Assembly (NCBI GenBank): GCA_946497695.1
Contig: CAMMLJ010000004.1
Location: 1,793-65,792 of the forward strand
Length of the DNA stretch: 64,000 bases
Reading direction: 5' to 3'
Origin: an uncultured Clostridium sp.
GTDB taxonomy: Bacteria > Bacillota > Clostridia > TANB77 > CAG-508
Shown here: positions 1-64,000 of the stretch, piece after piece
Numbering within the stretch: position 1 is the stretch's first letter
How the letters are laid out: each line of letters starts with the position of its first letter
Notes under the pieces: generated by a model
Told to the model about the DNA's origin: nothing
The model's input: the letters and a program-made list of their open reading frames with translations, nothing else
The model's database searches: none
Made by a program: the position numbers and the translations under genes

Positions 1-43
1 AAAAAAATGGATTTATAAATGAACTTGGTTTAATAATAAACTA

Positions 44-71
44 AAATTCCTAGAAATAGGAATTTTTTTTT
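44..71 (+). terminator. intrinsic terminator-like hairpin (3' end of a gene upstream of the window)
   Basis: AAATTCCTA (44-52) pairs with TAGGAATTT (57-65), 4-nt loop, T-run to 71. Confidence 0.6.
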
Positions 72-112
72 GCCTCTTTCATATAAATATAAAAAAGAAA
101 AGGAGGTAAAAA

Positions 113-1657
113 ATGAGTATAGAAGTTTTGCAAGACAATATATGTATTAATAGATTAGTAGAAAGGAAGAAAAAAGAAATTACATTAGAAAGTTCTATTA
201 TAGTTCCAGATGTTAAACCAGATATTGTAAAACCTATAGATCTAAGTGGAAATGTTTGTATATATAAAAAAGAAATAATAAATGGGAGAATAAAAATTGA
301 TGGGACAATAGATTGTAACATCATATATTTAGTAGATAGTGTAGATGAAAGTATAAGGGGTCTTAATAGTAATATAGATTTTTCTGAGTTTTTAGAAATT
401 GATAGCAATATTTCTGAAGCTGATATAGATGCAAATATAATTATAAAAAATATGGAATGTGAAGTATTGAATGGAAGAAAAGTTAATTTAAAAGCTACTA
501 TAGAGTTAAGTGCTAGACTATATTCAAATGATGGTGTAAACATTTTGAAGGATATAAATGGCGCAAGAGGAATACAAAAACTTAATAAAATAGTTCAATT
601 AAATTCTATGGTTGGGAAAAATACTGCTAAATCTATTGCAAAGGAAAATATAATATTAAATCAAGAAGAACATGTTGTAGAGATACTAAAGAAAGAAATA
701 AGAATAATAAATAAAGATTTTAAGATTAGTTATAATAAGGTTGTAGCTAAATCAGAGGTTAGTGTTAAAATATTATATTTAACAGAAGATGGAAGAATAA
801 ACTATGTAGAGAAAATAATTCCTATTATGGGATTTATAGATATGGAAAATGTAACAGAAGAAAATATTTGTGATGTAAAATATTGTATGAAAAATATATT
901 AGTAAAATTAAATAATACTGATGAAAATTCTATATATTTAGAAATAGAAGTAGAGATTAGTTGTTATTCATATGAGACAAAAGATGTAGAGTTAATACAA
1001 GATGTTTATACTCCTTTTTCTAATATTGAATATAATCGAAAAAGTATAAAAGCAATGGTAGGACTTCAAAATATAAGTGATAAATATGCAATAAATGAAC
1101 AGATACTAAGTCCAGAGATTAGTAATAGTAGAATATATAATGTTAGTACTACAACAAATATAAATACTGTAAAAATAGTAGGAAGTAAGGCTATTTATGA
1201 AGGCGAAGCTTTTGTAAATATTTTATATGAAAGTACAGAAGTAACTCGTATAGATAAAAAAGAATTTAAATTTCCAATTAATTATGAAATAGACATTTTA
1301 GAAGGCATGAACGAAGAAAATCTAGATATTATGTTGGAGGTAGAAAATTATAATGTATCATCACAAGATGATAATATTCAAGTTAATATAGAACTAAATA
1401 TAAGTACAAAAATGTTTAAAACTATTGAACTTAATATAATTGATAATGTAGAAGAAAAAGAACTAGAAAATCAAGAAGAATATAGCATTATAGTATATTT
1501 TGTTAAAGCTGGAGATACTTTGTGGAATATAGCTAAGAAATATAGAAGTACTGTAGAAAATATAAAACAAATTAATAATATTGAAGATGAGGATAAATTA
1601 GAAATAAATCAACAATTGTTTATTCCAAGATATGTAGAAAAAGTTAAGGCTATGTAG
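113..1657 (+). CDS. spore-coat morphogenetic protein candidate (SipL/SpoVID-like): DUF3794/SPOCS-type region plus C-terminal LysM
   Basis: 514-aa ORF with AAAGGAGG RBS. N-terminal IIVPDVKPDIVKPID...GRIKIDGTIDCNIIYL pattern is typical of DUF3794. C-terminal LysM (VKAGDTLWNIAKKYRSTVENIKQINNI...INQQLFIP). Confidence 0.7.
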   Translation: MSIEVLQDNICINRLVERKKKEITLESSIIVPDVKPDIVKPIDLSGNVCIYKKEIINGRIKIDGTIDCNIIYLVDSVDESIRGLNSNIDFSEFLEIDSNISEADIDANIIIKNMECEVLNGRKVNLKATIELSARLYSNDGVNILKDINGARGIQKLNKIVQLNSMVGKNTAKSIAKENIILNQEEHVVEILKKEIRIINKDFKISYNKVVAKSEVSVKILYLTEDGRINYVEKIIPIMGFIDMENVTEENICDVKYCMKNILVKLNNTDENSIYLEIEVEISCYSYETKDVELIQDVYTPFSNIEYNRKSIKAMVGLQNISDKYAINEQILSPEISNSRIYNVSTTTNINTVKIVGSKAIYEGEAFVNILYESTEVTRIDKKEFKFPINYEIDILEGMNEENLDIMLEVENYNVSSQDDNIQVNIELNISTKMFKTIELNIIDNVEEKELENQEEYSIIVYFVKAGDTLWNIAKKYRSTVENIKQINNIEDEDKLEINQQLFIPRYVEKVKAM

Positions 1658-1658
1658 T

Positions 1659-2321
1659 ATGGAAAAGATATATTCTAGAAAGAAAATAAATCTTTCTAAA
1701 AAGTGTAGAATGCTAATATTAGTATTAGTAACAGCATTGTTTACAGTGGTATACTTAATAAAAACGATAGGTCCTACGTTTAACCAGTTATGTTTAAGTG
1801 AAGCAAAATCAACTGCAACACAAATTGTACATGAAACGATAGATGAGGTAATGGAAAAATACGGGTATAATGATTTAATTACAACAGTAAAGGATAAAGA
1901 TGGCAAAATAGTATCTATGCAAGCGAATATTGCAGTAATGAATAAAATTGTTTCTCAAATTGCACTTAAGATACAGGAGAAAATAGACAATCAAGATAGT
2001 AGAGATATTTCTATAAGATTAGGAACCTTTACTGGAATCACATTATTATCAGGGCGAGGCCCGAAGGTTCCTATTAGAATTTCTAGTATAGGTAATTTGG
2101 ATACAAAATTAAATAGTGAATTTCTATCTGCAGGAATAAATCAATCTATACATAGAATATTTGCTAATATTAATTGCAAAATAGATGTATTAACACCATT
2201 TAATACTATAAGCAGTCAGATCGAGGAAAAGGTTATATTAGCAGAAAATGTGATTATAGGTGAAATCCCAGAAAACTATTTAGATTTAGGAAATTTGTTA
2301 AATACAAGCAAAAATAATTAG
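1659..2321 (+). CDS. yunB: sporulation protein YunB
   Basis: 220 aa, N-terminal TM helix, conserved YunB core (IRLGTFTGITLLSGRGPKVPIRISSIGN...INQSIHRI). Confidence 0.75.
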   Translation: MEKIYSRKKINLSKKCRMLILVLVTALFTVVYLIKTIGPTFNQLCLSEAKSTATQIVHETIDEVMEKYGYNDLITTVKDKDGKIVSMQANIAVMNKIVSQIALKIQEKIDNQDSRDISIRLGTFTGITLLSGRGPKVPIRISSIGNLDTKLNSEFLSAGINQSIHRIFANINCKIDVLTPFNTISSQIEEKVILAENVIIGEIPENYLDLGNLLNTSKNN

Positions 2322-2377
2322 TTAACATATTAAATTTCAAAAAAATTCAAAAAAAACTCCCCAAAACCCGAAAAACG

Positions 2378-2386
2378 TGTTATAAT
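2378..2386 (+). promoter_or_regulatory. extended -10 promoter element upstream of the ftsZ-like gene
   Basis: TGTTATAAT (TGnTATAAT) about 75 nt upstream of the start codon; no convincing -35. Confidence 0.35.
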
Positions 2387-2460
2387 GTGGACGAAGTGTT
2401 ATATTTTATAAAATGCCTGGTAATATATTATTGAAATATAATAAATAAAGGAGATAATAT

Positions 2461-3408
2461 ATGGATAAATTAAATGTAAAGAATCTAATTAATATTAAAG
2501 TAATTGGAATCGGTGGAGCCGGTAACAATGCTGTTAACAGAATGATTGAGGATGGAATTGACGGGGTAGAATTTTATGAGTTTAACACAGAAGTAAAAGT
2601 TCTTGAGGAAGCAAAAACAAAAAATGTTATGCAAATCGGGAAAGAAATTACAAAAGGATTAGGTGCTGGCGGAGATGTATCCATAGGTGAAAGAGCAGCA
2701 ATGGAAAATAAAGAAGAAATCAAGAATATATTACAAGGTACAGATTTATTGTTCTTAACTGCCGGAATGGGTGGTGGAACAGGAACTGGAGCAATTCCTG
2801 CAATAGCACAATTTGCAAAAGAAATGGGAATTTTAACAGTAGGTATAGTTTCTAAACCATTTTCTTTTGAAGGAAAAGTACGAATGGCAAGAGCAGAAAG
2901 AGGAATAGATGAATTACGTGAAAATGTAAATTCATTAATTGTTGTTTTAAACGATAATCTATTAAAAGGTAACTCTAGAATTACATTACAAAATGCATTT
3001 AAAGAAGTAGATCTAGTTTTAGAAAAAGGAATAAAAGGAATAACAGATCAAATTGCAACACCTGGTTTAGTAAACATAGACTTTGCAGATATAAGAACAA
3101 TTATAGGATACAAAGGAAATGCATACATGGGTATAGGTAGAGGAAAAGGTGAACACAGAAATGAACTAGCTGTAAAAGAAGCAATTGGTAATCCTCTAAC
3201 AGAAACTATGATACAAGGGGCAAAAGGAGTAATTGTAAACATTGCAGGTAGTGAAGAAATGCCTTTAGATGAAATAAATGCAATAATGACTGTAATTGGA
3301 GATAAAGTAGATAATCCAGAAGCAAATATTATCTTTGGAACAATAATAGACAATTCTTTAGAAGATGAAATAGTTATTACTGTAATTGCAACAGGAATAG
3401 ATAAATAA
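2461..3408 (+). CDS. ftsZ: FtsZ-family tubulin-like GTPase, short form lacking C-terminal linker and C-terminal peptide
   Basis: 315 aa. Motifs GIGGAGNNAVNRM, GLGAGG, tubulin signature AGMGGGTGTGA, T7 loop NIDFADI. The ORF ends 4 aa after the core-terminal VITVIATG. Confidence 0.85.
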   Translation: MDKLNVKNLINIKVIGIGGAGNNAVNRMIEDGIDGVEFYEFNTEVKVLEEAKTKNVMQIGKEITKGLGAGGDVSIGERAAMENKEEIKNILQGTDLLFLTAGMGGGTGTGAIPAIAQFAKEMGILTVGIVSKPFSFEGKVRMARAERGIDELRENVNSLIVVLNDNLLKGNSRITLQNAFKEVDLVLEKGIKGITDQIATPGLVNIDFADIRTIIGYKGNAYMGIGRGKGEHRNELAVKEAIGNPLTETMIQGAKGVIVNIAGSEEMPLDEINAIMTVIGDKVDNPEANIIFGTIIDNSLEDEIVITVIATGIDK

Positions 3409-3412
3409 AATC

Positions 3413-3439
3413 GGGATTTGGGGACGTTCCTTAAATCCC
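3413..3439 (+). repeat. REP-like hairpin unit (locus A)
   Basis: GGGATTTGGGGACGTTCCTTAAATCCC. Stem GGGATTT/AAATCCC with a 13-nt loop. Starts 5 nt after the ftsZ-like stop codon. Confidence 0.9.
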
Positions 3440-3494
3440 TATTTGGTCACATAAAATAATTAAAGTGCATTAATGATGAATATAGTAAAAAACA

Positions 3495-3538
3495 AAACAC
3501 CTTAATGTTAAAAAAATAACATTTAGAGGTGTTTTTTC
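3495..3538 (+). terminator. intrinsic terminator
   Basis: AAACACCTTAATGTTA / TAACATTTAGAGGTGTTT imperfect long stem followed by a T-run. Confidence 0.65.
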
Positions 3539-3580
3539 TTGTGTAAATATGATAAGATTTAGCATATATGAGGTGAGCAG

Positions 3581-6500
3581 ATGAGTTTAAGATTAATATA
3601 TGGAAAATCTGGATGTGGAAAAAGCGAATATTGTTTTAATGAGATAGCAAAAAATATTAATAAAGAAAAAATATATATGATTGTGCCAAACCAAATGGCT
3701 TTAATGGCAGAAAAAAGATTGATGGAAAAGGCAAATAATTTGGCATTAGTAAATACAGAAGTAATTACATTTAGCAGAATGGCATTTAGAGTAAGAAATG
3801 AGATAGGCGGAGCAAAAAAAACTAATTTAAGTAAAAGTGGTAAAGCAATGCTTCTTTATGATATTTTAAGTAAGTGCAAAGATAATTTGAATTTCTTAGG
3901 GAAGAATGCAGAAAATGTTGATATTATAGGAAATTCAATTACAGAATTTAAAAAACATAGAATAAATATAGAAAACTTAAAAGAAGAGTCTAATACAACT
4001 ACTGATATGTATTTAAAGCTAAAATTAAATGATATGATTACAATGTATGAAGAATTTGAAAAAAGTATACAAGATAAATTTTTAGACGAAAATGATGTAT
4101 TAGATATTTTAAATACACAAATTTTAGAAAGTAATCAGTTTAAAAATGCAATAATTTATATAGATGAATTTGTCGGATTTACAACACAGGAATATGAGAT
4201 TATAGTAAAATTAATGCAACTTGCAAAAGAAGTAAATATTACGATCTGTACAGATAATTTGGTTCAACAAGAAGAGGCAGATAAAGATATTTTTTATGAT
4301 AATAAAAATACAGGAATCAAACTAATTAATTTAGCAAAAGAATATGGAATAGAAATAAAAGATGATGTAAAACTTACCGAGTTATATAGCTTTAAAAATG
4401 AAGAATTAAAGCATTTAGAAGAGAATTTTTATGCAGTACCATATAAAACATATAAAGAAGAGCCAAAAAATATAAAAATGTTTTTAGCAAATAACCAATA
4501 TACAGAGATAGAACATGTTGCTTCAGAAATAGTAAAATTAGTTAGAAACGAAAATTATAGATATAAAGATATATCTGTTATAACTAAAAATTTAAATTTA
4601 TATTCTAGTTTAATAAAAGTTATTTTTGCGGGCTATAATATTCCAGTTTTTATAGATGAAAAAAAGGAATTAAGTGAAAACATTTTAGTAAAATTTTTAA
4701 TAGCAGTATTAGAGATTTGTAATAAAAATTGGTCATATGAAGCTGTATTTAATTATTTAAAAACGGGTTTTGTAAATATAGACAAAGAAGAAATTTTTAA
4801 ACTAGAAAACTATTGTATAAGATGGGGAATAAAAGGTAATAAGTGGTATAAAGAAGATTGGAATTATGTAGGAAAAGATAAATATACAGAAGAGGAACTT
4901 GCAAGACTAAATGAACTAAGAAAAATGATTGTTACACCAATTAGAAAAATGCAAGAAAAGGCTAAGAAAGATAATAGTTTTATAAATTTAACTAAGATTT
5001 TATACGAATTTTTAGAAGAGATGAAGATAGAAGAAGTTATTACTTCTAAAATAGAAAAATTAGAAGAAAAAGGATTTATAGAGATTGCAAATGAATACGA
5101 AAGTAGTTTTAAAGTCCTTATAGAATTATTTGATGAAATCGTATTGGTCTTTGGAGAAGAAAAAACTAATTTTGATAAATATATAAATATATTAAAAATT
5201 GGTTTAAAAAATACAGGACTTGGAAAGATTCCAGCAACACAGGATCAAGTTATTGTTGGGGATGTAAGTAGATCTAGAAGTCACAAAGTTAGAGCAGTAT
5301 TTATAATAGGAATAAATGATGGTGAATTTCCAAGTATCTATAAAGATGAAGGATTCTTTAACGACAAAGATAGGGAATATTTAAAAGCACAGGGCTTTGA
5401 TCTAGCGAATGGAAGTTTAGAAAATTTATATGAAGAAAACTTTAATATATATAAAGCTTTTACAATTGCAGAAGAAAAATTATTCTTATCATATGCGTCA
5501 TCAGACAATGAAGGAAGAACATTAAGACCTTCTATATTAATTACTAAATTAAAGAAAATCTATCCAAAGCTAAAAGAAACAAGTGACATAATTACTCAAG
5601 AAAAAGAAATTATCACTACAAACAATACATTTGATAATTTAATAGAAAAATTAAATGCATATCAAGAAGGAGAAGAGATAGAAGATATTTGGTTTGATGT
5701 GTTAAAATATTATGAGAATAATCCACTATGGAAAGGTAGATTACAAAAAAGCCTAGAAGGAATAAAATATACGAATGTTCCAGAAAAGATTAAACCAGAA
5801 TTTATAAAAAAATTATATGGAGAAACTTTACATACAACAATTTCGAGATTAGAAAGATATAGAAGTTGTCCATTTTCGTTCTACCTAGAATATGGACTAA
5901 AACTAAAAGAGAAGAAATCATTAAAGTTACAACCAATAGATACAGGATCTTTTATGCATGAGGTTATAGATGAATTTTTTGAAGAAGTTGCAGATAAAAA
6001 AATAAGTATAAAAGAACTTGAAAAAGAAGAGATAGAAAAAATAGTAAAACAAATAATAGAAGAAAAGTTAAATTTAAAAGCTAATTATATTTTTAAAAGT
6101 ATTCCAAAATTTATGGTGCTAACAAATAGATTATGCAGGCTAGTAGCTCTTTCTATAGTATATATTGTTCAAGGTTTACAAACTACTGATTTTGAGGTAG
6201 TAGGCAATGAGCTAGAATTTAAAAACGGGAAGGAATATAAGCCAATAGAGATAACAACATCAGATGGAAGAAAAGTAGAGATAACAGGTAAGATAGATAG
6301 AATTGATTTAGCAAAAGATGAAACTGGAAAATATATTAGGATAATAGATTATAAATCATCAGCAAAAGATATAAACTTAAATGAAGTATTAGCTGGTTTA
6401 CAATTGCAATTAATTACATATTTAGACGCAGTATGCGAAGAAAAGGATGTAATACCAGCAGGAGTATTATATTTTGGCTTAACAGAGCCTAAATTAGATA

Positions 6501-6949
6501 AAGTAAAAAATGCTAAAAACATAACAGATGAAGAGGTAGAACAAAAAATAAGAGAACACTTTAGAATGAATGGGTTAGTATTGGCAGAGATGAATGTAAT
6601 TAATATGATGGATAATAACTTAAAAGATGGCGAGAAATCTACTACAATTCCAGTTAAATTAAAGAAAGATGGAAGTATGGATAAAACATCTAAAGTAGTA
6701 TCAAGAAAGGAATTCGAAATACTACAAAAATATGTAAAGAAAACTTTAGGAGATATTTCTAAAGAGATTTTAGATGGAAATATAGACATAAAGCCATATT
6801 ATAATGTTAAAAATAAAAGAAAACCATGTGAATATTGTGTATATGGTTCAATATGTAATTTTAAAAAGGGTTTTTATGGAAATGACTATAATTATATAGA
6901 CAATCTAGAAAAAGATTATATATTAGAATATATGAAACATGAAATTTAG
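3581..6949 (+). CDS. addB: helicase-exonuclease AddAB, subunit AddB
   Basis: 1122 aa. N-terminal Walker A GKSGCGKS. C-terminal nuclease/Fe-S cysteines (RYRSCPFSFY ... KPCEYCVYGSICNF). Confidence 0.9.
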   Translation: MSLRLIYGKSGCGKSEYCFNEIAKNINKEKIYMIVPNQMALMAEKRLMEKANNLALVNTEVITFSRMAFRVRNEIGGAKKTNLSKSGKAMLLYDILSKCKDNLNFLGKNAENVDIIGNSITEFKKHRINIENLKEESNTTTDMYLKLKLNDMITMYEEFEKSIQDKFLDENDVLDILNTQILESNQFKNAIIYIDEFVGFTTQEYEIIVKLMQLAKEVNITICTDNLVQQEEADKDIFYDNKNTGIKLINLAKEYGIEIKDDVKLTELYSFKNEELKHLEENFYAVPYKTYKEEPKNIKMFLANNQYTEIEHVASEIVKLVRNENYRYKDISVITKNLNLYSSLIKVIFAGYNIPVFIDEKKELSENILVKFLIAVLEICNKNWSYEAVFNYLKTGFVNIDKEEIFKLENYCIRWGIKGNKWYKEDWNYVGKDKYTEEELARLNELRKMIVTPIRKMQEKAKKDNSFINLTKILYEFLEEMKIEEVITSKIEKLEEKGFIEIANEYESSFKVLIELFDEIVLVFGEEKTNFDKYINILKIGLKNTGLGKIPATQDQVIVGDVSRSRSHKVRAVFIIGINDGEFPSIYKDEGFFNDKDREYLKAQGFDLANGSLENLYEENFNIYKAFTIAEEKLFLSYASSDNEGRTLRPSILITKLKKIYPKLKETSDIITQEKEIITTNNTFDNLIEKLNAYQEGEEIEDIWFDVLKYYENNPLWKGRLQKSLEGIKYTNVPEKIKPEFIKKLYGETLHTTISRLERYRSCPFSFYLEYGLKLKEKKSLKLQPIDTGSFMHEVIDEFFEEVADKKISIKELEKEEIEKIVKQIIEEKLNLKANYIFKSIPKFMVLTNRLCRLVALSIVYIVQGLQTTDFEVVGNELEFKNGKEYKPIEITTSDGRKVEITGKIDRIDLAKDETGKYIRIIDYKSSAKDINLNEVLAGLQLQLITYLDAVCEEKDVIPAGVLYFGLTEPKLDKVKNAKNITDEEVEQKIREHFRMNGLVLAEMNVINMMDNNLKDGEKSTTIPVKLKKDGSMDKTSKVVSRKEFEILQKYVKKTLGDISKEILDGNIDIKPYYNVKNKRKPCEYCVYGSICNFKKGFYGNDYNYIDNLEKDYILEYMKHEI

Positions 6950-7025
6950 GGACGTGGTTAAAAGGTCATAAGAATACGAAAACTACATTTAAAGCAAGTG
7001 CCTAGAATTTAGAAAGGAGAGACTA

Positions 7026-7805
7026 ATGGATTTAAGTAATGAAAACATAATACATGTCAAAAAAGATGATGTTGAATATTTACAGTTTAGAGAATTACTA
7101 AAATATGCAGATAACTTTCAACATGCATATTCGTTAAAACCATTGCAATTTAGTGATAAGAACGAACAAGCATCAGCAAATTATAAAAAAATATGTAAAG
7201 CATTGGAGATAGATTCAAACCAAATAATTAAGTCAGCACAAAAACATACAGATATCGTTAAAGATATAGAAGAATATACAGATGAAAAATTCGAATTTGT
7301 AGATGGATTTATAACAAATAAGAAGAATATACCATTAGTTACAAAATATGCAGATTGCACACCTATAATTTTATATGATAAAATCAAAAATGTAATAGGA
7401 AATGTACATTCAGGATGGAGAGGAACACTGCAAAGAATAAGTGTAAAAGCAGCTAAATTAATGATGGAAAAATATGATTGCAATCCAGCAGATATAATAG
7501 TGTGTATAGGACCATGCATAAAGCAATGTCATTTTCAAGTAGAAGCGGACTTTATAGCTAAATTCAAGCAAGAATTTGGAAATATAGATAAATATTATAA
7601 CCTAGGAGAAGTCATAGAAGGAAAACAAAAATATTATTTTGACACGACAAATTTAATAATAGATTATTTAAGCAAAATAGGAATAAAGAGAGAAAATATA
7701 TTTGACAGCGATATTTGTAGTGTTTGCAATGCAGATAGTATGTCTTCATACAGGGCAGAAAAAGATAAAGCAGATAGAAATATGAATATCGTAATGCTTA
7801 AATAG
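7026..7805 (+). CDS. pgeF: peptidoglycan editing factor PgeF / YfiH (laccase-domain, DUF152) family
   Basis: 259 aa; HSGWRGT motif and Cys/His ligand pattern (YADCTPI, IGPCIKQCHFQV). Confidence 0.8.
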   Translation: MDLSNENIIHVKKDDVEYLQFRELLKYADNFQHAYSLKPLQFSDKNEQASANYKKICKALEIDSNQIIKSAQKHTDIVKDIEEYTDEKFEFVDGFITNKKNIPLVTKYADCTPIILYDKIKNVIGNVHSGWRGTLQRISVKAAKLMMEKYDCNPADIIVCIGPCIKQCHFQVEADFIAKFKQEFGNIDKYYNLGEVIEGKQKYYFDTTNLIIDYLSKIGIKRENIFDSDICSVCNADSMSSYRAEKDKADRNMNIVMLK

Positions 7806-7862
7806 GGATTATAGGAATTTGGGGACGTTCCTTTAGGGATTTGGGGACATTCCTTAAATCCC
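7803..7862 (+). repeat. REP-like cluster (locus C): partial unit plus two tandem forward units, the last one hairpin-type
   Basis: TAGGGATT.., GGAATTTGGGGACGTTCC (7814-7831), GGGATTTGGGGACATTCCTTAAATCCC (7836-7862). The pgeF stop TAG (7803-7805) is the TAG of the first TAGGGATT. Confidence 0.9.
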
Positions 7863-7969
7863 GATTTACTATAAAATAAGATGAATTTTAGGCATAGGAG
7901 TAAAAAGTTGTTTAAAATAAAATTTGAATTTTAAGCTTTGTTCCTAAAGTTCAGAAGGGAGAAAAACAC

Positions 7970-8887
7970 ATGATACCAGCTAGGATACAAAAAGGTGATA
8001 CATTAGGAATTATTGCACCATCAGATAGTGTAACAGAGAAGAACTTAGAAGAATTTAATAATTCAATATTATTAATGGAAGGTTCTGGCTATAAATTAAA
8101 AATTGGAAAAAATGTATTTGCTAATCCAACAGGGTATGGTGCTACAGCAGAACAAAAAGCAGAAGACCTAAATAAAATGTTTGCAGATGATGATGTAAAA
8201 ATGGTTTGGTGTGCAAAAGGGGGATTTAATTCTAATTCTATTTTTGATTTGATTGATTATGAATTAATTAAAAAGAATCCAAAAATATTATGTGGTTATA
8301 GTGACACTACAGCTATAGCAAATATGATATACGAAAAAACAGGATTAGTCACATTTTCTGGTCAAACTTTTAAAGGGCTTTCAGCCTGTGAAACAGAATA
8401 TTGCTATAAAGAAATTATAAAAAGGTTTCAAGATGGAAGTTTAGAATTAGGAACAGAGGATGATGAATATAAAGTAATTAATCCAGGTCAGGCAGAAGGA
8501 ATTATGATTGGCGGAAATTTAAGCATTATGTCTAATCTAATAACAGGAAAATATAATGTAGATGTTACAGATAAAATTCTATTTTTAGAAGAATTTTGGT
8601 TAGAATCTCCACCTGAAGCAGTGAGTTCATATTTTTATAGGATGAAGCAAAATGATGTATTTAGCAAAATTAAAGGTATATGGCTTGGTGGATATGAGCA
8701 TGAATCTGGAATAACACTTGCACAAGTTTTAAAAGATACAATAGGGAATGAATATGATTTCCCAATAATCCAATCAGACAATTTTGGACATATTGATCCA
8801 AAAACAGTTATACCAATTGGTGTTAAAGTAAGAATAGATACAGATGATGAAGTAAAAATAAAATTATTAGAAGAGTGTGTAAAATAG
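7970..8887 (+). CDS. LD-carboxypeptidase (peptidase S66, LdcA/MccF-like)
   Basis: 305 aa; GDTLGIIAPS N-terminus, catalytic Ser context CGYSDTTAI, His context FGHIDP. Confidence 0.8.
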   Translation: MIPARIQKGDTLGIIAPSDSVTEKNLEEFNNSILLMEGSGYKLKIGKNVFANPTGYGATAEQKAEDLNKMFADDDVKMVWCAKGGFNSNSIFDLIDYELIKKNPKILCGYSDTTAIANMIYEKTGLVTFSGQTFKGLSACETEYCYKEIIKRFQDGSLELGTEDDEYKVINPGQAEGIMIGGNLSIMSNLITGKYNVDVTDKILFLEEFWLESPPEAVSSYFYRMKQNDVFSKIKGIWLGGYEHESGITLAQVLKDTIGNEYDFPIIQSDNFGHIDPKTVIPIGVKVRIDTDDEVKIKLLEECVK

Positions 8888-8905
8888 CATAAAGAGGTGT
8901 AAGAA

Positions 8906-9478
8906 TTGTACGACAATTGGGAGGATTTAGAAAAATCAATAATAGGTTGCAAAAAGTGCAAATTATGTACTAATAGAACTAATATAGTATTTGCAGATGG
9001 AAATAAAAATGCAAATGTAATGCTTATAGGAGAAGGTCCTGGAGCAGACGAAGATAAGCAAGGGGTACCTTTTGTAGGTAAAGCAGGACAATTAATGAAC
9101 AAAGCATTTGAGGGTTTAGGTATAGACAGAAAAAAACTATATATAGCTAATATTGTAAAATGTAGGCCACCATATAATAGAGTTCCAGAAGAAGATGAAG
9201 CAAAAGCATGCTTAGATTATTTAAGAAATCAAGTAATATTAGTAAAACCACAAATAATAGTGATTATGGGAAGTACAGCACTTCAAAATATACTTGGAAA
9301 AGAATATAAGATTACAGCCAGTAGAGGACATTGGATAGAAAAGAAAGGAATAATGTATATGCCAATATGGCACCCAGCAGCACTATTAAGAGACGAAAAC
9401 AAAAAAATAGACTTTTGGAGAGACTTTAAAAAAGTACTTAAAATGTGCGAAGAATTAAAAATTGAGATTGAAAAATAG
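8906..9478 (+). CDS. uracil-DNA glycosylase, family 4
   Basis: 190 aa, TTG start after AGAGGTG. CKKCKLC...NIVFADGN...VMLIGEGPGADEDKQGVPFVGKAGQLM is the family-4 UDG signature. Confidence 0.85.
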   Translation: MYDNWEDLEKSIIGCKKCKLCTNRTNIVFADGNKNANVMLIGEGPGADEDKQGVPFVGKAGQLMNKAFEGLGIDRKKLYIANIVKCRPPYNRVPEEDEAKACLDYLRNQVILVKPQIIVIMGSTALQNILGKEYKITASRGHWIEKKGIMYMPIWHPAALLRDENKKIDFWRDFKKVLKMCEELKIEIEK

Positions 9479-9544
9479 AAATTTAGATGTTAATTAAAAA
9501 TTTTAATTAAACATATGTAAGAGGAATGAGTATTGGAGGCTAAG

Positions 9545-10093
9545 ATGGAGAAATATTTTAAAGATATGGACTATGAAAAAATAACCGAAGAAGAAGCTTT
9601 TAATGGAAAAAGAGTAAAAGTAAAAATAGAAAAATATTATAATAAAAGAGATAATAAAGAAGTTTATCGTGAACATATAAAAGCAGGAAATGGTGCTGTT
9701 ATAATGCCATTTTTAGATGATGATACATTAATAATGATAGAAGAAATAAGAACACCAATAGGAAAAAGTATATTAGCATTTCCAGCAGGGCTAATAGAAA
9801 AAGGAGAAGATCCGGCAACAGCAGCCAAAAGAGAATTAGAAGAAGAAACAGGATATAGAGCAGGAGAAATTGAACAAATAATATATGAATATCCAGCAGT
9901 AGGGTATTCAGACGAAAAAGTATATATTTTTAAAGCAAAAAATCTAACAAAAACACAAAGACATTTAGATCCTACAGAAGATATAAAAGTACATAAAATA
10001 CCTGTAGATGAATTAAAAGAATTATATAGAAATGGAGAGATACATTCTTCAGCAGAACTAATAGCGATATTAAGTTATTTTTCGAAAATATAG
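9545..10093 (+). CDS. NUDIX hydrolase (ADP-ribose pyrophosphatase-like)
   Basis: NUDIX box GLIEKGEDPATAAKRELEEETGY. I prefer ATG 9545 (GGAGG 5 nt upstream) over the ORF-track TTG 9533. Confidence 0.8.
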   Translation: MEKYFKDMDYEKITEEEAFNGKRVKVKIEKYYNKRDNKEVYREHIKAGNGAVIMPFLDDDTLIMIEEIRTPIGKSILAFPAGLIEKGEDPATAAKRELEEETGYRAGEIEQIIYEYPAVGYSDEKVYIFKAKNLTKTQRHLDPTEDIKVHKIPVDELKELYRNGEIHSSAELIAILSYFSKI

Positions 10094-10122
10094 TTTGCAA
10101 GAAAATATATAGAAATAGAAAA

Positions 10123-10228
10123 GAGGGAAAAAAGGAACGTCCCCAAATCCCGAGAAAGGCCACAATCCCGAGAAAATCCAAAATACCGCGGAAGGCCCGA
10201 ATCCAGAGGAAGGACAAAAAATCCCGAT
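10123..10228 (-). repeat. REP-like array (locus D): one intact reverse unit plus about four decaying tandem units
   Basis: GAGGGAAAAAAGGAACGTCCCCAAATCCCGA followed by GAAAGGCCACAATCCCGA / GAAAATCCAAAATACCGCG / GAAGGCCCGAATCCAGA / GGAAGGACAAAAAATCCCGA (17-20 nt period). Confidence 0.8.
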
Positions 10229-10239
10229 AGGAGGAAGAA

Positions 10240-11493
10240 GTGGAAAATATAATAGATGAAGCAAATAGATGTTTAAATTGTAAAGTTAAACCATGTCAAA
10301 AAGCATGCCCATTAGGAAATGATATTCCCAGTTTTATAAAGCAAGTAAAAGAAAATAATCTAGAAGAGGCTTTTAAAATTTTAACTCAAACTACAGTTTT
10401 AGGTGCAATATGTGGAAGAGTTTGTCCTCACTTTAAACAATGTATGGGTAGTTGTGTAAGAGGTATTAAATCTGAACCGATTAATATTGGAAATTTAGAA
10501 ACTTATGTTTTTGATAATGCTTTACAAAATAATTATAAAATAGAAACAAATAATAAATTAGAAGGAAAGAGAGTTGCAGTAATAGGTGGAGGTCCTTCTG
10601 GACTTACATGTGCAGCATTTTTAAGCATGAATGGTGCTAAAGTTACAATTTACGAAAAACAACCAAAGCTTGGTGGAATTACAAGATATGGTATCCCAGA
10701 CTTTAGACTACCAAGAGAAGTTATAGATAAAACAGTAGAAAAAATATTAAGTTTAGGAATAGAAGCAAAATGTAATCAGACTTTAGGAAAAGATTATGAA
10801 TTAGCAGATATAGAGAAGCAATATGATGCTGTATATTTAAGTTTTGGAGCAAATGTATCATCAAAAATGAATATACCAGGTGAAGATTTAGACGGTGTAT
10901 ATGGTGGAAATGAATTATTAGAAACAGGAATTCATCCAGATTATACCGGTAAATCTGTTGCTGTAAGTGGTGGCGGAAATGTAGCAATGGATGCTGCAAG
11001 GACTATAAAAAGATTAGGTGCAAAAAATGTATATGTAATCTATAGAAGAGCAAGAGAACAAATGCCAGCAGAAGATTACGAAGTGGAAGAAGCAATGAAA
11101 GAGGGAGTAGAATTTTTATTCCAAAATAATATTGTTAAAATAATAGGAAATGAAAAAGTAGAAAAATTAGAATGTATAAAAACAGAGCTTGTACAAAAAG
11201 AAGGAGAAAAAAGATTAGTTCCTGTGAATATCGAAGGTTCTAACTATACATTAGATATGGATTATATTGTAATGGCTGTTGGTTCTAAAGCGAATAAGGA
11301 TGTTGTAGAAAAAACAGGACTAGAAACAACTGAGTATGGAAACATAAAGGTAGATGAAAGATATATGACATCTAGAAAAGGAGTTTTTGCTGGAGGAGAT
11401 TTAATAGGAACAAAAGCAACTGTGGCTTGGGCTGCACGTTCTGGAAGAAATGCCTCAGAGGAAATAGAAAAATATTTATTAGGAGAAGAATAA
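10240..11493 (+). CDS. GltD-family NAD(P)H-dependent oxidoreductase (glutamate synthase small-subunit-like, Fe-S + FAD/NAD binding)
   Basis: 417 aa, GTG start after AGGAGG. Motifs CLNCKVKPCQKACPLGNDIP and GGGPSGLTCA dinucleotide-binding. No partner subunit gene adjacent. Confidence 0.75.
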   Translation: MENIIDEANRCLNCKVKPCQKACPLGNDIPSFIKQVKENNLEEAFKILTQTTVLGAICGRVCPHFKQCMGSCVRGIKSEPINIGNLETYVFDNALQNNYKIETNNKLEGKRVAVIGGGPSGLTCAAFLSMNGAKVTIYEKQPKLGGITRYGIPDFRLPREVIDKTVEKILSLGIEAKCNQTLGKDYELADIEKQYDAVYLSFGANVSSKMNIPGEDLDGVYGGNELLETGIHPDYTGKSVAVSGGGNVAMDAARTIKRLGAKNVYVIYRRAREQMPAEDYEVEEAMKEGVEFLFQNNIVKIIGNEKVEKLECIKTELVQKEGEKRLVPVNIEGSNYTLDMDYIVMAVGSKANKDVVEKTGLETTEYGNIKVDERYMTSRKGVFAGGDLIGTKATVAWAARSGRNASEEIEKYLLGEE

Positions 11494-11948
11494 TGGAAAT
11501 AAAGCAATTAGCAAAAGAGGATATTCCAGAATTGTTAAATTTACGAATAGAACAACAAAAAGAATATCACGAATGTTTAAATGAAGAAGAAAAATCAATA
11601 GTAGAAAATACTAGAAAATATTTGGAAGAAAATTTAAATAAAGATTTTTATATGTTTGGAGCATATATAAATGATGAATTAGTTAGTATATGTGGATATA
11701 TAGTATGGCTAAGTTTACCAACAATGACTAATATTGAAGGCAGAATTGCTTATTTATGCAGTGCATATACAAAAACAGAATATAGAGGACAAGGTATAAT
11801 AAAAGAACTTTTAAATAAAAGTTTAGAAGAATGTAAGAAGCATGGAATAAAAAGGATAAAATTAAATTCTAGCAAAGAAAATGCTATAAAAACATATTCT
11901 AAACTTGGATTTGTAAAAGACGAAACTGCAATGATACTTGATTTATAA
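11493..11948 (+). CDS. GNAT family N-acetyltransferase
   Basis: ATG overlaps the previous stop (TAATG). Acetyl-CoA motif YRGQGIIKELLNKSL. The ORF-track start 11427 lies inside the upstream gene. Confidence 0.75.
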   Translation: MEIKQLAKEDIPELLNLRIEQQKEYHECLNEEEKSIVENTRKYLEENLNKDFYMFGAYINDELVSICGYIVWLSLPTMTNIEGRIAYLCSAYTKTEYRGQGIIKELLNKSLEECKKHGIKRIKLNSSKENAIKTYSKLGFVKDETAMILDL

Positions 11949-12103
11949 ATAAAGAGTTAAATACACTTACCAAATGTTGGAAAGTGTATTTAGTATTTTG
12001 AGGGATATTAAAACGGTATATAATTTATATTAACATAAGATTTATGCTATAATATTAATTGTAACAAGCAGTAGATTCACCCATAAAGGGAGAAAGGGAC
12101 GCT

Positions 12104-12307
12104 ATGAAACTCATAGTAACAATAACTTCAAACAATGCAGTAAGCAAACTGCACGAGGTTGCGAAAAAAGAGGGATTAGCTATTTATGAAAATGGTAGAG
12201 ATATCACTCTTACAGGGGAAGATGAACATACCCTTGAAACCTTGGAAGAGGAGATTAGAGCAGAGCTTTGTGAAGGTCTGGACTATGATTGCATCTACTT
12301 AGAGTAG
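12104..12307 (+). CDS. hypothetical small acidic protein (67 aa), compositionally atypical
   Basis: ORF preceded by TGcTATAAT promoter-like element and GGGAG/AAGGGA, followed by a strong terminator. G+C visibly higher than neighbours. No recognisable motif. Confidence 0.5.
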   Translation: MKLIVTITSNNAVSKLHEVAKKEGLAIYENGRDITLTGEDEHTLETLEEEIRAELCEGLDYDCIYLE

Positions 12308-12315
12308 ATGAATTA

Positions 12316-12355
12316 AACAGAAGGGCAACTCATACGAGTTGCTTTTCTGTTTTTT
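12316..12355 (+). terminator. intrinsic terminator
   Basis: AACAGAAGGGCAACTC / GAGTTGCTTTTCTGTT 16-bp stem (2 G-U), loop ATAC, T-run. Confidence 0.8.
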
Positions 12356-12439
12356 ATATACATATACCTAAATATGTTTACTTTTTCCATTTTTTGATAT
12401 ATAATGCTTGCAAACACAAAGAATGAAGGGATGAAGTTT

Positions 12440-14857
12440 ATGTACAATTTTAAAGAGGTAGAGAAAAAATGGCAAGATAAATGGTATGCAGAAGGTACCT
12501 TTAATGCAAAAAATGATTATTCAAAAGAAAAATGGTATGGTTTAATAGAATTCCCATATCCTTCAGGACAAGGTTTACATGTTGGACATCCAAGAAGCTA
12601 TACAGCACTTGATATAATAGCAAGAAAAAGAAGAATGCAAGGATATAATGTATTATTCCCAATTGGATTTGATGCATTTGGTCTTCCAGCAGAAAACTAT
12701 GCAATAAAAAATCATGTTCATCCTAAAATAACAACAGAAAAGAATATAAATCATTTTAGAGAACAATTAAAATCTATTGGTTTTTCTTTTGACTGGTCAA
12801 GAGAAGTAAACACAACAGATCCTAATTATTATAAATGGACTCAATGGATTTTTATTCAATTATATAAACATGGACTAGCATATAAAGCAACTATGCCAAT
12901 CAATTTCTGTACAGGTTGTAAGGTAGGTTTAGCAAATGAAGAAGTTGTAAATGGTGTTTGTGAAAGATGTGGAAGTCCAGTTGTTCAAAAAGAAAAAAGT
13001 CAATGGATGCTAAGAATTACAAAATATGCGCAAAGATTAATAGATGATTTAGATGATGTTAATTTCTTAGATAAAATTAAAGCTCAACAAATTAACTGGA
13101 TAGGAAGAAGTGAGGGAGCAGAAGTTAACTTTAAAATAAGTGGAACAGATGATAATCTTCTTATTTACACAACTAGACCAGATACAATATTTGGTGCAAC
13201 ATATATGGTTATAGCGCCAGAACATAGTTTAATAGAAAAATATAAAGACAGAATTACAAATCTTGATGAAGTAGAAGAATATAAGAAAAAAGCAGCTTTA
13301 AAATCTGATTTTGAAAGAGCAGAATTAAATAAAGAAAAAACAGGTGTAGAAATAAAAGGAATAAAAGCTGTAAACCCATTAACAAACGAAGAAATTCCAA
13401 TTTGGATTTCTGACTATGTATTAATAACATATGGAACAGGTGCTATTATGGCTGTTCCAGCACATGATACAAGAGATTTTGAATTTGCTAAAAAGTTTAA
13501 TTTACTAATTAAACAAGTTATAAAAGATAAAAATTCAGAAAATGAATCAAATGAGTTAGAAGAGGCTTTTACAGATGTTAATAAAGGAATTGCAATAAAT
13601 TCAGATTTCTTAAATGGTCTAGACTCTAAAGAGGCCATAAATAAAGCAATAGAATATATAGAAGAACATAAATTAGGCGAAAGAAAAGTAAATTACAAAC
13701 TTCGTGATTGGGTATTTTCTAGACAACGTTACTGGGGAGAACCAATACCAATGGTATATTGTGAAAAATGTGGTTGGGTTCCAATTCCAGAAGAAGAATT
13801 ACCATTAAAATTACCAGATGTCGAAGATTACGAGCCAGGTGAAAATGGCGAATCTCCACTTGCAAAACACGAAGAATGGATTAATACTACATGTCCACAT
13901 TGTGGTGGAAAAGCAAGAAGGGAAACAGACACAATGCCACAATGGGCGGGGTCATCTTGGTATTATTTAAGATATATGGATCCACATAATGATAAAGCAT
14001 TAGCTTCAAAAGAAGCATTAGAATATTGGTCACCAGTAGATTGGTATAATGGTGGTATGGAACATACTACATTACACTTATTATATTCAAGATTTTGGCA
14101 TAAATTCTTATATGATATTGGTATAGTACCAACTAAAGAACCATATGCAAAACGTACATCTCATGGAATGATACTAGGAAGCAACGGAGAAAAAATGTCT
14201 AAATCAAAAGGTAATGTAATAAATCCGGACGAGATAGTAGATGAATTTGGTGCTGATAGCTTTAGGGTATATGAAATGTTTATGGGGCCTTTTGACCAAA
14301 CAGCACCATGGTCTATGGAAAGTATTAGAGGATGTATGAAGTTCTTAGACAGAGTATGGAATATGCAAGACTTTTTAGTACCTGGCGATGAATATTCAGA
14401 AAAATTCGAGAAGATGATGTATAAAGCAATAAAGAAAGTTTCATCAGATATAGAAGAGATGAAATTTAATACATCTGTTGCTACATTTATGACAATGGTA
14501 AATGAATTCTATAAAGAAAAACGAATTAATAAAGCTGAATTTGCAACATTTTTACAATTATTAAATCCTTTTGCACCACATATGACAGAAGAACTATATC
14601 AAAAAATAGGTGGCACAGAAGAATTAGCATATAAAGCTTGGCCAACATATGATGAAGCTAAAACTATAGAAGATGAAATAGAAATTCCTGTACAAATAAA
14701 AGGAAAAGTAAGAGCTACAATTACAATCATGAAAGATGAAGATGAAGAAAAAGTAAAAGAAAAAGCTAAAGAAGCAGTTGCTAGTCAGCTAGAAGGTAAG
14801 AAAATTATAAAAGAAATATATGTAAAGAATAAAATTTATAATATAGTAATTAGTTAA
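12440..14857 (+). CDS. leuS: leucine--tRNA ligase
   Basis: Class I aaRS HIGH (HVGHPRSY) and KMSKS motifs plus the full LeuRS architecture. Start at [12 protein letters not shown] (GAAGGG 9 nt upstream) preferred over ORF-track 12404. Confidence 0.95.
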
Positions 14858-14919
14858 ATAAGCCACTGTCCAAATCTTTGATTTGGCAACAGTGGGCTAT
14901 AGTTGACGAAGTCAACAGG

Positions 14920-14962
14920 AACATTACAGTTATGTTTTGTAACATGGCTGTAATGTTTTTTT
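14920..14962 (+). terminator. intrinsic terminator after leuS
   Basis: AACATTACAGTTATGTT / AACATGGCTGTAATGTT long stem followed by T-run. A further hairpin at 14861-14898 precedes it. Confidence 0.75.
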
Positions 14963-15037
14963 AACAATAATGTTATAGAACTTTTGGGCTAATGTAGTAT
15001 AATATAATTATCTATAGGTATACCAAGGAGAATAGAT

Positions 15038-16159
15038 ATGGGGATTGAATCTAATTTAAGAAAAGAAGGAATAAAAGTTACAGAAGAACTTGATAAGATA
15101 AAAGTTAATACTATTGCAAAGAATGTTGCTCAAAAGATTGTGGCTGCATTTCCTGAACTTGACTTTAAATTAGGGGAAGTATTTATAAAACTTTCTCAAT
15201 TAAAGATGTATTATGCAGAAGTGCCAAAGGGCTTTTCAGAAGCTAATTACTTCTACAAAAACACTTCAATTTATTTTAACCAAGAAGTCCCTATAGATAA
15301 AATAGAAAATTATGCTATTCACGAATGTATTCATTACTTACAAGAAAGAAAAGATAAAGCAGGATTTTTATTAAGGCTAGGTCTATGTGACTTAACACAA
15401 TATAAAGTTCATGGGTTAGCATTAAATGAAGCAGCAGTGCAATATGCAACAGCTAAAGCAACAAAAGAACCAAAAGATAATGTAAAATATTATGGAATTT
15501 CTTTTGATACAATTAGCCCTACTTGTTACCCATTAATATGCAATTTGATTGCACAAATGGCATATGTAACAGGAGAAAAAGCTCTTTTTGAAAGTACTTT
15601 TAATAGTAATAATAATTTTAAAGATGCTTTTATAGAAAAAACTTCTGAAGAGACCTTTTATACATTAGAAAAGAATTTTGATAAGATATTAAAACTTGAA
15701 GAAGATTTATTAAAATTAAATAATAAAATGGAACTTTCAGATAATTTAAATTCAGGACTTAATAAAAAAAGACTAAAAATAAAGAACAATATTCAAAGTA
15801 CATTTATGGAATCTCAAAATTTAATAATAACTTCTTACTTTGATAAAGCTTTTGAGAAAATTACTAACTTAGAAGAAGTAGAAAATTATAGAAGATCATT
15901 ATATAATTACAAAGATTTAGTAGGATATGTTGATGGAATTGATACATTTAACGAATATTATATAAAAACTATGAACAAATTAGAAAATAAATATAATGAA
16001 CTAGAAAGTGGAGCTTTAGCTAAAAATATTGAACAAGAGAAGGTTGGCTTACCAATTGAAAGAAAAAATAAATTTCAAGTAATATGGCAAACTATAAAGA
16101 ATTTCTTGTTTAAATCAGGAGATGAATATAAAAAAGAGACTCAACAGGAGATAAAATAA
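15038..16159 (+). CDS. hypothetical protein with HExxH motif and coiled-coil C-terminal half
   Basis: 373 aa; YAIHECIHYLQ could be a zinc-metallopeptidase motif, but no family recognised. Confidence 0.5.
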   Translation: MGIESNLRKEGIKVTEELDKIKVNTIAKNVAQKIVAAFPELDFKLGEVFIKLSQLKMYYAEVPKGFSEANYFYKNTSIYFNQEVPIDKIENYAIHECIHYLQERKDKAGFLLRLGLCDLTQYKVHGLALNEAAVQYATAKATKEPKDNVKYYGISFDTISPTCYPLICNLIAQMAYVTGEKALFESTFNSNNNFKDAFIEKTSEETFYTLEKNFDKILKLEEDLLKLNNKMELSDNLNSGLNKKRLKIKNNIQSTFMESQNLIITSYFDKAFEKITNLEEVENYRRSLYNYKDLVGYVDGIDTFNEYYIKTMNKLENKYNELESGALAKNIEQEKVGLPIERKNKFQVIWQTIKNFLFKSGDEYKKETQQEIK

Positions 16160-16200
16160 GTTAAAAGACCTAAATTATATAGGTCTTTTAATTTTATGTA

Positions 16201-16229
16201 TTGACAATAATGGAAAAACGTGTTATTAT
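16201..16229 (+). promoter_or_regulatory. sigma-A type promoter of the infC-rpmI-rplT operon
   Basis: TTGACA (16201-16206), 17-nt spacer, TG-extended TATTAT (16224-16229). Confidence 0.65.
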
Positions 16230-16235
16230 ATATGA

Positions 16236-16366
16236 GCGATTAAAGAAGAAGGGAACCACTTCCACCTTGGCTATAATAATAGAAAGGTAAATAATTAAAT
16301 ATAAATAAATATATTGTAATTATTTTAGTGGGTTAACTTGTGTCTTTAAGTTAATTCATTTTTTTA
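16236..16366 (+). promoter_or_regulatory. leader with terminator-like hairpin, candidate ribosomal protein L20 leader/attenuator
   Basis: ~130-nt untranslated leader ending in GGTTAACTT / AAGTTAATT hairpin plus a T-run just before infC. Position matches the L20 leader of Firmicutes. Structure not verified. Confidence 0.4.
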
Positions 16367-16411
16367 TTGTCTAAAAGAAAATTAGACGAAAATATATGGA
16401 GGTGTTTTAGA

Positions 16412-16921
16412 ATTAAACAAGGTTTACCTATTAACGAAAAAATAAGAGCCAAAGAAGTTAATTTAATAGACGAAAATGGTCAAAAATTAGGAGTAATGTC
16501 ACTTAACGAAGCACTTAATATAGCTTCAGAGAAAAATTTGGATGTAGCTTTAGTTTCTCCAAATACAGTACCACCTGTTTGCAAAATTATGAATTATGGA
16601 AAATATAAATTTGAGCAAGCAAAAAGGGAAAAAGAAGCAAAGAAAAAACAAAAAGTGTTCGAATTAAAAGAAATTAGAGTAACACCTAATATAGAAGAGC
16701 ATGACTTTGGTTTTAAATCTAAAAATGCAAGAAAATTCCTAGAAGATGGGGCAAAAGTAAAAATTACAGTTAGATTTAGAGGAAGAGAAGTTAATAATGT
16801 TAAATTAGGAGAAGCAGTTATCAACAAATTTATAGAAGAATTAAACGATATAGCATCTCCAGAAAAGAAACCTTTATTAGAAGGTAGAAATATGTTTGTA
16901 ATTTTATCAAAAAAAGCATAA
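16412..16921 (+). CDS. infC: translation initiation factor IF-3
   Basis: Conserved IF-3 sequence (INEKIRAKEVNLIDENGQKLGVMS...). GGAGGTG lies 7 nt upstream of an in-frame ATT at 16412, the unusual start typical of infC. The ORF-track TTG 16367 is probably too far upstream. Confidence 0.9.
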   Translation: MKQGLPINEKIRAKEVNLIDENGQKLGVMSLNEALNIASEKNLDVALVSPNTVPPVCKIMNYGKYKFEQAKREKEAKKKQKVFELKEIRVTPNIEEHDFGFKSKNARKFLEDGAKVKITVRFRGREVNNVKLGEAVINKFIEELNDIASPEKKPLLEGRNMFVILSKKA

Positions 16922-16940
16922 ATAGAAAGGAGCAATTAAA

Positions 16941-17138
16941 ATGCCAAAATTAAAAACAAATAAAGCTGCAAGCAAAAGATATGGTTTTACAGCAAAAGGA
17001 AAAGTAAAGAGAACATCTGCAAATGCAAGACATAGATTATCTACAAAAACAAGTAGACAAAAAATGTCTAGAAAACAAAATTCTTATGCAGACAAAACAT
17101 GTGTTGAAGGAATTAAAAAATTATTACCTTATGGTTAA
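16941..17138 (+). CDS. rpmI: 50S ribosomal protein L35
   Basis: 65 aa, MPKLKTNKAASKR.. basic protein between infC and rplT. Confidence 0.95.
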   Translation: MPKLKTNKAASKRYGFTAKGKVKRTSANARHRLSTKTSRQKMSRKQNSYADKTCVEGIKKLLPYG

Positions 17139-17170
17139 TAAAAAGAACGAAGAATGAGGAGGAATAGAAA

Positions 17171-17521
17171 ATGGCAAGAGTAAAAACAGCAAGAATTACT
17201 CGTAAAAAACATAAAAAAGTATTAAAACAAGCAAAAGGATATTTTGGTGCAAAAAGATACAGATTTAGAATGGCTAAACAAGCTGTTATGAAATCTGGAA
17301 TGTATGCATATATAGCTAGAAAAGATAAAAAGAGTAATTTTAGAAAATTATGGATAGCAAGAATAAATGCAGCTGCAAGAATGAACGGAATTTCTTATAG
17401 CAAATTAATAGCAGGTTTAAAGAAAGCTAATGTAACAATTAACAGAAAAATGTTAGCAGATATAGCTATAACAGATCCAAAAGCATTCACAGAGATTGCT
17501 GAAATTGCAAAAAAAGCATAA
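17171..17521 (+). CDS. rplT: 50S ribosomal protein L20
   Basis: 116 aa, [28 protein letters not shown].. Confidence 0.95.
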
Positions 17522-17536
17522 TTAAATAAAGTTCTA

Positions 17537-17567
17537 AAATACTAGTTTGTTAAAAACTAGTATTTTT
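17537..17567 (+). terminator. intrinsic terminator after rplT
   Basis: AAATACTAGTTT / AAACTAGTATTT 12-bp stem, loop GTTAA, T-run. Confidence 0.8.
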
Positions 17568-17668
17568 GCGCATAAAAATGCATAGTATATAGTAAGAAAT
17601 CTATATATGTGCGATTGTTGTTTTTTCAATCAACATAAACTAAAAATAGGAAAGGGGGGAATATTTTA

Positions 17669-18166
17669 ATGGTAGAAGAGCAAAAAATATTATCAATTAT
17701 AGATTATATAAATCAAAATAATATTTGTGATAAATATTTAAATAAATTGAAGAATATAATCGGTAATAATGCAGAAATAATATCAAGAGTAAAAGAAAAA
17801 CAATCTGCAATAGACAAAATGAAAATAAGACGTTTTGTTTCTGCAAATCAAATAAGTGATTTTATTGGATATATGATAATCACAGACACAGTAGAAGATG
17901 TTTATAAAATTAAAAATAGAATAGAAAATAACTTGGGAAATTGTTTAGCGGAAGATTATATAAAAAATCCAAAGAATGGTTATAAAAGTATACATTTAAA
18001 CTATTTAGTAGAAAAAAATATTCCTCTAGAGATACAAATAAAAACAAAGCAAATGAAAGCAGCACAAGATATAGTGCATGATAAAATATATAAGAATTTT
18101 AATTTATCAGAAGAATTAAGAAATGTGCTTAGCAATTTAGTATTTTTAAAAGTTTTAAAGCAATAA
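17669..18166 (+). CDS. RelA/SpoT-domain protein (minimal small-alarmone-synthetase-like)
   Basis: 165 aa; RVKEKQSAIDKMKIRR, DFIGYMII, GYKSIHLNY, EIQIKT, HDKIYK match the synthetase-domain motif order. Confidence 0.6.
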   Translation: MVEEQKILSIIDYINQNNICDKYLNKLKNIIGNNAEIISRVKEKQSAIDKMKIRRFVSANQISDFIGYMIITDTVEDVYKIKNRIENNLGNCLAEDYIKNPKNGYKSIHLNYLVEKNIPLEIQIKTKQMKAAQDIVHDKIYKNFNLSEELRNVLSNLVFLKVLKQ

Positions 18167-18185
18167 AGATTTTAATCTTTATTGC
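18160..18185. terminator. bidirectional hairpin shared by two convergent genes
   Basis: GCAATAAAGAT / ATCTTTATTGC 11-bp perfect stem; both stop codons lie inside it. Confidence 0.6.
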
Positions 18186-18574
18186 TTTTTCATTTTTGGT
18201 TTAGCAATTAAAGAAGCTAAATAACCAAAGAATATTGCAGCAGCAATGCCACCTGCTGCATTTTTTATACCACCAGTAAAAGCACCAAGAAGTCCAGAGG
18301 TTTTAACACCTTCTATTGCACCTTTTGCTAAATTGTATCCAAATCCTGTAAGAGGAACAGTTGCACCAGCGCCCGCAAAATCAACTAAATATTTATATAA
18401 ACCAAGTCCACCTAAAATAACACCAGCAGTTACAAAAGTAACTAATATTCTAGCAGAAGTTAGTTTAGTTTTATCAATTAAAATTTGTCCTATTACACAT
18501 ATTAATCCACCAACAACAAAAGCTTTTAAAAGTGTGGACCATTCAAAAACAGTTGACCAATCAATATTACTCAT
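18179..18574 (-). CDS. spoVAE: stage V sporulation protein AE (SpoVAEB-type)
   Basis: 131 aa membrane protein, FVVGGLICVIGQILIDKTKLT...FAGAGATVPLTGFG. Confidence 0.85.
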   Translation of the reverse strand: MSNIDWSTVFEWSTLLKAFVVGGLICVIGQILIDKTKLTSARILVTFVTAGVILGGLGLYKYLVDFAGAGATVPLTGFGYNLAKGAIEGVKTSGLLGAFTGGIKNAAGGIAAAIFFGYLASLIAKPKMKKQ

Positions 18575-18591
18575 GAAATCTCCTCCAATCC

Positions 18592-19596
18592 CTAAATTTC
18601 TATGCTAACAGCATGTGCAATTCCAGGAATACTTTCACCTTGTTGTGTAGATGTAGAGTTCATTAAAGCTCCTGTAGCAATTAATAATATCTTTTTATAC
18701 TTTTTAGTTTGCAGCATATTAAATAAATACCCAGAGAATACTGTACCACAACAAGCACAACCACTTCCACCAGCATGTGTGTCTTGGGTTGCTTTATCAA
18801 AAATTAAAACTCCACAATCATTGTAGTTAGCTTTTATATTAAAACCTTTTGTTTGTGCAAGTTCAATTAAAATTTCTTTACCAACATGTCCAAGATCACC
18901 AGTTATAATTGCATCATAATAACTTGGATTTCTGCCAGTATCACTAAAGTGTGTAATTAAAGTATCTAAAGCAGCAGGTGCCATTGCAGCTCCCATATTA
19001 TTACCATCTTTAATTCCCATGTCTATAATTCTACCAGGAGTAAAATGAGTTACAAAAGGACCTGTGCCAGAAGAAGATAAAATTGCAGCACCAGAACCAG
19101 TAACGGTCCATTGGGAAGACTGAGGTCTTTGGTTTCCTAATTCTAGTGGAAATCTAAACTGTTTTTCTGCACTACAAAAGTGACTAGAAGCAGCACATAT
19201 AACATTATCAGCAGCACCACCATCAATAAATACAGAGCCTAAGCCTAAACCTTCAACAAAAGTAGAACAAGCACCAAATATACCTATAAATGGAATATTA
19301 GAATCTCGTAATCCAAAACTAGAAGAAATACATTGATTTAATAAATCACCAGCAAAACAATAATCTATACTAGAAATTGGAAGATTAGATTTTTTTACTG
19401 CAGAATAAACAGTTTCCTTTAATATTTTACTTTCGGCTTTTTCCCAAGTCTTTTCTCCCCAGAATTCATCTTCTAAGCATTTATCAAAATATTTAGCAAG
19501 AGGTCCCTCAGCTTCTTTTGGACCAACAATACATGCTGTGTCTAAAATAGTAGGAGGCTTAGTAAATTTAATAGTTTGTTTTCCTAATTTCTCCAA
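18592..19596 (-). CDS. spoVAD: stage V sporulation protein AD
   Basis: 334 aa thiolase-fold protein between spoVAC and spoVAE; typical SpoVAD N-terminus (GKQTIKF..PPTI..TACIVGPKE). Confidence 0.9.
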   Translation of the reverse strand: MEKLGKQTIKFTKPPTILDTACIVGPKEAEGPLAKYFDKCLEDEFWGEKTWEKAESKILKETVYSAVKKSNLPISSIDYCFAGDLLNQCISSSFGLRDSNIPFIGIFGACSTFVEGLGLGSVFIDGGAADNVICAASSHFCSAEKQFRFPLELGNQRPQSSQWTVTGSGAAILSSSGTGPFVTHFTPGRIIDMGIKDGNNMGAAMAPAALDTLITHFSDTGRNPSYYDAIITGDLGHVGKEILIELAQTKGFNIKANYNDCGVLIFDKATQDTHAGGSGCACCGTVFSGYLFNMLQTKKYKKILLIATGALMNSTSTQQGESIPGIAHAVSIEI

Positions 19597-19608
19597 AAAA
19601 TCATCTCC

Positions 19609-20073
19609 TTATGCTAAAGTAATACCTTGAGTATTAAATATTAAATATATAATACCAACAATAATAGAACTACAAATACCAAAAACTAAAACAGGTCCAG
19701 CAATTGTAAACATTTTACTACCAACACCCATAACATAACCTTCGGACTTATATTCTATAGAAGGTGCAACAATAGAGTTAGCAAAACCAGTAATAGGAAC
19801 TAAAGAACCTGCACCTGCGAATTTTCCTATTTTATTAAAGATATTTAAACTAGTTAAAAATGCACTAATACCTATTAAGATAATAGAAACGATAGTTCCA
19901 GAAGTCGCTTCATCAAATCCACGAGCTTTACAAATTAGTAAAATTATTTGACCAAAAGTGCAAATTAAACCTCCAACCCAGAATGCATTAAAGCAATTCT
20001 TTAATATGGGGGAATTAGGAGATTTTTTATCTACATATTCTTGATATTTTTTTTGTGTTTCTATAGGTTGCAT
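19609..20073 (-). CDS. spoVAC: stage V sporulation protein AC
   Basis: 154 aa membrane protein, FWVGGLICTFGQI...FAGAGSLVPITGFANS. Confidence 0.9.
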   Translation of the reverse strand: MQPIETQKKYQEYVDKKSPNSPILKNCFNAFWVGGLICTFGQIILLICKARGFDEATSGTIVSIILIGISAFLTSLNIFNKIGKFAGAGSLVPITGFANSIVAPSIEYKSEGYVMGVGSKMFTIAGPVLVFGICSSIIVGIIYLIFNTQGITLA

Positions 20074-20085
20074 AATTACTCCTTT

Positions 20086-20298
20086 CTACATATTAGAATG
20101 ATCTATATAAAATGTTAACTCTATTTCTGCAAAATATTCAGAAATTTTACCATCTTGAATACTTGCTGTTTGATCAATTACCTTTACTTCAGATATATAA
20201 TTAATTGTTTTTGAAGCCTCACTAATAGTTTGCACAATTGCATCTTTCCATGATATGTTAGAAGAACCTCTAACACGAATGTGTTTTTCTACAGTCAT
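20086..20298 (-). CDS. dodecin-family protein
   Basis: Start at MTVEKHIRVRGSS (GGAGG 7 nt upstream) rather than ORF-track 20340. G-SS-SWKDAI...EASKT...DGKISEY pattern matches the dodecin fold family. Confidence 0.6.
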   Translation of the reverse strand: MTVEKHIRVRGSSNISWKDAIVQTISEASKTINYISEVKVIDQTASIQDGKISEYFAEIELTFYIDHSNM

Positions 20299-20328
20299 TA
20301 CACTACCTCCTATAAATAAAATTAATAA

Positions 20329-20357
20329 TATTTTTTCCATTTAATTTAATTTTATAC
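20329..20357 (-). promoter_or_regulatory. possible forespore-type (sigma-F/G-like) promoter for the dodecin-spoVA operon
   Basis: Minus strand reads GTATA, 14 nt, GGAAAAAATA (GGnnAnAnTA-like -10). Confidence 0.3.
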
Positions 20358-20391
20358 AGTTGGATGATATAATATAAAAAAGGATTTTTAA

Positions 20392-20469
20392 GGGATTTGG
20401 GACGTTCCTTTTTTCCCTGCCCGGGATTTGAGGAACGTCCCCAAATCCCGAGGAACGTCCCCAAATCCC
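20392..20469. repeat. REP-like cluster (locus E): one forward unit facing two reverse units
   Basis: GGGATTTGGGACGTTCCTTTTTTCCCT (20392-20418), then GGGATTTGAGGAACGTCCCCAAATCCC (20423-20449) and GGAACGTCCCCAAATCCC (20452-20469). Confidence 0.9.
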
Positions 20470-20485
20470 GATGAAAGGATTGGAA

Positions 20486-21790
20486 ATGATGAAAATTGAT
20501 TTTGCACGTAATATTGCACTAAAAATTTTATATGAAATAAATACAAAACAAGCATATTCAAATATAGTGTTAGATAAATATATAAATGAAAATAGAGAAA
20601 AATTAAGTAACTTGGATATAAATTTTATATCCGAGTTAGTGTATGGTGTTGTAACTTGGAAACTAACATTAGAGTATATAATTCAAAAATATTCAAAAAT
20701 AAAAATAAAGAAAATGTCTGACTGGGTAAAAAATATTTTATACTTAGGCAGTTATCAAATATTATTTTTAAATAAAGTACCAAAATCAGCAGCTGTAAAT
20801 GAAAGTGTTAATTTATGTAAAAAATATAATTTTAAATCGGTCGGATTAGTTAATGCTATTTTAAGAAAAATAGAAAAAAGTGATTATGAAGAAATAGATC
20901 ATATAACTAATAGTATTACAAGAATAAGTTTAAAATATTCTATGCCAGAATGGATAGTAAGAAAATTTTATGAAGAATATGGAGAAGAACAAGCATCCAA
21001 TATTTGCCAAAATTTAAATTTAAGACCTAATATAGCAGTTAGGGTAAATAGGCTAAAAAATAAAATTGCAATAGGAGAAAAAGGAATATTAGATGATTTT
21101 AGAATAATTACAGGAACAAAAAATATTACTAAAACTAAAGAATATATAGAAGGATATATAAATATTCAAGATGAAGCAGCAGGTTTAAGTGGTTTTATTT
21201 TAGATCCAAAAGAGGGTGAAAATGTTTTAGATGCATGTAGTGCACCTGGTGGAAAAACCACTTATTTGGCAGAACTTATGCACAATAAAGGATGCATTAT
21301 AGCATGGGATATTTATGAAGAAAGATTAAAACAAGTAAATCAAAATGCCAAAAGACTAGGAATTAATATAATACAAACAGAGTTGCATGATGCTACAAAA
21401 TTAAAAGAAGATTATGTAGAAAGATTTGATAAGATTTTACTTGATGTTCCATGTTTGGGATTAGGAGTAATTAGAAGAAAGCCAGATATAAAATGGAATA
21501 GACAAGAACGCGATATAGAAGAAATTTCTAATATTCAATTTAAGATATTAAAAACATGTTCGAAATACTTAAAAAATGATGGAGTTTTAGTATATTCTAC
21601 TTGTAGTATGCTAAAAGAAGAAAATGAGAAAATAATTGAGAAATTTATAAATGAAGAGGATTTTGAAACAATTAATGTAGATCAAAAGATTCCAAGTGAA
21701 TTTTCTAAAACAACTACTAATAATATGCTTCAATTTTTACCAAGTAAAAATCATGATGGATTTTTTATAACAATGTTAAAAAGAATATAA
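20486..21790 (+). CDS. rsmB: 16S rRNA (cytosine967-C5)-methyltransferase RsmB
   Basis: NusB-like N-domain plus SAM methyltransferase (DACSAPGGKT, LDVPCLG, YSTCS). ORF-track ATG 20471 directly abuts the repeat; ATG 20486 has a better-placed AAAGGA. Confidence 0.9.
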   Translation: MMKIDFARNIALKILYEINTKQAYSNIVLDKYINENREKLSNLDINFISELVYGVVTWKLTLEYIIQKYSKIKIKKMSDWVKNILYLGSYQILFLNKVPKSAAVNESVNLCKKYNFKSVGLVNAILRKIEKSDYEEIDHITNSITRISLKYSMPEWIVRKFYEEYGEEQASNICQNLNLRPNIAVRVNRLKNKIAIGEKGILDDFRIITGTKNITKTKEYIEGYINIQDEAAGLSGFILDPKEGENVLDACSAPGGKTTYLAELMHNKGCIIAWDIYEERLKQVNQNAKRLGINIIQTELHDATKLKEDYVERFDKILLDVPCLGLGVIRRKPDIKWNRQERDIEEISNIQFKILKTCSKYLKNDGVLVYSTCSMLKEENEKIIEKFINEEDFETINVDQKIPSEFSKTTTNNMLQFLPSKNHDGFFITMLKRI

Positions 21791-21847
21791 AGGGATATAA
21801 GATGAAACAATTCAATTAATATATATGAAATAAAAAGTGATTTAAGA

Positions 21848-22036
21848 ATGATAGAGAATTTGGTACTTAATATAAATATAGATTTTTCGCAAATAATATC
21901 AGAATTGTATTTAAATTTATCAATTGATTTAGCTTCAGTAAGTTCTTTTATAATGTCATCTGAGTTAGGTTTTGGTGGAGGATTTTCTCGTGGAGGAGGA
22001 AATGGTGCTGGAGGAGGCGCTGGTGGCGTAAGATAA
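21848..22036 (+). CDS. hypothetical small protein with glycine-rich C-terminus (uncertain whether coding)
   Basis: 62-aa ORF ending GFGGGFSRGGGNGAGGGAGGVR; weak RBS. Confidence 0.25.
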   Translation: MIENLVLNINIDFSQIISELYLNLSIDLASVSSFIMSSELGFGGGFSRGGGNGAGGGAGGVR

Positions 22037-22180
22037 AATATAATGTTACGAGAATATTACATTAATATTATGTTTGAATTAAACACCTTGACTTTTTTAC
22101 ATAAACATATAAAATATTGTTAGAAGAAAAATGCACAAGTGTTACGCAAAATACTTTTACAAAAGAAGGGAGACGTTTAT

Positions 22181-22600
22181 ATGTTAAATAAAGTAAGAGA
22201 AGAAAAGGGAATAACATTAGTGGTCTTAATAATAACAATAATTGTATTACTATGTTTAGCAGGAGTTATAGTATATTTAGTATTTGGTCAAGATGGGTTA
22301 ACAGGTAAAGATAATGCGTTAGAGGCAGAAAGAGATAAAGCATATGCTAAAGATATTGTAACAATGGCATTAAAAATAGTAGAAAAAGATCAAGAACAAG
22401 CTCAAATGAATGTTAATGGATTAGTTCAAACAAATAATACAAATCCAGATATTATAGATGAAGTTGTAAAAGCAATAGATAAGTCTTCAAACTTTAAAGA
22501 AGGAGCAGATGGAAGCTCTGTAGAATATGTTACAAATAATGGAGATAAATATGTAGTTACAATAGATACACAAAATTTAAAAGTAAAAGATGTAAATTAA
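22181..22600 (+). CDS. pilin-like protein with non-canonical prepilin-type N-terminus
   Basis: Start at MLNKVREEKG-ITLVVLIITIIVLLCLAGV after AAGGGAG. Short charged leader, Gly, then a hydrophobic helix, but no Glu at +5. Confidence 0.5.
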   Translation: MLNKVREEKGITLVVLIITIIVLLCLAGVIVYLVFGQDGLTGKDNALEAERDKAYAKDIVTMALKIVEKDQEQAQMNVNGLVQTNNTNPDIIDEVVKAIDKSSNFKEGADGSSVEYVTNNGDKYVVTIDTQNLKVKDVN

Positions 22601-22628
22601 AATTTTGTGTGAACTATTATAATTAAAA

Positions 22629-22657
22629 TTGTCAAGTGAATATTTATATGGTAGAAT
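22629..22657 (+). promoter_or_regulatory. sigma-A type promoter
   Basis: TTGTCA, 17 nt, TG-extended TAGAAT. Confidence 0.5.
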
Positions 22658-22702
22658 AGGCATATACATTAGTATATGCCTATAAAATGTTAGGAGAAAA
22701 AA

Positions 22703-23197
22703 ATGGTTAATTTAATATTTAGTATAATATATTTATTAGTTTTAATAGGTATTGCTATTATAGATAAAAAAGAACATAAGATTTCGAAAAGAATATTATT
22801 AATAGGTTTTGTTGTAGAAGCAATACAAATAATTTATTTATATGTAAATAGTAGATTTCATTTACTTGAATATTTAATTTATTTAATAATTTTTATTATA
22901 TTATTAATAATAGATACAATTATTATTAGGAAAAAGGGAGAGTCTTTATATGTACTTCAAGTATTAATGCTTTGTATGTATATGGCAATATTTACAGATA
23001 AATATATTTTTGCAATGACTGTTATATATATGCTGCTATCTATAGGTTTATATATTTTAATTGGAAGAATTTCTACAATAAGAAAAAGACGAGTAATTAA
23101 AAAACAAAATTCTAAAGAACTTGCAAAATTACCAATTGGTTTTTATTTATGCATAGCTGATATAATTGTTTTAATATATAGTATAATTCCTAATTAG
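22703..23197 (+). CDS. polytopic membrane protein, prepilin-peptidase (A24)-like but degenerate
   Basis: 164 aa. IAIIDKKEHKIS resembles the first Asp motif and LPIGFYLCIA the C-terminal IPFGPFL motif. No GxGD second Asp motif seen. Confidence 0.35.
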   Translation: MVNLIFSIIYLLVLIGIAIIDKKEHKISKRILLIGFVVEAIQIIYLYVNSRFHLLEYLIYLIIFIILLIIDTIIIRKKGESLYVLQVLMLCMYMAIFTDKYIFAMTVIYMLLSIGLYILIGRISTIRKRRVIKKQNSKELAKLPIGFYLCIADIIVLIYSIIPN

Positions 23198-23212
23198 AAA
23201 GGAGCAATAGAT

Positions 23213-24124
23213 ATGAATATAGGAATAGATATAGGTGGAAGTCATATAGGAGTAGGAATTGTAGGTTCAAGTGGAAAGATAATAAATAAAAAAGAAGTAG
23301 ATATTACAGAAAAAGATAAAAAGAATATAGAAAAAATGATTATAAATACAATTATAAATTTTATTAAATCAATTTTGAAAGAGCAAGATATAAATGTAAA
23401 AGAGATTGGTTATATAGGTATTGCTTCACCAGGGACAATAGAAAATAATTGTATATATAATGTTGTGAATTTAGGACTAGATAAATTAGATATATCAAAA
23501 TCTTTAAAAAAAGAATTTGATTTAGAAATTAAAATAAAAAATGATGCTAAATGTGCTGGAATTGCGGAAAGTATGTATGGTAGTACAAAATCAGCACAAG
23601 ATAATATATATTTATGTTTAGGTACTGGAATAGGTGGAGCTGCATTTTTAAATAACAAATTAGTTGAGCCAAAATATAGATCTGGTATGGAATTTGGACA
23701 TATGATCATCGAGAAAGATGGTAGAGACTGTAAATGTGGTAGCAAAGGATGTTTTGAAACATATTGCTCAATGAAAGTTTTAAAAAGAGAAATTATAGAG
23801 ACATTAGAATTAAATGAAAATGAAACAAGTGCAAATATTGTAAATGAAATTAGAAAACATATTAATGATTTACGAATAAAACCTTTAATTGAAGAATATA
23901 TAGAGTATTTAGCTATCGGAATTTCAAATTTAATAAATATATTTGAACCTGAGATTGTATGTATTGGTGGAAGTTTTGTTTTTATTGGTGATTTAATTAT
24001 TCCAAGACTAAAAAAAGAAATCAATGACAAAGGGCTATTATTTAATTCAAGAAAAGAAATTGAGATTGTACTTGCGAGCTTAGGTAATGATGCCGGAATT
24101 ATTGGAGCCGCAAGCTTATTATAG
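23213..24124 (+). CDS. ROK family sugar kinase (glucokinase-like)
   Basis: IGIDIGGSHIGVGIV ATP motif and ROK zinc motif GHMII...CKCGSKGCFETY. Confidence 0.85.
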   Translation: MNIGIDIGGSHIGVGIVGSSGKIINKKEVDITEKDKKNIEKMIINTIINFIKSILKEQDINVKEIGYIGIASPGTIENNCIYNVVNLGLDKLDISKSLKKEFDLEIKIKNDAKCAGIAESMYGSTKSAQDNIYLCLGTGIGGAAFLNNKLVEPKYRSGMEFGHMIIEKDGRDCKCGSKGCFETYCSMKVLKREIIETLELNENETSANIVNEIRKHINDLRIKPLIEEYIEYLAIGISNLINIFEPEIVCIGGSFVFIGDLIIPRLKKEINDKGLLFNSRKEIEIVLASLGNDAGIIGAASLL

Positions 24125-24208
24125 AAAAAAATTACTTAAATACTTGTACAAATTTTAAGATTGTGATATAAATTATGTATGGAATTTTATAAGAAAGGTG
24201 GAACATTT

Positions 24209-24937
24209 GTGGAAGGCGAAACAAATAGCGATAAAAAAACAATATTAATTGTGGATGATGAACAGCCAATAATTGATATGCTAGTATATAATTTGGAAAA
24301 AGAAGGATATAACACATTAGAAGCGACAGATGGGGAAAAAGCTGTAGATATAGCGTTAAATAACACACCTGACTTAATATTATTAGATATTATGATTCCT
24401 AAAATGGATGGTTTATCTGTTTGCAAAAGAATAAGACATACTCTAAATGTTCCAATTATAATGCTAAGTGCAAAAGGTGAAGAAATAGATAAAATATTAG
24501 GATTAGAATTAGGAGCAGATGATTATATAACAAAGCCTTTTAGCATAAGAGAGCTAATGGCAAGAATAAAAGCTAACCTAAGAAAAGGTAAAGGTAGCTA
24601 TGAAGATGGCAAAATGGAAGCAAACACTAATAAAATAATTGTAGGAGATTTACAATTAGATGTAGATAAATTCGAAACAAGAGTTAAAAATAAAGTTATA
24701 GATTTAACATTAAGAGAATTCGAAGTATTAAAATATTTAGCAAATCAATTAGGACAGGTTGTAACAAGAGAGACTCTACTAGAAAAAGTATGGGGATATG
24801 AATATTTTGGAGATATTAGAACAGTAGATGTTACTGTAAGAAGAATAAGGGAAAAGATAGAAGAAGATACATCAAATCCAAAAATATTAATAACTAAAAG
24901 AGGAGTAGGTTATTATATAGCTACAGGTGATAAATAA
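24209..24937 (+). CDS. OmpR/PhoB-family response regulator
   Basis: REC domain (ILIVDDEQPI, DLILLDIMIPKMDG, SAKGEE) plus winged-helix output (LTLREFEVLKYL...GVGY). GTG 24209 after AAAGGTGG preferred to ATG 24179. Confidence 0.9.
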   Translation: MEGETNSDKKTILIVDDEQPIIDMLVYNLEKEGYNTLEATDGEKAVDIALNNTPDLILLDIMIPKMDGLSVCKRIRHTLNVPIIMLSAKGEEIDKILGLELGADDYITKPFSIRELMARIKANLRKGKGSYEDGKMEANTNKIIVGDLQLDVDKFETRVKNKVIDLTLREFEVLKYLANQLGQVVTRETLLEKVWGYEYFGDIRTVDVTVRRIREKIEEDTSNPKILITKRGVGYYIATGDK

Positions 24938-25102
24938 ATATTAATTGTAACCAAAAATATGCTGAAGGTTATGTTGCAACAATTACAAATGAGTAAACAA
25001 AAAATCGTCGGTCAAAATATACAGGTATGTAGTCTATTTTAACTGGCGATTTTATTAGTATAAAGGAAGAATCACTAGAAGTGGTATAGCGAGGAGTAAT
25101 AA

Positions 25103-26605
25103 ATGGTAAAGAATATTCAATTAAAAATAGTATTAATATTTTTTATATTAGGAATGTTTATAATTATAGGATTAGGATTCTTTTTTACTAATTCGTTAGA
25201 AGCTATAAATACATCTATTAATACAGCGGAAATTGCAGATGTACTAGTAGAAGAAGTTAATAATATTAAAACAATATCTATGATTTCATTAGTGTTATTA
25301 GGAGTTATTAGTATTATTGTAGGAATTTTTTTATCTAAAACTGTAGTTAAGCCAATAGATAAATTAATAAAAAATGCAGAAAAATTAACATCAAAAGAAA
25401 AAACAGAACATGTAAAAAATAAAAATGAAATAGACAATTTGGCAGATACTTTTGAACAAATGACAACAAAATTACAAGATAATTTATCAGAGATTTCTAC
25501 ACAGAAAAAGCAAATGGAGACGATTCTTTTACATATGAGTGATGGTATAATTGCATTTAATATGAAAGGAAAAGTTATACTAATAAATCCAGCAGCTACA
25601 AGAGCTTTGTGCATAATGGATGAAGATACAGATTTTGAGACAATATTTAAAAATGTTAACATAGATATAAATATGGAAAAAATAATCTATTTAGAAGATT
25701 GGACATCATCAGAGCAAAAAGTTAAAGTAAAGGATAGGTATTTAAACTTAGCATTTGAAATATTAAAAGATGATCAAGATAGACCATCAGGAGTTATGGT
25801 ACTTATACAAGATATAACAGAACATGTAAAATTAGATAATATGAGAAAAGAATTTGTAGCTGATGTATCACATGAATTAAAAACGCCGATAACATCAATA
25901 ATGGGGTATGCAGATACTTTACTAGAAACTGAACATGATAAAACAATAGAAACTAAATTTTTAGGAGTAATATCTTCAGAAGCTAAAAGAATGTCAAAAT
26001 TAGTTACAGATTTATTATCACTTTCTAGATTTGATAGTAATAGGGTAAATATTGTAAAAGAGGAGTTTGATTTAGGTGAACTTGCTAAAAAATGCCAAGA
26101 AAAACTTCAAATAGAGATAGATAAAAAGCATTTACAAGTACACTGTTTAGTTACTGCAAATGTACCACCTGTATATGCTGAAAAAGATGGAATAGAAAGG
26201 GTAATTATAAACATATTATCAAATAGTATTAAATATACAAATGAAAATGGAACAATTAATATTTATGTAGGGTTTGTATATAATGATGCATACATAAAAT
26301 TTATAGATACAGGAATAGGTATTCCAGAAGAAGACTTAGAGAGAATATTTGAAAGATTTTACAGAGTAGATAAAGCAAGAACTAGAGAAATGGGAGGAAC
26401 AGGCTTAGGACTTTCTATTGCAAAAGAGATCTTAGATAGAAATAATGGAACAATAGATATAAAAAGTAAGCTAAATGAAGGAACAGAAGTTGTAATAAGA
26501 ATACCTACAAAAACAAATAATAAATTTATCCTAAAGGAGGAAGAAAACTCAAATGATGAAAAAGCTAGACAACAATCAAATATCCAGGATCAAGAAAATA
26601 ACTAA
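25103..26605 (+). CDS. sensor histidine kinase (2 TM, HAMP, PAS, HisKA, HATPase)
   Basis: H-box SHELKTPITSIMGY, N/G boxes (NSIKYT, DTGIGIP, GGTGLGLSI). Confidence 0.9.
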   Translation: MVKNIQLKIVLIFFILGMFIIIGLGFFFTNSLEAINTSINTAEIADVLVEEVNNIKTISMISLVLLGVISIIVGIFLSKTVVKPIDKLIKNAEKLTSKEKTEHVKNKNEIDNLADTFEQMTTKLQDNLSEISTQKKQMETILLHMSDGIIAFNMKGKVILINPAATRALCIMDEDTDFETIFKNVNIDINMEKIIYLEDWTSSEQKVKVKDRYLNLAFEILKDDQDRPSGVMVLIQDITEHVKLDNMRKEFVADVSHELKTPITSIMGYADTLLETEHDKTIETKFLGVISSEAKRMSKLVTDLLSLSRFDSNRVNIVKEEFDLGELAKKCQEKLQIEIDKKHLQVHCLVTANVPPVYAEKDGIERVIINILSNSIKYTNENGTINIYVGFVYNDAYIKFIDTGIGIPEEDLERIFERFYRVDKARTREMGGTGLGLSIAKEILDRNNGTIDIKSKLNEGTEVVIRIPTKTNNKFILKEEENSNDEKARQQSNIQDQENN

Positions 26606-27230
26606 AGAAATTATTGGCTGGATTATTTGTATAGTAATTGCAGTTATATTAGCTTTATTAATAAAATATTTTGTATTAACTCCAACGGTTGTAAAACAAG
26701 AATCAATGTATCCAACTTTAGAAGAAAATCAAAGATTAATTTTAAGTAGACTTGGTAGAACATTTAAACAATTACCTAAAAGAGGAGATATAATAACATT
26801 TGAGGCACCAACAGTTACGTATAGAACTGAAGAAGATACAGATATCTCTAATCCAGTAGCAATTTATGAAGAAGAAGACAGAAATATTTTGGAGAATTTT
26901 AGCTATAATGTTTTGGAAATTGGTAAGACAAGTTATATTAAAAGAGTTATAGGATTACCAGGAGACCATGTTCAAATAAAAAATGGTAAAGTATATGTAA
27001 ATGATGAAGAATTAGAAGAAAATTATCTACAGTCTGGAATTGTTACAGATGATGCAGAGGGTATATTTTCGGATATTATAGTTCCAGAAAATACAGTATT
27101 TGCAATGGGTGATAATAGAAATTCAAGTGTTGATTGTAGAGCTTTTGGATGTATTCCATTAGAAAGGATAGAGGGAAAAGTTTTAATTAGATTTTGGCCA
27201 CTAAATGAATTTGGAAAAGTGAAAAAATAG
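26553..27230 (+). CDS. lepB: signal peptidase I
   Basis: S26 motifs ESMYPTL, GDIITF, GDNRNSSVDCR. Overlaps the kinase 3' end by about 50 nt. Confidence 0.9.
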   Translation: MMKKLDNNQISRIKKITKEIIGWIICIVIAVILALLIKYFVLTPTVVKQESMYPTLEENQRLILSRLGRTFKQLPKRGDIITFEAPTVTYRTEEDTDISNPVAIYEEEDRNILENFSYNVLEIGKTSYIKRVIGLPGDHVQIKNGKVYVNDEELEENYLQSGIVTDDAEGIFSDIIVPENTVFAMGDNRNSSVDCRAFGCIPLERIEGKVLIRFWPLNEFGKVKK

Positions 27231-27235
27231 GAGGA

Positions 27236-28169
27236 ATGGACTTGTTCGAAAATATTACAGGTCATGAAAATATTAAAAATATATTAGAAAATAACATAAA
27301 TACAAAAAATATATTGCATAGCTATCTATTTATAGGAGAAGAAGGTATTGGTAAAAAGATGTTAGCAAAAGAATTTGCTAAAGCAATTTTATGTACATCT
27401 GAGAATAGTAAGCCATGTGAGATTTGTAAGTCATGTGTAGAATTTAATTCAAATAATAATGTGAATTTTAATTTAATAAATGAAGAAAGCACAGCAATTA
27501 AAATCGATCAAATAAGAAATATGCAAGTTAAAATTGCAGAAAAACCAATTAATTCAGACTATAAAGTATATTTAATTAATGATGTAGAGCTTATGACAGT
27601 AGAGGCACAAAATTGTTTATTAAAAACATTGGAAGAACCACCAGAATATATTGTGATAATACTCATAACATCTAATGAAAACAAAGTTCTAAATACCATA
27701 AAATCAAGATGTATGAAATTATATTTTAATAATTTGAGTAATGCTGATATCGAAAAGGTATTAAAAGTACAGTTTGGTATGAATGATATAAATGATTCTT
27801 TCTTAGATGCTACGAGTCGGAAGTGTAAAAAAAGCATTATTAATAAAAGAAAAATCATCAGAATACGAGCAAATAAATAAATTATTTGATATAATAGATA
27901 AAGAGAATCTAGTAAATTTTATAAATTCAGCAAATATTATATATGAAAATAAAGATGATATTTATAATATATTAGATTATATAAACATATTATTGGACAT
28001 AAAAATAAGGTCAAATTCCAATAATTCTTTTAAGTTTGCAAATTGTATTTTTACGGTAGAAGAAGTTAAAAAAAGATTAAGAGCAAATAGTAATTATGAT
28101 ATGTCTATAGACTATCTATTAATGAATATGTGGAAGGAGATTAATAGTGAAAGAAGTAGTAGGTATTAA
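27236..28169 (+). pseudogene. holB: DNA polymerase III delta-prime subunit, reading frame interrupted (+1 shift)
   Basis: ORF 27236-27880 carries the AAA+ N-domain (YLFIGEEGIGKKMLA, zinc-module CxxCxxC, TIKSRC). ORF 27807-28169 (frame +1) continues with GSVKKALLI... and the C-terminal domain. An A7 run lies at 27827-27833. Confidence 0.8.
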
Positions 28170-29061
28170 ATTTAAAAAGCCAGGAAAAATATATTTTTTT
28201 GATCCAGCAGGGCTAAAGTTAAATTTGCAAGATATGGTTATAGCTGATACTGCAAATGGTGAAGAATTTGCTAAAATAGCTATGGCAAATAAATTAATGC
28301 CTGATGAGAAAATAGTAGAACCTTTAAGGAAAGTAATAAGATTGGCTAATAAAAAAGATATAAAGCAAAATGAAGAAAATAAAGAAAAAGAGAAAGAAGC
28401 TTTTAAAATAGCATTAGATAAAATAGCAAAGCATAAATTACCAATGAAGCTTATAGATGTAGAATATAAATTTGATAGAAGTAAAATATTATTTTACTTT
28501 ACAGCAGATGGTAGAATAGATTTCAGAGAATTAGTAAAAGATTTGGCAGCTATTTTTAAAACTAGAATAGAGCTTAGACAAATAGGTGTTAGAGACGAAG
28601 TTAGAAGAATGGGTGGAAATGGAGTTTGTGGCAGAGAATTATGTTGTTGCAGTTTCCTAAATAATTTTGATGCAGTTTCTATAAAGATGGCTAAAGAACA
28701 AAATATGTCATTAAACCCATCTAAAATATCTGGAGTTTGTGGTAGATTAATGTGCTGTTTAAAATATGAACAAGAAGCATACGAAGAAAAATTAGAAAGA
28801 TTGCCAAAAGTAGGCTCTATTGTAGAAACAGTTGATGGAGAAGGGACTGTAGACAGCGTAGAAATCTTAAAAGAAAATATAAGAGTAAAATTTGAAGATG
28901 ATGATGGATATCATTACAAAAAATATAAAGCAGAAGATGTCAAATTAATAAAAGCAAGCGAAACAGAAGAAATTGATCCAGAAGAGAAAGAAAATGAGAA
29001 AGAATTAGAAGAACTTGAAAAATTAGCAAAAAATGATATATTAGTAGATGATGATATGTAA
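28147..29061 (+). CDS. ricT: PSP1-domain protein RicT/YaaT (stage 0 sporulation protein)
   Basis: GTG start after AAGGAG. VVGIKFKKPGKIYFFDP and the Cys-rich CGRELCCCSF...CGRLMCCLKYE motif. Confidence 0.9.
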   Translation: MKEVVGIKFKKPGKIYFFDPAGLKLNLQDMVIADTANGEEFAKIAMANKLMPDEKIVEPLRKVIRLANKKDIKQNEENKEKEKEAFKIALDKIAKHKLPMKLIDVEYKFDRSKILFYFTADGRIDFRELVKDLAAIFKTRIELRQIGVRDEVRRMGGNGVCGRELCCCSFLNNFDAVSIKMAKEQNMSLNPSKISGVCGRLMCCLKYEQEAYEEKLERLPKVGSIVETVDGEGTVDSVEILKENIRVKFEDDDGYHYKKYKAEDVKLIKASETEEIDPEEKENEKELEELEKLAKNDILVDDDM

Positions 29062-29163
29062 TAAATATTTTTTATATAACATATAATGAATTAATGTATG
29101 ATAGTAGAAGAAAGTAGTAGCAAAATGTAGTAAAAAATATAGTACTGAAAGGTGGTGAAAAAT

Positions 29164-29334
29164 ATGGCATATAAAATAACAGATAAATGTATAAGTTGTG
29201 GAGCTTGTGCAGCAGAATGTCCAGTAGGATGCATTTCACAAGGAGATGATAAATTCGTAATCGATCCAGAAGCATGTATCTCTTGTGGTACATGTGCAGG
29301 AGTTTGCCCTGTTGAGGCGCCAGAGGAAGAATAA
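29164..29334 (+). CDS. 2x[4Fe-4S] ferredoxin
   Basis: 56 aa MAYKITDKCISCGACAAECP...CISCGTCAGVCP after AAAGGTGG. Confidence 0.9.
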   Translation: MAYKITDKCISCGACAAECPVGCISQGDDKFVIDPEACISCGTCAGVCPVEAPEEE

Positions 29335-29353
29335 ATACATAGATAAACTAGGA

Positions 29354-29382
29354 TAGGGATTTGGGGACGTTCTTTAAATCCC
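29354..29382 (+). repeat. REP-like hairpin unit (locus F, left inverted repeat of the RAYT gene)
   Basis: TAGGGATTTGGGGACGTTCTTTAAATCCC. A degenerate reverse partner follows (ATTTTAAAGAACGTTCCGTTAAAT, about 29388-29412). Confidence 0.9.
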
Positions 29383-29542
29383 TAAATTATTTTAAAGAAC
29401 GTTCCGTTAAATTAAGTATTTTGATATCTTCAAAATTTTTTAATCAATTTTTTCTTATAATTAAAATTAATTTTTTTATTATTATCTAATTTATTATTAA
29501 TTCCAAAATTTTATCCAAATTAGTAAAATAAAAGGAGGGCTG

Positions 29543-30313
29543 ATGTCTAGAATTGCCAGAAAAAATATAGTATCTAAATTTGTCCATATTGTTGCGAAAG
29601 GTATAAAGAATGAATTTATTTTTTATAAACAAGAATACAAAGAAAAGTATACATCACTATTAAACAAATCTATTAAAGAGCTAGAAGGGATAGATTTAAT
29701 AGCATATTGTATTATGGATAATCATGCACATTTATTAATACATACTGAGAAAATAAATAATATAGAAAAGCTTATGCGAAAAATAAATACAGCATATGCT
29801 ATATTTTATAACTTACAAGAAGAGAGAGCTGGATATGTTTTTTTAAATAGATATCATTCTGAAATTATAGAAAATGGGATTCATTTGCTTTCTTGCATAA
29901 AATATATCCATGAAAATCCAGTGAAAGCTGGAATAGTAGAAAAAGAGCAGTTTTATCAATATTCTTCATGCAGAGCCTTTTTAGAGGACAAGATGAGTAA
30001 TGATATTTTATGTTCAGTTTTTGGAGAGAATTTTAAATATGCATCTACCGATGTAGATAAAAAAATAGAATATCATTTTATTGATGAAGATGAAAGAGTG
30101 GAAAAAATTGAAAGAAAAGGTATAGAAATAATTATTGAAGAATTTTGCAATAAGTATAATACATCTATAGCTGAAATTAGAAAATCTAATAGCCTAATTA
30201 TAGAGTTTAAAAGCTTTTTAATGGTGAAATATAAAATAAGTAATAAAAATATTTGTGCTATATTAGGAATAGGTAAAAATAGAATTTCGCAAATAGAGAA
30301 AAAACTAAAATAA
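29543..30313 (+). CDS. REP-associated tyrosine transposase-like protein (IS200-like Y1/HUH fold) with C-terminal HTH
   Basis: 256 aa. HUH motif in YCIMDNHAHLLI, catalytic Tyr context IKYIHENPVKAGIV, C-terminal HTH-like NKNICAILGIGKNRISQIEKK. RBS AAAGGAGGG. Confidence 0.8.
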   Translation: MSRIARKNIVSKFVHIVAKGIKNEFIFYKQEYKEKYTSLLNKSIKELEGIDLIAYCIMDNHAHLLIHTEKINNIEKLMRKINTAYAIFYNLQEERAGYVFLNRYHSEIIENGIHLLSCIKYIHENPVKAGIVEKEQFYQYSSCRAFLEDKMSNDILCSVFGENFKYASTDVDKKIEYHFIDEDERVEKIERKGIEIIIEEFCNKYNTSIAEIRKSNSLIIEFKSFLMVKYKISNKNICAILGIGKNRISQIEKKLK

Positions 30314-30353
30314 GAAATAATTAAGTATTTATAATAAAAATAGTAGTAAAAGC

Positions 30354-30382
30354 GGGATTTAAAGAACGTCCCCAAATCCCTA
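30354..30382 (-). repeat. REP-like hairpin unit (locus G, right inverted repeat of the RAYT gene)
   Basis: GGGATTTAAAGAACGTCCCCAAATCCCTA. Confidence 0.9.
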
Positions 30383-30408
30383 CCAAAATCCATAAAGGAG
30401 ATGTACAA

Positions 30409-30735
30409 ATGAAGATAACTTGGCTAACTAGAAGAAAAAGTTTCGAAGAGATTAAGCCAAATAGAAAGGTAAGATATGAACAAATATTAGAAAGTTTATG
30501 TTTAGGAAATAAAACTGCTAAAGAAATTGCGGTTGAACTATATAGGCAAAAATTAACCAATACAGATGAACGTAATACAACTGCTCCAAGATTAACAGAA
30601 TTAGAAAAAATGGGTCTTGTAGAAGCAACTGCTAAGAAAACTTGTAAATATACAGGAAAAACAGTCACAGTTTACAAAATAACAAAATTGGGTTTTGAAA
30701 TTATAAATAATAGAGAAATGCATAAAAAGAGTTAA
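30409..30735 (+). CDS. small winged-helix DNA-binding protein (hypothetical)
   Basis: 108 aa after AAAGGAG; EILESL..NKTAKEIAVEL...TTAPRLTELEKMGLVEA...GKTVTVYKIT is a wHTH pattern. Confidence 0.55.
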   Translation: MKITWLTRRKSFEEIKPNRKVRYEQILESLCLGNKTAKEIAVELYRQKLTNTDERNTTAPRLTELEKMGLVEATAKKTCKYTGKTVTVYKITKLGFEIINNREMHKKS

Positions 30736-30756
30736 GATTATAGAATCTTAACTCTT
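30727..30756 (-). terminator. hairpin, probable terminator of the oxidoreductase operon (T-run on minus strand)
   Basis: AAGAGTTAAGAT / ATCTTAACTCTT 12-bp stem. The minus strand continues TTTTTATG. It overlaps the stop of the + strand wHTH gene. Confidence 0.6.
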
Positions 30757-30818
30757 AAAAAATTAAATTATAAAAGAATAAAATCATCATAGATTTGTAG
30801 CTTAAATATAATGAAAAA

Positions 30819-30849
30819 GAGGGAAAAAAGGAACGTCCCTAAATCCCTA
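30819..30849 (-). repeat. REP-like unit (locus H)
   Basis: GAGGGAAAAAAGGAACGTCCCTAAATCCCTA; the terminal CTA is the TAG stop of the beta-subunit gene. Confidence 0.9.
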
Positions 30850-31800
30850 TTCTTTATTAGTCATTTCTTCTAATTGTAATAATTCATTCCATCTCTTATC
30901 TACTATTCTTTGGAATTCTTCTATCATCCATTCATTTCCTGGTTTAAACATATGTCTAAAACGTTTTTGTGGTTTCAAGAATTCTTCTACTGGAAGTTTT
31001 TTAGCTGGTTTATATGTTATTTTATATTTACCATCTACAACTTCATATAATGGCCAATAACATGTATCTGCAGCTAATTTGTTAATTTGCATTAAGTCTT
31101 CTGTTGCATATCCCCATCCTCTTGGGCAAGGAGCCATTACATTTAAGAATGTTGGTCCTTCTGTATATATTGCTTTTTCTGCTTTTTCATATAAATCTTT
31201 AAAATTAGTCATAGCAAGAGTTTGTGCAACATATGGTAAATGATGTGATACCATTATTTCTGTTAAGTCTTTTCTCTCTTGTGCTTTACCTGGGATAACT
31301 GTTCCAGCAGGTGAAGTTGTAGTATCTGCAAATTTAGGTGTTGCAGAAGAACGTTGAATACCTGTATTCATATATGCACCATTATCATAACATACATAAA
31401 CCATATCATGACCTCTTTCCATAGCACCTGAAAGTGATTGTAAACCTATATCATAAGTTCCACCATCTCCACCAAATGCGATGAATTTTGTATGTGTATC
31501 TTCTTCTAATTTTCCTTGTTTCTTTAAAGATTTGTATGCAGCTTCAACACCAGATAATGTACTTCCAGCATTTTCGAAAGCTGTATGAATAAATGAATCT
31601 GTCCAAGATGTATATGGGTATGTAAATGTAGAAACTTCCATACATCCAGTAGCTGTAGCAATTACAGCATGATCTTCTGGCTTTAATGCACGTAAAACCA
31701 TTCTAGCAACTGGTGGAGCACCACAACCTGCACACATTTTATGCCCTTCGGAAAATCTTGAAGGTTTATTTGCGACTACTTCTTTTAAATTATATGGCAT
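30847..31800 (-). CDS. 2-oxoacid:ferredoxin oxidoreductase, beta (TPP-binding) subunit (POR/VOR type)
   Basis: 317 aa; CAGCG.P...GGDGGTYDIG TPP motif; ATG overlaps the alpha-subunit stop. Confidence 0.9.
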   Translation of the reverse strand: MPYNLKEVVANKPSRFSEGHKMCAGCGAPPVARMVLRALKPEDHAVIATATGCMEVSTFTYPYTSWTDSFIHTAFENAGSTLSGVEAAYKSLKKQGKLEEDTHTKFIAFGGDGGTYDIGLQSLSGAMERGHDMVYVCYDNGAYMNTGIQRSSATPKFADTTTSPAGTVIPGKAQERKDLTEIMVSHHLPYVAQTLAMTNFKDLYEKAEKAIYTEGPTFLNVMAPCPRGWGYATEDLMQINKLAADTCYWPLYEVVDGKYKITYKPAKKLPVEEFLKPQKRFRHMFKPGNEWMIEEFQRIVDKRWNELLQLEEMTNKE

Positions 31801-32996
31801 TATTTTTCAGCTCCTTTCGTTCTTAATCCTAAATGTCTATAAGGATTATCAATTTTTCCTGTTTCTACGATTTCTAATAAATCATTATAAACTTTTTCGA
31901 TGTCATCAGCTTTTGTATCTCTACCACCAATTCCATAGATATAACTTACTGTAGGTACATGAATATTATTTACATACATACCAGATGTAACATCTGTAAA
32001 TAATGCACCACCAGCAGCATTTAAAGAATCTGCTTTGTCTAATACAGCAACTGCTTTTACGTTTGCTAAGGCCTTAGCAATTTCTTCTGCTGGGAATGGT
32101 CTAAATACACGAACCTTTAATAATCCGGCTTTAATACCTTTGCTACGTAAATCATCAACAACGAATTTTGCAGTACCTGCTGTAGAATTCATACAAACAA
32201 CAGCAACATCTGCATCTTCTAATTTATATTCTTCAAATAAACCATATTTTCTACCTGTTAATTTTTCGAATTCTTCAGCTACTTCTAAAATAACTTTTTT
32301 AGCATTTTTCATAGCTTGTGCTTGCTGAGCTTTATGCTCGAATAAATATCCTTGTAAATCTAAAGGTCCTATAGAAATAGGTTCTTTACTATTTAATAAG
32401 TAATGTTCTGGTTTATATGTACCAACAAAATCTTTTACTTTATCATCTTCTACTAAATCTATTGTTTCTATAGAATGTGATGTAATAAATCCATCTTGGC
32501 AAACCATTAATGGTAATAAAACATCTTTATGTTCTGCAATTCTATGAGCCATTAATAAGTTATCATATGCTTCTTGATTACTTTCTGAAAATAGCATTAT
32601 CCATCCCGCATCACGAACACCCATTGCATCAGAGTGATCATTGTGGATATTTAATGGTCCAGATACAGCACGATTTACAAGTGACATTACTATAGGTAAA
32701 CGTAATGATGAAGCTATATATATCATTTCCCACATGAATGATAAACCATTTGATGATGTAGCTGTCATTGCTCTTGCTCCTGCAGCTTCTGCACCAACAC
32801 AGGCACTCATTGCACTATGTTCACTTTCTACTGCAACGAATTCTGTATCAACAGCACCATTGCTAACAAAAGTAGAAAAATATTGTGGTATTTCTGTTGA
32901 TGGTGTAATAGGGAAGGCAGCAACAACGTCTGGATTTATTTGTTTCATAGCTGTAGCTGCAGCTTCATTACCACTTAAACGTTCTCTAATACTCAT
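31800..32996 (-). CDS. 2-oxoacid:ferredoxin oxidoreductase, alpha subunit
   Basis: 398 aa; LSGNEAAATAMKQINPDVVAAFPITPSTEI typical N-terminus. Confidence 0.9.
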   Translation of the reverse strand: MSIRERLSGNEAAATAMKQINPDVVAAFPITPSTEIPQYFSTFVSNGAVDTEFVAVESEHSAMSACVGAEAAGARAMTATSSNGLSFMWEMIYIASSLRLPIVMSLVNRAVSGPLNIHNDHSDAMGVRDAGWIMLFSESNQEAYDNLLMAHRIAEHKDVLLPLMVCQDGFITSHSIETIDLVEDDKVKDFVGTYKPEHYLLNSKEPISIGPLDLQGYLFEHKAQQAQAMKNAKKVILEVAEEFEKLTGRKYGLFEEYKLEDADVAVVCMNSTAGTAKFVVDDLRSKGIKAGLLKVRVFRPFPAEEIAKALANVKAVAVLDKADSLNAAGGALFTDVTSGMYVNNIHVPTVSYIYGIGGRDTKADDIEKVYNDLLEIVETGKIDNPYRHLGLRTKGAEK

Positions 32997-33301
32997 TATT
33001 CAATTCCCTCCTCTACCATTGAGATTGCTTTGAAAGGACAAACTTTGGCACACACGCCACATCCTTTACAATAATTAAAATTAAAATCAGTTCTTTTCAT
33101 ATCTTTTCCAACTGGAATTGCATTTTCTGGACAAACAGGGAAGCATAATCCACATTGTTTACATTTTTCACTATCAAATATAGGTTTCATGCTTCTCCAA
33201 TCACCTGTTTTTACCTCGCGAGAATTTCCAGCATTATATATTGTTCCTCCAATTGTCATATCTTCCATTGGAGTTGAGTTATTTATATTTGTCTTATCCA
33301 T
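32996..33301 (-). CDS. 2-oxoacid:ferredoxin oxidoreductase, delta (2x[4Fe-4S]) subunit
   Basis: 101 aa; CKQCGLCFPVCP and CKGCGVCAKVCP. Confidence 0.9.
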   Translation of the reverse strand: MDKTNINNSTPMEDMTIGGTIYNAGNSREVKTGDWRSMKPIFDSEKCKQCGLCFPVCPENAIPVGKDMKRTDFNFNYCKGCGVCAKVCPFKAISMVEEGIE

Positions 33302-33388
33302 TTTTAAACTCCTTTCTTTTGAACTTTAGGGATAGGGCTTAAAGTTCATTCGTATACATAATATAGAACTCTAAGTGAAATTTTATAC

Positions 33389-33440
33389 AGGGAAAAAAGG
33401 AACGTCCCTAAATCCCTAGCAAAATTGCTAAAAATCCCTA
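33389..33440 (-). repeat. REP-like unit plus partial unit (locus I), inside the oxidoreductase operon
   Basis: AGGGAAAAAAGGAACGTCCCTAAATCCCTA, then palindrome TAGCAAAATTGCTA, then AAAATCCCTA whose CTA is the TAG stop of the gamma gene. Confidence 0.9.
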
Positions 33441-34019
33441 TTGTATTTCTACGACTCTTTGTAATGCTATCTCTAATGCTTTCATATTTCCACCTATAAC
33501 TTCTGGCTTCTTTGCAAATTTGTGTTTAAAAGAACCTTCCATATCTTGTAAGAATTCTTTTTCAGGAATAATTCCTGTTACTTTAACAACCGCAGCAAGC
33601 ATAGGAGTATTTGGAAAATACTTTCCTAAAGCTTCGATAGAAACAGTTCTTGCATCTATTGTATATATGTGTCCTTTATATCCTTTTAATAATCTTTTTA
33701 GTGTTTCACCATCTTTTGTAGTATTAATTATAATTGCTCCAGATTCCTTTAAACCTGCAGTAACATCTACAGAATGTAATAAAGTGTCATCAACAACTAC
33801 TACATAATCTGGATTGTGAATATTACAATGTATTCTAATAGGTGTTGTACTAATTCTGTTATAAGCTGTGATTGGTGCACCCATTCTTTCAGCACCATAT
33901 TCAGGAAATCCTTGGATATATTTTCCTGTGTTAAATGCTGCATCAGCTAATAATAAAGAAGCTGTTTTTGCACCTTGACCACCTCTACCATGCCATCTAA
34001 TTTCAATTAAATCGTTCAT
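33438..34019 (-). CDS. 2-oxoacid:ferredoxin oxidoreductase, gamma subunit
   Basis: 193 aa; IRWHGRGGQGAKTASLLLA typical gamma N-terminus. Confidence 0.9.
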   Translation of the reverse strand: MNDLIEIRWHGRGGQGAKTASLLLADAAFNTGKYIQGFPEYGAERMGAPITAYNRISTTPIRIHCNIHNPDYVVVVDDTLLHSVDVTAGLKESGAIIINTTKDGETLKRLLKGYKGHIYTIDARTVSIEALGKYFPNTPMLAAVVKVTGIIPEKEFLQDMEGSFKHKFAKKPEVIGGNMKALEIALQRVVEIQ

Positions 34020-34070
34020 TGGCTCGAACTAACCTCCTTTTAGTAAATTTACGTATAAATATACACCTAA

Positions 34071-34099
34071 AGTATATGCTTAAAAGCCGTAAGTGTCAA
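34071..34099 (-). promoter_or_regulatory. sigma-A type promoter of the oxidoreductase operon
   Basis: Minus strand reads TTGACA, 17 nt, TATACT. Confidence 0.5.
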
Positions 34100-34145
34100 G
34101 CAGATTTCTTAGAATGTATGGTCATAAAAAATATAAAAAGCAAAG

Positions 34146-34174
34146 TAGACATAACACATTAAAAGTGATATACT
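34146..34174 (+). promoter_or_regulatory. promoter-like element for the 502-aa ORF
   Basis: TAGACA, 17 nt, TG-extended TATACT. Confidence 0.4.
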
Positions 34175-34220
34175 ATAAGGGCTAAAAGCAAGTTGAAAAA
34201 AATTTTAAAGGAGGATAAAT

Positions 34221-35729
34221 ATGCTAATTAAAACAAAATTAAGGCCAAAGGAACTAAATGAATTTAATCGGTACTTTGGCGATTTAAAACAATTCATTGT
34301 ACCACTTGAAGGAACTAGCAAACAGATTCAAGAACAGTTTGAGGATGAGAAAGTAAGCTCGCAAATAATATTATCAAGCGAGAAACTTTTCATTCAAGAT
34401 ATTAAAGGAGAAGGAGTAGTTAGAATACACCGGAATTTACTTACAAACATTTATAGGGATATGAACGAGGCGCAACGTTTCATATTAAGAACTTTTGTCG
34501 AATTGGAAAAAAATGCGCTTCCAATTGTTTCTAATGCTAAAGCGGGGAACTTTATCGAAGGCTTAGAAGAAGATGAAAAGATAATGATTTATGAACAAAT
34601 CTTGATCTTTCTTGACTTTTTTAAAGATGATAAGGTAAACGAAGAGACAGAAGTTTGTGTTTTAGAAGCAGATTGTAGGGAAATTGCTGGAAGGATTACG
34701 CAGAAAACTGATTTGCGGTCAATCAAACTTCCAAAACCAATTCAAGAAAGAGTATATTTGCAGGAGGTAACAGAAGAACAGATTAACATACTAAAATATT
34801 ACTACTTAGTACTACTTGATATTTTAGTACATCCATTCTTAGAGAACACTCTATATGCAATAGAAAGAAATAGAGCTTTATATTGGTGTATAGTAGGTTT
34901 GTTGGAAAAGTTGGATGATAATATCAGTGACTTCTGGAGAGCAAAAGGGAGGATAGTTTTAGAAAAATATTATCCAAATAGTGAAGAAACAGAAGCACTT
35001 TGCAAGGAACTCTTTGACGGAGATAAAGGTTTAGGAAAGGAACTTGTTAAAGAAAATCTTTATTATAACTTAGCAACTGGAATTATAATGAATAGTAGCA
35101 TCCAAATAAGATTCTTCTATGAAATGAGCAGAGAGGAGAAGAACATTGTGATTAACCAAGCTGTTTCGTTGGCAAGAAGAATAAATGCTTTGTTAGTTAA
35201 AGATTTGGAAAACATTTCGCCAGATATTTTCTATCATCCTAGAGAACATGAAACAGAGTTGGAAGAAATTTTTGCATATCTTAAAATGTTTCGATTTACT
35301 CATAAGACTTTAGAAGAGATAATACTAAAAAATGGAATGAGTAAAAAAGAATGGATATATGTAAAAAATCTATTAACAACAGTGTATGATGAAGAATATA
35401 TGTTAAGAATTGAGAAGCAATGTTTAATGTCAGATTATAATTACTATCGCATGTTAAAGCATTTTGCATTGAATTATTCATTGCAATCTGCAACTTCTGT
35501 AAATTCAGACTTGTTAGAACTTAGTAAGTTTGAGTTAGCATACAAGTTAGCTTCAAAAGAAATGGATGAAGAGGAAAATGAAATTCTGGAAGATATTAAA
35601 TCTATATACAATATCTTAGATAAACCATTTGATGAGTTTAATAAAGATAAAATAATAGAAGCTCAGCGAAAAAAAGGTGTAGCAGAATGGATGATTACTC
35701 TTTTCGAATTTATTTGTGAAGATGAATAG
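34221..35729 (+). CDS. hypothetical protein (502 aa), compositionally atypical, no recognisable domain
   Basis: Long ORF with strong RBS AAAGGAGG and its own terminator. Uses codons rare in neighbours (CGG, GCG, TCG, CTC). Predicted mostly helical and acidic. Confidence 0.7.
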   Translation: MLIKTKLRPKELNEFNRYFGDLKQFIVPLEGTSKQIQEQFEDEKVSSQIILSSEKLFIQDIKGEGVVRIHRNLLTNIYRDMNEAQRFILRTFVELEKNALPIVSNAKAGNFIEGLEEDEKIMIYEQILIFLDFFKDDKVNEETEVCVLEADCREIAGRITQKTDLRSIKLPKPIQERVYLQEVTEEQINILKYYYLVLLDILVHPFLENTLYAIERNRALYWCIVGLLEKLDDNISDFWRAKGRIVLEKYYPNSEETEALCKELFDGDKGLGKELVKENLYYNLATGIIMNSSIQIRFFYEMSREEKNIVINQAVSLARRINALLVKDLENISPDIFYHPREHETELEEIFAYLKMFRFTHKTLEEIILKNGMSKKEWIYVKNLLTTVYDEEYMLRIEKQCLMSDYNYYRMLKHFALNYSLQSATSVNSDLLELSKFELAYKLASKEMDEEENEILEDIKSIYNILDKPFDEFNKDKIIEAQRKKGVAEWMITLFEFICEDE

Positions 35730-35741
35730 TATTAAGAGAGA

Positions 35742-35766
35742 AGTGGGATGTTATCCCGCTTTTTTC
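35742..35766 (+). terminator. intrinsic terminator
   Basis: AGTGGGAT / ATCCCGCT stem, loop GTT, T6. Confidence 0.7.
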
Positions 35767-35824
35767 TTTGTAAAAATATTAATTAAAAATACGTATAAAT
35801 CTTACGCAAATAAGGTTTCTAACA

Positions 35825-35853
35825 TTGACTTTTTATACTTTTTCATATATTAT
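35825..35853 (+). promoter_or_regulatory. sigma-A type promoter of minD-minE-rodA
   Basis: TTGACT, 17 nt, TATTAT. Confidence 0.45.
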
Positions 35854-35914
35854 AGTAATGTCAAATTTTATGTATAAATGAGATATTAAAGCACTAGCTT
35901 AAGGAGGAAGAGTT

Positions 35915-36709
35915 ATGGGAGAAGTAATAGTTATAACATCAGGTAAAGGAGGAGTAGGAAAAACAACTACAACAGCTAATTTAGGTTCTGCACTAGCACT
36001 AGAAGGCAAAAAGGTAGTATTAGTAGATACAGATATAGGTCTTCGTAACTTAGATGTTGTAATGGGTCTAGAAAATAGAATCGTATATGATATCGTAGAT
36101 GTTGTAGAAGAAAAATGTAAATTAAGACAAGCATTAATAAAGGATAAGCGTTTTCAAGAATTATTCCTATTACCTGCTGCCCAAACAAGAGATAAAAGTG
36201 CAATAACAGAAGAACAAATGAGAGATTTAACAAAACAGTTAAAAGAAGAATTTGACTATATTTTAATAGACTGTCCAGCGGGAATAGAGCAAGGTTTTAA
36301 AAATGCAATCGTAGGGGCAGATAAGGCAATAGTTGTAACAATGCCAGAAATTTCAGCCATAAGAGATGCTGATAGAATAATAGGCTTATTAGAATCATCT
36401 GATATAAAAAATCCACAATTAATTATAAATAAATTAAGACCAGAAATGGTTAGAAAAGGTAAAATGATGGATGTTGATGATATAGTAGATTTATTATCAA
36501 TAGAACTTTTAGGAGTAGTACCAGATGACGAATATGTAATTACACAAACGAATAAAGGGGAACCTGTTATATCTAATAGAAAAGCACCTTCAGGTAAAGC
36601 ATATATGGAGACTGCTAAGAGAATTCTAGGGGAAGATATAGAAGTAACAATACCAGGAAGAGAAAAAGGATTTTTTGCAGCTTTAAAAAGATTTTTTAAA
36701 AGAAAATAA
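35915..36709 (+). CDS. minD: septum site-determining ATPase MinD
   Basis: 264 aa; deviant Walker A SGKGGVGKTT; C-terminal amphipathic helix GFFAALKRFFKRK. Confidence 0.95.
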   Translation: MGEVIVITSGKGGVGKTTTTANLGSALALEGKKVVLVDTDIGLRNLDVVMGLENRIVYDIVDVVEEKCKLRQALIKDKRFQELFLLPAAQTRDKSAITEEQMRDLTKQLKEEFDYILIDCPAGIEQGFKNAIVGADKAIVVTMPEISAIRDADRIIGLLESSDIKNPQLIINKLRPEMVRKGKMMDVDDIVDLLSIELLGVVPDDEYVITQTNKGEPVISNRKAPSGKAYMETAKRILGEDIEVTIPGREKGFFAALKRFFKRK

Positions 36710-36728
36710 GTAACATTGGAGGTAAAAT

Positions 36729-37448
36729 ATGTTCGAAAATATAGTAGGTTTCTTCAAGAAGTTATTAAAAAAAGAAGAGGAAGAAGAAAACAATAAAGAT
36801 ATGGCAAAAGAAAGATTACATCTAGTATTAATGCAAGATAGAGCAAATGTTTCAGCAGACTTCTTAGAAATGATGAAACAAGAAATTATAGATGTAATAA
36901 AAAAATATATCGATGTAGATGAAAAAGAAATAGATGTTCATTTGACAAGTAAAACAAATGAAGATGGTACAGCCTCTGCTCCAGCGTTATATGCTAATAT
37001 TCCAATTGTTAGTATTAAACATACTGGGGAAATGGATGAGGAAGTAGTAGAAAAAGTTCAAGAGCAAGAAATAGAAGAAAAAAATATAACAGATAAATTA
37101 GAAGATAAAAAAGAAGATGTAGCAGAAGAAATTAAAACAGAAAAAACAAATGAAGAAAATAAAGATATTCAAAAAAATGAAGAAGTAAAAAAAGAAGAAG
37201 TAAAGTCAAGTAAGATAGAAGAAAATACTGAAAACAAAGAATCTCAAACAGATACTGATACAAAGAATGATGGAACAGACAATAAAAAAATAGAAGAAAA
37301 AGGGAATGCACAAAGTAAAAATGAAGAAATTACAAACAATGTAAAAAATGAAAATAATAATTTAACAACAAATACACAATTAAAACAAGAACCTGTGATA
37401 CATAATAATAGAAAAAGAAGAAATAAGAAAAGAAAAAGTAGAAGATAA
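36729..37448 (+). CDS. minE: cell division topological specificity factor MinE with long low-complexity C-terminal extension
   Basis: Residues 1-97 match MinE (AKERLHLVLMQDR...PALYANIPIVSIK). Residues ~98-239 are E/K/N-rich and end NRKRRNKKRKSRR. Confidence 0.85.
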   Translation: MFENIVGFFKKLLKKEEEEENNKDMAKERLHLVLMQDRANVSADFLEMMKQEIIDVIKKYIDVDEKEIDVHLTSKTNEDGTASAPALYANIPIVSIKHTGEMDEEVVEKVQEQEIEEKNITDKLEDKKEDVAEEIKTEKTNEENKDIQKNEEVKKEEVKSSKIEENTENKESQTDTDTKNDGTDNKKIEEKGNAQSKNEEITNNVKNENNNLTTNTQLKQEPVIHNNRKRRNKKRKSRR

Positions 37449-37490
37449 GGGATGTATAACTAATAAAAATAAATACGTAAAGGATGGAAA

Positions 37491-38597
37491 ATGAAGAAGA
37501 AAATTTTAAAAAATATAGACTGGGGAATTTTTATATGTTGTATTATTCTATCAGTTATAGGAATGGTGGCATTATTTTCTGCAACTTATGATTCTGAAGA
37601 TACTAGTTTACAAAGACAAATAATATGGTTTGTTGTATGCATACCTATAGTTTTTATAATAATATTTATAGATTATGAAGCTATTGCAAAAATATCACCT
37701 ATCCTCTATGGAATAGTTCTGATACTACTAATTGGAGTTTTATTTACAGATTCAGTAAATGGTGCTACAAGCTGGTTCAATTTTGGTGTTTTTTCTTTTC
37801 AACCAGCAGAATTTGCCAAAATAGCGGTAATATTATTTCTTGCACTGGTCTTGTGTAAGATACAAGAAAAAGATAAAAATGAAATAAATAGACCTACTAA
37901 ATTATTAATTTCTTTAGCAGTAGTGGCTGTGCCAGTTTTATTAATAATAAAACAACCTGATTACGGTACAGCAGCAGCATTTTTAGTTGCGACTGTAATG
38001 ATTTTATTTACAGCGGGAATTAATAAGAAATATATTATAGGAACTATTTTATTAGTAGTTATAGCAGTTCCATTATTATATTTCTTTGTATTACCAGATC
38101 ATGCTAAAGAAAGAATAGAAGTATTTTTAAATCCAGAGTCAGATCCACGTGGTTCAGGATATAATTTAACACAATCAAAACTTGCAATAGGAGCAGGTCA
38201 ATTAACAGGTATGGGATTATTAAAAGGTAATCAAACTCAATTAGGTTTCTTATATCCAAAGACAACAGACTTTATTTTCTCTGTTATTGGCGAAGAAATG
38301 GGATTTATAGTTGCAGGTAGTGTAATAATAATATATGTAATACTGATAACTAAAGCGATATATGTGGCAAAAACCGCAAAGGATGACCTCGGAACATTTA
38401 TTGCTATAGGAATTGCAGGAATATTTTTATTCCATATGGTTGAAAATATAGGAATGACAATGGGCTTATTACCAATAACTGGTGTACCATTACCATTTGT
38501 AAGTTATGGAGGAAGTTCATTATTAACTAATTTTATTTTAATAGCATTATTATTAAATATAAGTGGTAGAAGGCAAAAAGCAATATTCATAGAGTAA
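37491..38597 (+). CDS. rodA: SEDS-family peptidoglycan glycosyltransferase RodA (FtsW/RodA/SpoVE family)
   Basis: 368 aa, 10-TM pattern, PDYGTA and TDFIFSVIGEEMGF motifs, position after minE. Confidence 0.85.
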   Translation: MKKKILKNIDWGIFICCIILSVIGMVALFSATYDSEDTSLQRQIIWFVVCIPIVFIIIFIDYEAIAKISPILYGIVLILLIGVLFTDSVNGATSWFNFGVFSFQPAEFAKIAVILFLALVLCKIQEKDKNEINRPTKLLISLAVVAVPVLLIIKQPDYGTAAAFLVATVMILFTAGINKKYIIGTILLVVIAVPLLYFFVLPDHAKERIEVFLNPESDPRGSGYNLTQSKLAIGAGQLTGMGLLKGNQTQLGFLYPKTTDFIFSVIGEEMGFIVAGSVIIIYVILITKAIYVAKTAKDDLGTFIAIGIAGIFLFHMVENIGMTMGLLPITGVPLPFVSYGGSSLLTNFILIALLLNISGRRQKAIFIE

Positions 38598-38617
38598 AAA
38601 TTAAGGAGCAAAATGAT

Positions 38618-39601
38618 TTGTATTTAAAAAGTATAAAGATTGGAAATTTAGAATTACAAAATAATGTATTTTTAGCACCTATGGCAGGAATTACAGATAA
38701 ATCATTTAGAATTTTATGCAAAGAAATGGGTGTAGGGCTTACTACAACAGAAATGGTAAGTGCAAAAGCAATTTATTATCATGATAATAAAACTAAAAAA
38801 CTATATAATTTAGATGGAGAAAAAAAGCCAATTAGTATTCAATTATTTGGTAGTGATTTAGAAGCAATAAAATATGCAACACAAGAAGTAGATAAAATTG
38901 CTGATATTATAGACTTTAATATGGGATGCCCTGCACCAAAAATAGTAAAAAATGGTGATGGCAGTAATTTATTGTTACATTTGGATTTGATAGAAAAAAT
39001 AGTTATGGCAATACGAGAAAATACCAATAAACCAATTGCTTTTAAAATAAGAAAAGGTTGGGATGAAAATAATATCGTAGCAGTTCAAGCAGCACAAATA
39101 ATAGAAAAAGCAGGTGCTTCTGCTATTACAATTCATGGTAGAACCAGAAAAGAATTTTATTCTGGAAAAGCAGATTGGGATATTATAAAAAAAGTGAAAA
39201 AAAGTGTTAAAATTCCAGTAATAGGTAATGGAGACATAGTAGATGAAGAAACAGCAGAAGAAATGTTTAAATATACAAATGTAGATGGAATAATGATTGG
39301 AAGAGCAGCTTTTGGAAATCCATGGATTTTTAGAGAGATAATACATTATTTAAAAACAGGTGAAAAATTAGAAAAGCCAACTTTGGATGAAAGATATAAT
39401 ACTATGGTAAGACATATAAACATGGAAATAGAAGAAAGAGGAGAAGAAGTAGCCATAAAAGAAATGAGAAAACAATTAAGTTGGTATATAAAAAATTTAA
39501 AAGATGCAAGTCAAATGAGAGATAGAATAAATAAAATTATAAATAAAGATGAATTGTTAAATGAAATAAAAACATATTTTGAATATCTAAAAAATAATTG
39601 A
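38618..39601 (+). CDS. dus: tRNA-dihydrouridine synthase
   Basis: TTG start after AAGGAG; FLAPMAGITDKSFR, DFNMGCPAPK, HGRTR motifs. Confidence 0.9.
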   Translation: MYLKSIKIGNLELQNNVFLAPMAGITDKSFRILCKEMGVGLTTTEMVSAKAIYYHDNKTKKLYNLDGEKKPISIQLFGSDLEAIKYATQEVDKIADIIDFNMGCPAPKIVKNGDGSNLLLHLDLIEKIVMAIRENTNKPIAFKIRKGWDENNIVAVQAAQIIEKAGASAITIHGRTRKEFYSGKADWDIIKKVKKSVKIPVIGNGDIVDEETAEEMFKYTNVDGIMIGRAAFGNPWIFREIIHYLKTGEKLEKPTLDERYNTMVRHINMEIEERGEEVAIKEMRKQLSWYIKNLKDASQMRDRINKIINKDELLNEIKTYFEYLKNN

Positions 39602-39604
39602 ATA

Positions 39605-39648
39605 AAATTAGAAAAAGAATAGTATTTATACTATTCTTTTTCTAATTT
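39605..39648. terminator. 20-bp perfect hairpin after dus
   Basis: AAATTAGAAAAAGAATAGTA / TACTATTCTTTTTCTAATTT, loop TTTA. Confidence 0.75.
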
Positions 39649-39678
39649 TATATGAGTCAACTTATTAGGAGGTTTTTT

Positions 39679-40275
39679 ATGAAAAAAAATAAATTAATCA
39701 TTTTTTTGATTTTTGCGATAATAATAATTTCTTTAATTATTTTTTTTACAGTAAATAATAATAAAAAAATCGAAATTGGGAATAATGATAGTAATCAAAT
39801 TTTAAATATGAACTCGTATAAAGCTAAAATAGAAGTAACTATAGTAAGTAATAAAAATACTAATAAATATAAAATGATACAAGAATACAAAAATGGAGAA
39901 TATTGTATACAAGAAATAGAAGAACCAGAAAATATAAGAGGAGTAAGAATTGAATATAATAATAATACATTAACTTTAAAAAATAGTAATTTAAATCTTA
40001 CAAATGTATATGAAAATTATAAATACATTACAGAAAATAATTTATTTTTAAATGAATTTATAAAAGATTTTAACGATAATGGCAATTCAAAAAAAGAAGA
40101 AACTGAAGATGAAATTATATTACAAACAGATTGCAAAACACAGGAAAATAAGTATCAAATAAAGAAGAAATTAACAATAGATAAAAAAACAAATAAACCA
40201 AAAAAATTAGAAGTACAAGACATTAACCAAAATATAACTGTTTACATATTATATAATGAGATAAGTTATAAGTAG
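39679..40275 (+). CDS. membrane-anchored hypothetical protein
   Basis: Start at [12 protein letters not shown] (AGGAGG upstream). One N-terminal TM helix and an N/K-rich ectodomain. No motif recognised. Confidence 0.55.
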
Positions 40276-40348
40276 TAAAAAAGGCTATTTTCTTTATCTC
40301 GAGCTAGTATTTAAAACAAGATATATACTAATAATGGGAGTGAAGAAA

Positions 40349-40699
40349 ATGAACATTAAAAGAGGCGACATGTTTTATGCAGATTTAAGTCCTGTTGTTG
40401 GCTCAGAACAAGGAGGAATTAGACCAGTTTTAATAATACAAAATGATTTGGGAAATAAATATAGTCCAACTGTAATTGCAGCTGCAATTACATCTCAAAA
40501 AACTAAAAATAAGTTGCCTACACATATAGAAATTAATTCAAAAGACTTTGGATTAAAATCAGATTCTATAGTACTTGCAGAACAAATTAGAACAATAGAC
40601 AAAAGTAGATTAAAAGAGAGAATAGGACATATAGACAATGATGAAATTATAGGAAAGATAAATAATGCGCTTGGAGTTAGTTTTGGTTTAGGCGAATAA
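40349..40699 (+). CDS. mazF: type II toxin MazF/EndoA (PemK-family endoribonuclease)
   Basis: [34 protein letters not shown]...LPTHIEI...[12 protein letters not shown], very close to EndoA/NdoA. Start at MNIKRGD. Confidence 0.9.
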
Positions 40700-40706
40700 T
40701 TAAGAT

Positions 40707-40757
40707 AGAACGTTCTGATTTTTCTTTAAAGGAGAAATTCAGAACGTTCTTTTTTTT
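40707..40757 (+). terminator. strong intrinsic terminator after mazF
   Basis: AGAACGTTCTGATTTTTC / GAGAAATTCAGAACGTTCT stem followed by T7. Confidence 0.85.
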
Positions 40758-40778
40758 GAATTGTAATTTGAATAAAAT

Positions 40779-40841
40779 AGGGAAAAGAGGAACGTCCCCA
40801 AATCCCGAAAAGGGAAAAAAAGGAACGTTCCCAAATCCCTA
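40779..40841 (-). repeat. REP-like cluster (locus J): two tandem reverse units
   Basis: AGGGAAAAGAGGAACGTCCCCAAATCCC and AGGGAAAAAAAGGAACGTTCCCAAATCCCTA; the terminal CTA is the TAG stop of the HD-GYP gene. Confidence 0.9.
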
Positions 40842-41777
40842 AACTTGTAATTTTTTTATTATTTTAATTTCTTCATATAATTTGTTTACAATTTCTTTTC
40901 TGGTTAAATGTGCTGTTTGATATTCATGATATATTTTATGAATATTTTCAAAATTTTCACCTTCTTGAAATAGCATTTCCATTCCTTCTTTATAATAATT
41001 CTTCTTTTTTTCGGAATGAGCTTTATCCATTTTTTCTTCATATTCTAAGATCTGTTCGATTCTTTTTATTTGCTCTTTTAGATAGTCAACATATCCTGTA
41101 ACACAACTAATTTCGTAGTAGGTATCATCAATAACAACTTTAAATAAAGCTTTTACTACTTTTTTATTAAGTTTTCCAAGTTTTACCCCTTGTGCTGCAT
41201 TATCTAAAGCTGCTACTTTTACATTTGGCTCAGTATCTTTAATTAATTCTTTTAAAGTGTCTGATATATGAATATGAGTTTTATATTGTCTTTTTGTAAC
41301 TAGAGCATCATAATCATCTGCAACTTTTATAATTTGATCTTCATATGGAATCAAATTACCTACCAAGCCTTCCGGATATCCTGTACCATCTAATGTTTCA
41401 TGATGGTATTTTGGTCCTAATGCATATGGTCTTAATCTAATATCATCCATACACATTTTATAGCCAATAAGAGTATGTGTTTTCATGATATCAAATTCTT
41501 CAGCTGTTAATCTGTCTGGTTTATTTAAAATTTTTGAAGGAATAAACATTTTACCAATATCATGAAGATATGCACATATAGTACAATAAGCAGTAAAATT
41601 CTTATCACAACGTAAATATTCGCATAACCTACAGGTGATACTTGCAACATTTTCGCTATGAATTCTAGTAAATGGATCTAAACTATCTAGCATAGTTAAT
41701 TGATATCTCATAGTGACATCTAAATTATAAGATTTTAAAGTTGTTTTATCATAAAAATCAAATTTTTGCTCAAACAT
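40839..41777 (-). CDS. HD-GYP domain protein (putative c-di-GMP phosphodiesterase), paralog 1
   Basis: 312 aa; HSENVA, YLHDIGKMFIP, HHETLDGTGYPEGL. Confidence 0.8.
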   Translation of the reverse strand: MFEQKFDFYDKTTLKSYNLDVTMRYQLTMLDSLDPFTRIHSENVASITCRLCEYLRCDKNFTAYCTICAYLHDIGKMFIPSKILNKPDRLTAEEFDIMKTHTLIGYKMCMDDIRLRPYALGPKYHHETLDGTGYPEGLVGNLIPYEDQIIKVADDYDALVTKRQYKTHIHISDTLKELIKDTEPNVKVAALDNAAQGVKLGKLNKKVVKALFKVVIDDTYYEISCVTGYVDYLKEQIKRIEQILEYEEKMDKAHSEKKKNYYKEGMEMLFQEGENFENIHKIYHEYQTAHLTRKEIVNKLYEEIKIIKKLQV

Positions 41778-41858
41778 TTAATACTCCTCTTTCGTTAAAA
41801 TTATTAGGTTTCTAGTATATAGTAAACCGGGTGAAATCAAAAATTTGGACTATGGTTC

Positions 41859-42749
41859 TTAAATTTTTAATTTCCTGATTTGTTTTAATTCTTCATTTAA
41901 TTTATCTATTTGTTTTTCCTTGTCTACTAAAGCTTTTTTATATTCATCAAGGATGCCTTCAAAGTTTTCTACTGTTTCACCTTTATCAAATAGCATTTTT
42001 ATGCCTTCTAAGTAATAATTTTTTTGTTTGTCAGAATTTGAAGAATTCATTTTATCAAAATATCTTTTTATTTGTTTAAGTCTTCTTATATTATCTTTTA
42101 AGTAAGTTAAATAGTTAAAATCACATGAAATTTCATAAATTGTATCATCTATTACTACTTTTTTTAATGCTTTTGTAGCCGGTACATTATTTTTTCCATT
42201 ATGCGCATTTTCAATTAATATTTTTAAAGTATCAATAATACCAACATGTGATTTATATTGTCTTTTACTAACTATTGCATCAAATTCATCAGCAACTCTA
42301 ATGATTTGAGCTTCTATTGGTATATCATCACCTTTTAATCCTTCTGGGTAACCTGTACCGTTTAATGCTTCATGATGGCATTTAGGACCAGCTGAATAAG
42401 GTCTTAAATTAACGTCATTCATACACATTTTATATCCAATAGTTGTATGTTTTTTCATGATTTTATATTCTTCATCTGTAAGTTTTGCAGGTTTTTGAAG
42501 AATAGATGGTGGAATAAACATTTTACCAATATCATGTAAATATGCACAAGTTGTACAATAAGTAGTAAAATCTTTATTTAAATGAAGATAGTCACAGATT
42601 CTACAAGTTATATTTGCTACACCTTCAGAATGTTTCTTTGTAAAATTATCTAGAGAATCTAGCATTTTTAATTGATATCTAGCTGTTGAATCTAAATCGT
42701 AAGATTTTAAGACAGTTTTATCATAAAAGTCAAATTTTTCTTTAATCAT
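41859..42749 (-). CDS. HD-GYP domain protein, paralog 2
   Basis: 296 aa; HSEGVA, YLHDIGKMFIP, HHEALNGTGYPEGL; colinear with paralog 1 over the full length. Confidence 0.8.
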   Translation of the reverse strand: MIKEKFDFYDKTVLKSYDLDSTARYQLKMLDSLDNFTKKHSEGVANITCRICDYLHLNKDFTTYCTTCAYLHDIGKMFIPPSILQKPAKLTDEEYKIMKKHTTIGYKMCMNDVNLRPYSAGPKCHHEALNGTGYPEGLKGDDIPIEAQIIRVADEFDAIVSKRQYKSHVGIIDTLKILIENAHNGKNNVPATKALKKVVIDDTIYEISCDFNYLTYLKDNIRRLKQIKRYFDKMNSSNSDKQKNYYLEGIKMLFDKGETVENFEGILDEYKKALVDKEKQIDKLNEELKQIRKLKI

Positions 42750-42914
42750 TTTAATACTCCTTTGTAAATAGTATTACTTTTTGCTATGTAAATAATTCAA
42801 TATTTTTTTCAAAATTATAATATCATTAAATGAAATAAAGTTCAATATATTGTTGATTTATATCGATTTTTAATATATTATAAAGAAGTACAAAAAGATA
42901 AAAAGGTGATTATA

Positions 42915-45900
42915 ATGTATTTAAAAAGACTAGAGTTACAAGGATTTAAATCCTTTGCAGATAAAACAGTTTTAGAATTTATGCCAGGAATTACAACAGT
43001 TATAGGACCAAATGGTTCTGGTAAAAGTAATATATCTGATGCAATTCGTTGGGTATTAGGTGAACAAAGTATAAAATCATTAAGAGGTGCAAAATCAGAA
43101 GATATTATTTTTGCAGGAACACAAAACAGAAAATCTTTAGGTTTTGCAGAAGCATCTTTAGTTTTTAATAATGATGATGGTAAATTACCAATAGAATATG
43201 CAGAAGTTACAGTAACAAGAAGAATATATAGAACAGGTGAGACAGGTTATTTTATAAACAAAACTCCTTGTAGATTAAAAGATATTCTAGAATTATTTAT
43301 GGATACTGGTATTGGTAAAGATGGATATTCAATTATTGGCCAAGGAAAAATAGACGAAATATTAAGTAATAAATCAGAAGATAGAAGACATATTTTTGAA
43401 GAAGCAGCAGGAATTGTAAAATATCGTAGCAGAAAAGAAGATTCAGAAAAGAAACTAGAAAGAGCGAAATTAAATTTATTAAGAATTAATGATATCTTAT
43501 CAGAAATAGAAAATAATATGGAACCTTTAAAAATACAGTCAGAAAAAGCTAAAAAGTTTTTAAGCTTAAGAGAGGAATTAAAGGGAATAGAAGTTGGATT
43601 ATTCTTATATAATATCGATTTATATAAAGAAAGATTAGAAAAAATAACTGCTGATGAAGATATTATGAATTCAACTTATGAAAATGAACAAAAAAGCCAA
43701 GAAGAAAAGAACGAGAAAAAGAACAAATTAAAAGTAGAGATAAATAATTTAATAGAAGAAATAGAATCTATGCAAAATATTGGTTTTGAAAGTTCTAATC
43801 AGATAGAGAAAATAAATTCTAATATAAATGTATCAGAAGAAAGAATTAATAATATACAAGAAAATAATAAAAGATATGAAACAGAAATCGCAGAGATAAA
43901 TGAGAAAATAGTAGAATTAGAAGAAGAAAAGAAACAAAAAATAGCTAAAAAAGAAAATCTATTTAACAATAAAGAAAAATTCGAAAAAGAATTAAAAGAA
44001 AAGGAAGAAGAATTAAACCAATTAACTGCAAAATTATCTGATAAGCAATTAGAAATAGAAAAGAAAAAGAAGACAATCGAAGAAAATACAGATAAAAAAT
44101 ACGAAGTACAAAATGATATAAATACACAAGATGTAACTACAGATTCTGTAGAAAAAAATATAAAAGCTAAAACAGAAGAATTAGAACTTACAATTTCTGA
44201 ATTAGATCAGTCAAGATTAAAGAAAAGTGAAATTGAGCAAAACTTTATCGAGATAGAGTCAAAAAGAAATAAATTAAAAAATGATCTAAGTGAGATAGAG
44301 AATAAAAAAATAGAGGCTGATAATAAAATAAAAAGTTTTGAAACAGAAATTAATAATTTAGGCCAAGAAATAAGAATAAAAGAAGCCAGATTAAAATTTC
44401 TAGAAGAAACTGAAAAAGAAAAAGAAGGTTATACCAAAAGTGTTAAAGCTTTACTTAAATCAGCAGATATGAATCCAGAACTAAAAAAAGGATTACATGA
44501 TGTTATTGCAAACTTATTAAATGTAAAAAAAGAATATGAGGTTGCAATAGAAATGTCATTAGGTGCAAGTCTTCAAAATGTTGTTACAGAAACAGAACAA
44601 GAAGCTAAGATACTAATTGAATATTTAAGAAAAAATAATTTAGGAAGAGTAACATTTTTACCTATTTCAGCTGTTAAAGGAAAAAAATTAGACAGAGCAA
44701 ACTTAAATATTAAAGGTGTAATTGGAATTGCTTCTGATTTGGTACAATATGATAAAAAATATGATGGAATATTTAACAATCTATTAGGAAGAACAGTTAT
44801 TGTAGATGATATGGAAGCTGGAATTGCAGTTGCTAAAAAGAATAATTATGCATTTAGAGTTGTAACATTAAAAGGTGATATAATTAATTCTTCTGGAGCA
44901 ATGACAGGTGGGTCAGTACAAACTAAAACTGTAAATATTCTAGGAAGAAGTAGAGAAATAGAGGCATTAAAAGAAGAATTAAACAAATTAAATTCAAGCT
45001 TAAAAAATAAAGAAAAAGAGAAAGAAGAATATTTAGCTAGCATAGAAGAATTATTAGAGACAATAGAACACTTAGAAAATAATTTACAAGAGATAGATAT
45101 AGAATATGCAACACAAAAACAAAAAGTGGAATTAATCTCAGAAAATGTTGAGAAATTAACAGTTAGAATGGACAAAACAAAACAAGAAATAGAAAATCTA
45201 AATAATCAGAAAAAAGACATTGCAGAAAATAAGGAAAAATTAAAAGAAGATTTATCAAAGTTAGAAAAAGAAATACAAACTTTAAATTTAGAAGTAGAAG
45301 AATTTGTTAAATTAAATAAAGATGATCAAACATATATTGATAATTTAAATATGGATATAACGAATTTAAAGATATCTGTATCATCTTTTGAAGAAAGCGA
45401 AATGTCAATAGATGAAATGACAGAAAGAATTAATAATGATATCCAAAATAATAAAAACAGTATAAAAGCTAAAAATGAACAAATAGAGCAAAATAAACAG
45501 GAAGAAGAAAACTTAAGAGCACAAATAGAAGAATTTAAAGCAAAAATTATAGAGATAAAAGAAAATGTAAAAAATAGTGGTTCAAAAATAGAAGAATTAA
45601 AGAAAAATAAAAATGAAAAGAACACAGAATTAGAAAAAATAGAAAAAGAAATAGAAGAACAATTTGGAAGATTGCAAGATTTAAAAGAGCAATTAGTAAA
45701 AATTGACCTAAAGAAAAATAAAACCTCTCAAGACCTAGAAGATGTAATTAATAGAATGTGGGAAGAGTATGAATTAACACCTAATAATGCAGAAGGATTT
45801 GTAAAAACAACAGATCCTGCGAAGACACAAAAAGAAGTTAATTATTTAAGAAATCAAATAAGAGATTTAGGAAGTATAAATATTGATTCTATTAAAGAAT

Positions 45901-46460
45901 ATCAAACATTAAAAGAAAGATATGACTTTATGTGTGAGCAAAGACTTGACTTAGAGAACTCTATGGCAAAGCTTAGAAATGTTATTTCAGAAATGATAAC
46001 TATTATGAAAGCACAATTTAAAGAGAAATTTAAACTTATCAATAAAAACTTTGATGAAGTATTTAAAGAACTATTCGGTGGTGGAAAAGCAGAATTAATC
46101 TTAGAAAATGAAGATGATGTTTTAAATTGCGGAATAGATATTAGGGTACAACCACCAGGAAAGAAACTCCAAAACATGACTTTACTATCTGGAGGGGAGA
46201 AGGCATTTACAGCTATTGCAATTCTATTTGCAATATTAAAAATAAATCCTGCACCATTCTGTGTATTAGATGAAATTGAAGCTGCACTAGATGATGTTAA
46301 TGTTAACAGATATGCAGAATACTTAAAGAAATTTGCAAAAGATACACAATTCTTAGTAATTACACATAGAAAGGGTACTATGGAAGCAGCAGATACAGTA
46401 TATGGAATAACAATGGAAGAAAACGGAATTAGTAAACTACTTTCTATGAAATTAAAATAG
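42915..46460 (+). CDS. smc: chromosome segregation protein SMC
   Basis: MYLKRLELQGFKSFADKT, Walker A GPNGSGKSN, long coiled coils with hinge, signature LSGGEKA, Walker B FCVLDEIEAALD. Confidence 0.95.
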   Translation: MYLKRLELQGFKSFADKTVLEFMPGITTVIGPNGSGKSNISDAIRWVLGEQSIKSLRGAKSEDIIFAGTQNRKSLGFAEASLVFNNDDGKLPIEYAEVTVTRRIYRTGETGYFINKTPCRLKDILELFMDTGIGKDGYSIIGQGKIDEILSNKSEDRRHIFEEAAGIVKYRSRKEDSEKKLERAKLNLLRINDILSEIENNMEPLKIQSEKAKKFLSLREELKGIEVGLFLYNIDLYKERLEKITADEDIMNSTYENEQKSQEEKNEKKNKLKVEINNLIEEIESMQNIGFESSNQIEKINSNINVSEERINNIQENNKRYETEIAEINEKIVELEEEKKQKIAKKENLFNNKEKFEKELKEKEEELNQLTAKLSDKQLEIEKKKKTIEENTDKKYEVQNDINTQDVTTDSVEKNIKAKTEELELTISELDQSRLKKSEIEQNFIEIESKRNKLKNDLSEIENKKIEADNKIKSFETEINNLGQEIRIKEARLKFLEETEKEKEGYTKSVKALLKSADMNPELKKGLHDVIANLLNVKKEYEVAIEMSLGASLQNVVTETEQEAKILIEYLRKNNLGRVTFLPISAVKGKKLDRANLNIKGVIGIASDLVQYDKKYDGIFNNLLGRTVIVDDMEAGIAVAKKNNYAFRVVTLKGDIINSSGAMTGGSVQTKTVNILGRSREIEALKEELNKLNSSLKNKEKEKEEYLASIEELLETIEHLENNLQEIDIEYATQKQKVELISENVEKLTVRMDKTKQEIENLNNQKKDIAENKEKLKEDLSKLEKEIQTLNLEVEEFVKLNKDDQTYIDNLNMDITNLKISVSSFEESEMSIDEMTERINNDIQNNKNSIKAKNEQIEQNKQEEENLRAQIEEFKAKIIEIKENVKNSGSKIEELKKNKNEKNTELEKIEKEIEEQFGRLQDLKEQLVKIDLKKNKTSQDLEDVINRMWEEYELTPNNAEGFVKTTDPAKTQKEVNYLRNQIRDLGSINIDSIKEYQTLKERYDFMCEQRLDLENSMAKLRNVISEMITIMKAQFKEKFKLINKNFDEVFKELFGGGKAELILENEDDVLNCGIDIRVQPPGKKLQNMTLLSGGEKAFTAIAILFAILKINPAPFCVLDEIEAALDDVNVNRYAEYLKKFAKDTQFLVITHRKGTMEAADTVYGITMEENGISKLLSMKLK

Positions 46461-46463
46461 AAA

Positions 46464-46552
46464 TTAGGGATATGGGGACATTCCTAGAAAATTGGGACAT
46501 TCCCAGAAAATTGGGACATTCCCAGGGATTTGGGGACGTTCCTTTTTTCCCT
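46464..46552 (+). repeat. REP-like tandem array (locus K): four forward units, 19-20 nt period
   Basis: TAGGGATATGGGGACATTCC / TAGAAAATTGGGACATTCC / CAGAAAATTGGGACATTCC / CAGGGATTTGGGGACGTTCCTTTTTTCCCTC. Confidence 0.9.
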
Positions 46553-46568
46553 CTTGTATGAACAATAT

Positions 46569-46595
46569 AGCCAACTAGATTTTATCTAGTTGGCT
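46569..46595. terminator. 12-bp perfect hairpin between convergent smc and ytaF
   Basis: AGCCAACTAGAT / ATCTAGTTGGCT, loop TTT; no clean T-run. Confidence 0.45.
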
Positions 46596-46635
46596 AAGAA
46601 ATCTCTATTAAAAATATGGATTTTTAGAAACGTCC

Positions 46636-47265
46636 TTATGTCCCGATTCCTCTCAAAATCCCAATAACTATTAATATAATACCAGATATTATATTCCATT
46701 TTTTTAAGGATGTGTTATACAACACAATTCGCTTACCAAGAATAATTCCAGCATTAAGAAAAATGAATTGAAAAAGAGGTACAAGTATAGGAAATAGTAA
46801 ACTATATATTCCAAATGATGAACTTGTAATACCAACACATATAGAATCTAAAGAAAGAGCAAACGCTAAGTATAATGCTTCATTTTTTTCAATTACTTTT
46901 GAGTTATTTAAATCAGAAGAGATTGGATTTCTAATGATTTGTATTGTTATACCTAAAGATTTTAGAAATATCTTATGACTTTTATATTCTTTTTTTTCAT
47001 TAGTATTCATTGCTTCATATATAATTAAAAATCCCATTAGGTATAGAAGAATTACACTAATAATTTTTATTACATTAGCCGGAAGGATAGAAATTAGGAA
47101 ATATCCAAACGCAACAGAAATACCTACAAAAAGTAAAGAAACAAAAAACAAGATAAATTTTGCAGGAGTAGATAATGATGTTTTCCTAAGCCCATATGTA
47201 ATTCCAATCCCAAACGAATCAATACTAACAGATAAAGCAAGCAGGATAATAGTAATTAGCATCAT
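46636..47265 (-). CDS. ytaF: sporulation membrane protein YtaF (MntP/DUF204-like)
   Basis: 209 aa; LSVSIDSFGIGITYGLRK N-terminal motif repeated in the C-terminal half (LSLDSICVGITSS). Confidence 0.75.
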   Translation of the reverse strand: MMLITIILLALSVSIDSFGIGITYGLRKTSLSTPAKFILFFVSLLFVGISVAFGYFLISILPANVIKIISVILLYLMGFLIIYEAMNTNEKKEYKSHKIFLKSLGITIQIIRNPISSDLNNSKVIEKNEALYLAFALSLDSICVGITSSSFGIYSLLFPILVPLFQFIFLNAGIILGKRIVLYNTSLKKWNIISGIILIVIGILRGIGT

Positions 47266-47370
47266 ATCACCTCTATATATAATATGTAAACCAAAAAAAT
47301 AAGTGAAATTTAGGAATAAAAAAATAGTATAAGCATATAAATTAATAAACTATACAAAGGAGAGATTTAT

Positions 47371-49983
47371 ATGTGGCATACTAAAAATATTAAAGAAGTA
47401 GAAAAAGAACTAAGGACAAACATTAAGACTGGTTTGGGAGATAAAGATGTACTAATAAGACAGGATGAATTTGGAAAAAACAAGATAGAAGAGGGAAAAA
47501 AGGAAAGCTTATTAGTAAAATTTATAAATCAGTTTAAAGATTTTATGATAATAATTTTAATTATCGCGGCAATAATTTCAGCCATTGTAAGTTATTTAGA
47601 AGGGACAGGCGATTATTTTGATTCTATAATAATTATTGCTATAGTTGTGTTTAATGGAATAATGGGATTAATTCAAGAAGCAAAAGCAGAAAAATCTATA
47701 GAGGCATTAAAGAAAATGTCTGCACCTGTAGCGAAAGTTAGAAGAAATGGAAAGGTAATTACTGTAAATGGCGAAGATATAGTACCAGGTGATATCGTTA
47801 TTTTAGAAACAGGTTGTTATGTTCCAGCAGATATTAGATTAATAAATACATATAATTTAAAAGTAGAAGAGTCTAGTTTAACAGGAGAAACAGAGGCAGT
47901 AGAAAAAGATGAGAATGCAGTATTTAATAACCAAAAAATTCCTCTAGGAGATATGAAAAATATGGTTTTTGCAGGTACAGCGGTAGTAAATGGACATGCA
48001 GAAGGCATAGTAACGAATATTGGGATGAATACAGAAGTTGGAAAAATTGCAAGTATGATAATAACAAATGAAGCTCCACAAACACCAATTCAAAAGAAAT
48101 TAAGTGAAGTAGGTAAAGTGCTTGGAATAGCATGTGTAGTTATTTGTGCTTTTATCTTTGTTATAGGAGTTATAAAGAAAATATCAGTAGTAGAAATGTT
48201 TATGACATCAGTAGGCTTAGCTGTTGCTGCAATTCCAGAAGGTTTGCCTGCAATTGTTACGATAATTCTTTCTATTGCAGTTACAAAAATGGCAAAGAGA
48301 AATGCAATAATAAGAAAGCTACCTGCAGTTGAAACATTAGGAAGTAGTAAAGTAATTTGTTCAGACAAAACAGGGACACTTACAGAAAATAATATGAAAG
48401 TAGTAGAGATTATAGGCAATAAAAATAAAATCCTAGAATATGGAGCATTATGCTGTAATTGTGAAATAAATGAGGGAGTAGTAGAAGGGGAGCCTACAGA
48501 GGTTGCAATAGTAAAAGAAGCAGTTAAAGAAAAACAAAACAAAGTATTACCACGAATTTGCGAGATTCCATTTGACTCTAATAGAAAATTAATGACAACA
48601 GTTAACGAATTAGAAAATGGAAAGTATAGAATTATAACAAAAGGTGCTCCAGAAATATTATTAGGTATTTGTGACTATTACGAAGAAAACAATAATGTAC
48701 ATGATATGAATAGTACATTTTTAAGTAAGATAAAAAATAAAAATGAAAAAATGGCAGAAAAGGCGTTAAGGGTATTAGGAGTTGCATATTTAGATGTAGA
48801 TATAATGCCAAAAGAAATAGAACCAGACTTTTTAGAAAAAGGACTAATTTTTGTAGGTTTAATTGGAATGATTGATCCACCAAGAAAAGGAGTAAAAGAA
48901 GCAGTTTTAGCTTGTAGAAGAGCTGGTATAAAAACTGTAATGATTACAGGAGATCATATTACAACTGCTAAAGCTATTGCAAAAGATTTAAAGATACTAA
49001 AGGGAAGAGAGCTAGCAATAACTGGGCAAGAATTAGATAAAATTCCATACAGTAAATTGGAAAAAGATATAATGAATTATTCTGTATTTGCAAGAGTCAC
49101 TCCGGAGCATAAAGTAAGAATTGTTAAAGCTTTTCAAAAAACTGGAGCTGTAGTTGCAATGACTGGTGATGGCGTAAATGATGCCCCTGCATTAAAAAAG
49201 TCTGATATAGGAATTGCAATGGGACTTAAAGGAACTGATGTAGCCAAAAATGCAGCAGATATGATTTTAAATGATGATAATTTTGTTACAATAGTAGATG
49301 CAGTAAAGCAAGGAAGAAATATTTTTGATAATATTAAAAAAGCTATACATTTTTTAATTGCGACTAATATAGGGGAGATAGTTACAATATTTGTAGGACT
49401 ATTACTGGGAGTAAAATCTCCATTGCTTGCAATACAATTATTATGGGTAAATTTAGTTACAGATTCTTTGCCAGCCATAGCATTAGGATTAGAACCACCA
49501 GAAAAAAATATAATGAATAGACCACCAAGAGATTCTAGAAAAAGTATATTTGCAGATGGATTAATGGGAAAAATTGTGGTAGAAGGATTTATGATTGGAA
49601 TGTTTACAATTTTAGCATTTTTCATAGGAAATAAATATTATGGAATTGAAGTTGCGAGAACCATGGCATTTATAAGTTTAGGAATGCTAGAATTAATACA
49701 CAGTTTTAATGTAAAAAGTGAAGAGTCAATATTTAAAGTAGGTTTGTTCGAAAATAAATATTTGTTGGGAGCATTTGTGTTAGGAACAGTATTACAACTA
49801 GGTATAGTATTTGTACCAAGCTTAGCAGAAATATTTAAGTTAACACAGCTAAACTCTACACAATGGTTAATAACTCTAGCAATATCCATTGCACCAATAA
49901 TTATAGTAGAGATTCAAAAGAAATTTAATGAATTAAAATTTGGAAAAGTTGTATATGATTATAAGACACGTCAAGAAGTATAG
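47371..49983 (+). CDS. cation-transporting P-type ATPase (Ca2+-ATPase, P2A/YloB-like)
   Basis: 870 aa; TGES, DKTGTLT, TGDHITTA, TGDGVNDAPAL. Confidence 0.9.
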   Translation: MWHTKNIKEVEKELRTNIKTGLGDKDVLIRQDEFGKNKIEEGKKESLLVKFINQFKDFMIIILIIAAIISAIVSYLEGTGDYFDSIIIIAIVVFNGIMGLIQEAKAEKSIEALKKMSAPVAKVRRNGKVITVNGEDIVPGDIVILETGCYVPADIRLINTYNLKVEESSLTGETEAVEKDENAVFNNQKIPLGDMKNMVFAGTAVVNGHAEGIVTNIGMNTEVGKIASMIITNEAPQTPIQKKLSEVGKVLGIACVVICAFIFVIGVIKKISVVEMFMTSVGLAVAAIPEGLPAIVTIILSIAVTKMAKRNAIIRKLPAVETLGSSKVICSDKTGTLTENNMKVVEIIGNKNKILEYGALCCNCEINEGVVEGEPTEVAIVKEAVKEKQNKVLPRICEIPFDSNRKLMTTVNELENGKYRIITKGAPEILLGICDYYEENNNVHDMNSTFLSKIKNKNEKMAEKALRVLGVAYLDVDIMPKEIEPDFLEKGLIFVGLIGMIDPPRKGVKEAVLACRRAGIKTVMITGDHITTAKAIAKDLKILKGRELAITGQELDKIPYSKLEKDIMNYSVFARVTPEHKVRIVKAFQKTGAVVAMTGDGVNDAPALKKSDIGIAMGLKGTDVAKNAADMILNDDNFVTIVDAVKQGRNIFDNIKKAIHFLIATNIGEIVTIFVGLLLGVKSPLLAIQLLWVNLVTDSLPAIALGLEPPEKNIMNRPPRDSRKSIFADGLMGKIVVEGFMIGMFTILAFFIGNKYYGIEVARTMAFISLGMLELIHSFNVKSEESIFKVGLFENKYLLGAFVLGTVLQLGIVFVPSLAEIFKLTQLNSTQWLITLAISIAPIIIVEIQKKFNELKFGKVVYDYKTRQEV

Positions 49984-49996
49984 GTTAAATAGTAAT

Positions 49997-50031
49997 AAAA
50001 AACATCTCATTATATAAATGAGATGTTTTTT
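49997..50031. terminator. bidirectional intrinsic terminator
   Basis: AAAAAACATCTCAT / ATGAGATGTTTTTT flanked by A- and T-runs, between convergent genes. Confidence 0.85.
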
Positions 50032-50032
50032 G

Positions 50033-52357
50033 CTATTGATTAGTTCCATCATTTTCTGTTGATAAAGTTAATTTTATAATAGTACCTTCCTCAACAGCAG
50101 TGTCTACCATTATGCTTTGACTGATAACTGTTCCAGATCCTTCTGTTGTAATGTTTAAATTATTTGCTTTTGCCATATTTTCTGCTTGGGCTAAAGTTTT
50201 ATCTTTAAAATCAGGAACCTTTACAGAAACTCTTGTATCATTTTCTTCTGTATATAGAACTATAATAGAGTTCTTTGGAATACTAGATCCAGGCTTTGGT
50301 GTTTGGTCTGTTACTAGAGTAGAATTTTTATCACCACTAATATTTACTTTTGTAGTAAATCCAGCTTGTTTTAATAATTTTTCTGCTTCTGTAACTGTTT
50401 TATTTCTAATATCAGGAACTGTTGCATAACTTGTATCTTCTTCTACAGTATCAGTAGAAGTTTGAGCATTGCTAGAAGTCAAACCTAAATAAGGTAATAT
50501 TTCAGATAACATTTGTGAAACTACAGGTCCACAAACTTGACCACCTTGGTGACTACCTTCATTATTAGGATTTGGGTTATGTACAGCAATTAATAAACAT
50601 ATTTCTGGTTTTTCTGTAGGAGCAATTGCAACATATGATGCAATATAACCTTCATCTTCACGTCCTGCCTGTGGTTCTGATGTACCAGTTTTTCCACCGA
50701 TAGAATATCCTTCAACTTTTGCAAGTCTACCAGAACCGTCATCTACAACTGATTTCATTAAATTTCTCATTCTTTCAGAAGTAGACTTAGAAATAACTTG
50801 TCTTACTTGAACTGGCTCAATATCTGTAGTAGTACCAGTTTCTGGATTTATAATTTGTTTTACAATCCTTGGTTTCATTAAAATACCGTCATTTGCAATT
50901 GCAGAAACTGCAGAAACTAATTGGATTGGTGTGATAGTAAATCTTTGTCCAAAAGACATTGTAGCAAGTTCTACGTCTTTAACATCTTCTAATTCCCAAT
51001 ATGTACTACTAGCTTCTTGAGGTAATTCTATACCTGTTTTATCAAAAAATCCAAATGCTTGGTAATATTTGTATAAAGTTTCAGCACCAATACGTTGTCC
51101 TAATTGTATTAAAGAAGGGTTACAAGAAACTTGTAGGGCTTGTCTTAGAGTTTTTGCACCTTTATGGCCTTGTGTCCAACAACTAATATTTCTATCTGCT
51201 ACTTCGATTGATCCATTACAATAAAAATCATTAGGAACATCTTCACTAGTAATATTTTCTTCTAATGCAGTTGCAGCAGTTATCAACTTATAAGGAGAAC
51301 CTGGTTCATAAGGTGAAGATACTACATTGTTTTTCCACATATTATATAATGCATCAGATTGCGCAGTAGAATCTAAAGTATCCCATGTAGCTTTTAATTC
51401 TTCTGTATTTGGCTCGAAAGGTGTATTAAGATTGTAATCCGGATAGCAGGCCATACCTAGAATATCTCCTGTACTTGGAGCCATTGCTACTACCGTGCCA
51501 CTTTCGGCATTGTTTTCTACTACTGCTTGTTTTAGATATTTTTCTAATACAGTTTGAATATAATAATCTATAGTTAAAACAATATCACTACCATTTTCTG
51601 CAGGAATATAAGTTTGATTGCTATCTGGAATTTCTTCTTGAATTGCATCTGTTGATGTCGTTATTTTACCGGGAGTACCTTGAAGTACACTATTCCAACT
51701 GTCTTCTATTCCTTGAATACCAGTATTGTCTGTTCCACAAAATCCAATTAAGTTAGAAGCTAAATTATTATATGGATATACTCTTTTAGTATCTTCATCA
51801 ATATTAATACCAGTACTTATTTTTTCTGTGTCCATCCATTCCTTTAATTTATCAATTTTATCTTTATCAACTTTTTTAGCTATAGTTTGAACATTAGAAG
51901 TACTATTTACTTTTTCTAAAGTTTCATTATAATCTAGTTCAAAAATTTCAGAAAATGCTTTAGCAACCTTTTCTTTTTTAGCTTTAGTTTCTTCATCATT
52001 AGACCCAACTATTTTTTTAGGATTAATAGTTACAGTATCTGTTGGTGTACTAATTGCTAGAGTCTTACCTGTAGAATCGTATATTGTACCCCTGCTAGTA
52101 CTTATGATTTGATCAGTAGTTTGTTGGTTATAAGCCTGTTCTTTTAAATCCGAACCCTGAACAAATTGCAACCATATGAGTCTAATAATTAAAAGCAAAA
52201 ATATGATTAACAAAGAAGCTAGTACAATTCTAAACTTTTTAACAGCCAATAAATTAGTAGAAAATTCATTATTGGCAGATTTATATAATTTATTATTACT
52301 GTTTTTTGTCTTGGGTAAATTAAATTTATTATTATTATTTTTCTTCATCTGCATCAC
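50033..52357 (-). CDS. class B penicillin-binding protein with two C-terminal PASTA domains (PBP2B/FtsI/SpoVD family)
   Basis: 774 aa; N-terminal TM, SxxK (GSPYK), SxN (SCN), KTGT, two PASTA repeats. Confidence 0.85.
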   Translation of the reverse strand: MMQMKKNNNNKFNLPKTKNSNNKLYKSANNEFSTNLLAVKKFRIVLASLLIIFLLLIIRLIWLQFVQGSDLKEQAYNQQTTDQIISTSRGTIYDSTGKTLAISTPTDTVTINPKKIVGSNDEETKAKKEKVAKAFSEIFELDYNETLEKVNSTSNVQTIAKKVDKDKIDKLKEWMDTEKISTGINIDEDTKRVYPYNNLASNLIGFCGTDNTGIQGIEDSWNSVLQGTPGKITTSTDAIQEEIPDSNQTYIPAENGSDIVLTIDYYIQTVLEKYLKQAVVENNAESGTVVAMAPSTGDILGMACYPDYNLNTPFEPNTEELKATWDTLDSTAQSDALYNMWKNNVVSSPYEPGSPYKLITAATALEENITSEDVPNDFYCNGSIEVADRNISCWTQGHKGAKTLRQALQVSCNPSLIQLGQRIGAETLYKYYQAFGFFDKTGIELPQEASSTYWELEDVKDVELATMSFGQRFTITPIQLVSAVSAIANDGILMKPRIVKQIINPETGTTTDIEPVQVRQVISKSTSERMRNLMKSVVDDGSGRLAKVEGYSIGGKTGTSEPQAGREDEGYIASYVAIAPTEKPEICLLIAVHNPNPNNEGSHQGGQVCGPVVSQMLSEILPYLGLTSSNAQTSTDTVEEDTSYATVPDIRNKTVTEAEKLLKQAGFTTKVNISGDKNSTLVTDQTPKPGSSIPKNSIIVLYTEENDTRVSVKVPDFKDKTLAQAENMAKANNLNITTEGSGTVISQSIMVDTAVEEGTIIKLTLSTENDGTNQ

Positions 52358-52374
52358 CTAAATTTATATTAAAA

Positions 52375-52445
52375 GGATTTGGATAGGGATTTGGGACATT
52401 CCTTTTTTCCCTAATAGGGATTTGGGGACGTTCCTTAAATCCCTA
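52375..52445 (+). repeat. REP-like cluster (locus L): two forward units (T-tract type, then hairpin type)
   Basis: GGGATTTGGGACATTCCTTTTTTCCCT and TAGGGATTTGGGGACGTTCCTTAAATCCCTA. Confidence 0.9.
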
Positions 52446-52520
52446 TTATAAAATACTGCATATATTGTATATTAAGTGTATGTTAAAATCAATAAAAACA
52501 CAGATTTTTCACAAAAGAGT

Positions 52521-52550
52521 TTGACATAATTAACTTAAGCTTGCTATAAT
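52521..52550 (+). promoter_or_regulatory. sigma-A type promoter of rsmA
   Basis: TTGACA, 18 nt, TG-extended TATAAT. Confidence 0.6.
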
Positions 52551-52603
52551 AAAAAAAGTGTATAAACAGTACATATAGCACGATAAAAAGGTTAGGAGAT
52601 ACT

Positions 52604-53458
52604 ATGAATTTATATGAAGAAACAAAATTCTTAATGGATAAATATAATATTAAAGCTAATAAAAATCTTGGACAAAACTTCTTAGTAGATGAAAACGTTA
52701 TAGAGACAGCTATAGAAAAATCAAATATAAATGAAGAGGATTTAGTAATCGAAATAGGTCCAGGACTTGGGACACTTACAAAATATTTATTAGAAAATGC
52801 AGGAAGAGTTATATGTGTAGAATTAGATAAAAGAATGATAAAAATATTAGAAGAAAGATTTTTTCTTTATAAAAACTTTGAAGTAATTAATAATGACATA
52901 TTAAAAGTAGATTTAAATGAAATTATAAAGCAAGCAAAAGAGAAATATAATTTAAAAAATGCAAAAATTGTTGCAAATCTACCTTACTATATAACTACTC
53001 CAATAATTATGAAATTGTTAGAAAGTAAGATTGATATTACAAGTATAACTGTAATGATACAAAAAGAAGTAGCAGATCGTTTAGCAGAAATTCCAGGAGG
53101 AAAAAATACTGGCGCTATAACATATACAGTGTATTATTATGGTAAAACAGAAAAATTACTAGAAGTGCCCAAAAGTTCTTTTATTCCAGAACCCTCTGTG
53201 ACATCAGAAGTAATAAAGATAAATATAAGAAAAGAACCACCAGTAAAAGTACAAAATGAAGAGCAATTTTTTAAACTAATAAAAGTAGCATTTTTACAAA
53301 GAAGAAAGACATTATTAAATTCGCTAACTAATAATGGAATATCAAACAAAGAAGAGCTAACACAGCTATTAAAGAAATTAAATATAGACGAAAAAATAAG
53401 AAGCGAAAAGTTAACAATAGAGCAATTTGCAGAGCTTTCTAATGAGCTTAATGTATAA
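52604..53458 (+). CDS. rsmA: 16S rRNA (adenine1518/1519-N6)-dimethyltransferase RsmA/KsgA
   Basis: KNLGQNFLVDENV, EIGPGLGTLT, NLPYYITTPI. Confidence 0.95.
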   Translation: MNLYEETKFLMDKYNIKANKNLGQNFLVDENVIETAIEKSNINEEDLVIEIGPGLGTLTKYLLENAGRVICVELDKRMIKILEERFFLYKNFEVINNDILKVDLNEIIKQAKEKYNLKNAKIVANLPYYITTPIIMKLLESKIDITSITVMIQKEVADRLAEIPGGKNTGAITYTVYYYGKTEKLLEVPKSSFIPEPSVTSEVIKINIRKEPPVKVQNEEQFFKLIKVAFLQRRKTLLNSLTNNGISNKEELTQLLKKLNIDEKIRSEKLTIEQFAELSNELNV

Positions 53459-53529
53459 ATTTGTTATTGCCAAAGATATATTAAAATGATATAATAAGTT
53501 TGTAAAAAAAGGATAAGAAGGAGGTAAAC

Positions 53530-54270
53530 ATGAATCAAATTCTGGTTACAGAAAAATTATATATAACACCCGAAATAAAACGAAAAAAGAAGGTATATAA
53601 ATTTGAATTTTTTATTTCGCTTGTAGTAGTTTGTGTATTATCTTCTTATTACATATATGCAGAATATAATAAAAGCAGAGATGAGGCGGTTTCACAAGAT
53701 ATATTAGCACAGGCAAATATAGTTGGAGAAGACCAGACTACTAAACCTACTGATAAATTAGTTGTAATGCTTAATAATGATGTAAATACTATAGGAACAG
53801 ATAATGATGCAATGGCTAGTTTAGATGAAGAAACTAAAAGTGTATTATCAGAAGAATTTATAACTGCAGATGGACAAGTATATACACCAATTGCCACTAT
53901 TAGAATCCAAAAAATAAATATATATTACCCGATTCTTTCAGAAACGACAGAAGAGTTATTAAAGAAAGCACCAACAAAATTTTGGGGATGTGATCCAAAT
54001 GAAGTAGGTAATTTTTGTATAGCAGGACATAATTACAGAAATAAAAAATTCTTTAGTAAAGTACCAACTTTGGAAAACGGAGATATTATAGAAATAACAG
54101 ATACAAAAGGAAGAACCGTAAAATATACGGTTTATAATAAATATACTGTTACAGAAGAAGATATGTCACCAACAAGTCCATTAACTAATGGAAGAAAAGA
54201 TATTACATTAATAACTTGTACAGATGATTCAAAAGAAAGAGTAATAGTAAAAGCAACAGAGGTGTTATAA
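53530..54270 (+). CDS. sortase-family cysteine transpeptidase
   Basis: 246 aa; N-terminal TM, IAGHNYRN His motif, TLITC catalytic Cys motif. Confidence 0.8.
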   Translation: MNQILVTEKLYITPEIKRKKKVYKFEFFISLVVVCVLSSYYIYAEYNKSRDEAVSQDILAQANIVGEDQTTKPTDKLVVMLNNDVNTIGTDNDAMASLDEETKSVLSEEFITADGQVYTPIATIRIQKINIYYPILSETTEELLKKAPTKFWGCDPNEVGNFCIAGHNYRNKKFFSKVPTLENGDIIEITDTKGRTVKYTVYNKYTVTEEDMSPTSPLTNGRKDITLITCTDDSKERVIVKATEVL

Positions 54271-54446
54271 TGGAATATAATGTAGGGGATATAGTAAGAA
54301 CAAAAAAGCCACATCCATGTGGAAGTAAATTGTGGAAAATAACAAGAGTAGGTGTAGACTTTGGGTTAAAATGTGAAGGATGTGGACATTTTATATTAGT
54401 AGAAAGACAAAAAGCTTTAAAAATGATAACTAAAAAAATAGAATAA
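54270..54446 (+). CDS. DUF951-family small protein (missed by the >=60-aa ORF track)
   Basis: 58 aa MEYNVGDIVRTKKPHPCGSKLWKITRVGVDFGLKCEGCGHFILVERQKALKMITKKIE; ATG overlaps the sortase stop (TAATG). Confidence 0.75.
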   Translation: MEYNVGDIVRTKKPHPCGSKLWKITRVGVDFGLKCEGCGHFILVERQKALKMITKKIE

Positions 54447-54448
54447 GA

Positions 54449-54481
54449 TAGGGATTTAGGGACGTTCCTCTAAAATCCCTA
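54449..54481 (+). repeat. REP-like hairpin unit (locus M)
   Basis: TAGGGATTTAGGGACGTTCCTCTAAAATCCCTA followed by T6. Confidence 0.9.
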
Positions 54482-54489
54482 TTTTTTAT

Positions 54490-54517
54490 TTGAAAAATCA
54501 GGAATTTGTGATAAAAT
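54490..54517 (+). promoter_or_regulatory. promoter-like element for the 348-aa ORF
   Basis: TTGAAA, 16 nt, TG-extended TAAAAT. Confidence 0.35.
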
Positions 54518-54622
54518 ATTTGTAACTTATAAGTTGAAGCTTACCTAGAATAATAATTTAAGGAAAGGGTGATGTACAGCAAAAAATAGGAACTCGTTAA
54601 TCAGGATAGAAAGGAGAGGTCT

Positions 54623-55669
54623 ATGTTTAAAGTAGTATTACGGTCTATAGAAGCTATCGACATTGTAGCAAGACACTACTTTGCTGAAGAAGGCATTAAG
54701 ATTACCATATCTGGTGAACTAAGTTTCGAAGAGGAAACAATGAACAGAGCTACAGAAATATTTGCAATGCTCTTAGAAAGAAATTTAGTATCACCTGAGA
54801 ATGTAGAGTTTGTAGCTACTGAAGTAAGCTCAGAGCAACAAGTAGAAAAACATGCAAAGAGCAGTCAACCAGATGATTCTCACATTACTAGCAAATGTGA
54901 GGAAAAATCTATCAAAGATAGAGTCTATGACTTCATCTGCGAACTTTATCCCGAAAAGGTAACAATTAAAGATGTTTCGGTTAAATTAGGATTGAAATAT
55001 CAATCTACAATTACTGCCATCTTGAAATTGTACAAAGAGGGAAAAGTAGAGAAAGATACTAAGAAGAGATATTTTAAAAAAGTATCTGCAGCTGAAATGG
55101 TGGAAAAAGTAGTATCGATTGCTAAAGAGGAATCTTCAGCAAATGAAGAAATGCAAACGGGCGCTTCAAATAATTCAAGAATAGAGCAAACCGAAACTAC
55201 AGCTACTGAACCAGCTACCAGTGCAGAAAGCGAGAAATTCCCCGAATATACTTCGATAGAGAAGGCAAAAACAATGGTAGAAGCTTTTTCGAAAGAAAAG
55301 AATCTAGAGATTTTAGAGTATATCTTCTTTTACAGAAAGAGAAACTTTGAAGTCAAAAAGCTAAGGGCAAAGTTTAATCGGGAATTAGATCAAGTGTCAA
55401 ATATCATAAAGATATTGGCTGAAAAATCAATAATCATTTTTGATGAAAAACTTCCGTCGGAAGGGCGTTATGTTATTCAGCCAATGTGGCGAATGTATGC
55501 AATTTTACTTAATAGTATAGCTCCTATGGAAGAAGGAGCTTTAAGAACTGCAGTTGAGATAGGAACTAGTGACTTCAATAAACTGATGGAACAGGCATTA
55601 AACGATGGAATCGTTGAGAAGGCCGAAGAAAAACGGGTAACAAGATACAATGCTGTAACAGAATTTTAA
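54623..55669 (+). CDS. hypothetical protein (348 aa) with several winged-helix-like segments, compositionally atypical
   Basis: RBS GAAAGGAGAGG. wHTH-like stretches (VTIKDVSVKLGLKYQSTITAILKLYKEGKVEK; ILEYIFFYRKRNFEVKKLRAKF..VSNIIKILAEKSIIIF; ALRTAVEIGTSDFNKLMEQALNDGIVEK). Ser/Thr/Glu-rich linker. Confidence 0.65.
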   Translation: MFKVVLRSIEAIDIVARHYFAEEGIKITISGELSFEEETMNRATEIFAMLLERNLVSPENVEFVATEVSSEQQVEKHAKSSQPDDSHITSKCEEKSIKDRVYDFICELYPEKVTIKDVSVKLGLKYQSTITAILKLYKEGKVEKDTKKRYFKKVSAAEMVEKVVSIAKEESSANEEMQTGASNNSRIEQTETTATEPATSAESEKFPEYTSIEKAKTMVEAFSKEKNLEILEYIFFYRKRNFEVKKLRAKFNRELDQVSNIIKILAEKSIIIFDEKLPSEGRYVIQPMWRMYAILLNSIAPMEEGALRTAVEIGTSDFNKLMEQALNDGIVEKAEEKRVTRYNAVTEF

Positions 55670-55675
55670 ATGATA

Positions 55676-55708
55676 GAAAATAAGGCAGGAACTCCCTGCC
55701 TTATTTTC
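55676..55708. terminator. bidirectional terminator
   Basis: GAAAATAAGGCAGG / CCTGCCTTATTTTC 14-bp perfect stem, loop AACTC. Confidence 0.85.
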
Positions 55709-55729
55709 TACTATTTATTAATAATATAG

Positions 55730-56314
55730 TTAATTTATATATTTTTCGATTTCATTCCAAACGTTTTCTGTATAAATTCTTCTTTCAGAAGAAAATGGTA
55801 AAGTAGTAATATCGCCAATAGGATTTAAAGCTTTCTGAATTTCTTGTGTAGCAGCATCAACTTTAGTAACTGCAATTTTATCAGCTTTATTTGCGATAAT
55901 GATAAATGGAATTTTACTACTTATAATATAATTATACATTAACTTATCATTTTCTGTTGGTTTATGTCTTATATCAACTAAAAATATAATTAAAGCAATT
56001 TGTTTCCTTCTATGAAGGTATTCTTCAATAAAATTTCCAACTATTACTTGTTCTTTTTTAGACATTTTACTATAACCATAGCCAGGTAAATCGACAAAAT
56101 AAAATTTAGAATCTATATTGTAAAAATTTATTTGTCTAGTTTTACCAGGTTCACTACTGGTTTTGGCTAGTTTTTTTCTATTAATTAAAGTATTTATAAA
56201 TGAAGATTTACCAACATTAGATTTACCAACTAATACAACCTCTGGGAAATTAGTTGAAGGATATTGTTTAGGTCCAACTGCGGAAATCTCAAATTTTGGT
56301 TCTTTTACTATCAT
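55730..56314 (-). CDS. engB: ribosome-biogenesis GTPase YsxC/EngB
   Basis: 194 aa; GKSNVGKSSFIN (G1), DLPGYG (G3), NKADK (G4). Confidence 0.9.
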   Translation of the reverse strand: MIVKEPKFEISAVGPKQYPSTNFPEVVLVGKSNVGKSSFINTLINRKKLAKTSSEPGKTRQINFYNIDSKFYFVDLPGYGYSKMSKKEQVIVGNFIEEYLHRRKQIALIIFLVDIRHKPTENDKLMYNYIISSKIPFIIIANKADKIAVTKVDAATQEIQKALNPIGDITTLPFSSERRIYTENVWNEIEKYIN

Positions 56315-56462
56315 AAAAAATTCTCCTTATTATTAATATTGTTATATTTTAACATAAAATTAGCAGATTTACAATGACAAAAAAATAAGGGATTATCAAA
56401 AATTAATATTATTGAAAAATTTTTTCTTATATGATATTTTATAAAAAAGGAGTGAGGAGAAT

Positions 56463-56813
56463 ATGGATAAAACTGATAGAGAATTATTAAAAGATGCATT
56501 AGAATTAAAAGTTCAAATAAGAAATTTATCTAGTGAAGAACAAAAAGAAATATTACTTAATAAGATATCAGAAATAAGGGAATGTCTTCAAAAAATTTCA
56601 TTAGCTTTTGAGCCTTATGAATTAACTAGTAGACAAAAAGAAGTAGAAAGTTTAGCGTTAATAGAAGATAAGGACATAGCAGATACATATTGGGAAATAT
56701 ATGATTTTATTGATGATTATGATGATTCAAAAAACGGAAGAGTGCATATTGAAGAAGTAGAGGAATTAGAGAAAATGCTAAATAATTTAGAGCAAAAGTG
56801 CAAAAGAAACTAA
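56463..56813 (+). CDS. hypothetical acidic protein
   Basis: 116-aa ORF after GGAGTGAGGAG; no motif recognised. Confidence 0.5.
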   Translation: MDKTDRELLKDALELKVQIRNLSSEEQKEILLNKISEIRECLQKISLAFEPYELTSRQKEVESLALIEDKDIADTYWEIYDFIDDYDDSKNGRVHIEEVEELEKMLNNLEQKCKRN

Positions 56814-56836
56814 GAAAAATAATATAGGAGAAAATT

Positions 56837-57421
56837 GTGAAAATATTAATAATAACAGATTGTCATCATTTATTACCGGAAGAAGCAGAAAAATTAGCAG
56901 ACTTAGAATATGATGTATGTTTTTTTCTTGGAGATATAAGTGGAAAATATATCGATATGCTTTTGATGTATTTAGATAAGGATAAAGTTTATGGGATACT
57001 AGGAAATCATGATGAATTTGGTGTATTGGAAGCAAGAAATATTCCTAATATACATTGTAAGTTAATAGAAATAAATGGTACTAGTTTTTTAGGATTTGAG
57101 GGAAGTAATAGATATAAACGTGGAGAATTTCCGATGTTTACACAAAAAGAAGCAAGGAAATTATTAATGAAATGCCCTAAAGCAGATATTTTACTGTCAC
57201 ATGATTCTCCATATAAATTATATTCTGATGGAAAAGATTTAGCACATTGTGGATTAAAAGCTATATCTAAATATATAAAAAAGTATAAACCTATTTTTAA
57301 TATACACGGACATCAACATATAAATTCGAAAAAAATTTTAAACAATAAAACAAATGTTATAAGTGTATATAGGGCAAGTATTATAGATATTAAAACAAAA
57401 GAGATAACTTTTATATTTTAA
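56837..57421 (+). CDS. metallophosphoesterase (calcineurin-like)
   Basis: GTG start; ITDCHH, GDISG, GNHD, HGHQH motif order. Confidence 0.8.
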   Translation: MKILIITDCHHLLPEEAEKLADLEYDVCFFLGDISGKYIDMLLMYLDKDKVYGILGNHDEFGVLEARNIPNIHCKLIEINGTSFLGFEGSNRYKRGEFPMFTQKEARKLLMKCPKADILLSHDSPYKLYSDGKDLAHCGLKAISKYIKKYKPIFNIHGHQHINSKKILNNKTNVISVYRASIIDIKTKEITFIF

Positions 57422-57440
57422 ATAATTAAATATAAATAAC

Positions 57441-57475
57441 AAAACCAAGAAAATTTTTATAAATTTCTTGGTTTT
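57441..57475 (+). terminator. intrinsic terminator
   Basis: AAAACCAAGAA / TTCTTGGTTTT stem with T-run. Confidence 0.7.
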
Positions 57476-57486
57476 GATTTTTCAAA

Positions 57487-57517
57487 TAGGGATTTAAGGA
57501 ACGTCCCCCAATCCCTA
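57487..57517 (-). repeat. REP-like hairpin unit (locus N)
   Basis: TAGGGATTTAAGGAACGTCCCCCAATCCCTA, 5 nt from the serS stop codon. Confidence 0.9.
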
Positions 57518-57521
57518 TTTT

Positions 57522-58805
57522 CTATTTCACTGTGATTTTTTCCAAACCACCCATATATGGTATTAATACTTCTGGAATAATTACACTTCCATCTGGTTGA
57601 TAGTTATTTTCTATAATAGAAATTAGCATACGTGGTGGAGCTACAACAGTGTTGTTTAAAGTATGTGCAAAATAATTTCCTTTTTCACCTTTTATTCTAA
57701 TTCCTAATCTACGAGCTTGTGCATCTGTTAAGTTAGAACAGCTTCCAACTTCAAAATATTTCTTTTGTCTTGGACTCCAAGCTTCTACATCACAAGATTT
57801 AGCTTTTAAGTCTGCTAAGTCACCACTACAACATTCTAAGGTTCTTACTGGAATATTCATACTTCTAAAGAATTCTACTGTATATGACCACATTTTATTA
57901 TACCAATCCCAAGAATCTTCTGGTTCGCATACAACAATCATTTCTTGTTTTTCAAATTGATGAATTCTATATACACCACGTTCTTCTAATCCATGTGCAC
58001 CTTTTTCTTTCCTAAAACAAGGAGAATATGATGTCATTGTATATGGCATATCTTCTTTCTTTAAAATTTGACCTTTAAATTTACCTATCATAGAATGTTC
58101 ACTTGTACCAATTAAGTATAAATCTTCACCTTCGATTTTGTACATCATTGCATCCATTTCTTCAAAGCTCATAACACCTGTTACTACATCGCTTCTTATC
58201 ATATAAGGTGGGATACAATAAGTAAAACCTTTATTAATCATAAAATCTCTTGCATATGTTAAAACAGCAGAATGTAATCTTGCAACATCTCCCATTAGAT
58301 AATAGAAACCTTGTCCTGCAACACGTCTAGCACTATCTAAATCTAATCCACCTAAAGCTTCTAAAATTTCACCATGGAATGGAATTTCATAAGCTGGAAC
58401 TATAGGTTCACCGAATCTTTCGATTTCTACATTTTCGCTATCATCTTTTCCAATTGGAACAGATTCATGCATAATATTTGGTATTTTCATCATTCTAGCT
58501 TTAATTTCTTCTGCATATTTGTTTTCTAATACTTCATTTTCTTCTAGTTTATTATTGATTTCTTGAACTTCTGCTTTAATCTTTTCTGCTTCATCTTTTT
58601 GACCATTTCTCATTAAATTTCCAATTTCTGCACTTAGTGTTTTTCTTCTATTTCTTAATTCATCACCAGCAAGTGTAGCTTCTCTAGATTTTTTATCTAA
58701 AGCTATAACTTCATCAACTAAAACTAGTTTTTCATCTTGAAATTTTTTCTTTATATTTTCCTTAACAATGTCAGGATTTTCTCTTAAAAATTTAATATCT
58801 ATCAT
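57522..58805 (-). CDS. serS: serine--tRNA ligase
   Basis: 427 aa; N-terminal coiled-coil arm, class II motifs (GTSEH, FRKE, YQPDGSVIIPEVL). Confidence 0.95.
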   Translation of the reverse strand: MIDIKFLRENPDIVKENIKKKFQDEKLVLVDEVIALDKKSREATLAGDELRNRRKTLSAEIGNLMRNGQKDEAEKIKAEVQEINNKLEENEVLENKYAEEIKARMMKIPNIMHESVPIGKDDSENVEIERFGEPIVPAYEIPFHGEILEALGGLDLDSARRVAGQGFYYLMGDVARLHSAVLTYARDFMINKGFTYCIPPYMIRSDVVTGVMSFEEMDAMMYKIEGEDLYLIGTSEHSMIGKFKGQILKKEDMPYTMTSYSPCFRKEKGAHGLEERGVYRIHQFEKQEMIVVCEPEDSWDWYNKMWSYTVEFFRSMNIPVRTLECCSGDLADLKAKSCDVEAWSPRQKKYFEVGSCSNLTDAQARRLGIRIKGEKGNYFAHTLNNTVVAPPRMLISIIENNYQPDGSVIIPEVLIPYMGGLEKITVK

Positions 58806-58874
58806 AGTTATTCCTCCTAATTATTTTTTAGTTCGAAGAATAGTTTTACTAGTTAAAATTATTTTAACAATTGA

Positions 58875-59111
58875 TTAATCTATTTTTTCAAACCTATGTT
58901 TTTGTCCAGTAATGTTGTCTGGTCTTTCAGGAATTTCTTCTAAAAACATTTTTTCAGGTCTAACCCAAATATAATTTCCATCTTCTCTTGGATATAAAGG
59001 TTTATATACAACCATTCTTTCTTTAGTTTCCGAATCACAAGCCACATTTTCTACAAAATAATAATTGCCTTTAAAATGACGATAAACTTTTCCAATTTCT
59101 ACATGGTTCAT
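58875..59111 (-). CDS. DUF1653-family protein
   Basis: 78 aa; YRHFKGNYYFV...ETKERMVVYKPLY...WVRPEKMF. Confidence 0.7.
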   Translation of the reverse strand: MNHVEIGKVYRHFKGNYYFVENVACDSETKERMVVYKPLYPREDGNYIWVRPEKMFLEEIPERPDNITGQKHRFEKID

Positions 59112-59180
59112 AAAAATACCTCCATTACATAAAATATATTCTAATAAATTGGACTAAAACAAGTACAATTTAATTTAGAC

Positions 59181-59420
59181 AAACAAAAATCGTCCTTATA
59201 TAAATATATAAGGACGAATATAATCCGCGGTGCCACCTTAAGTTATTATAAAAATAATACACTCAATTAGTAGGGTAACCGCCTAACTTACGGTTTAGTT
59301 TTCACTAAAAACATCTAAGAGTAGATTCACATATAAATTTTATTTACTTACACCACCCGTAAACTCTCTTAAAAAATTAAATATGTTACTATTCTCTTAT
59401 CAAACGTTTATATTAATATG
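59181..59420 (-). ncRNA. T-box leader (candidate Ser/UCU specifier) controlling DUF1653-serS
   Basis: Minus strand shows stem I AGAGA/GGTGGTG elements and GAA-TCT-A in the specifier position (UCU = 59323-59325). T-box AACTTAAGGTGGCACCGCGG (59225-59244). Terminator TCGTCCTTATATA/TATATAAGGACGA plus T-run. Confidence 0.75.
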
Positions 59421-59426
59421 TAACAC

Positions 59427-59455
59427 ATTTTAACATAATATGTATAAATATTCAA
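59427..59455 (-). promoter_or_regulatory. sigma-A type promoter of the T-box leader
   Basis: Minus strand reads TTGAAT, 17 nt, TG-extended TAAAAT. Confidence 0.55.
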
Positions 59456-59492
59456 TAAAAATTGTAAAAATTATTATATGAATTTGATAAGA

Positions 59493-59541
59493 GGGTTTTG
59501 GAACGTGCCATAGGGATTTGGGGACGTTGTTTAAATCCCTA
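59493..59541 (+). repeat. REP-like cluster (locus O): degenerate unit plus hairpin unit
   Basis: GGGTTTTGGAACGTGCC then TAGGGATTTGGGGACGTTGTTTAAATCCCTA. Confidence 0.85.
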
Positions 59542-59549
59542 TTTGATAC

Positions 59550-59578
59550 TTGGAAAGTTATGTTAAGTATGGTATAAT
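59550..59578 (+). promoter_or_regulatory. sigma-A type promoter of the two-gene orphan cassette
   Basis: TTGGAA, 17 nt, TG-extended TATAAT. Confidence 0.5.
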
Positions 59579-59616
59579 TAAGTGCAGAAAAAATTTTTAG
59601 AAGGAGGCTCAAAAGA

Positions 59617-59970
59617 ATGAGAGAGTTTAACAAAAAGAATAGCGAAAAGCTATTCTTGCTGAGGGTATGCTTACCTACAGTATATGAGGAAATTGGAGAT
59701 GAAGGAGTCGAGGCAGTCGAACAAGGCTGGGCGAAGGAACAAGATTATAAATTTATCAATGGTCTTGTTCAAAAGTATGTAGTCCAAGCTACAGAAGAGT
59801 TGCTTTATTTTGAGGGAAGTATGCAGGAGAAGATGGCATTAATCAGAACATTCAACTACTTCTTATATGCGTATGTTGAGAGAAAAAATTCAAAAACGCT
59901 GGAAGAACTTGAAGCAATTATTAAAGAATACTATGTAAATGTTAAAGATTCAGTCAAATTAGGAGGTTAA
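59617..59970 (+). CDS. hypothetical protein (117 aa), compositionally atypical
   Basis: RBS GAAGGAGG. Higher G+C than flanks. Its last codons (TTAGGAGGTTAA) provide the RBS of the next ORF. Confidence 0.6.
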   Translation: MREFNKKNSEKLFLLRVCLPTVYEEIGDEGVEAVEQGWAKEQDYKFINGLVQKYVVQATEELLYFEGSMQEKMALIRTFNYFLYAYVERKNSKTLEELEAIIKEYYVNVKDSVKLGG

Positions 59971-60558
59971 ATGCATATGTTTTTTAAAGACAGATTTGAC
60001 AAAATGACCCGCAAAGACTTGGAAGAAGAAATCCGTGTGTATAAGGATTTCTCCAAGTATACTCGGAAAGAGTTGGAGAAGGAATTAAGAGTTCTTCTTC
60101 CATATATTAATCTGAACGAATTTTCTGATCAGGAGTTGGAATATTTGTTAAGAAGCAATTATACTTTTTCTGAGTATAGCACAGATGAGCTTCGGGAAGA
60201 AGCAAGGAGACATGAACGCTTCGAAGAGTGGACCAGAGAAGAGCTCGAAGAAGATTATGAACAGTTAGAGAAAACTGAAGCAAACGTTGAAAAGTACAAG
60301 AATATAAGATGGATTCTTATAGCAGTGCTCTGTGCTTTTTTAGGATACTACTATGGAAGCATGAATACAAAGCTTGAATATCTCGAACAGAGGACCGAGC
60401 AACTTCAGCAGGAGCTTACTGTGATGGAACAGGAAAATAATCTGTTGGAAGACAAAGTTGATACTTTGTCAGATATAATAGATTTGATAATAATCTATAT
60501 AGCGTCTGATAATGTCGCACCTGGAGAAAACCCTGGAACATCAGCACAAATCATCTGA
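59971..60558 (+). CDS. hypothetical bitopic membrane protein (195 aa): five [YFW]-[ST]-x-x-E-L repeats, one TM helix, coiled coil
   Basis: Translationally coupled to the previous ORF (start 59971 or 59977). Repeats TRKDLEEE / TRKELEKE / SDQELEYL / STDELREE / TREELEED. TM IRWILIAVLCAFLGYYYGSM. Heptad-like LEYLEQRTEQLQQELTVMEQENNLLEDKV. TGA stop. Confidence 0.6.
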   Translation: MHMFFKDRFDKMTRKDLEEEIRVYKDFSKYTRKELEKELRVLLPYINLNEFSDQELEYLLRSNYTFSEYSTDELREEARRHERFEEWTREELEEDYEQLEKTEANVEKYKNIRWILIAVLCAFLGYYYGSMNTKLEYLEQRTEQLQQELTVMEQENNLLEDKVDTLSDIIDLIIIYIASDNVAPGENPGTSAQII

Positions 60559-60580
60559 AAACCAAAACTTCACATTTTTT

Positions 60581-60612
60581 CCCTTGGCGAAAGCCAGGGG
60601 TATTTCCTTTTT
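60581..60612 (+). terminator. intrinsic terminator after the cassette
   Basis: CCCTTGGC / GCCAGGGG stem, GAAA loop, T-rich tail. Confidence 0.6.
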
Positions 60613-60636
60613 ATAAAATAAAAAATTCATAAAAAA

Positions 60637-60650
60637 CGAAATTTTGTTTG
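60637..60650 (+). promoter_or_regulatory. candidate LexA operator (SOS box) overlapping the lexA -35
   Basis: CGAAATTTTGTTTG versus the Firmicute consensus CGAAC-N4-GTTCG (12 of 14; the GAAC..GTTT form is reported for clostridia). Confidence 0.5.
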
Positions 60651-60676
60651 ACAAACAAAAAATCATATGATAGTAT
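60648..60676 (+). promoter_or_regulatory. sigma-A type promoter of lexA
   Basis: TTGACA, 17 nt, TG-extended TAGTAT. Confidence 0.6.
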
Positions 60677-60705
60677 GTAAAAAAATAAAGTGGAGGCGTT
60701 AATAA

Positions 60706-61347
60706 GTGAAAAAAGATAAAAGCGATTTAAATAAAAGAGAAGTTGCAATTTTAAATTTTATATCAAAACAAATAAAAGTAAATCAATATCCACCATCAGT
60801 AAGAGAAATTTGTAAAGCAGTAGGATTAAATTCAACAGCAACAGTACATGGATATCTAGAAAAATTAGAACAAAAAGGATATATTAGAAAAGAATCACAA
60901 AAAGGTAGAGCTTTAAAAATTGTTAACGAAGATGATGTTATAAGAAAACCAAAAGATGTATATTCTGGAAAAGAATTAGTAGATGTACCAGTAGTAGGTA
61001 AAATAACTGCAGGTGCTCCAATTTTAGCAGTAGAAAATATAACAGATACTTTTCCAATTCCTTTAGACTTTGTTGGAAATTCAGAAAGTTTTATGCTAAC
61101 AGTAAGAGGAGAAAGTATGATAGAAGCAGGTATTTTAGATGGAGACTATATATTAGTAAAACAACAAAATACTGCAGAAAATGGCGAAATTGTTGTAGCT
61201 TTAATAGATGATGAAGCAACAGTAAAAACATTCTATAAAGAAAAAGATTATATAAGATTACAACCAGAAAATCGTACAATGGCACCAATAATAGTTCCAG
61301 ATTGTAAAATACTTGGTAAAGTTGCAGGCGTATTTAGAAAAATGTAG
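60706..61347 (+). CDS. lexA: SOS repressor LexA
   Basis: GTG start after GGAGG; wHTH N-domain ([32 protein letters not shown]), AG cleavage site (ITAGAP), S24 Ser/Lys (RGESM ... VKTF). Confidence 0.95.
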
Positions 61348-61394
61348 TATAAAATAAAAGAATAAAGTCATAATATATTTTAGGTGAATATATT

Positions 61395-61565
61395 ATGAAA
61401 AAAGATAAAGAAGTTAATGACATAGATGTTGGTGAAGATGTAAGCAGAAATGGTGAATTTATACCAACAAGATTTGCGTGGATAAGTTTAGGATATCAAA
61501 AAGAAAATGCAAAAAGATTACAAAATATAACACGTAAAAAAGATAAAGAAAAAAATAAATATTAA
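61395..61565 (+). CDS. possible small ORF (56 aa), hypothetical
   Basis: AGGTGA RBS-like 8 nt upstream; K/E-rich; not in the ORF track (<60 aa). Confidence 0.3.
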   Translation: MKKDKEVNDIDVGEDVSRNGEFIPTRFAWISLGYQKENAKRLQNITRKKDKEKNKY

Positions 61566-61717
61566 AAAAGAAAATGTGGTTTTATTTGCTATGCAAATTG
61601 GAATTGTGATATAAAATGATAAATTTTAAACACAATTTAATAAATCCACATTTTTTACTTGAAAGAACTTACAAAGAATGATAAAATAAAAAATGTCAGA
61701 AAAGGAGGTTAGTAAGT

Positions 61718-62059
61718 ATGGATGGGAAAAGTAAGGAAATCTATTCAGAACTTAGTGCTTTTTTGGATAGTATAGATGAAGAAAGAAGAAATAAAATACC
61801 ACAAGACTTAAGAGAGTTAATAAATAGTAAAAAAGATGATAATTATACACCTAAATATCCAAAAGGAACTCCTTTAGAAAAGTTAAAAATGAAAAAAGAA
61901 ACAAAGGATATGATAAATTTATTAAATTTTAATTATTGGTGTGAAAATGAAAAGCAAAGAAAAGAATTAATGGAACAAATAGCAAATGGCAAGAAAAATG
62001 AAGGTGCGAAAGTTAACGCTTTCGATAAACTAAAAAATATATTTAAAAAGAAAAGCTAA
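61718..62059 (+). CDS. hypothetical protein (113 aa)
   Basis: RBS AAAGGAGG; K/E-rich; no motif recognised with confidence. Confidence 0.55.
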   Translation: MDGKSKEIYSELSAFLDSIDEERRNKIPQDLRELINSKKDDNYTPKYPKGTPLEKLKMKKETKDMINLLNFNYWCENEKQRKELMEQIANGKKNEGAKVNAFDKLKNIFKKKS

Positions 62060-62083
62060 AAGCTTTTCTTTTTAAATAAAAAA

Positions 62084-63781
62084 TTATATATTAAATTGAC
62101 TTTTATACATATTATAATAAGCACCTTTCTTAGTAATTAATTCTTCATGAGTTCCAACTTCTATAATATTTCCGTTTTCTATAAAAACAATAAAGTCACA
62201 ATTTCTTATTGTAGATAATCTATGTGCAATAATTATAGAAGTAGAATTTTCTGTTAATTTAAAAATAGCTTTTTTTATCATTTCTTCAGTTAATAAATCA
62301 ATATTACTTGTTGCCTCATCTAAAATTAAAATAGGAGGTTTTATTAGCATAATTCTTGCAATATTTAATAATTGAACTTCACCTTCAGAAAGCATATCAG
62401 AATTCGAAATATAAGTATCATAACCATTAGGTAATTTTTCTATAAATGAGTTTGCGAAAGCTAATTTTGAAGCCTGTTTAATTTCTTCCATACTGGCATT
62501 AGGCTTTCCATATGCAATATTTTCTTTTATAGTACCCTGAAAAACTTTAGTATCTTGAAGAACCATACCAATATTTTTTCTTAAATCGTTAATATTAATG
62601 TCTTTAATATTAGTATTATCTATTAATATTTCGCCATTATTTATTTCATAAAATCTATTTAATAAATTAATGATTGTAGTTTTTCCAGAACCTGTTTTAC
62701 CCACTATTGCAATACTTTTTCCACTTGGAATATATAAATTGAAGTCTTTAATAAAAGGATTATCAGTATAAGAAAAATCAACGTTTTTAAATTCGATAGA
62801 ATAGTTTGGCTTTACCTCCAATTTCTTATTACTAAGTAAAGGTAAAGTTGTAGGAGTTGTAGTATTTATAAAATTTAAAATTCTTTTGCTAGATGCAATT
62901 GCAGTTTGTATCTCGCTAAACACAGAAGTTATTTCATTAAATGGTCTAGTGAATAAATTTGTATAAATTAAAAATGTAGAAATATTGCCAATTGTTAAAT
63001 TACCATTTTTACAAAATATAATTCCAAGCATTGCAATTATTATATAAGAAATGTTAGAAACAAACCTTGTACTCGGATTTGTAAGTGATGAATAAAATTG
63101 TGTTTTATACCCAAATTTATATAGTTCGGAATTTTTTTGCTTAAAAGTCTTACTAGCAATCTCATTATAATTAAAGTTGTCAAACGTTTTCTTGCCACTT
63201 ATAAATTCATCAGTATATGCATTTAAATTAGCTAATAAATTAGCTCGTTTGCTAAACATATAATTGGTATGTGAAACTATATATTTTGATATTACAAACA
63301 TTAGTAAAGATAGTATTATAAGTATAATAGTTAAACTAATATTTAAAGTTATCATTATATAAGTTGCAAATATAATAGTAAATATACCACTTATAATTTT
63401 AGAAATACTCTGAATAGTACCATTAGCAATGTTTTCTATATCAATAGAAAACATATTAGTAATATTACCCGTTTCAAATTTTTCTAAAACATGTATTGGC
63501 AAATTATTTATTTTATTAAAAAGTATAATTCTGATATTTTTAGAAAGTTTACTAGCATAGCTATTTAAAAAATAATTTAACAAGATATTACTAATAAAAA
63601 GGAAGACAAATATCATTGCAAGTAAAATAAAGTAATTTATTAAATTATTATTTATACCTATTTCATCTATTAAATTACCAATTATAACAGGGTAAGAAAT
63701 ACTTAAAGCAGCAGAAAGAATAGAGAAAATAGTTATTAAAAAAATATATATTTTAAAAAATTTAAATTTTAATAATTTCAT
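62084..63781 (-). CDS. ABC transporter, fused permease/ATP-binding protein (type I exporter)
   Basis: 565 aa; six-TM N-domain, Walker A GKTGSGKTT, signature LSEGE, Walker B ILILDEATS. Confidence 0.9.
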   Translation of the reverse strand: MKLLKFKFFKIYIFLITIFSILSAALSISYPVIIGNLIDEIGINNNLINYFILLAMIFVFLFISNILLNYFLNSYASKLSKNIRIILFNKINNLPIHVLEKFETGNITNMFSIDIENIANGTIQSISKIISGIFTIIFATYIMITLNISLTIILIILSLLMFVISKYIVSHTNYMFSKRANLLANLNAYTDEFISGKKTFDNFNYNEIASKTFKQKNSELYKFGYKTQFYSSLTNPSTRFVSNISYIIIAMLGIIFCKNGNLTIGNISTFLIYTNLFTRPFNEITSVFSEIQTAIASSKRILNFINTTTPTTLPLLSNKKLEVKPNYSIEFKNVDFSYTDNPFIKDFNLYIPSGKSIAIVGKTGSGKTTIINLLNRFYEINNGEILIDNTNIKDININDLRKNIGMVLQDTKVFQGTIKENIAYGKPNASMEEIKQASKLAFANSFIEKLPNGYDTYISNSDMLSEGEVQLLNIARIMLIKPPILILDEATSNIDLLTEEMIKKAIFKLTENSTSIIIAHRLSTIRNCDFIVFIENGNIIEVGTHEELITKKGAYYNMYKSQFNI

Positions 63782-63784
63782 TTA

Positions 63785-64000
63785 CTATGCTCCTTTGCTT
63801 ATGCTATTTTGTAGTTTATATATTTTTTTGTATAATTCTGATGTTTTTAAAAGTTCAGCATGTGTACCAACATTTTCTATTTTTCCATTATTAAAAACTA
63901 GAATTTTAGAACAATTTTTTATTGTAGAAGTCTTTTGAGAAGCTATAAATGTTGTAATAGTATGTTCTTTAGTGTAATTAAAAATATTTTGTAATACTTG
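63785..64000 (-). CDS. ABC exporter ATP-binding/permease, 3' fragment (gene continues beyond the window)
   Basis: Minus-strand translation ends ...ILVFNNGKIENVGTHAELLKTSELYKKIYKLQNSISKGA; probable heterodimer partner of the downstream gene. Confidence 0.8.
   Translation of the reverse strand, partial: QVLQNIFNYTKEHTITTFIASQKTSTIKNCSKILVFNNGKIENVGTHAELLKTSELYKKIYKLQNSISKGA

Follow-up and report, generated by a model that had tools for sequence, protein, structure and literature searches.

Background

The closest described systems are the REP elements of Proteobacteria and their RAYT genes, such as the E. coli REP with TnpA-REP/RayT (PDB 4ER8) and the REPINs of Pseudomonas. In these, short extragenic imperfect palindromes with a 5' GT[AG]G foot are present at high density, enriched 3' of coding regions and between convergent and co-directional genes, and there is a vertically inherited single-copy Y1 HuH gene. 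Inverted REP units on either side of the RAYT gene are the defining arrangement of the REPtron. To our knowledge, there has been no in vivo demonstration of REP dissemination by RAYT, even for E. coli. Structured intergenic repeats of high copy number are also present in low-GC Gram-positives, these being BOX, RUP, and SPRITE of S. pneumoniae, STAR of S. aureus, and bcr of Bacillus cereus, which are approximately 100–200 bp and modular or MITE-like; we know of none that is linked to a Y1 RAYT gene with copies at its flanks.

The TIRtrons and their TIRYTs (Di Nocera 2013, PMC3733652) correspond to TnpA-Y1 subclass 2.1 (Quentin 2018, PMC6006769) and to Bertels Group 1, which has been reported in Clostridia. 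Some TIR families are self-complementary, moderately repeated, and clustered (PMC3733652), and it has been reported that the HTH-bearing subclass 2.1 has no REP-like sequences nearby and is not REP-associated (PMC6006769).

The window analysed here is a stretch of 64,000 nucleotides from an uncultured gut Clostridia lineage of 28% GC, a host unlike those of the Proteobacterial systems. A sequence-only reading had described in it a dense, dispersed intergenic repeat family, with the organisation of REP/BIME/REPIN elements, and considered such elements uncharacterised in low-GC Clostridia, which agrees with the literature searched. This is a real family of approximately 31-base REP-type hairpin repeats. 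It is very probable that they are the REP-type elements of a REP/RAYT system, with its single-copy Y1 HuH gene at 29543–30313 between two inverted units.

Results and Discussion

The repeat unit

With up to 3 mismatches, the 18-mer GGGATTTGGGGACGTTCC matches the window 18 times (7 exact, 9 with one mismatch, and 2 with two), against an expectation of 0 by chance from 100 dinucleotide-preserving shuffles of the window. When 1 mismatch is allowed, the 10-nt core GGGACGTTCC has 23 hits in the window, representing 22 distinct units when one palindromic double hit is removed, all of which are within the same 14 loci listed previously. As had been claimed, all 14 are outside of real coding sequence, the only overlaps involving a stop codon, or ORF calls that are spurious or extend too far.

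The repeat unit, TAGGGATTTGGGGACGTTCCTTAAATCCCTA, is an imperfect palindrome of 31 nt that TTT usually follows. The stem had been put at 9 bp and the loop at 13 nt, but folding of the G-rich (sense) strand gives a continuous 14-bp stem, which includes two G·U/G·T pairs, closed by a CGU triloop; as RNA, the sense hairpin is at -18.2 kcal/mol and the antisense at -12.7 kcal/mol. Units are of a hairpin (H) type or of a T-type, where AAA in the right arm has become TTT, and the two architectures described previously, hairpin and TTTTTTCCCT, are both present in the window. The GTAG foot is absent from the units, and the conserved GGGAC is instead at the hairpin apex, unlike in Proteobacteria. From their descriptions, the other Gram-positive repeats are set apart from these units, which are shorter and tied to a Y1 gene.

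Distribution and arrangement

The family extends beyond the window, being present in at least 105 8-kb stretches in a scan of species-representative genomes, 102 of which belong to one clade of 'Clostridium sp. CAG:354'-like MAGs of uncultured gut bacteria. Unit statistics are drawn from the window and 102 loci among the matches listed (236 units), the loci of relatives (L numbers) having been fetched for a perfect 18-mer. There is approximately one repeat locus per 4 kb. The repeat is not commoner in coding DNA, with 228 of the 247 raw core hits in the window and loci listed outside of ORF calls, though a simple ORF caller places approximately 87% of this DNA in coding sequence. Six of the 19 remaining hits are from unrelated loci (L021, L040, L090) and most others are at ORF edges.

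There are 129 singlets, 36 direct tandems, and 11 mixed clusters. In the window, the singlets, inverted group, and tandem arrays described previously were all found, the direct arrays (7812–7864, 40778–40841, 46465–46553, and 52383–52445) being built head-to-tail of arm+core units. The one mixed-orientation group, at 20389–20471 in a divergent intergenic region, has a T unit (+, 20389–20419), an H unit (-, 20421–20451), and a half unit (-, 20441–20471), of which the + and - units are able to pair as an 18-bp REPIN-like hairpin; the ortholog L023 has the same arms with the core between them in the opposite orientation. The predominance of singlets and direct tandems is unlike the inverted REPIN doublets and BIMEs of Proteobacteria. 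The earlier interpretation stands as to the REP type, to which a RAYT gene and a REPtron can now be added, but BIME and REPIN architectures are not typical of this family and the foot is missing.

Some units are in divergent regions or upstream of a gene. The + doublet at 52383–52445, a T unit then an H unit, is in a divergent intergenic region; a decayed unit (-, 59489–59519) and an H unit (+, 59511–59541) together occupy 59489–59541, 5' of a T-box leader and the gene at 59617; and on the - strand at 10123–10219 a T-type unit (10123–10153) is followed by a decayed arm-like tract with an 18-nt period that reaches the start of the gene at 10240, and is shorter in the ortholog L017. Divergent regions are nonetheless depleted, with 10.5% of units in 19% of the intergenic length. 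This depletion, and a placement that follows gene orientation and stop codons rather than promoters, make it very unlikely that the units serve as duplex binding sites for a dimeric protein, through which the repeats would organise or regulate the chromosome. The core is indeed a near-perfect 10-bp palindrome with ACGT at its centre, the tandem period of 20–21 bp is two helical turns, and binding might be by the C-terminal helix-turn-helix carried by the Y1 protein and its homologs, or by a nucleoid or regulatory factor recognising the near-palindrome GGRACGTYCC, but the strand asymmetry due to G·U pairing would be meaningless for a duplex site.

The Y1 HuH gene and its flanking units

The + strand gene at 29543–30313 encodes a RAYT-like Y1 HuH protein of 256 aa, with the HuH motif NHAH (residues 60–63), the Y motif YIHENP (121–126), and SS (141–142); NHxH, YIHxNP, and SS are invariant across 30 homologs of 35–89% identity. 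It matches Pfam PF01797 (Y1_Tnp; E=1.4e-8, at 35.4 bits where the cutoff is 23) and its best NCBIfam match is the REP-associated tyrosine transposase (REP_Tyr_transpos; E=1.6e-16), at 60.5 bits, which is below the equivalog cutoff of 80. In Foldseek, the best PDB match of its AF2 model (pLDDT 82) is 4er8_A, E. coli TnpA-REP (E=4.7e-7, TM 0.70 on target), which outranks every IS608 and ISDra2 TnpA structure, and a profile from the 30 homologs matches 4ER8 over the catalytic Tyr region. The gene, which gives the REP interpretation its strongest support, is inside the interval covered by the sequence-only reading, where it went unmentioned.

The Y motif has the Y---NP signature of class-2 TnpA-REP (PMC6006769), as in the Proteobacterial proteins. 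Unlike those, the protein here is approximately 90 aa longer, with an HTH tail, and the WQ/E/H/R guide-recognition residues are replaced, VFLNRYHSE aligning to IWQPRFWEH. As judged from motifs and architecture, not from phylogeny, it would appear to resemble the HTH-bearing TIRYT/subclass 2.1, which shares its length, an NH[VYF]H-like HuH, Y[IV]HxNP, the SS motif, and the C-terminal HTH. TIRtrons also have inverted flanking repeats with a common GGGGWSAS, seen here as GGGGACGT and in L113 as GGGGACAC. Unlike in subclass 2.1, however, the flanking repeats here are bona fide 31-nt hairpins and have proliferated to the density given above.

One unit is present on each side of the gene, both of H type with the core variant GGGACGTTCT. 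The left REP, at 29354–29384 (+; -16.2 kcal/mol, z = -3.7), is identical in six other samples, and the right REP, at 30352–30382 (-), is inverted relative to it. This REPtron arrangement is found again in nine other lineages or species examined, with the inverted units themselves in L086, L089, L031, L042, L107, L109, and L112 as in the window, while in L111 and L113 the flanking hairpins have unrelated arms, the stem pairs maintained via compensatory changes, and an unchanged GGGAC apex. That the arms differ between lineages and the apex does not points to recognition by the encoded protein, rather than of any stable hairpin. The PSP1-ferredoxin / 2-oxoacid:ferredoxin oxidoreductase neighbourhood is constant at 99, 55, 42, and 42% identity of the homologs, down to the lowest of which both the chromosomal position and the flanking hairpins are unchanged; homologs more divergent than these have hairpins with other arms around the GGGAC apex. 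The gene is single-copy and vertically inherited, with no second Y1 gene in 865 kb and no multi-copy IS behaviour found in that sequence or among homologs of 42–99% identity.

Inverted copies either side of a transposase-family gene might also suggest MITEs, or the repeats at the termini of a conventional insertion sequence of DDE or IS200 type, but this is highly improbable given that the gene keeps one syntenic position over deep divergence, as a single copy, and that the IS200 model matches at only E=0.024, where the RAYT model is many orders better. The units are just 31 nt, have no terminal inverted repeats other than the hairpin itself, and show no evident target-site duplication in the window or at orthologous loci. 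The ends of IS200/IS605 are same-strand hairpins, with no inverted pair, unlike the pair seen here.

Repeats at gene ends

As in Proteobacteria, the units are enriched 3' of coding regions and between convergent and co-directional genes. Most are immediately past a stop codon and in sense orientation. Of the 59 units between convergent genes, 52 are in sense with the gene end closest to them, and in co-directional regions there are 82 sense and 52 antisense units, the sense units being 17–31 nt past the stop codon. T is present at positions +3 to +6 past the stem in 88, 76, 67, and 54% of cases, against a background of 37%. Of 36 convergent gene ends with a unit, 27 score as a hairpin plus T tail; a separate terminator is also present at 20 of these 36 REP-bearing ends, compared to 66 of 90 without REP.

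On the + strand of the window, the H unit at 3411–3441, flagged by the terminator scan, starts 3 nt past the stop codon of the + gene 2461–3408, with 3 units at this site in orthologs L026 and L074. The doublet at 7812–7864, an arm+core half unit then an H unit, abuts the stop codon of 7026–7805, and has a different unit number in L074, L026, and L017. The array at 46465–46553, in which three half units of 19 nt are closed by a T-type unit, is between the stop codon of 42906–46460 and a separate hairpin at 46568–46596, and has 2 units in L079 and L035. At 54449–54481 there is an H unit (-18.1 kcal/mol, z = -4.1) with TTTTTTATTT after it; in the ortholog L105, exactly the same place is taken by an unrelated hairpin, a canonical terminator, with the same T-tract.

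On the - strand, a T-type unit at 30819–30849 and an H unit at 57487–57517 are each sense to, and immediately past the stop codon of, a - gene (30847–31800 and 57522–58805), and a T-type unit with additional AAATCCC arm copies (33388–33440) immediately follows that of 33438–34019. Two direct T-type units at 40778–40841 are past the stop codon of 40839–41777, and a separate canonical terminator, at 40706–40762, belongs to the convergent + gene. This site is hypervariable: L057, L035, L116, and L117 have an H unit, L101 has 5 or more units in tandem, and in L115 and L118 the repeat is missing and a single bidirectional terminator is present.

A hairpin and T-run directly 3' of genes, at positions that are those of terminators in relatives, resembles an intrinsic (Rho-independent) terminator; at three sites the relative lacking the repeat has a canonical terminator in its place. 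Unlike intrinsic terminators, these units have one sequence in common across hundreds of sites, with an AT-rich stem base and a T-run that is short and broken up (TATTT), and many of them are antisense or upstream of genes. A terminator role is only partly supported, the 52 antisense co-directional units, the separate terminators at REP-bearing convergent ends, and the short T-run running counter to it.

Change between relatives

Most of the variation seen is local copy-number change, in 33 of 94 orthologous pairs, which would mean that a transposase is not needed for most of it. Polymorphism between relatives is present in copy number, but insertions at new sites are rare, with 87 of the 94 pairs occupied in both genomes in a sample biased by the fetching of loci for a perfect 18-mer. 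Units are only slightly more conserved than their flanks (84.7% vs 78.9%, 16 pairs).

This mostly local expansion and contraction, the exchange of units with canonical terminators at orthologous sites, and the position past stop codons with a T-run next are what would be seen if the units were a standard terminator or 3'-UTR hairpin selected by the host, spread and homogenised by recombination or gene conversion, with no part played by the Y1 gene. We consider this improbable, since the inverted pair flanks the Y1 gene in every lineage examined, even in L109 and, with different arms, in L113, where the 20 kb or 13 kb of sequence covered has no other copies, and the arms vary between lineages while the apex is fixed. 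Nor do the antisense units and those in divergent promoter regions fit a pure terminator.

Proposed mechanism and implications

It is most likely that the Y1 HuH gene spreads the repeats. Its protein would bind the unit hairpin in single-stranded DNA, probably recognising the GGGAC apex in place of a GTAG foot, and cleavage and rejoining by HuH/Tyr chemistry may have seeded the copies and may still remodel them. Slippage or recombination between the arm+core units of 20–21 nt would then grow and shrink the arrays in place. Established copies are probably mostly transcribed as mRNA 3' ends, as suggested by their location past stop codons, the orientation giving the stronger RNA hairpin, and the short U-run that follows. 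There they may function like terminators or as 3'-protective hairpins, and this would account for the retention of units at the same sites across species. These repeats and their gene would very probably be a REP/RAYT system in Clostridia, the RAYT of which resembles a type that the literature reports as REP-less.

Distribution of the repeat

The 18-mer GGGATTTGGGGACGTTCC is present 18 times in the window when up to three mismatches are allowed, with 9 matches on each strand, and was not found in any of 100 dinucleotide-preserving shuffles. A search with the 10-nt core GGGACGTTCC, allowing one mismatch, gives 23 raw matches, which become 22 distinct units when one palindromic double hit is discounted. 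These units occupy the identical 14 loci that the sequence-only reading had reported as a dense dispersed family, approximately one locus per 4 kb. As that reading also had it, none is within a confident coding region; all 14 are between real genes, and the few overlaps involve a stop codon, starts that had been called too far upstream, or antisense ORFs that are spurious.

The repeat is not confined to the window. In a scan of species representatives, with one genome per species, at least 105 stretches of 8 kb carry a perfect 18-mer. Of the 105 stretches listed, 102 are from about a dozen uncultured gut MAGs with labels such as Clostridium sp. CAG:354, UMGS1570, HGM13682 and similar, and the window is 88–97% identical to several of the listed loci and identical to none. 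The other three listed stretches, from Alcaligenaceae, Syntrophales and Chlorobaculum, have single occurrences of the 18-mer in GC-rich DNA. Altogether 236 units were counted in the window and the 102 related loci, which is the high-copy, dispersed and extragenic distribution expected of REP elements. Nor is the motif as frequent in coding sequence, since 228 of 247 raw core matches in the window and listed loci are outside simple ORF calls, though 87% of this DNA is coding. Of the 19 inside ORF calls, the three unrelated loci account for 6 and ORF edges for most of the others.

In the window and related loci there are 129 singlets, 36 direct tandems and 11 clusters of mixed orientation, with 49 direct against 11 inverted pairs of adjacent units. 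The organization had been likened to that of REP, BIME and REPIN elements together. The REP part of this comparison holds, and is made firmer by the RAYT gene described below, but the repeats are neither REPINs, which are inverted doublets, nor BIMEs, which are alternating mosaics with defined linkers, as singlets and direct tandems dominate.

Other kinds of repeat were considered. A CRISPR-like array was rejected, as there are no regularly spaced unique spacers and the arrays are contiguous 19–21-nt units. The window is about 28% GC with a GC skew that is positive nearly throughout, yet the units are divided equally between the strands, following gene direction, and a Chi-like or KOPS-like replication motif was therefore rejected. 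A DNA uptake sequence was set aside because intragenic copies are absent and the RAYT gene explains the family.

Two further observations can be recorded here. The Syntrophales MAG (L040, ~1526–1552) and the Chlorobaculum sp. (L090, ~2815–2841) have in common an exact 27-mer, GGGGGGGATTTGGGGACGTTCCTGAAA, which contains the GGGGACGTTCC core; these genomes are unrelated, are about 50% GC, and the surrounding sequences are otherwise unrelated. Among viral contigs there is a single exact match to the 18-mer, at 795–812 of L114 (IMG/VR contig IMGVR_UViG_3300045988_175401). Its local context is that of a bacterial locus, L022, and the contig is therefore likely to be host DNA or DNA next to a prophage.

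Structure of the repeat unit

Each unit is an imperfect palindrome of 31 nt, T[A/C]GGGATTT-GGGGACGTTCC-TT-AAATCCC[T/G]A, of the length (20–40 nt) and hairpin-forming character of a REP. The hairpin recognized by the sequence-only reading is present, but not with the 9-bp stem and loop of about 13 nt that it was given; the stem of the G-rich strand is 14 bp long and uninterrupted, has two G·U (or G·T) pairs and is closed by a CGU triloop. As RNA, the consensus folds at -18.2 kcal/mol in the sense orientation versus -12.7 kcal/mol antisense, and two real copies fold at -16.2 and -18.1 kcal/mol (z = -3.7 and -4.1). Duplex binding sites would be another reading of these palindromes, and one considered less likely than REP-type hairpins.

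The second architecture that had been proposed, the T type, is also present. It has the same length as the hairpin (H) type, but its right arm has TTT instead of AAA (TTTTTTCCCT). In its fold an outer stem of 6 bp is separated by a 3x3 U/U internal loop from an upper stem like that of the H type. The tandem arrays consist of head-to-tail half units of arm and core with a period of 19–21 nt, closed by one right arm. On the 3' side of the H-type stem, T is found at positions +3 to +6 after the CCC in 88, 76, 67 and 54% of cases, versus 37% in the intergenic background. There is no mirror run of A upstream of the stem.

The 5' foot tag GT[AG]G (or CGTC) is absent from the units, in which the bases before the GGG are T (66%) and then A or C (52 and 29%); only 15% have G at position -3. 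The conserved element of the hairpin is instead the apical GGGAC. Within the family, covariation of the outermost stem pair is weak (A-T 48, C-G 15, C-T 17, A-G 10), and in orthologs the units are 84.7% conserved versus 78.9% for their flanks, a comparison drawn from 16 pairs.

There is a second family of hairpins with other arms (TGAACTTTA...TAAAGTTCA), found at 33320–33348 and 7925–7953 in the window, at ~667–700 in locus L046 and at ~2530–2565 in locus L001. Some of its copies have an apex of the same kind, TTGAACTTTAGGGACGGTCCTTAAAGTTCA, and the family may represent a parallel REP subfamily, or an older one, that is recognized via the same GGGAC apex. The palindrome GAACGTTC also occurs outside REP contexts, within the arms of a long canonical terminator at 40706–40762, after the gene at 40334–40699.

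A RAYT-like gene

When E. coli RayT and IS608 TnpA were used in phmmer against all six-frame ORFs, there was one weak match (E=0.017), to E. coli RayT, which led to the ORF at 29543–30313 (+). The encoded protein of 256 aa matches Pfam Y1_Tnp (E=1.4e-8; 35.4 bits, above the gathering score of 23). Among NCBIfam models it scores best with NF047646, "REP-associated tyrosine transposase" (E=1.6e-16), at 60.5 bits, which is below the equivalog cutoff of 80, while the IS200/IS605 model gives only E=0.024.

The protein has the motifs NHAH and YIHENP. Across 30 homologs (35–89% identity), N60-H61-x-H63 (the HuH motif), Y121-I-H-x-N-P126 and S141-S142 are invariant, so that the catalytic motifs are intact, and a C-terminal helix-turn-helix, ILGIGKNRI, is conserved; matches to Pfam HTH_24, HTH_22 and HTH_8 are seen among the homologs. 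A single-sequence phmmer search of the PDB gave no match, and with the 30-homolog profile the sole convincing match was E. coli TnpA-REP (4ER8), over the region of the catalytic Tyr. The top Foldseek match of the AlphaFold2 model (pLDDT 82.3) is likewise 4er8_A (E=4.7e-7, TM 0.70 on the target), ranked above every ISDra2, IS608 and IS200 TnpA structure. In motifs and in predicted fold the protein is thus of the RAYT/TnpA-REP kind, class 2 of TnpA-Y1.

In 865 kb of sequence, from about 10 genomes, this is the only Y1 locus, and no second Y1 gene was found. Short dispersed palindromes might also be the ends of an ordinary IS or MITE, and the repeat's being the terminal repeat of such an IS would have overturned the REP-like reading. 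However, the DNA examined has no further Y1 gene resembling a transposase, and beyond the hairpin there is no terminal inverted repeat or target-site duplication, which makes this the less likely explanation.

Inverted hairpins flanking the gene

The RAYT gene is bracketed by two inverted H-type units, at 29354–29384 (+) and 30352–30382 (-), both with the core variant GGGACGTTCT; this is the arrangement of a REPtron, in which a RAYT gene has inverted cognate REPs on either side. Inverted flanking hairpins are also present at nine homologous loci from other genomes. In four of these (L086, L089, L031 and L042) the orthologs are flanked as in the window, with two units per side in L042. The identical RAYT protein is found in many samples, spread over 52 index blocks, and its flanking units are always identical.

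Three other homologs, in L107 (55% identity), L109 (42%) and L112 (42%), are at the same chromosomal position as in the window, between PSP1/ferredoxin and the 2-oxoacid:ferredoxin oxidoreductase operon, and are flanked by inverted hairpins of the same family. Synteny is kept at 42–99% identity. In the 20 kb examined, L109 has the two flanking copies only; four copies were counted in L107, and in L112 four REP-like ones, of which two flank the gene. The small number of copies in these loci indicates that the proliferation of the repeat was lineage-specific.

The homologs in L111 and L113 are more distant and at other genomic sites. Their inverted flanking hairpins, TGAGACAGTT-GGGACAGTCC-TAATTTGTCTCA in L111 and CACCTTCT-GGGGACACTCCCC-AAAAGGTG in L113, have unrelated arms but the same apex, and their folding energies are -16.9 and -19.9 kcal/mol (z of about -5). 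Over 12 flanking hairpins, compared without gaps, GGGAC is invariant and substitutions in the stem compensate for one another so that pairing is kept, as at position ±12, with G-C, C-G and G-T. The apex is thus conserved while the arms covary.

Some features of the surroundings may be added. Just downstream of the left unit, at 29390–29405, is AAAGAACGTTCC, a form of the palindrome GAACGTTC. Immediately outside the right unit, at 30409–30735 (+), a protein of 108 aa is encoded which has weak winged-helix matches (PadR, Replic_Relax, TrmB-like; E 0.003–0.08); there is a 104-aa gene at the equivalent place in L107, and none in L109 or L112. In two loci with the identical RAYT, L122 and L123, the upstream neighbourhood differs from that of the window and of L119–L121, containing GH25/LysM lysin-like, HATPase_c and DUF4325 genes and two small ORFs. 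The breakpoint does not coincide with the left REP but precedes it by about 55 nt, and is within the ferredoxin gene, at its 3' end.

Changes at orthologous sites

In 94 comparisons of orthologous sites between genomes, a sample biased to occupied sites because the loci were fetched for a perfect 18-mer, 87 sites are occupied in both and 33 differ in unit number. Such changes in array length would be explained by slippage. There is a switch of subtype at 40778–40841, which is T type in the window and H type in L057, and in one case, window 20421–20451 against L023, the orientation of the core has been flipped between identical arms.

True empty alleles are few, and at each of the three sites a canonical terminator hairpin with a T-run is in the place of the repeat. 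In L105, compared with window 54449–54481, the T-tract is common to both; in the second case the comparison is between L056 and L023; and in L115 and L118 the site at 40778 has one bidirectional terminator and no repeat, the neighbouring PemK-like protein being identical.

A 2.6-kb insertion in L056 (4618–7241), between the spoVAC-like and spoVAD-like genes (window 18586–18592), has REP units at both borders (L056 4628 and 7197); its two proteins, of 659 and 158 aa, have no Pfam or family match. Locus L101 begins, at the contig end (1–110), within an array of at least five tandem 21-nt half units, and many RAYT homologs in the protein database are on contigs of only 0.9–1.1 kb, close to the spacing of the two REPs, which is 1029 bp in the window. 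Both would suggest that assembly is interrupted by the flanking repeats.

Placement relative to genes

Convergent intergenic regions contain 28% of the units in 10% of the intergenic length, versus 10.5% of the units in 19% of the length for divergent regions. Of the 59 units in convergent regions, 52 have the sense orientation relative to the closest gene end, and in co-directional regions 82 are sense versus 52 antisense, the sense units there having a median position 17–31 nt past the upstream stop codon. Sense copies may serve as terminator-like or 3'-protective hairpins in the RNA.

A pure family of host terminators, unrelated to the RAYT gene, would also be found at gene ends. By a per-site scan, 4 of the 8 H units of the window are terminator-like, and by a looser test the unit scores as a hairpin with a T tail at 27 of 36 REP-bearing convergent gene ends. 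However, a separate terminator is also present at 20 of these 36 ends, versus 66 of 90 ends without the repeat, and many units are therefore within 3' UTRs rather than replacing a terminator. The terminator-only explanation is considered less likely than that of REP-type elements.

At gathering thresholds the sole Rfam match over the window is a T-box leader (RF00230, 110.5 bits) at 59207–59412 (-), upstream of the minus-strand gene 57522–58805, and there is none at the repeats; a REP doublet (59489–59541) is just beyond the promoter region of this leader. No tRNA or tmRNA genes were found in the window.

Relationship to known REP/RAYT systems

The evidence supports the repeats being REP-type elements of a REP/RAYT system, a reading that the RAYT gene greatly strengthens. 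The class-2 TnpA-Y1 signature is Y---NP. Proteins of subclass 2.1 are long, with a median of 238 aa, and combine NHVH or NH[YF]H with Y[IV]HLNP, an SS motif and an HTH at the C-terminus; the subclass has its counterpart in Group 1 of Bertels and probably in the TIRYTs of Di Nocera et al. (Quentin et al. 2018, PMC6006769). The inverted repeats on either side of TIRYT genes have GGGGWSAS in common, and some of them are self-complementary and moderately repeated (Di Nocera et al. 2013, PMC3733652). Group 1 RAYTs have been noted in Clostridia, and very abundant flanking 16-mers in Groups 2 and 3 only (Bertels et al. 2017, PMC5581495).

The protein described here agrees with TIRYT/subclass 2.1 in length, HTH and motifs, its putative membership being judged from motifs and architecture, and the apex, GGGGACGT, or GGGGACAC in L113, fits GGGGWS. 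In contrast to subclass 2.1, which is treated in the literature as REP-less, the gene here has compact hairpins at its flanks, and these have multiplied to approximately one locus per 4 kb. The residues for GTAG recognition in E. coli TnpA-REP are changed, VFLNRYHSE aligning to IWQPRFWEH, in agreement with the absent GTAG foot. The system is no member of the canonical GTAG-REP, REPIN or BIME groups, but a new variant in the REP/RAYT–TIR/TIRYT continuum, hosted by uncultured low-GC gut Clostridia. No literature on such a system in Clostridia or Bacillota was found in the library searched, an incomplete one, in keeping with the earlier claim that these elements are uncharacterized in low-GC Clostridia.

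By analogy with E. coli TnpA-REP (PMC8266576; PMC6006769), the RAYT protein would bind the single-stranded DNA hairpin via its GGGAC apex, cleave it and rejoin it. We tentatively propose that this is a distinct "apex-tagged" class of REP, in which an HTH-bearing subclass 2.1/TIRYT RAYT may read the apical GGGAC and not a GTAG foot, the gene being fixed at one site across a broad clade of gut Clostridia, and the hairpins having expanded to hundreds in one sub-lineage, where they may have taken over the gene-end terminator role. If so, the TIRs of TIRtrons would be REP hairpins in disguise, and the REP/RAYT partnership would reach the Bacillota, with another recognition logic.

The coexistence of a domesticated transposase with a population of short repeats in bacterial genomes has its main example in REP/RAYT systems, and detailed work on these has been nearly all in Proteobacteria; this is a dense and well-delimited case from low-GC Clostridia. 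The pairing of a RAYT, putatively of a type described as REP-less, with an apical motif makes the recognition rules of the largest uncharacterized TnpA-Y1 subclass directly testable, and the series of lineages, from two flanking hairpins only to hundreds of copies, is natural material on how and why REPs proliferate. In practical terms, the repeats probably interrupt metagenome assembly in this gut lineage, and could be used as strain-typing markers. At some sites the repeats take the place of ordinary terminators, a finding relevant to the question of whether REPs are parasitic or have been co-opted to mark gene ends. While not surprising in kind, the system is informative on DNA recognition in this subclass and on how REPs turn into gene-end signals.

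Follow-up and report, generated by a model that had tools for sequence, protein, structure and literature searches.

The 64-kb stretch of DNA that was analyzed (the window), from an uncultured gut Clostridium, carries at positions 29354–30382 a 1,029-bp segment that starts and ends with inverted copies of a short repeat and encloses a single gene for a 256-residue Y1 HUH protein (Table 1). Its neighbors are a ferredoxin gene and a gene encoding a 108-aa wHTH protein, next to an OFOR operon. An initial annotation had described it as a RAYT-type transposase gene bracketed by a perfect 29-bp inverted pair of a dispersed repeat, and this anatomy was borne out. The arms at 29354–29382 and 30354–30382 are 29 nt each, 100% complementary and spaced by 971 nt, and the intact open reading frame includes both motifs that had been pointed out, MDNHAHLLI and YIHENPVKAG. 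In 200 shuffles of the region 28800–31000 the longest inverted repeat had a mean length of 12.9 nt and did not exceed 20 nt, versus the 29 nt observed. The right terminal inverted repeat (TIR-R) follows the end of the Y1 gene by 41 nt and precedes the ATG of the next gene by 26 nt. The downstream wHTH gene was considered as a further part of the module and rejected, since it occurs with or without the cassette. A search for a tnpB-like reading frame between 28000 and 32000 gave none.

Table 1. Positions of the Y1 locus and of the dispersed repeat units in the window.
Feature	Position	Strand	Remarks
Single unit, hairpin type A	3413..3439	+	5 nt 3' of stop codon
Two tandem units, the first without 3' stem	7814..7862	+	
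Single unit, type B	10125..10153	-	3' part TTTTTTCCC
Cluster, one + type B unit facing two tandem - units	20392..20469	.	
TIR-L, left terminal inverted repeat	29354..29384	+	hairpin unit TAGGGATTT-GGGGACGTTCTTT-AAATCCCTA
Partial inverted copy of unit core (TTTAAAGAACGTTCC)	29391..29405	-	adjoins TIR-L; REPIN-like pair
Y1 HUH gene, 256 aa	29543..30313	+	upstream RBS AAAGGAGG
Predicted C-terminal five-helix HTH domain, residues ~191-255	30113..30307	+	AF2 helical domain, pLDDT 88.5
TIR-R, right terminal inverted repeat	30354..30382	-	exact reverse complement of 29354-29382
Single type B unit	30820..30849	-	its 5' TAG doubles as stop codon for a TPP-enzyme gene
Single type B unit	33390..33416	-	followed by 22-nt insertion duplicating the outer stem
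Two adjacent units	40780..40837	.	one with palindromic core GGAACGTTCC
Array of four modules of 5' stem and core	46467..46551	+	~19-nt period, one closing 3' stem
Degenerate inverted unit	~46618-46644		near the preceding array
Two tandem units, type B then type A	52386..52448	+	type A with 12-bp stem
Single unit, hairpin	54448..54482	+	10-bp stem
Single unit, hairpin	57484..57520	-	11-bp stem, between convergent genes
Inverted pair, degenerate - unit and + unit	59492..59542	.	core of + unit GTTGT

The Y1 protein scored 35.4 bits (E 1.4e-8) with the Pfam Y1_Tnp profile (PF01797), for which the cut-off is 23, and the same profile was matched by 21 of 21 aligned homologues. The residues invariant in the alignment with these 21 sequences were H61 and H63 of the HUH motif (H61-A-H63, encoded at 29723–29731), Y121 (29903–29905, in YIHENP), N125, P126, and both residues of the SS motif, S141 and S142 (29963–29968). 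Invariance of the catalytic HUH and Tyr across the family implies that a nuclease activity has been kept. An AF2 model of the protein (pLDDT 81.8) gave 4er8_A as best fold match in the PDB (E 1.3e-6), with the ISDra2 and IS608 TnpA structures next; the matches including 4er8, 2xo6 and 2vjv had E values of 1e-6 to 1e-3. The 4er8 entry shows the REP transposase of E. coli, a RAYT, in complex with a REP hairpin. The C-terminal HTH of the initial annotation is supported by a helical domain in the AF2 model and by weak profile matches to sigma-70 r4, Xre and Lrp-type HTH domains. A DnaA-like subtype is only suggested, as the top fold match of this domain was the DnaA DNA-binding domain 3pvp_A with a TM score of 0.53 but an E value of 0.7.

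Proteins known as TIRYTs, subclass 2.1 TnpA(Y1) or Group 1 RAYTs typically have a C-terminal HTH (Bac_DnaA_C, HTH_23 or HTH_28-like), a median length of ~238 aa and an SS motif after the catalytic Tyr. The three names denote the same clade (Di Nocera, De Gregorio & Rocco 2013, BMC Genomics 14:522; Quentin 2018, PMC6006769; Bertels 2017, PMC5581495). In BLASTP comparisons with the published RAYT/TIRYT set, taken from the alignment in Additional file 5 of Di Nocera 2013, 13 main-group TIRYTs aligned from residue 1 with 68–98 bits, including the one Firmicute of the set, Desulforudis dau_2153. Canonical RAYTs scored 27–45 bits (E. coli b228, 27 bits) and were 16–20% similar. The match to the NCBIfam model NF047646 (REP_Tyr_transpos) was limited to residues 43–141 and its 60.5 bits remained under the cut-off of 80. 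By sequence similarity the protein thus groups with the TIRYT clade. It resembles TIRYTs in being a long protein with a predicted C-terminal HTH, a class-2 Y motif (Y..xNP) and an SS motif, encoded by a gene bracketed by TIRs. The signatures given for subclass 2.1 are NH[VYF]H, W[EQ]/FQ, and YIELNP or Y[IV]HLNP (Quentin 2018 Table 1, PMC6006769); the motifs of the Y1 protein and its aligned homologues (NH[AV]H, F-x and YIHxNP) are near variants and not exact matches, the middle residue of the HuH motif being Ala or Val (NHAH here). The supplementary tables of Quentin 2018 had no Clostridia entries that link this clade directly to subclass 2.1.

The TIRs are hairpin units of the dispersed repeat. 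Folding of TIR-L as DNA gave −6.8 kcal/mol (z −3.25), and both TIRs had a terminator-like score on the GGGGAC strand, which for TIR-L is the + strand. A degenerate inverted partner beside the left copy, also noticed earlier, was found at 29391–29405; it is 93% complementary to 29364–29378 across a 12-nt gap and is kept in the L087 lineage. In that lineage the Y1 gene is 92.6% identical at the nucleotide level, the inner spacer 90% and the outer flank 53%, with 31/31 identical positions in TIR-L and 29/29 in TIR-R. The TIRs are therefore under constraint, being unchanged where neighboring spacer DNA diverged. Their 16-mer is the commonest 16-mer of the window with 10 copies in 64 kb. Both flanking copies carry a GTTCT variant that had been called private to them. 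This holds within the window, but in the wider population the variant was present in 24 of 138 units of gut-metagenome contigs, and strains L083 and L085 have it at the neighboring 30820 site, where a type-A GTTCT allele replaces the type B unit.

Outside the Y1 locus the repeat is intergenic and dispersed, as proposed, with a corrected count of about 22 units at about 15 loci in the window instead of the 14 loci listed before. The repeat pattern found no match in 100 shuffles. Units far outnumber the gene: 931 kb of repeat-bearing gut-metagenome stretches contained at least 142 units, in no fewer than 93 different flank contexts, and extrapolation from the window and these stretches suggests a high density of units across the whole chromosome. 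The 5' flank of a unit reads [TC][AC]GGGATTT, and its TA or CG belongs to the stem, being base-paired to the 3' end. The GTAG tetranucleotide occurred at a hairpin foot once, by chance, in TIR-R. Units are extragenic and mostly follow stop codons (median distance 16 nt) in sense orientation; in intergenic regions between tandem genes 59 units were sense and 29 antisense, and between convergent genes the counts were 23 and 4. No Rfam family was found for the repeat, the sole Rfam match in the window being a T-box, and a literature search with its core strings yielded nothing but unrelated primers.

The window contains one copy of the Y1 unit, and no close copy was found in 120 repeat-bearing gut-metagenome stretches (931 kb). 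All contigs with an identical protein or with orthologues of ~89–90% identity (lineages P0002 and P0122) have the gene at the same syntenic site, giving three lineages. Its dS of 0.21 is inside the range of the neighboring genes. The gene is under purifying selection, with a dN/dS of 0.24. The chromosomal site shared by three lineages and the dS similar to that of the neighbors point to vertical descent. Strain L101 lacks exactly the segment from TIR to TIR, which identifies it as a discrete cassette; a hairpin with the same stem and a different loop remains at one orthologous site in this strain. In some strains a prophage lies beside the Y1 gene, and its use of a TIR as attachment site was considered and rejected because the junction falls within the 3' end of the ferredoxin gene.

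These observations bear on the possibility of an ordinary autonomous insertion sequence, in which a Y1 transposase gene would sit between its TIRs and the dispersed repeats would be MITE-like solo ends, left behind or mobilized in trans by an element in active transposition. Such an origin would agree with the compact size, the perfect TIRs and the absence of the block from one strain, and Group 1 has been described as more IS-like than any other RAYT group, with duplicates at 6.3% and some members on plasmids (Bertels 2017, PMC5581495). The single copy and the signs of vertical descent nevertheless speak against it, as do TIRs that are identical between lineages while the gene has diverged by 7% at the nucleotide level, which is unlike a recent insertion. 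The protein shares the HUH/Y1 fold and catalytic residues with the TnpA enzymes of the IS200/IS605 family (IS608, ISDra2), whose substrates are also DNA hairpins. Unlike the Y1 unit, those elements are multi-copy, often carry tnpB, lack an HTH, and have subterminal hairpins in direct instead of inverted orientation; their Y motif is Y---Q, compared to the class-2 motif YIHENP here. We consider an ordinary IS improbable, in line with the initial annotation, which had favored a domesticated enzyme.

To examine the association between gene family and hairpins across genomes we used homologues from 69 other genomes, mostly Bacillota, that are 27–58% identical among the matches listed. Inverted flanks were found at most of 80 homologue loci. 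A perfect-stem hairpin around GGAC[AG] was present upstream on the coding strand at 35 of 69 loci and downstream on the other strand at 33 of 69, against 2 and 4 of 69 loci for the opposite polarity and 1.35 in shuffles; about half of the 69 loci had no hairpin that passed this strict perfect-stem test. The flanking hairpins share a conserved loop, GGGGACG[GT]TYCT, and a fixed polarity, whereas their stems depend on the species: 42 distinct inner stems surround a conserved core, with a G at position −1 in 99% of the units and loop lengths of 7 to 18 nt. Dispersed units shared their stem with the TIR of their own locus in 36% of cases, versus 1.5% across loci, and stem sharing increased with protein identity. 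Many homologue loci had no dispersed copies within 20 kb, though at others these were often present nearby. The gene family is thus associated with such repeats across genomes, as had been anticipated. None of the three findings that the initial annotation had named as grounds for refutation was obtained, these being many identical copies of the unit, missing catalytic residues, and no link between gene family and repeat. The strict polarity of the flanks and the co-divergence of stem and protein are what a cognate enzyme–substrate pair predicts.

The same data address a coincidental origin of the layout, in which a Y1 gene, by chance or target preference, landed in an inverted pair of repeats that was already in place and belonged to an unrelated family. 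There is a parallel in IS1397, which targets REPs, and the position of TIR-L, 20 nt 3' of the ferredoxin stop codon, is one expected for an ordinary dispersed unit. Against this, the layout recurs around homologues of 27–58% identity in dozens of unrelated genomes, with different stems and a shared loop and polarity. The polarity counts and the stem sharing within loci strongly disfavor coincidence, to which we give hardly any credence.

Comparison of strains showed the units to be polymorphic within the species, differing in how many tandem modules they contain, in short stem-foot duplications and, in one case, by replacement of an allele. The cluster at 20392–20469 is shorter by one tandem module in strain L082, the allele replacement is that at the 30820 site of L083 and L085, and the 22-nt insertion after the unit at 33390–33416 is missing from L116. 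The comparison of strains for repeat gain and loss that the initial annotation had suggested thus showed changes in module number and allele, but among the strains compared there was no clean pair of filled and empty sites for a dispersed unit. All polymorphisms observed could stem from replication slippage or homologous recombination.

This fits an alternative in which the hairpins are primarily host elements (terminators, stabilizers of mRNA 3' ends, or protein-binding sites) that are spread and homogenized by slippage and recombination, and the Y1-HTH protein is a sequence-specific binding or regulatory protein, or a nuclease that processes forks stalled at these hairpins, and copies nothing. 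The location of the units shortly after stop codons in sense orientation, their terminator-like scores, and an HTH whose best fold match is a DNA-binding domain of DnaA are compatible with this as well, and roles other than transposition have been proposed for subclass 2.1 (Quentin 2018, PMC6006769). On the other hand, no family member departs from the catalytic HUH and Tyr, the units occupy at least 93 unrelated sites that slippage could not have seeded, type B units fold only weakly, and the flanking units have a strict polarity in dozens of genomes with stems that co-diverge with the protein. We therefore regard this explanation as unlikely.

The reading that we favor, and hold to be probable, is that 29354–30382 is a module of the TIRtron/REPtron type, a domesticated Y1 enzyme together with its own REP-like hairpin family. 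In this reading, a Y1 HUH endonuclease of the TIRYT clade, present once and passed on vertically, carries a C-terminal HTH and is bounded by two inverted copies of its cognate hairpin element, of which the stem differs between species and the loop, conserved in the clade, begins with GGGGACG. Non-autonomous copies are strewn along the chromosome singly, as inverted pairs, or in tandem arrays of 5' stem and core, mostly just 3' of stop codons with the G-rich strand as the mRNA sense strand, where they might act as terminator or 3'-stabilizing hairpins. By analogy to E. coli TnpA(REP) and IS608 TnpA, we infer that the enzyme may bind the folded hairpin on single-stranded DNA and read the loop with the help of the HTH. 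It would then nick the strand near the hairpin foot by means of Tyr121 and an HUH-bound metal and rejoin it. Cycles of nicking and rejoining could create, convert or delete units and in this way maintain the family. The sequences themselves show the association of gene and repeats, whereas mobilization of the units by the Y1 enzyme is inferred, as is any benefit to the host.

The system is of a known type. Among short sequence populations maintained by vertical descent within bacterial genomes, the example studied most is that of REP-RAYT pairs, and almost all work on them concerns Proteobacteria. In the REPtrons of E. coli and Pseudomonas, a canonical RAYT, or TnpA(REP), is paired with REP/BIME or REPIN sequences (Nunvar 2010; Bertels & Rainey 2011; Ton-Hoang 2012; PDB 4er8). 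The Y1 locus resembles them in its single-copy, vertically inherited gene between inverted copies of a dispersed extragenic palindrome, in having one repeat family per enzyme, in repeats that lie mainly at gene 3' ends, and in the closest solved fold, 4er8. As with canonical RAYTs, the flanking 16-mer is highly over-represented in extragenic space. The earlier comparison to the REP-RAYT arrangement of E. coli and Pseudomonas therefore stands for the single-copy Y1 gene with inverted dispersed repeats, and fails for membership of the RAYT groups of those organisms, in view of the sub-threshold REP_Tyr_transpos score, and for the hairpin foot, which here lacks an unpaired 5' GT[AG]G. Further differences are the conserved loop of ~13 nt, compared to a small and variable loop in canonical REPs, and the HTH domain, which Group 2 and Group 3 RAYTs do not have.

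The TIRs of TIRtrons were described as having a GGGGWSAS motif and as forming 'moderately abundant' families, some of them self-complementary and moderately repeated (Di Nocera 2013). The G-rich motif here, GGGGACGT, agrees with this published consensus string at 6/8 positions, and homologue loci have GGGGACGG with 7/8 or GGGGACAC with 8/8. Unlike in TIRtrons, the TIR is a short REP-sized hairpin that is conserved in its loop. The clade of the enzyme was described as being without REPs (subclass 2.1; Quentin 2018, PMC6006769) or as weakly associated with repeats, with ~12 flanking-16-mer copies per replicon in Group 1 (Bertels 2017, PMC5581495). At 10 copies of the flanking 16-mer in 64 kb, the repeat density in the window is much above these reports. 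The host, an uncultured gut Clostridium, also differs, and in Bacillota, barely sampled by those studies, the pattern is widespread. A literature search on RAYTs or REPs in Clostridia or Firmicutes yielded nothing beyond the three classification papers (Di Nocera, Quentin, Bertels). The locus provides a clear Gram-positive counterpart of REP-RAYT systems in a common gut organism and extends to Gram-positive anaerobes a partnership of repeat and enzyme so far documented mostly in Proteobacteria. The conserved loop, the covarying stems and the fixed polarity predict what the enzyme reads.

A broader proposal, which we put forward tentatively as a possibility somewhat short of an even chance, is that across Bacillota the subclass 2.1 Y1-HTH proteins each maintain genome-specific REP-like hairpins through the conserved loop and a freely covarying stem. 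The organisms covered would include abundant uncultured Clostridia of the human gut, Sporomusa, Syntrophomonas and Desulforamulus. If true, recognition would follow a logic that differs from the GTAG foot of classical REPs, copy numbers in some genomes would equal or exceed those of proteobacterial REPINs, and the largest, supposedly 'REP-less' RAYT group would be REP-associated after all. Intragenomic populations of the REP-RAYT type would then not be essentially proteobacterial or cyanobacterial. As markers of gene 3' ends that differ among strains, the units also have a bearing on terminator annotation, strain typing, and assembly breaks in gut metagenomes.

The hairpin units bracketing the Y1 gene form a perfect inverted pair, as the initial annotation had read them. 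The 29-nt arms are fully complementary and enclose 971 nt; in shuffles of the surrounding 2.2 kb (n = 200) the mean length of the longest inverted repeat was 12.9 nt and the maximum at most 20 nt. The 256-aa ORF between the arms was recovered as a single intact gene, and the degenerate inverted partner reported beside the left copy is a partial inverted unit core. The variant GTTCT, described as private to the flanking copies, is so within the window, where only these two carry it, but the wider population carries it too. The ribosome binding site of the downstream winged-helix (wHTH) gene begins about 8 nt past TIR-R, the right-hand copy. Since the wHTH gene is kept with or without the Y1 cassette, its promoter here must lie in the cassette or read through it.

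Positions of the Y1 locus, a neighboring unit and the module arrays in the window
Feature	Position	Strand	Remarks
TIR-L (left flanking unit)	29354-29384	+	arm 29354-29382
Partial inverted unit core	29391-29405		12 nt inside the left arm
Y1 gene	29543..30313	+	good RBS
TIR-R (right flanking unit)	30354-30382	-	arm 30354-30382
Winged-helix gene	30409-30735	+	108 aa predicted; PadR, TrmB and Replic_Relax matches weak, all under cut-off
Unit	30820-30849		5' TAG of the unit doubles as TPP-enzyme stop codon
Array of modules	7814-7862
Array of modules	20423-20469
Array, four modules	46467-46551	+	inner modules with core variant GGGACATTCC, 19-nt period (GGGACATTCCCAGAAAATT)

The Y1 protein matched Pfam Y1_Tnp above the cut-off in a profile search, and the catalytic residues proposed for it were borne out by an alignment of 21 homologues, in which N60-H61-x-H63, Y121-I-H-x-N-P and S141-S142 were invariant. 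Its AlphaFold model (pLDDT 81.8) has an HUH ferredoxin-like core. The top PDB match was 4er8, the E. coli REP-associated tyrosine transposase with a REP hairpin, followed by the ISDra2, IS608 and IS200 transposases, and a profile-to-PDB sequence search was concordant. A separate domain of five helices (residues ~191-255, pLDDT 88.5) has weak matches to many HTH families. Because the best fold match of this domain, the DnaA DNA-binding domain, had a TM of 0.53 but an E of 0.7, the C-terminal HTH is supported and a DnaA-like subtype only suggested by the model.

The designation RAYT-type held in part. The protein scored 60.5 bits with the NCBIfam RAYT equivalog model, for which the cut-off is 80, and thus falls outside the RAYT groups of E. 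coli and Pseudomonas. A BLASTP comparison with the RAYTs and TIRYTs of Additional file 5 in Di Nocera 2013 gave 68-98 bits over the N-terminal 140-210 residues for 13 main-group TIRYTs (closest: Geobacter gbm_2474, Desulforudis dau_2153 and Pelobacter pca_3049) versus 27-45 bits for RAYTs (27 bits for E. coli b228). TIRYT genes are bracketed by terminal inverted repeats (TIRs) with a GGGGWSAS motif (Di Nocera 2013, BMC Genomics 14:522). The TIR motif is GGGGACGT in the window and GGGGACGG or GGGGACAC in homologue loci, of which GGGGACAC fits the published motif exactly. TIRYTs have been equated with subclass 2.1 (Bertels' Group 1), whose members are long and have an SS motif and an HTH at the C terminus (Quentin 2018, PMC6006769). 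At E <= 1e-30 the Y1 protein family numbers 1,877 representatives at 50% identity.

The dispersed repeat, initially noted at 14 loci, occurs in the window (G+C 27.9%) as ~22 copies at ~15 loci, all intergenic. The unit pattern had zero matches in shuffled sequence, and the arm 16-mer GGGATTTGGGGACGTT is the commonest 16-mer of the window with 10 copies. As ssDNA, type A units (GGGATTT-GGGGACGTTCCTT-AAATCCC, often lengthened by TA...TA) fold well (z-scores of -3 to -5.6), with additional G·T pairs in the G-rich strand; folding of type B units (...CCTTTTTTCCC) is weak. Arrays consist of 19-20-nt modules of 5' stem plus core, closed by one 3' stem, and GGGGACAT of the four-module array is nearer to the published TIRYT motif GGGGWSAS than the majority unit core. 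Two perfect AGAACGTTCT palindromes at 40707-40716 and 40741-40750, 34 nt apart, adjoin the units at 40780-40837; the partial inverted partner beside TIR-L contains their core word as well. The palindromes may derive from unit cores by erosion or constitute a binding site of their own. An inverted unit pair at 59492-59542 lies just upstream of a T-box leader at 59207-59412 on the minus strand (Rfam RF00230, 110.5 bits; gathering score 93).

Placement was evaluated for 169 units from the window and low-GC metagenome loci, using a crude ORF caller and counting orthologous sites from different samples repeatedly. Nine units fell inside ORFs, 11 were in divergent intergenic regions and 14 at locus edges. 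In tandem-gene contexts 59 units were sense and 29 antisense to the upstream gene, in convergent contexts 23 versus 4 were sense to the nearer gene, and the median distance from stop codon to unit was 16 nt. Both TIR-L and TIR-R score as terminator-like on the GGGGAC strand, and proteobacterial REPs have been reported as terminator or stabilizer hairpins (Di Nocera 2013). By this analogy, the sense bias at gene ends suggests that the units are tolerated or used as such hairpins. A less likely reading regards them as host hairpins accompanied by a binding protein that does not mobilize them; the placement data sit well with that explanation, and the invariant catalytic residues of the Y1 protein have to be weighed on the other side.

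The proposed association between gene family and repeat was confirmed across genomes. A contig search returned at least 80 loci with Y1 homologues (27-58% identity); the hosts among the loci listed were mostly Clostridia MAGs, together with Sporomusa acidovorans, Syntrophomonas wolfei, Desulforamulus, Halobacillus, an Endomicrobia MAG and an NPL-UPA2 MAG. Local alignment of each upstream region with the reverse complement of the downstream region revealed inverted flanks in most of the 80 listed loci, nearly all with GGGAC. A stricter, alignment-free test for a perfectly paired stem (5 bp or longer) and a loop containing GGAC[AG] was applied to the 69 loci with sufficient flank. Such a hairpin preceded the gene on the coding strand at 35 loci and followed it on the opposite strand at 33 (26 loci had both), as against 2 and 4 loci in reverse polarity and 1.35 for shuffled flanks. 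The 72 flanking units had 42 different inner stems around a loop conserved as (G)GGGAC-G-[GT]-T-Y-C-T, and a G preceded the anchor in 99% of them, though the search did not demand it. Such a pattern, structure kept and stem sequence varied, points to a folded hairpin as the recognized form.

At many homologue loci the unit was also dispersed within the 20 kb examined, with 10 extra copies around the Sporomusa gene and likewise dispersed copies at L003, L027, L063, L074 and L080. The inner stem of a dispersed unit equaled the TIR stem of its own locus in 36% of cases, versus 1.5% for other loci, and stem sharing climbed with protein identity from 0% through 6% to 38%. This corresponds to the property of REP-RAYT systems that each enzyme has its own repeat family. 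Chance juxtaposition of gene and repeat is very unlikely in view of this recurrence. TIRYT/TIRtron systems, including repeated, self-complementary TIR families, were described in 2013 (Di Nocera 2013), and Group 1 RAYTs in Clostridia were noted in 2017 (Bertels 2017, PMC5581495). As published, however, subclass 2.1 has 'no REP' (Quentin 2018, PMC6006769) and Group 1 ~12 copies of the flanking 16-mer per replicon (Bertels 2017, PMC5581495). The literature searched, incompletely covered, held no prior description of how dense the unit family is in this gut Clostridium, of the rule that the loop is conserved while the stem covaries or of the breadth across Bacillota observed here, and these appear new relative to it.

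An active IS accompanied by MITEs, an unlikely alternative, would also combine a transposase gene, terminal inverted repeats and dispersed short copies. Against many identical copies of the 1-kb cassette, one was present in the window, and all contigs with an identical protein shared one site. The gene order there is PSP1, a 56-aa ferredoxin, Y1, the 108-aa wHTH protein and a 2-oxoacid:ferredoxin oxidoreductase operon. The orthologues P0002 (89% identical) and P0122, a member of the 90%-identity cluster of P0002, occupy the same syntenic site. Between the window and the P0002 lineage, dS of the Y1 gene (0.21) is within the range of its neighbors (0.11-0.70) and dN/dS is 0.24 versus 0.01-0.10, which indicates vertical descent under somewhat relaxed purifying selection. 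In the sister-lineage comparison TIR-L (31/31) and TIR-R (29/29) were unchanged, the inner spacer was 90% identical and the 19 nt outside TIR-L 53%. A metagenome scan for the unit yielded at least 120 stretches (931 kb in those listed, the majority from human gut; median G+C 28%). Across those listed, 142 units occupied 93 or more different flank contexts, and none of the 120 contained a close Y1 copy.

The unit family is dynamic within the species. Strains differed by one tandem module at 20423-20469, one site had three units in locus L180 versus one in L143, and at 30820-30848 a type B unit was swapped for a type A GTTCT allele in some strains. Insertions of 12 nt (30383-30394) and 22 nt (~33417-33438), missing in sister lineages, both exactly duplicate the outer stem half (AAATCC[CA]TA) at the 5' foot of a unit (TIR-R and the 33390 unit, respectively) and may mark strand cutting and rejoining, or slippage. 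These polymorphisms fit enzyme action, slippage or recombination alike, and the within-species strain comparison gave no clean de novo unit insertion. The gene-repeat association, the conservation and the anatomy are demonstrated here, and the best-supported reading is a TIRtron/REPtron-type system composed of a domesticated Y1-HTH endonuclease and its cognate hairpin family. The biochemistry of 4er8 and IS608 provides the basis for a mechanism: by analogy, the enzyme would bind the folded hairpin and nick it through Tyr121 and the HUH site, and units would be gained or converted by its action.

In strain locus L101 the TPP-enzyme protein is identical and the Y1 cassette is missing. Homology to Y1-bearing strains breaks off no more than ~5 nt from the outer TIR-L edge and picks up again at the wHTH ATG; the TIR-bounded kilobase thus behaves as a discrete module. 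Its place is taken by a ~690-bp segment (L101 1812-2507, ~ window 29335-30408) that encodes, on the opposite strand, a HicB-like antitoxin. The site corresponding to window 30820-30848 still has a hairpin in L101, its stem the same and its loop different, CGGGATTT-GATGTCACTCCTT-AAAATCCCG.

Just left of TIR-L (~ window 29300), the 56-aa ferredoxin gene has a prophage integrated into its 3' end in L086 (9400-10000), L096, L098 and L100, with genes for a tape-measure protein, a holin and a GH25 or Amidase_2 lysin. The TIR was rejected as its attachment site; the junction reads ...GTTGAGGCGCCAGAGGAAGAATAA, and the ferredoxin gene end is restored by the phage. In the P0122 lineage (L225-L228, 11326-16640) the small wHTH gene and the oxidoreductase operon are separated by an inserted 5.3-kb gene for a SpaA/MucBP-type surface adhesin, with the orthologues of window 30735 and 30847 on either side.

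What the first reader, a model, noticed from the sequence alone, without database searches (positions are those of the whole stretch)
59550..60612. Two-gene orphan cassette upstream of lexA encoding a repeat-bearing bitopic membrane protein with DivIC/FtsB-like architecture
The cassette is compositionally atypical. It has a good promoter (TTGGAA-17-TGgTATAAT) and translationally coupled ORFs (TTAGGAGGTTAAATG), and it ends with TGA and a terminator. It follows a REP hairpin, and a REP-tail-like ACATTTTTTCCCT precedes its terminator. ORF2 has five ~18-21-aa repeats of the form [YFW]-[ST]-[RD]-x-[ED]-L-E/R, a K/R-flanked TM helix (N-in), and then a heptad-like coiled coil (LEYLEQRTEQLQQELTVMEQENNLLEDKV). 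A short cytoplasmic part, a single TM helix and an external leucine zipper is the architecture of the divisome proteins DivIC, FtsB and FtsL. SOS-linked division inhibitors such as YneA and SosA are also small bitopic membrane proteins encoded next to lexA. I see no LexA box in front of the cassette, so an SOS link is speculative.
Basis: partly seen in the sequence, partly recalled or inferred. Interest (0 to 1): 0.65.

Follow-up and report, generated by a model that had tools for sequence, protein, structure and literature searches.

The report
Variable membrane-protein gene pair beside lexA
Two real, co-expressed genes of unknown function (a small helical protein and a single-pass membrane protein with an outward leucine zipper) sit just upstream of lexA in one genus of uncultured gut Clostridia. 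They are not under SOS control and are not DivIC-family members, and they belong to a genome-wide set of odd-codon orphan genes that share one promoter type.

Summary
Positions 59550-60612 carry a sigma-A promoter with an extended -10, two translationally coupled ORFs (117 and 195 aa) and an intrinsic terminator, and a genuine REP hairpin lies just upstream. ORF2 has five capping-box helix repeats, one TM helix and a six-heptad zipper.

"Orphan" is wrong. Both genes occur in 12 of 26 species of the genus ("Clostridium sp. CAG:354"-type MAGs), always between the serS T-box and lexA. They are under purifying selection (omega 0.15-0.47) but evolve about ten times faster than their flanks, with a mosaic recombination history.

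No Pfam, NCBIfam, PADLOC, PHROG, PDB or BFVD relative exists. The real DivIC lies elsewhere in the genome, and ORF2 scores below the DivIC cut-off. A LexA matrix built from the recA, lexA, dinB and ruvA sites finds no box before the cassette. The lexA linkage is confined to one subclade of one genus.

New result: the promoter carries a conserved spacer box (TTATGTWAA-N-TGnTATAAT). In this genome and six relatives this box marks genes with abnormally high GC3, most of them orphans.

Function is unresolved. My best reading is a zipper-dimerised membrane anchor that tethers ORF1, as one unit of an accessory, co-regulated gene set.

The parts
59491..59542 (+). REP element. The full hairpin copy is at 59510-59542 (ATAGGGATTTGGGGACGTTGTTTAAATCCCTAT), preceded by a degenerate half copy.
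   Evidence: 195 genome copies of GGGATTTGGGGACG with up to 2 mismatches, and 79 copies of the 33-mer with up to 6 mismatches. It folds as a 13-bp hairpin.
59550..59578 (+). Sigma-A type promoter: -35 TTGGAA (59550-59555), 17-nt spacer, TG (59570-59571), -10 TATAAT (59573-59578).
   Evidence: Consensus scan gives 10 of 12 matches plus the TG. The sequence is nearly invariant across 11 orthologous loci whose coding regions are only 30-57% identical.
59558..59566 (+). Conserved spacer box TTATGTTAA (class consensus TWATGTWAA).
   Evidence: Invariant in the orthologue alignment. Box plus extended -10 precedes 15 of 1779 ORFs in the genome, and 9 of those are in the top 3% for GC3 (Fisher 5.7e-11). 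The same holds in 6 other genomes of the genus.
59601..59607 (+). Shine-Dalgarno AAGGAGG for ORF1.
   Evidence: Read from the sequence. Conserved in the orthologues.
59617..59970 (+). ORF1, 117 aa, a soluble all-helical protein.
   Evidence: ORF list. 68-78 homologous clusters, all at this locus. AF2 gives pLDDT 91.7 and pTM 0.82 with six helices. No PDB or BFVD fold match. Omega about 0.2.
59635..59657 (.). 9-bp perfect inverted repeat AAGAATAGC-GAAAA-GCTATTCTT inside codons 7-14 of ORF1. On the minus strand it reads as a terminator-like hairpin followed by a T-run.
   Evidence: Terminator scan. The sequence is conserved in the orthologues (87% of cells paired) but shows no covariation. Its role is unknown.
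59961..59973 (+). Coupling junction: AGGAGG (the SD for ORF2, inside the last ORF1 codons Leu-Gly-Gly), TAA stop, then the ATG of ORF2.
   Evidence: Read from the sequence. The C-terminal LGG of ORF1 is conserved in the orthologues.
59971..60558 (+). ORF2, 195 aa, a bitopic membrane protein. Cytoplasmic N-domain is residues 1-110 (59971-60300), TM helix 113-131 (60307-60363), zipper 135-177 (60373-60501) and tail 178-195 (60502-60555).
   Evidence: ORF list. 25 homologous clusters. A profile of the N-domain finds only 19 proteins among 1.84e9. AF2 model. Heptad register with a = L135, T142, L149, N156, V163, I170, I177 and d = L138, L145, M152, L159, L166, I173. Omega 0.17-0.36 in every segment.
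60581..60612 (+). Intrinsic terminator CCCTTGGC-GAAA-GCCAGGGG followed by a T-rich tail.
60637..60676 (+). Context only: the lexA operator CGAAATTTTGTTTG overlapping the -35 of the lexA promoter. lexA itself is 60706-61347.
   Evidence: LexA matrix score 20.8, the only strong site in 59100-60720. Promoter scan. Pfam LexA_DNA_bind and Peptidase_S24.
59207..59412 (-). Context only: the T-box leader of the DUF1653-serS operon, which forms the left border of the insertion site.
   Evidence: Rfam RF00230, 110.5 bits.

Best explanation
The cassette is a self-contained accessory expression unit, built like a phage 'moron': its own sigma-A promoter, two translationally coupled genes and its own terminator.

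Shown: ORF2 has one TM helix preceded by about 110 charged residues with no signal peptide, so its N-terminus should lie in the cytoplasm. The helix continues outside the membrane as six canonical heptads with an Asn at a central 'a' position. ORF1 is a compact six-helix soluble protein made from the same mRNA by coupled translation.

Inferred: ORF2 forms a parallel, zipper-held dimer on the outer face of the membrane. Its cytoplasmic five-helix capping-box domain docks ORF1, so ORF1 is held at the membrane in roughly equal amounts.

Regulation: the unit is not LexA-controlled. It is transcribed from a promoter with a conserved spacer box (TTATGTWAA). The box also marks a dispersed, genus-wide set of high-GC3, mostly orphan genes. 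This suggests (inferred) a common regulator for the set.

Biological role (weakest step): an accessory, strain-variable envelope function, more likely tied to conflict with phages or mobile elements, or to a lineage-specific programme, than to the SOS division checkpoint.
For: - Anatomy.
- Both genes are real and constrained: omega 0.15-0.47 pairwise and 0.17-0.36 per segment, against 0.03-0.05 for lexA and serS.
- Accessory and variable: present in 12 of 26 species of the genus and absent from the other genera of the family sampled. One relative has a tandem second copy and one has an in-frame stop. In five other species the same spot holds different small TM-coiled-coil genes.
- Mosaic history: ORF1 dS is 0.046 against one relative whose flanks show 0.31-0.33. 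Type II alleles are saturated while their flanks show 0.43-0.63.
- Promoter class: the box is invariant in the orthologues. Box plus extended -10 is linked to the top 3% of GC3 with Fisher 5.7e-11. In 6 other genomes the downstream ORFs have mean GC3 0.319, against 0.172 for neighbouring long ORFs.
- GC3 is not decaying: the implied equilibrium GC3 is 0.45-0.57 in the cassette against 0.19-0.29 in the flanks, on a crude majority-rule count.
- Hints of a link to phage or conflict genes: the best match to ORF2's TM-zipper within the genome is a 73-aa protein in a prophage lysis module, next to a holin and a lysozyme-like ORF of 384 aa (27 bits, against 12.7 bits for DivIC). There are also weak PHROG Rz-like hits. 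One gene of the same promoter class has a RelA/SpoT domain.
Against: - No homologue with a known function exists in any library or fold search.
- No relative was found in phage records or viral contigs, so a phage origin has no direct support.
- ORF1-ORF2 binding and ORF2 dimerisation are inferred from coupling and heptads only. No complex prediction or experiment was possible.
- The box could be a feature of promoter strength rather than an operator. No regulator was identified.
Confidence: 0.4

Rival explanations
1. An SOS-linked cell-division inhibitor analogous to YneA or SosA: a small bitopic membrane protein encoded next to lexA that blocks late divisome proteins after DNA damage, with ORF1 acting as a cytoplasmic antagonist.
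For: - Adjacent to lexA in every genome that carries the pair.
- Bitopic, with an essential-looking extracytoplasmic part and a conserved hydrophobic C-terminus. This recalls the CtpA-controlled C-terminus of SosA (PMC6851548).
- Lineage-restricted, like the known inhibitors, which are unrelated to one another (PMC13396833).
- Relatives carry further small TM-coiled-coil genes at the same spot.
Against: - No LexA box: the best score before ORF1 is below 5, against 10.8-21.9 for the sites the matrix was built from.
- Co-directional with lexA and separated from it by a terminator.
- A near-consensus promoter that looks constitutive.
- 195 aa with a large cytoplasmic domain and no LysM.
- Linkage is limited to one subclade of one genus.
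- Sister genes with the same promoter lie far from lexA.
Confidence: 0.08
2. A LexA-independent divisome-binding module: the TM-plus-zipper of ORF2 pairs with FtsL, DivIC or FtsW as a decoy or accessory subunit, and ORF1 modulates it from the cytoplasm.
For: - The same TM-then-zipper layout as DivIC, FtsB and FtsL.
- A weak DivIC profile alignment across the TM helix and coil.
Against: - The score is below the cut-off and no better than several chance coiled-coil hits in the same genome.
- Asn at the central 'a' position favours homodimerisation.
- The gene is dispensable: it is absent from 14 of 26 species.
- There is no linkage to division genes.
Confidence: 0.15
3. A dedicated anti-phage or exclusion module (Sie- or Abi-like) acting at the membrane.
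For: - The evolutionary pattern fits: presence or absence between species, deep allelic classes, recombination, duplication and a pseudogene.
- Moron-like unit structure.
- Weak similarity of the TM-zipper to a prophage lysis-module protein and to Rz-like PHROGs.
- One gene of the same promoter class has a RelA/SpoT domain.
Against: - No significant PADLOC hit: the best E-value is 0.038, well short of significance.
- No homologue in phages or viral contigs.
- The neighbours are housekeeping genes, not a defence island.
- Purifying rather than diversifying selection acts on the outer part.
Confidence: 0.2
4. Decaying foreign DNA with no current function.
For: Atypical GC3. One allele carries a stop codon.
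Against: - Omega is 0.15-0.47 across many lineages.
- The promoter, SD and coupling junction are conserved.
- There is no AT-ward decay of GC3.
- The ORF1 model is confident.
Confidence: 0.03

Closest known systems
DivIC / FtsB / FtsL (Pfam PF04977 and relatives)
   Same: A bitopic N-in membrane protein whose TM helix runs straight into an extracytoplasmic leucine zipper.
   Different: - Below the family cut-off (12.3-14.3 bits against 28.9).
- The genome has its own DivIC elsewhere (41.6 bits).
- ORF2 has a 110-aa cytoplasmic repeat domain and a co-translated soluble partner.
- It is dispensable, and it sits in no division gene cluster.
lexA-adjacent SOS division inhibitors: YneA (Bacillus/Listeria) and SosA (Staphylococcus)
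   Same: A bitopic membrane protein with an extracytoplasmic C-terminal part, encoded next to lexA and restricted to one lineage.
   Different: - YneA and SosA are SOS-induced (PMC6851548, PMC13396833); from memory, they are transcribed divergently from lexA.
- YneA carries a LysM domain, and SosA is 77 aa (same papers).
- Here there is no LexA box, the gene runs in the same direction as lexA behind a terminator, the protein is 195 aa, it has no LysM, and the outer part is a coiled coil.
Phage 'morons' (autonomous promoter-gene-terminator units of deviant composition)
   Same: A self-contained unit with its own promoter and terminator and a composition unlike its neighbours. It is inserted between conserved genes and is variably present.
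   Different: It is chromosomal, not in a prophage, and no phage homologue was found. It is one of a set that shares a specific promoter box across a whole genus.
Rz-type i-spanins and small TM-coiled-coil proteins of phage lysis cassettes
   Same: An N-terminal membrane anchor followed by an outward coiled coil. PHROG hits are weak (E 8e-4 to 0.03). A prophage lysis-module protein in the same genome matches at 27 bits.
   Different: The host has a single membrane. There is no o-spanin, holin or endolysin nearby. The similarity is confined to the TM helix and coil and may be compositional.

Membership tests
DivIC/FtsB (Pfam PF04977) | Score at or above the curated cut-off of 28.9 bits. | tested here: not met
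   12.3 bits, E 0.15. 14.3 bits in the six-frame genome search, ranked sixth among chance coiled-coil hits.
DivIC/FtsB (Pfam PF04977) | It is the genome's division-associated copy (near-universal and not dispensable). | tested here: not met
   A true DivIC lies at G000:C35:3510-3737 with 41.6 bits. ORF2 is absent from 14 of 26 species of the genus.
DivIC/FtsB/FtsL architecture | N-in, a single TM helix, and an extracytoplasmic leucine zipper directly after the TM helix. | tested here: met
   TM helix at 113-131. 12 of the 14 scanned a/d positions are L, I, V or M (13 fall within the zipper 135-177). One continuous helix 89-180 in the model.
SOS division inhibitors (YneA/SosA type) | A LexA operator at the promoter, giving SOS induction. 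| tested here: not met
   A matrix built from nine candidate sites, among them those upstream of lexA, recA, dinB and ruvA, finds only lexA's own box (score 20.8 at 60637). Nothing upstream of ORF1 exceeds 5.
SOS division inhibitors (YneA/SosA type) | Transcribed divergently from lexA and sharing its control region. | tested here: not met
   The cassette is on the same strand as lexA, with the terminator at 60581-60612 lying between it and the lexA promoter.
SOS division inhibitors (YneA/SosA type) | Overexpression blocks division, and turnover depends on a C-terminal protease. | not testable with these tools
   This needs expression in a laboratory host. Only a conserved hydrophobic C-terminus (..II) is seen.
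YneA | An extracellular LysM domain. | tested here: not met
   No LysM hit in Pfam at E up to 1.
Known anti-phage defence proteins (PADLOC-DB) | A significant match to a defence-system model. | tested here: not met
   The best E-value is 0.038 for ORF2, and ORF1 has no hit.
Rz-like i-spanin (PHROG 214, 739, 8821) | Significant profile match and a lysis-cassette context. | tested here: not met
   E 8e-4 to 0.027, over the TM helix and coil only. There is no holin or endolysin nearby.
Box-promoter / high-GC3 gene class of this genus (defined here) | TWATGTWAA-N(2-5)-TRnTAKAAT upstream and GC3 far above the genome mean. | tested here: met
   Promoter at 59558-59578. GC3 is 0.35 and 0.385 against 0.141.

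The most novel reading that the evidence does not exclude
The cassette may be one member of a genus-wide, co-regulated set of roughly 5-15 lineage-specific genes per genome. The set is marked by a promoter-spacer box (TTATGTWAA) and by GC-ending codons that the host otherwise avoids and that are not decaying. That would mean a dedicated regulator, and perhaps rare-codon gating of translation. On this reading the lexA-proximal site is a growing array of fast-evolving TM-zipper proteins belonging to that set.
Probability: 0.2. Interest if true: 0.75.

Novelty: new variant of a known kind. Interest (0 to 1): 0.45.

Why it matters
The cassette by itself is two new, genus-restricted protein families. 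ORF1 has a confident fold with no structural neighbour, and nothing is known about function. It also serves as a caution that lying next to lexA and having DivIC-like architecture does not make a gene an SOS checkpoint gene.

The wider point is the link found here between a specific promoter box and a maintained, host-atypical codon usage in dispersed orphan genes across a genus of abundant but uncultured human-gut Clostridia. If that set is a regulon, it gives a handle on what these orphan genes do and on how deviant codon usage can persist without amelioration.

Tried and rejected
- Family scans of both proteins (Pfam, NCBIfam, PADLOC, PHROGs) gave nothing significant.
- Foldseek of the ORF1 model against PDB and BFVD, and of the ORF2 model against PDB, gave no match with E below 0.5.
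- A profile of the ORF2 N-domain against 1.84e9 representative proteins returned 19 hits: 15 short proteins of at most 188 aa that score as family members, and four marginal ones (E 3.8e-6 to 7.9e-4), three of them longer repeat-bearing proteins. One of these, P0107 (410 aa), shows a similar 'MSDEEL...Y...SRxEL' unit, but at E 4e-4 and with no Pfam family.
- An ORF1 profile search returned only family members, all in the same synteny.
- Phage records and IMG/VR viral contigs hold no relative.
- LexA-box search. Canonical GAAC-N4-GTTC is almost absent from this 27% GC genome (2 sites). A relaxed regular expression is uninformative (224 hits). The matrix finds nothing at the cassette. A LexA-like 14-mer inside ORF2 (60113-60126) scores only 6.8 and was rejected.
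- The inverted copy of ATTATGTTAA at 59431 was rejected as chance: 24 copies seen in the genome against 55 expected.
- The promoter-like site at C16:3601 has no downstream ORF.
- The small TM-coiled-coil proteins of G009, G013 and G015 cannot be shown to be homologous to ORF2 (E 0.01-0.2, the same as DivIC), and G010's does not register at all. Only the 122-aa protein of G014 matches, at 1.6e-4.
- The hairpin in the 5' coding region of ORF1 is conserved in sequence but shows no covariation.
- No diversifying selection was seen in any ORF2 segment.
Full report
**Observation.**
- A sigma-A type promoter (TTGGAA, 17 nt, TG-n-TATAAT; 59550-59578) and an intrinsic terminator (stem 60581-60600, then a T-run) are found by the consensus scans. 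The terminator folds at -16.1 kcal/mol.
- ORF1 (59617-59970, 117 aa) ends in AGGAGGTTAA and is followed at once by the ATG of ORF2 (59971-60558, 195 aa).
- The unit lies between the T-box leader of a DUF1653-serS operon on the minus strand (RF00230, 110.5 bits) and lexA (Pfam LexA_DNA_bind and Peptidase_S24).
- G+C is 0.33-0.38 against 0.22-0.30 around it.
- The anomaly is concentrated at third codon positions. GC3 is 0.35 (ORF1) and 0.385 (ORF2), against 0.056 for lexA and 0.133 for serS. The genome mean is 0.141 +/- 0.042, which places both genes at the 99.2-99.6th percentile.
- The hairpin at 59510-59542 belongs to a dispersed REP family of about 195 copies.
- The supposed REP tail in front of the terminator is not supported.

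**Anatomy of the proteins.** ORF2 carries five copies of [YFWM][ST][RDT]x[ED]L[ERK], at residues 12, 30, 51, 69 and 87.
- The motif occurs only eight times in all ORFs of the genome, and five of those are here.
- In the AlphaFold model each copy starts a short helix (H14-22, 32-42, 53-63, 71-86, 89-). I therefore read the motif as a hydrophobic staple plus an S/T-x-x-E helix capping box. That reading rests on general knowledge.
- The N-domain is modelled with pLDDT 81-88.
- Residues 113-131 form the only TM helix. The 110 preceding residues are highly charged and lack a signal peptide, so an N-in topology is expected (inference).
- The helix continues outside the membrane as six heptads, and 12 of the 14 scanned a/d positions are L, I, V or M. 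The exceptions within the zipper are T142 and N156, both at 'a' positions.
- A central Asn at an 'a' position is the classical signature of a parallel dimeric zipper (general knowledge).
- The short tail ends in a conserved hydrophobic ..II.
- ORF1 is modelled with high confidence as a six-helix protein (pLDDT 91.7, pTM 0.82).
- ORF1's conserved C-terminal Leu-Gly-Gly coincides with the ribosome-binding site of ORF2.

**Not an orphan, but restricted to one genus.**
- ORF1 has 68-78 protein clusters and ORF2 has 25.
- Every context examined has the same order: serS, DUF1653, T-box, ORF1, ORF2, lexA.
- Record titles name the hosts as uncultured gut Clostridia of the 'Clostridium sp. CAG:354' type.
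- ORF2 is found in 12 of 26 species of the genus. In 35 genomes of other genera there is only one chance-level hit.
- A profile of the ORF2 N-domain finds 19 proteins among 1.84 billion representatives.
- There are no relatives in phage records or viral contigs.
- There are no paralogues of ORF1 or of the N-domain in the genome.

**Evolution.**
- LexA and SerS are 94-98% and 83-98% identical among cassette-bearing genomes. ORF1 ranges from 47 to 95% and ORF2 from 30 to 89%.
- Both genes are under purifying selection: omega is 0.15-0.47 pairwise. Per segment of ORF2 it is 0.17-0.36, and for ORF1 it is 0.20, against 0.03-0.05 for lexA and serS. They are therefore real genes under relaxed constraint, with no sign of diversifying selection on the outer part.
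- Synonymous divergence is mosaic. Against one relative, ORF1 has dS 0.046 while the flanks have 0.31-0.33. Against a second allelic class, ORF1 has dS above 1 and ORF2 is saturated while the flanks show 0.43-0.63. This indicates allele exchange by recombination between the conserved flanks.
- One relative has a second, diverged copy of the pair in tandem. One has an in-frame stop in ORF2.
- Relatives L100 and L099 carry further small, very GC-rich TM-coiled-coil genes between the pair (or an ORF1-like gene alone, in L099) and lexA, each behind its own copy of the promoter.
- Five species without the pair have a different small TM-coiled-coil gene at the spot. Only one of these is detectably related to ORF2.
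- In deeper-branching species of the genus the serS-lexA gap, where both genes lie on the fetched stretch, holds no pair and no TM-coiled-coil gene (some gaps are only about 130-390 bp, others carry unrelated small ORFs).
- In other genera of the family lexA usually follows obg.

- DivIC family. ORF2 scores 12.3-14.3 bits against a cut-off of 28.9, no better than several coiled-coil proteins in the same genome. A true DivIC (41.6 bits) lies on contig C35. The architecture matches, but membership fails.
- SOS control. I built a LexA matrix from nine sites upstream of lexA, recA, dinB, ruvA and others. In 59100-60720 only lexA's own operator at 60637 scores well (20.8). Nothing upstream of ORF1 exceeds 5.
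- The cassette runs in the same direction as lexA and is separated from it by a terminator. SosA and YneA are SOS-induced; from memory, their genes are divergent from lexA. YneA also needs a LysM domain (PMC13396833), which ORF2 lacks.
- The SOS reading is not excluded, but it has lost its specific support.

**A new lead: a promoter class.**
- The cassette promoter is almost invariant across 11 orthologous loci, including the spacer TTATGTTAA, although the coding regions are only 30-57% identical.
- The extra cassettes of relatives have the same box in the form TTATGTAAA-N3-TGnTATAAT.
- I searched the window's own genome with a pattern derived only from these lexA-locus promoters. It gave nine sites. 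Seven have a downstream ORF, and all seven are among the highest-GC3 ORFs of the genome.
- With a slightly looser pattern, 15 of 1779 ORFs carry box plus extended -10. Nine of them are in the top 3% of GC3 (Fisher 5.7e-11). Median GC3 is 0.335 with the box and 0.137 without.
- In six other genomes of the genus, including deep branches, there are 5-10 sites per genome against 1-3 for the reversed control pattern. The 26 downstream ORFs have mean GC3 0.319, against 0.172 for long ORFs nearby.
- The units have the same build: promoter, strong SD, ORF, GC-rich terminator.
- Among the eight high-GC3 proteins from this genome that I scanned, only one has a Pfam family (RelA_SpoT); that gene carries the box.
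- Only the box and the -10 region are shared between units, not longer DNA. This looks like a functional promoter element rather than a mobile sequence.
- A crude polarised count suggests that GC3 in the cassette is not decaying toward the genomic value. The implied equilibrium is 0.45-0.57, against 0.19-0.29 for the flanks.

**Hints about the role.**
- The best match in the genome to the TM-zipper half of ORF2 is a 73-aa protein in a prophage lysis module, just upstream of a holin and a 384-aa ORF that reads like a lysozyme (my reading of its sequence, not scanned). It scores 27 bits, against 12.7 for DivIC.
- ORF2 and one of the relatives' small proteins give weak hits to Rz-like PHROGs.
- These hits cover only the TM helix and the coil, so they may be compositional.

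**Conclusion.** The finding is a real feature, and its anatomy was described correctly. It is best described as a genus-restricted, fast-evolving, recombining accessory unit that encodes a zipper-dimerised membrane anchor and a co-translated soluble partner. It is one member of a promoter-defined class of high-GC3 orphan genes. The physical model (N-in dimer tethering ORF1) is inferred, and the biological role remains open. The DivIC and SOS-inhibitor analogy is an architectural resemblance without family membership or regulatory support.

Noticed in passing
Genome-wide. In the window: 59558-59578. Elsewhere: G000 C28:3168(-), C2:77267(+), C23:11877(-), C3:95604(+), C22:15440(-), C2:21310(-), C46, C20, C3:36637-37767.: A promoter with the spacer box TWATGTWAA plus an extended -10 marks ORFs with very high GC3, most of them without a known family. 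The association has Fisher p 5.7e-11 in this genome and is reproduced in six other genomes of the genus. No regulator was identified.
   Followed up: partly
G000:C27:11059-12974 (outside the window): A prophage lysis module: a 73-aa TM-coiled-coil protein, a 96-aa TM-coiled-coil protein, an 84-aa holin (phrog_1299, E 2.4e-7) and a 384-aa ORF that reads like a GH25 lysozyme (not scanned). The 73-aa protein is the best match in the genome to ORF2's TM-zipper (27 bits).
   Followed up: partly
L100:4939-6031 and L099:1108-2098 (relatives): The lexA-proximal site in relatives is an array. Extra small TM-coiled-coil genes lie there, some with strikingly GC-rich codons, and each has its own copy of the box promoter and a long 5' leader with a conserved hairpin.
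   Followed up: partly
window 59635-59657: A perfect 9-bp inverted repeat lies inside codons 7-14 of ORF1 and is conserved at the nucleotide level between allelic classes. On the minus strand it looks like an intrinsic terminator. Minus-strand promoter-like sites lie at 59772-59744 and 59945-59917, so a cis-antisense RNA is conceivable. No covariation was seen.
   Followed up: partly
window 58875-59111 (-): The DUF1653 gene between the T-box and serS occurs in two allelic classes (about 76% and 93-99% identity to the window's copy), with dS 0.5-0.6 and 0.31-0.33 respectively. The recombination mosaic therefore extends to the left of the cassette.
   Followed up: no
G000 C1:3091 (recA), C3:17992 (dinB-like), C31:15107 (ruvA), C3:38367, C5:4578/4645, C2:73500, C20:10591: Candidate LexA regulon sites of the form [CTA]GAA[AC]-N4-GTT[TC][GT]. 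Besides recA, dinB and ruvA they precede a 127-aa ORF that looks nuclease-like, a 225-aa DUF45-like ORF and a 236-aa MazG-like ORF. These gene names are my reading of the sequences and were not scanned.
   Followed up: partly
G009:C47, G013:C31 and G014:C43 (relatives): Three MAG contigs end within about 0.7-0.8 kb upstream of lexA, inside the variable site. This fits strain heterogeneity breaking the assemblies there.
   Followed up: no
G000:C3:95662-96627: A 321-aa single-gene unit with a RelA_SpoT domain (Pfam E 3.3e-12), GC3 0.37 and the box promoter. It may be a small alarmone synthetase or a toxSAS-like gene.
   Followed up: no
L077 and L085 (another genus of the family): A 68-aa C-terminally anchored membrane protein lies directly upstream of lexA on the same strand. 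It is unrelated in sequence to ORF2.
   Followed up: no
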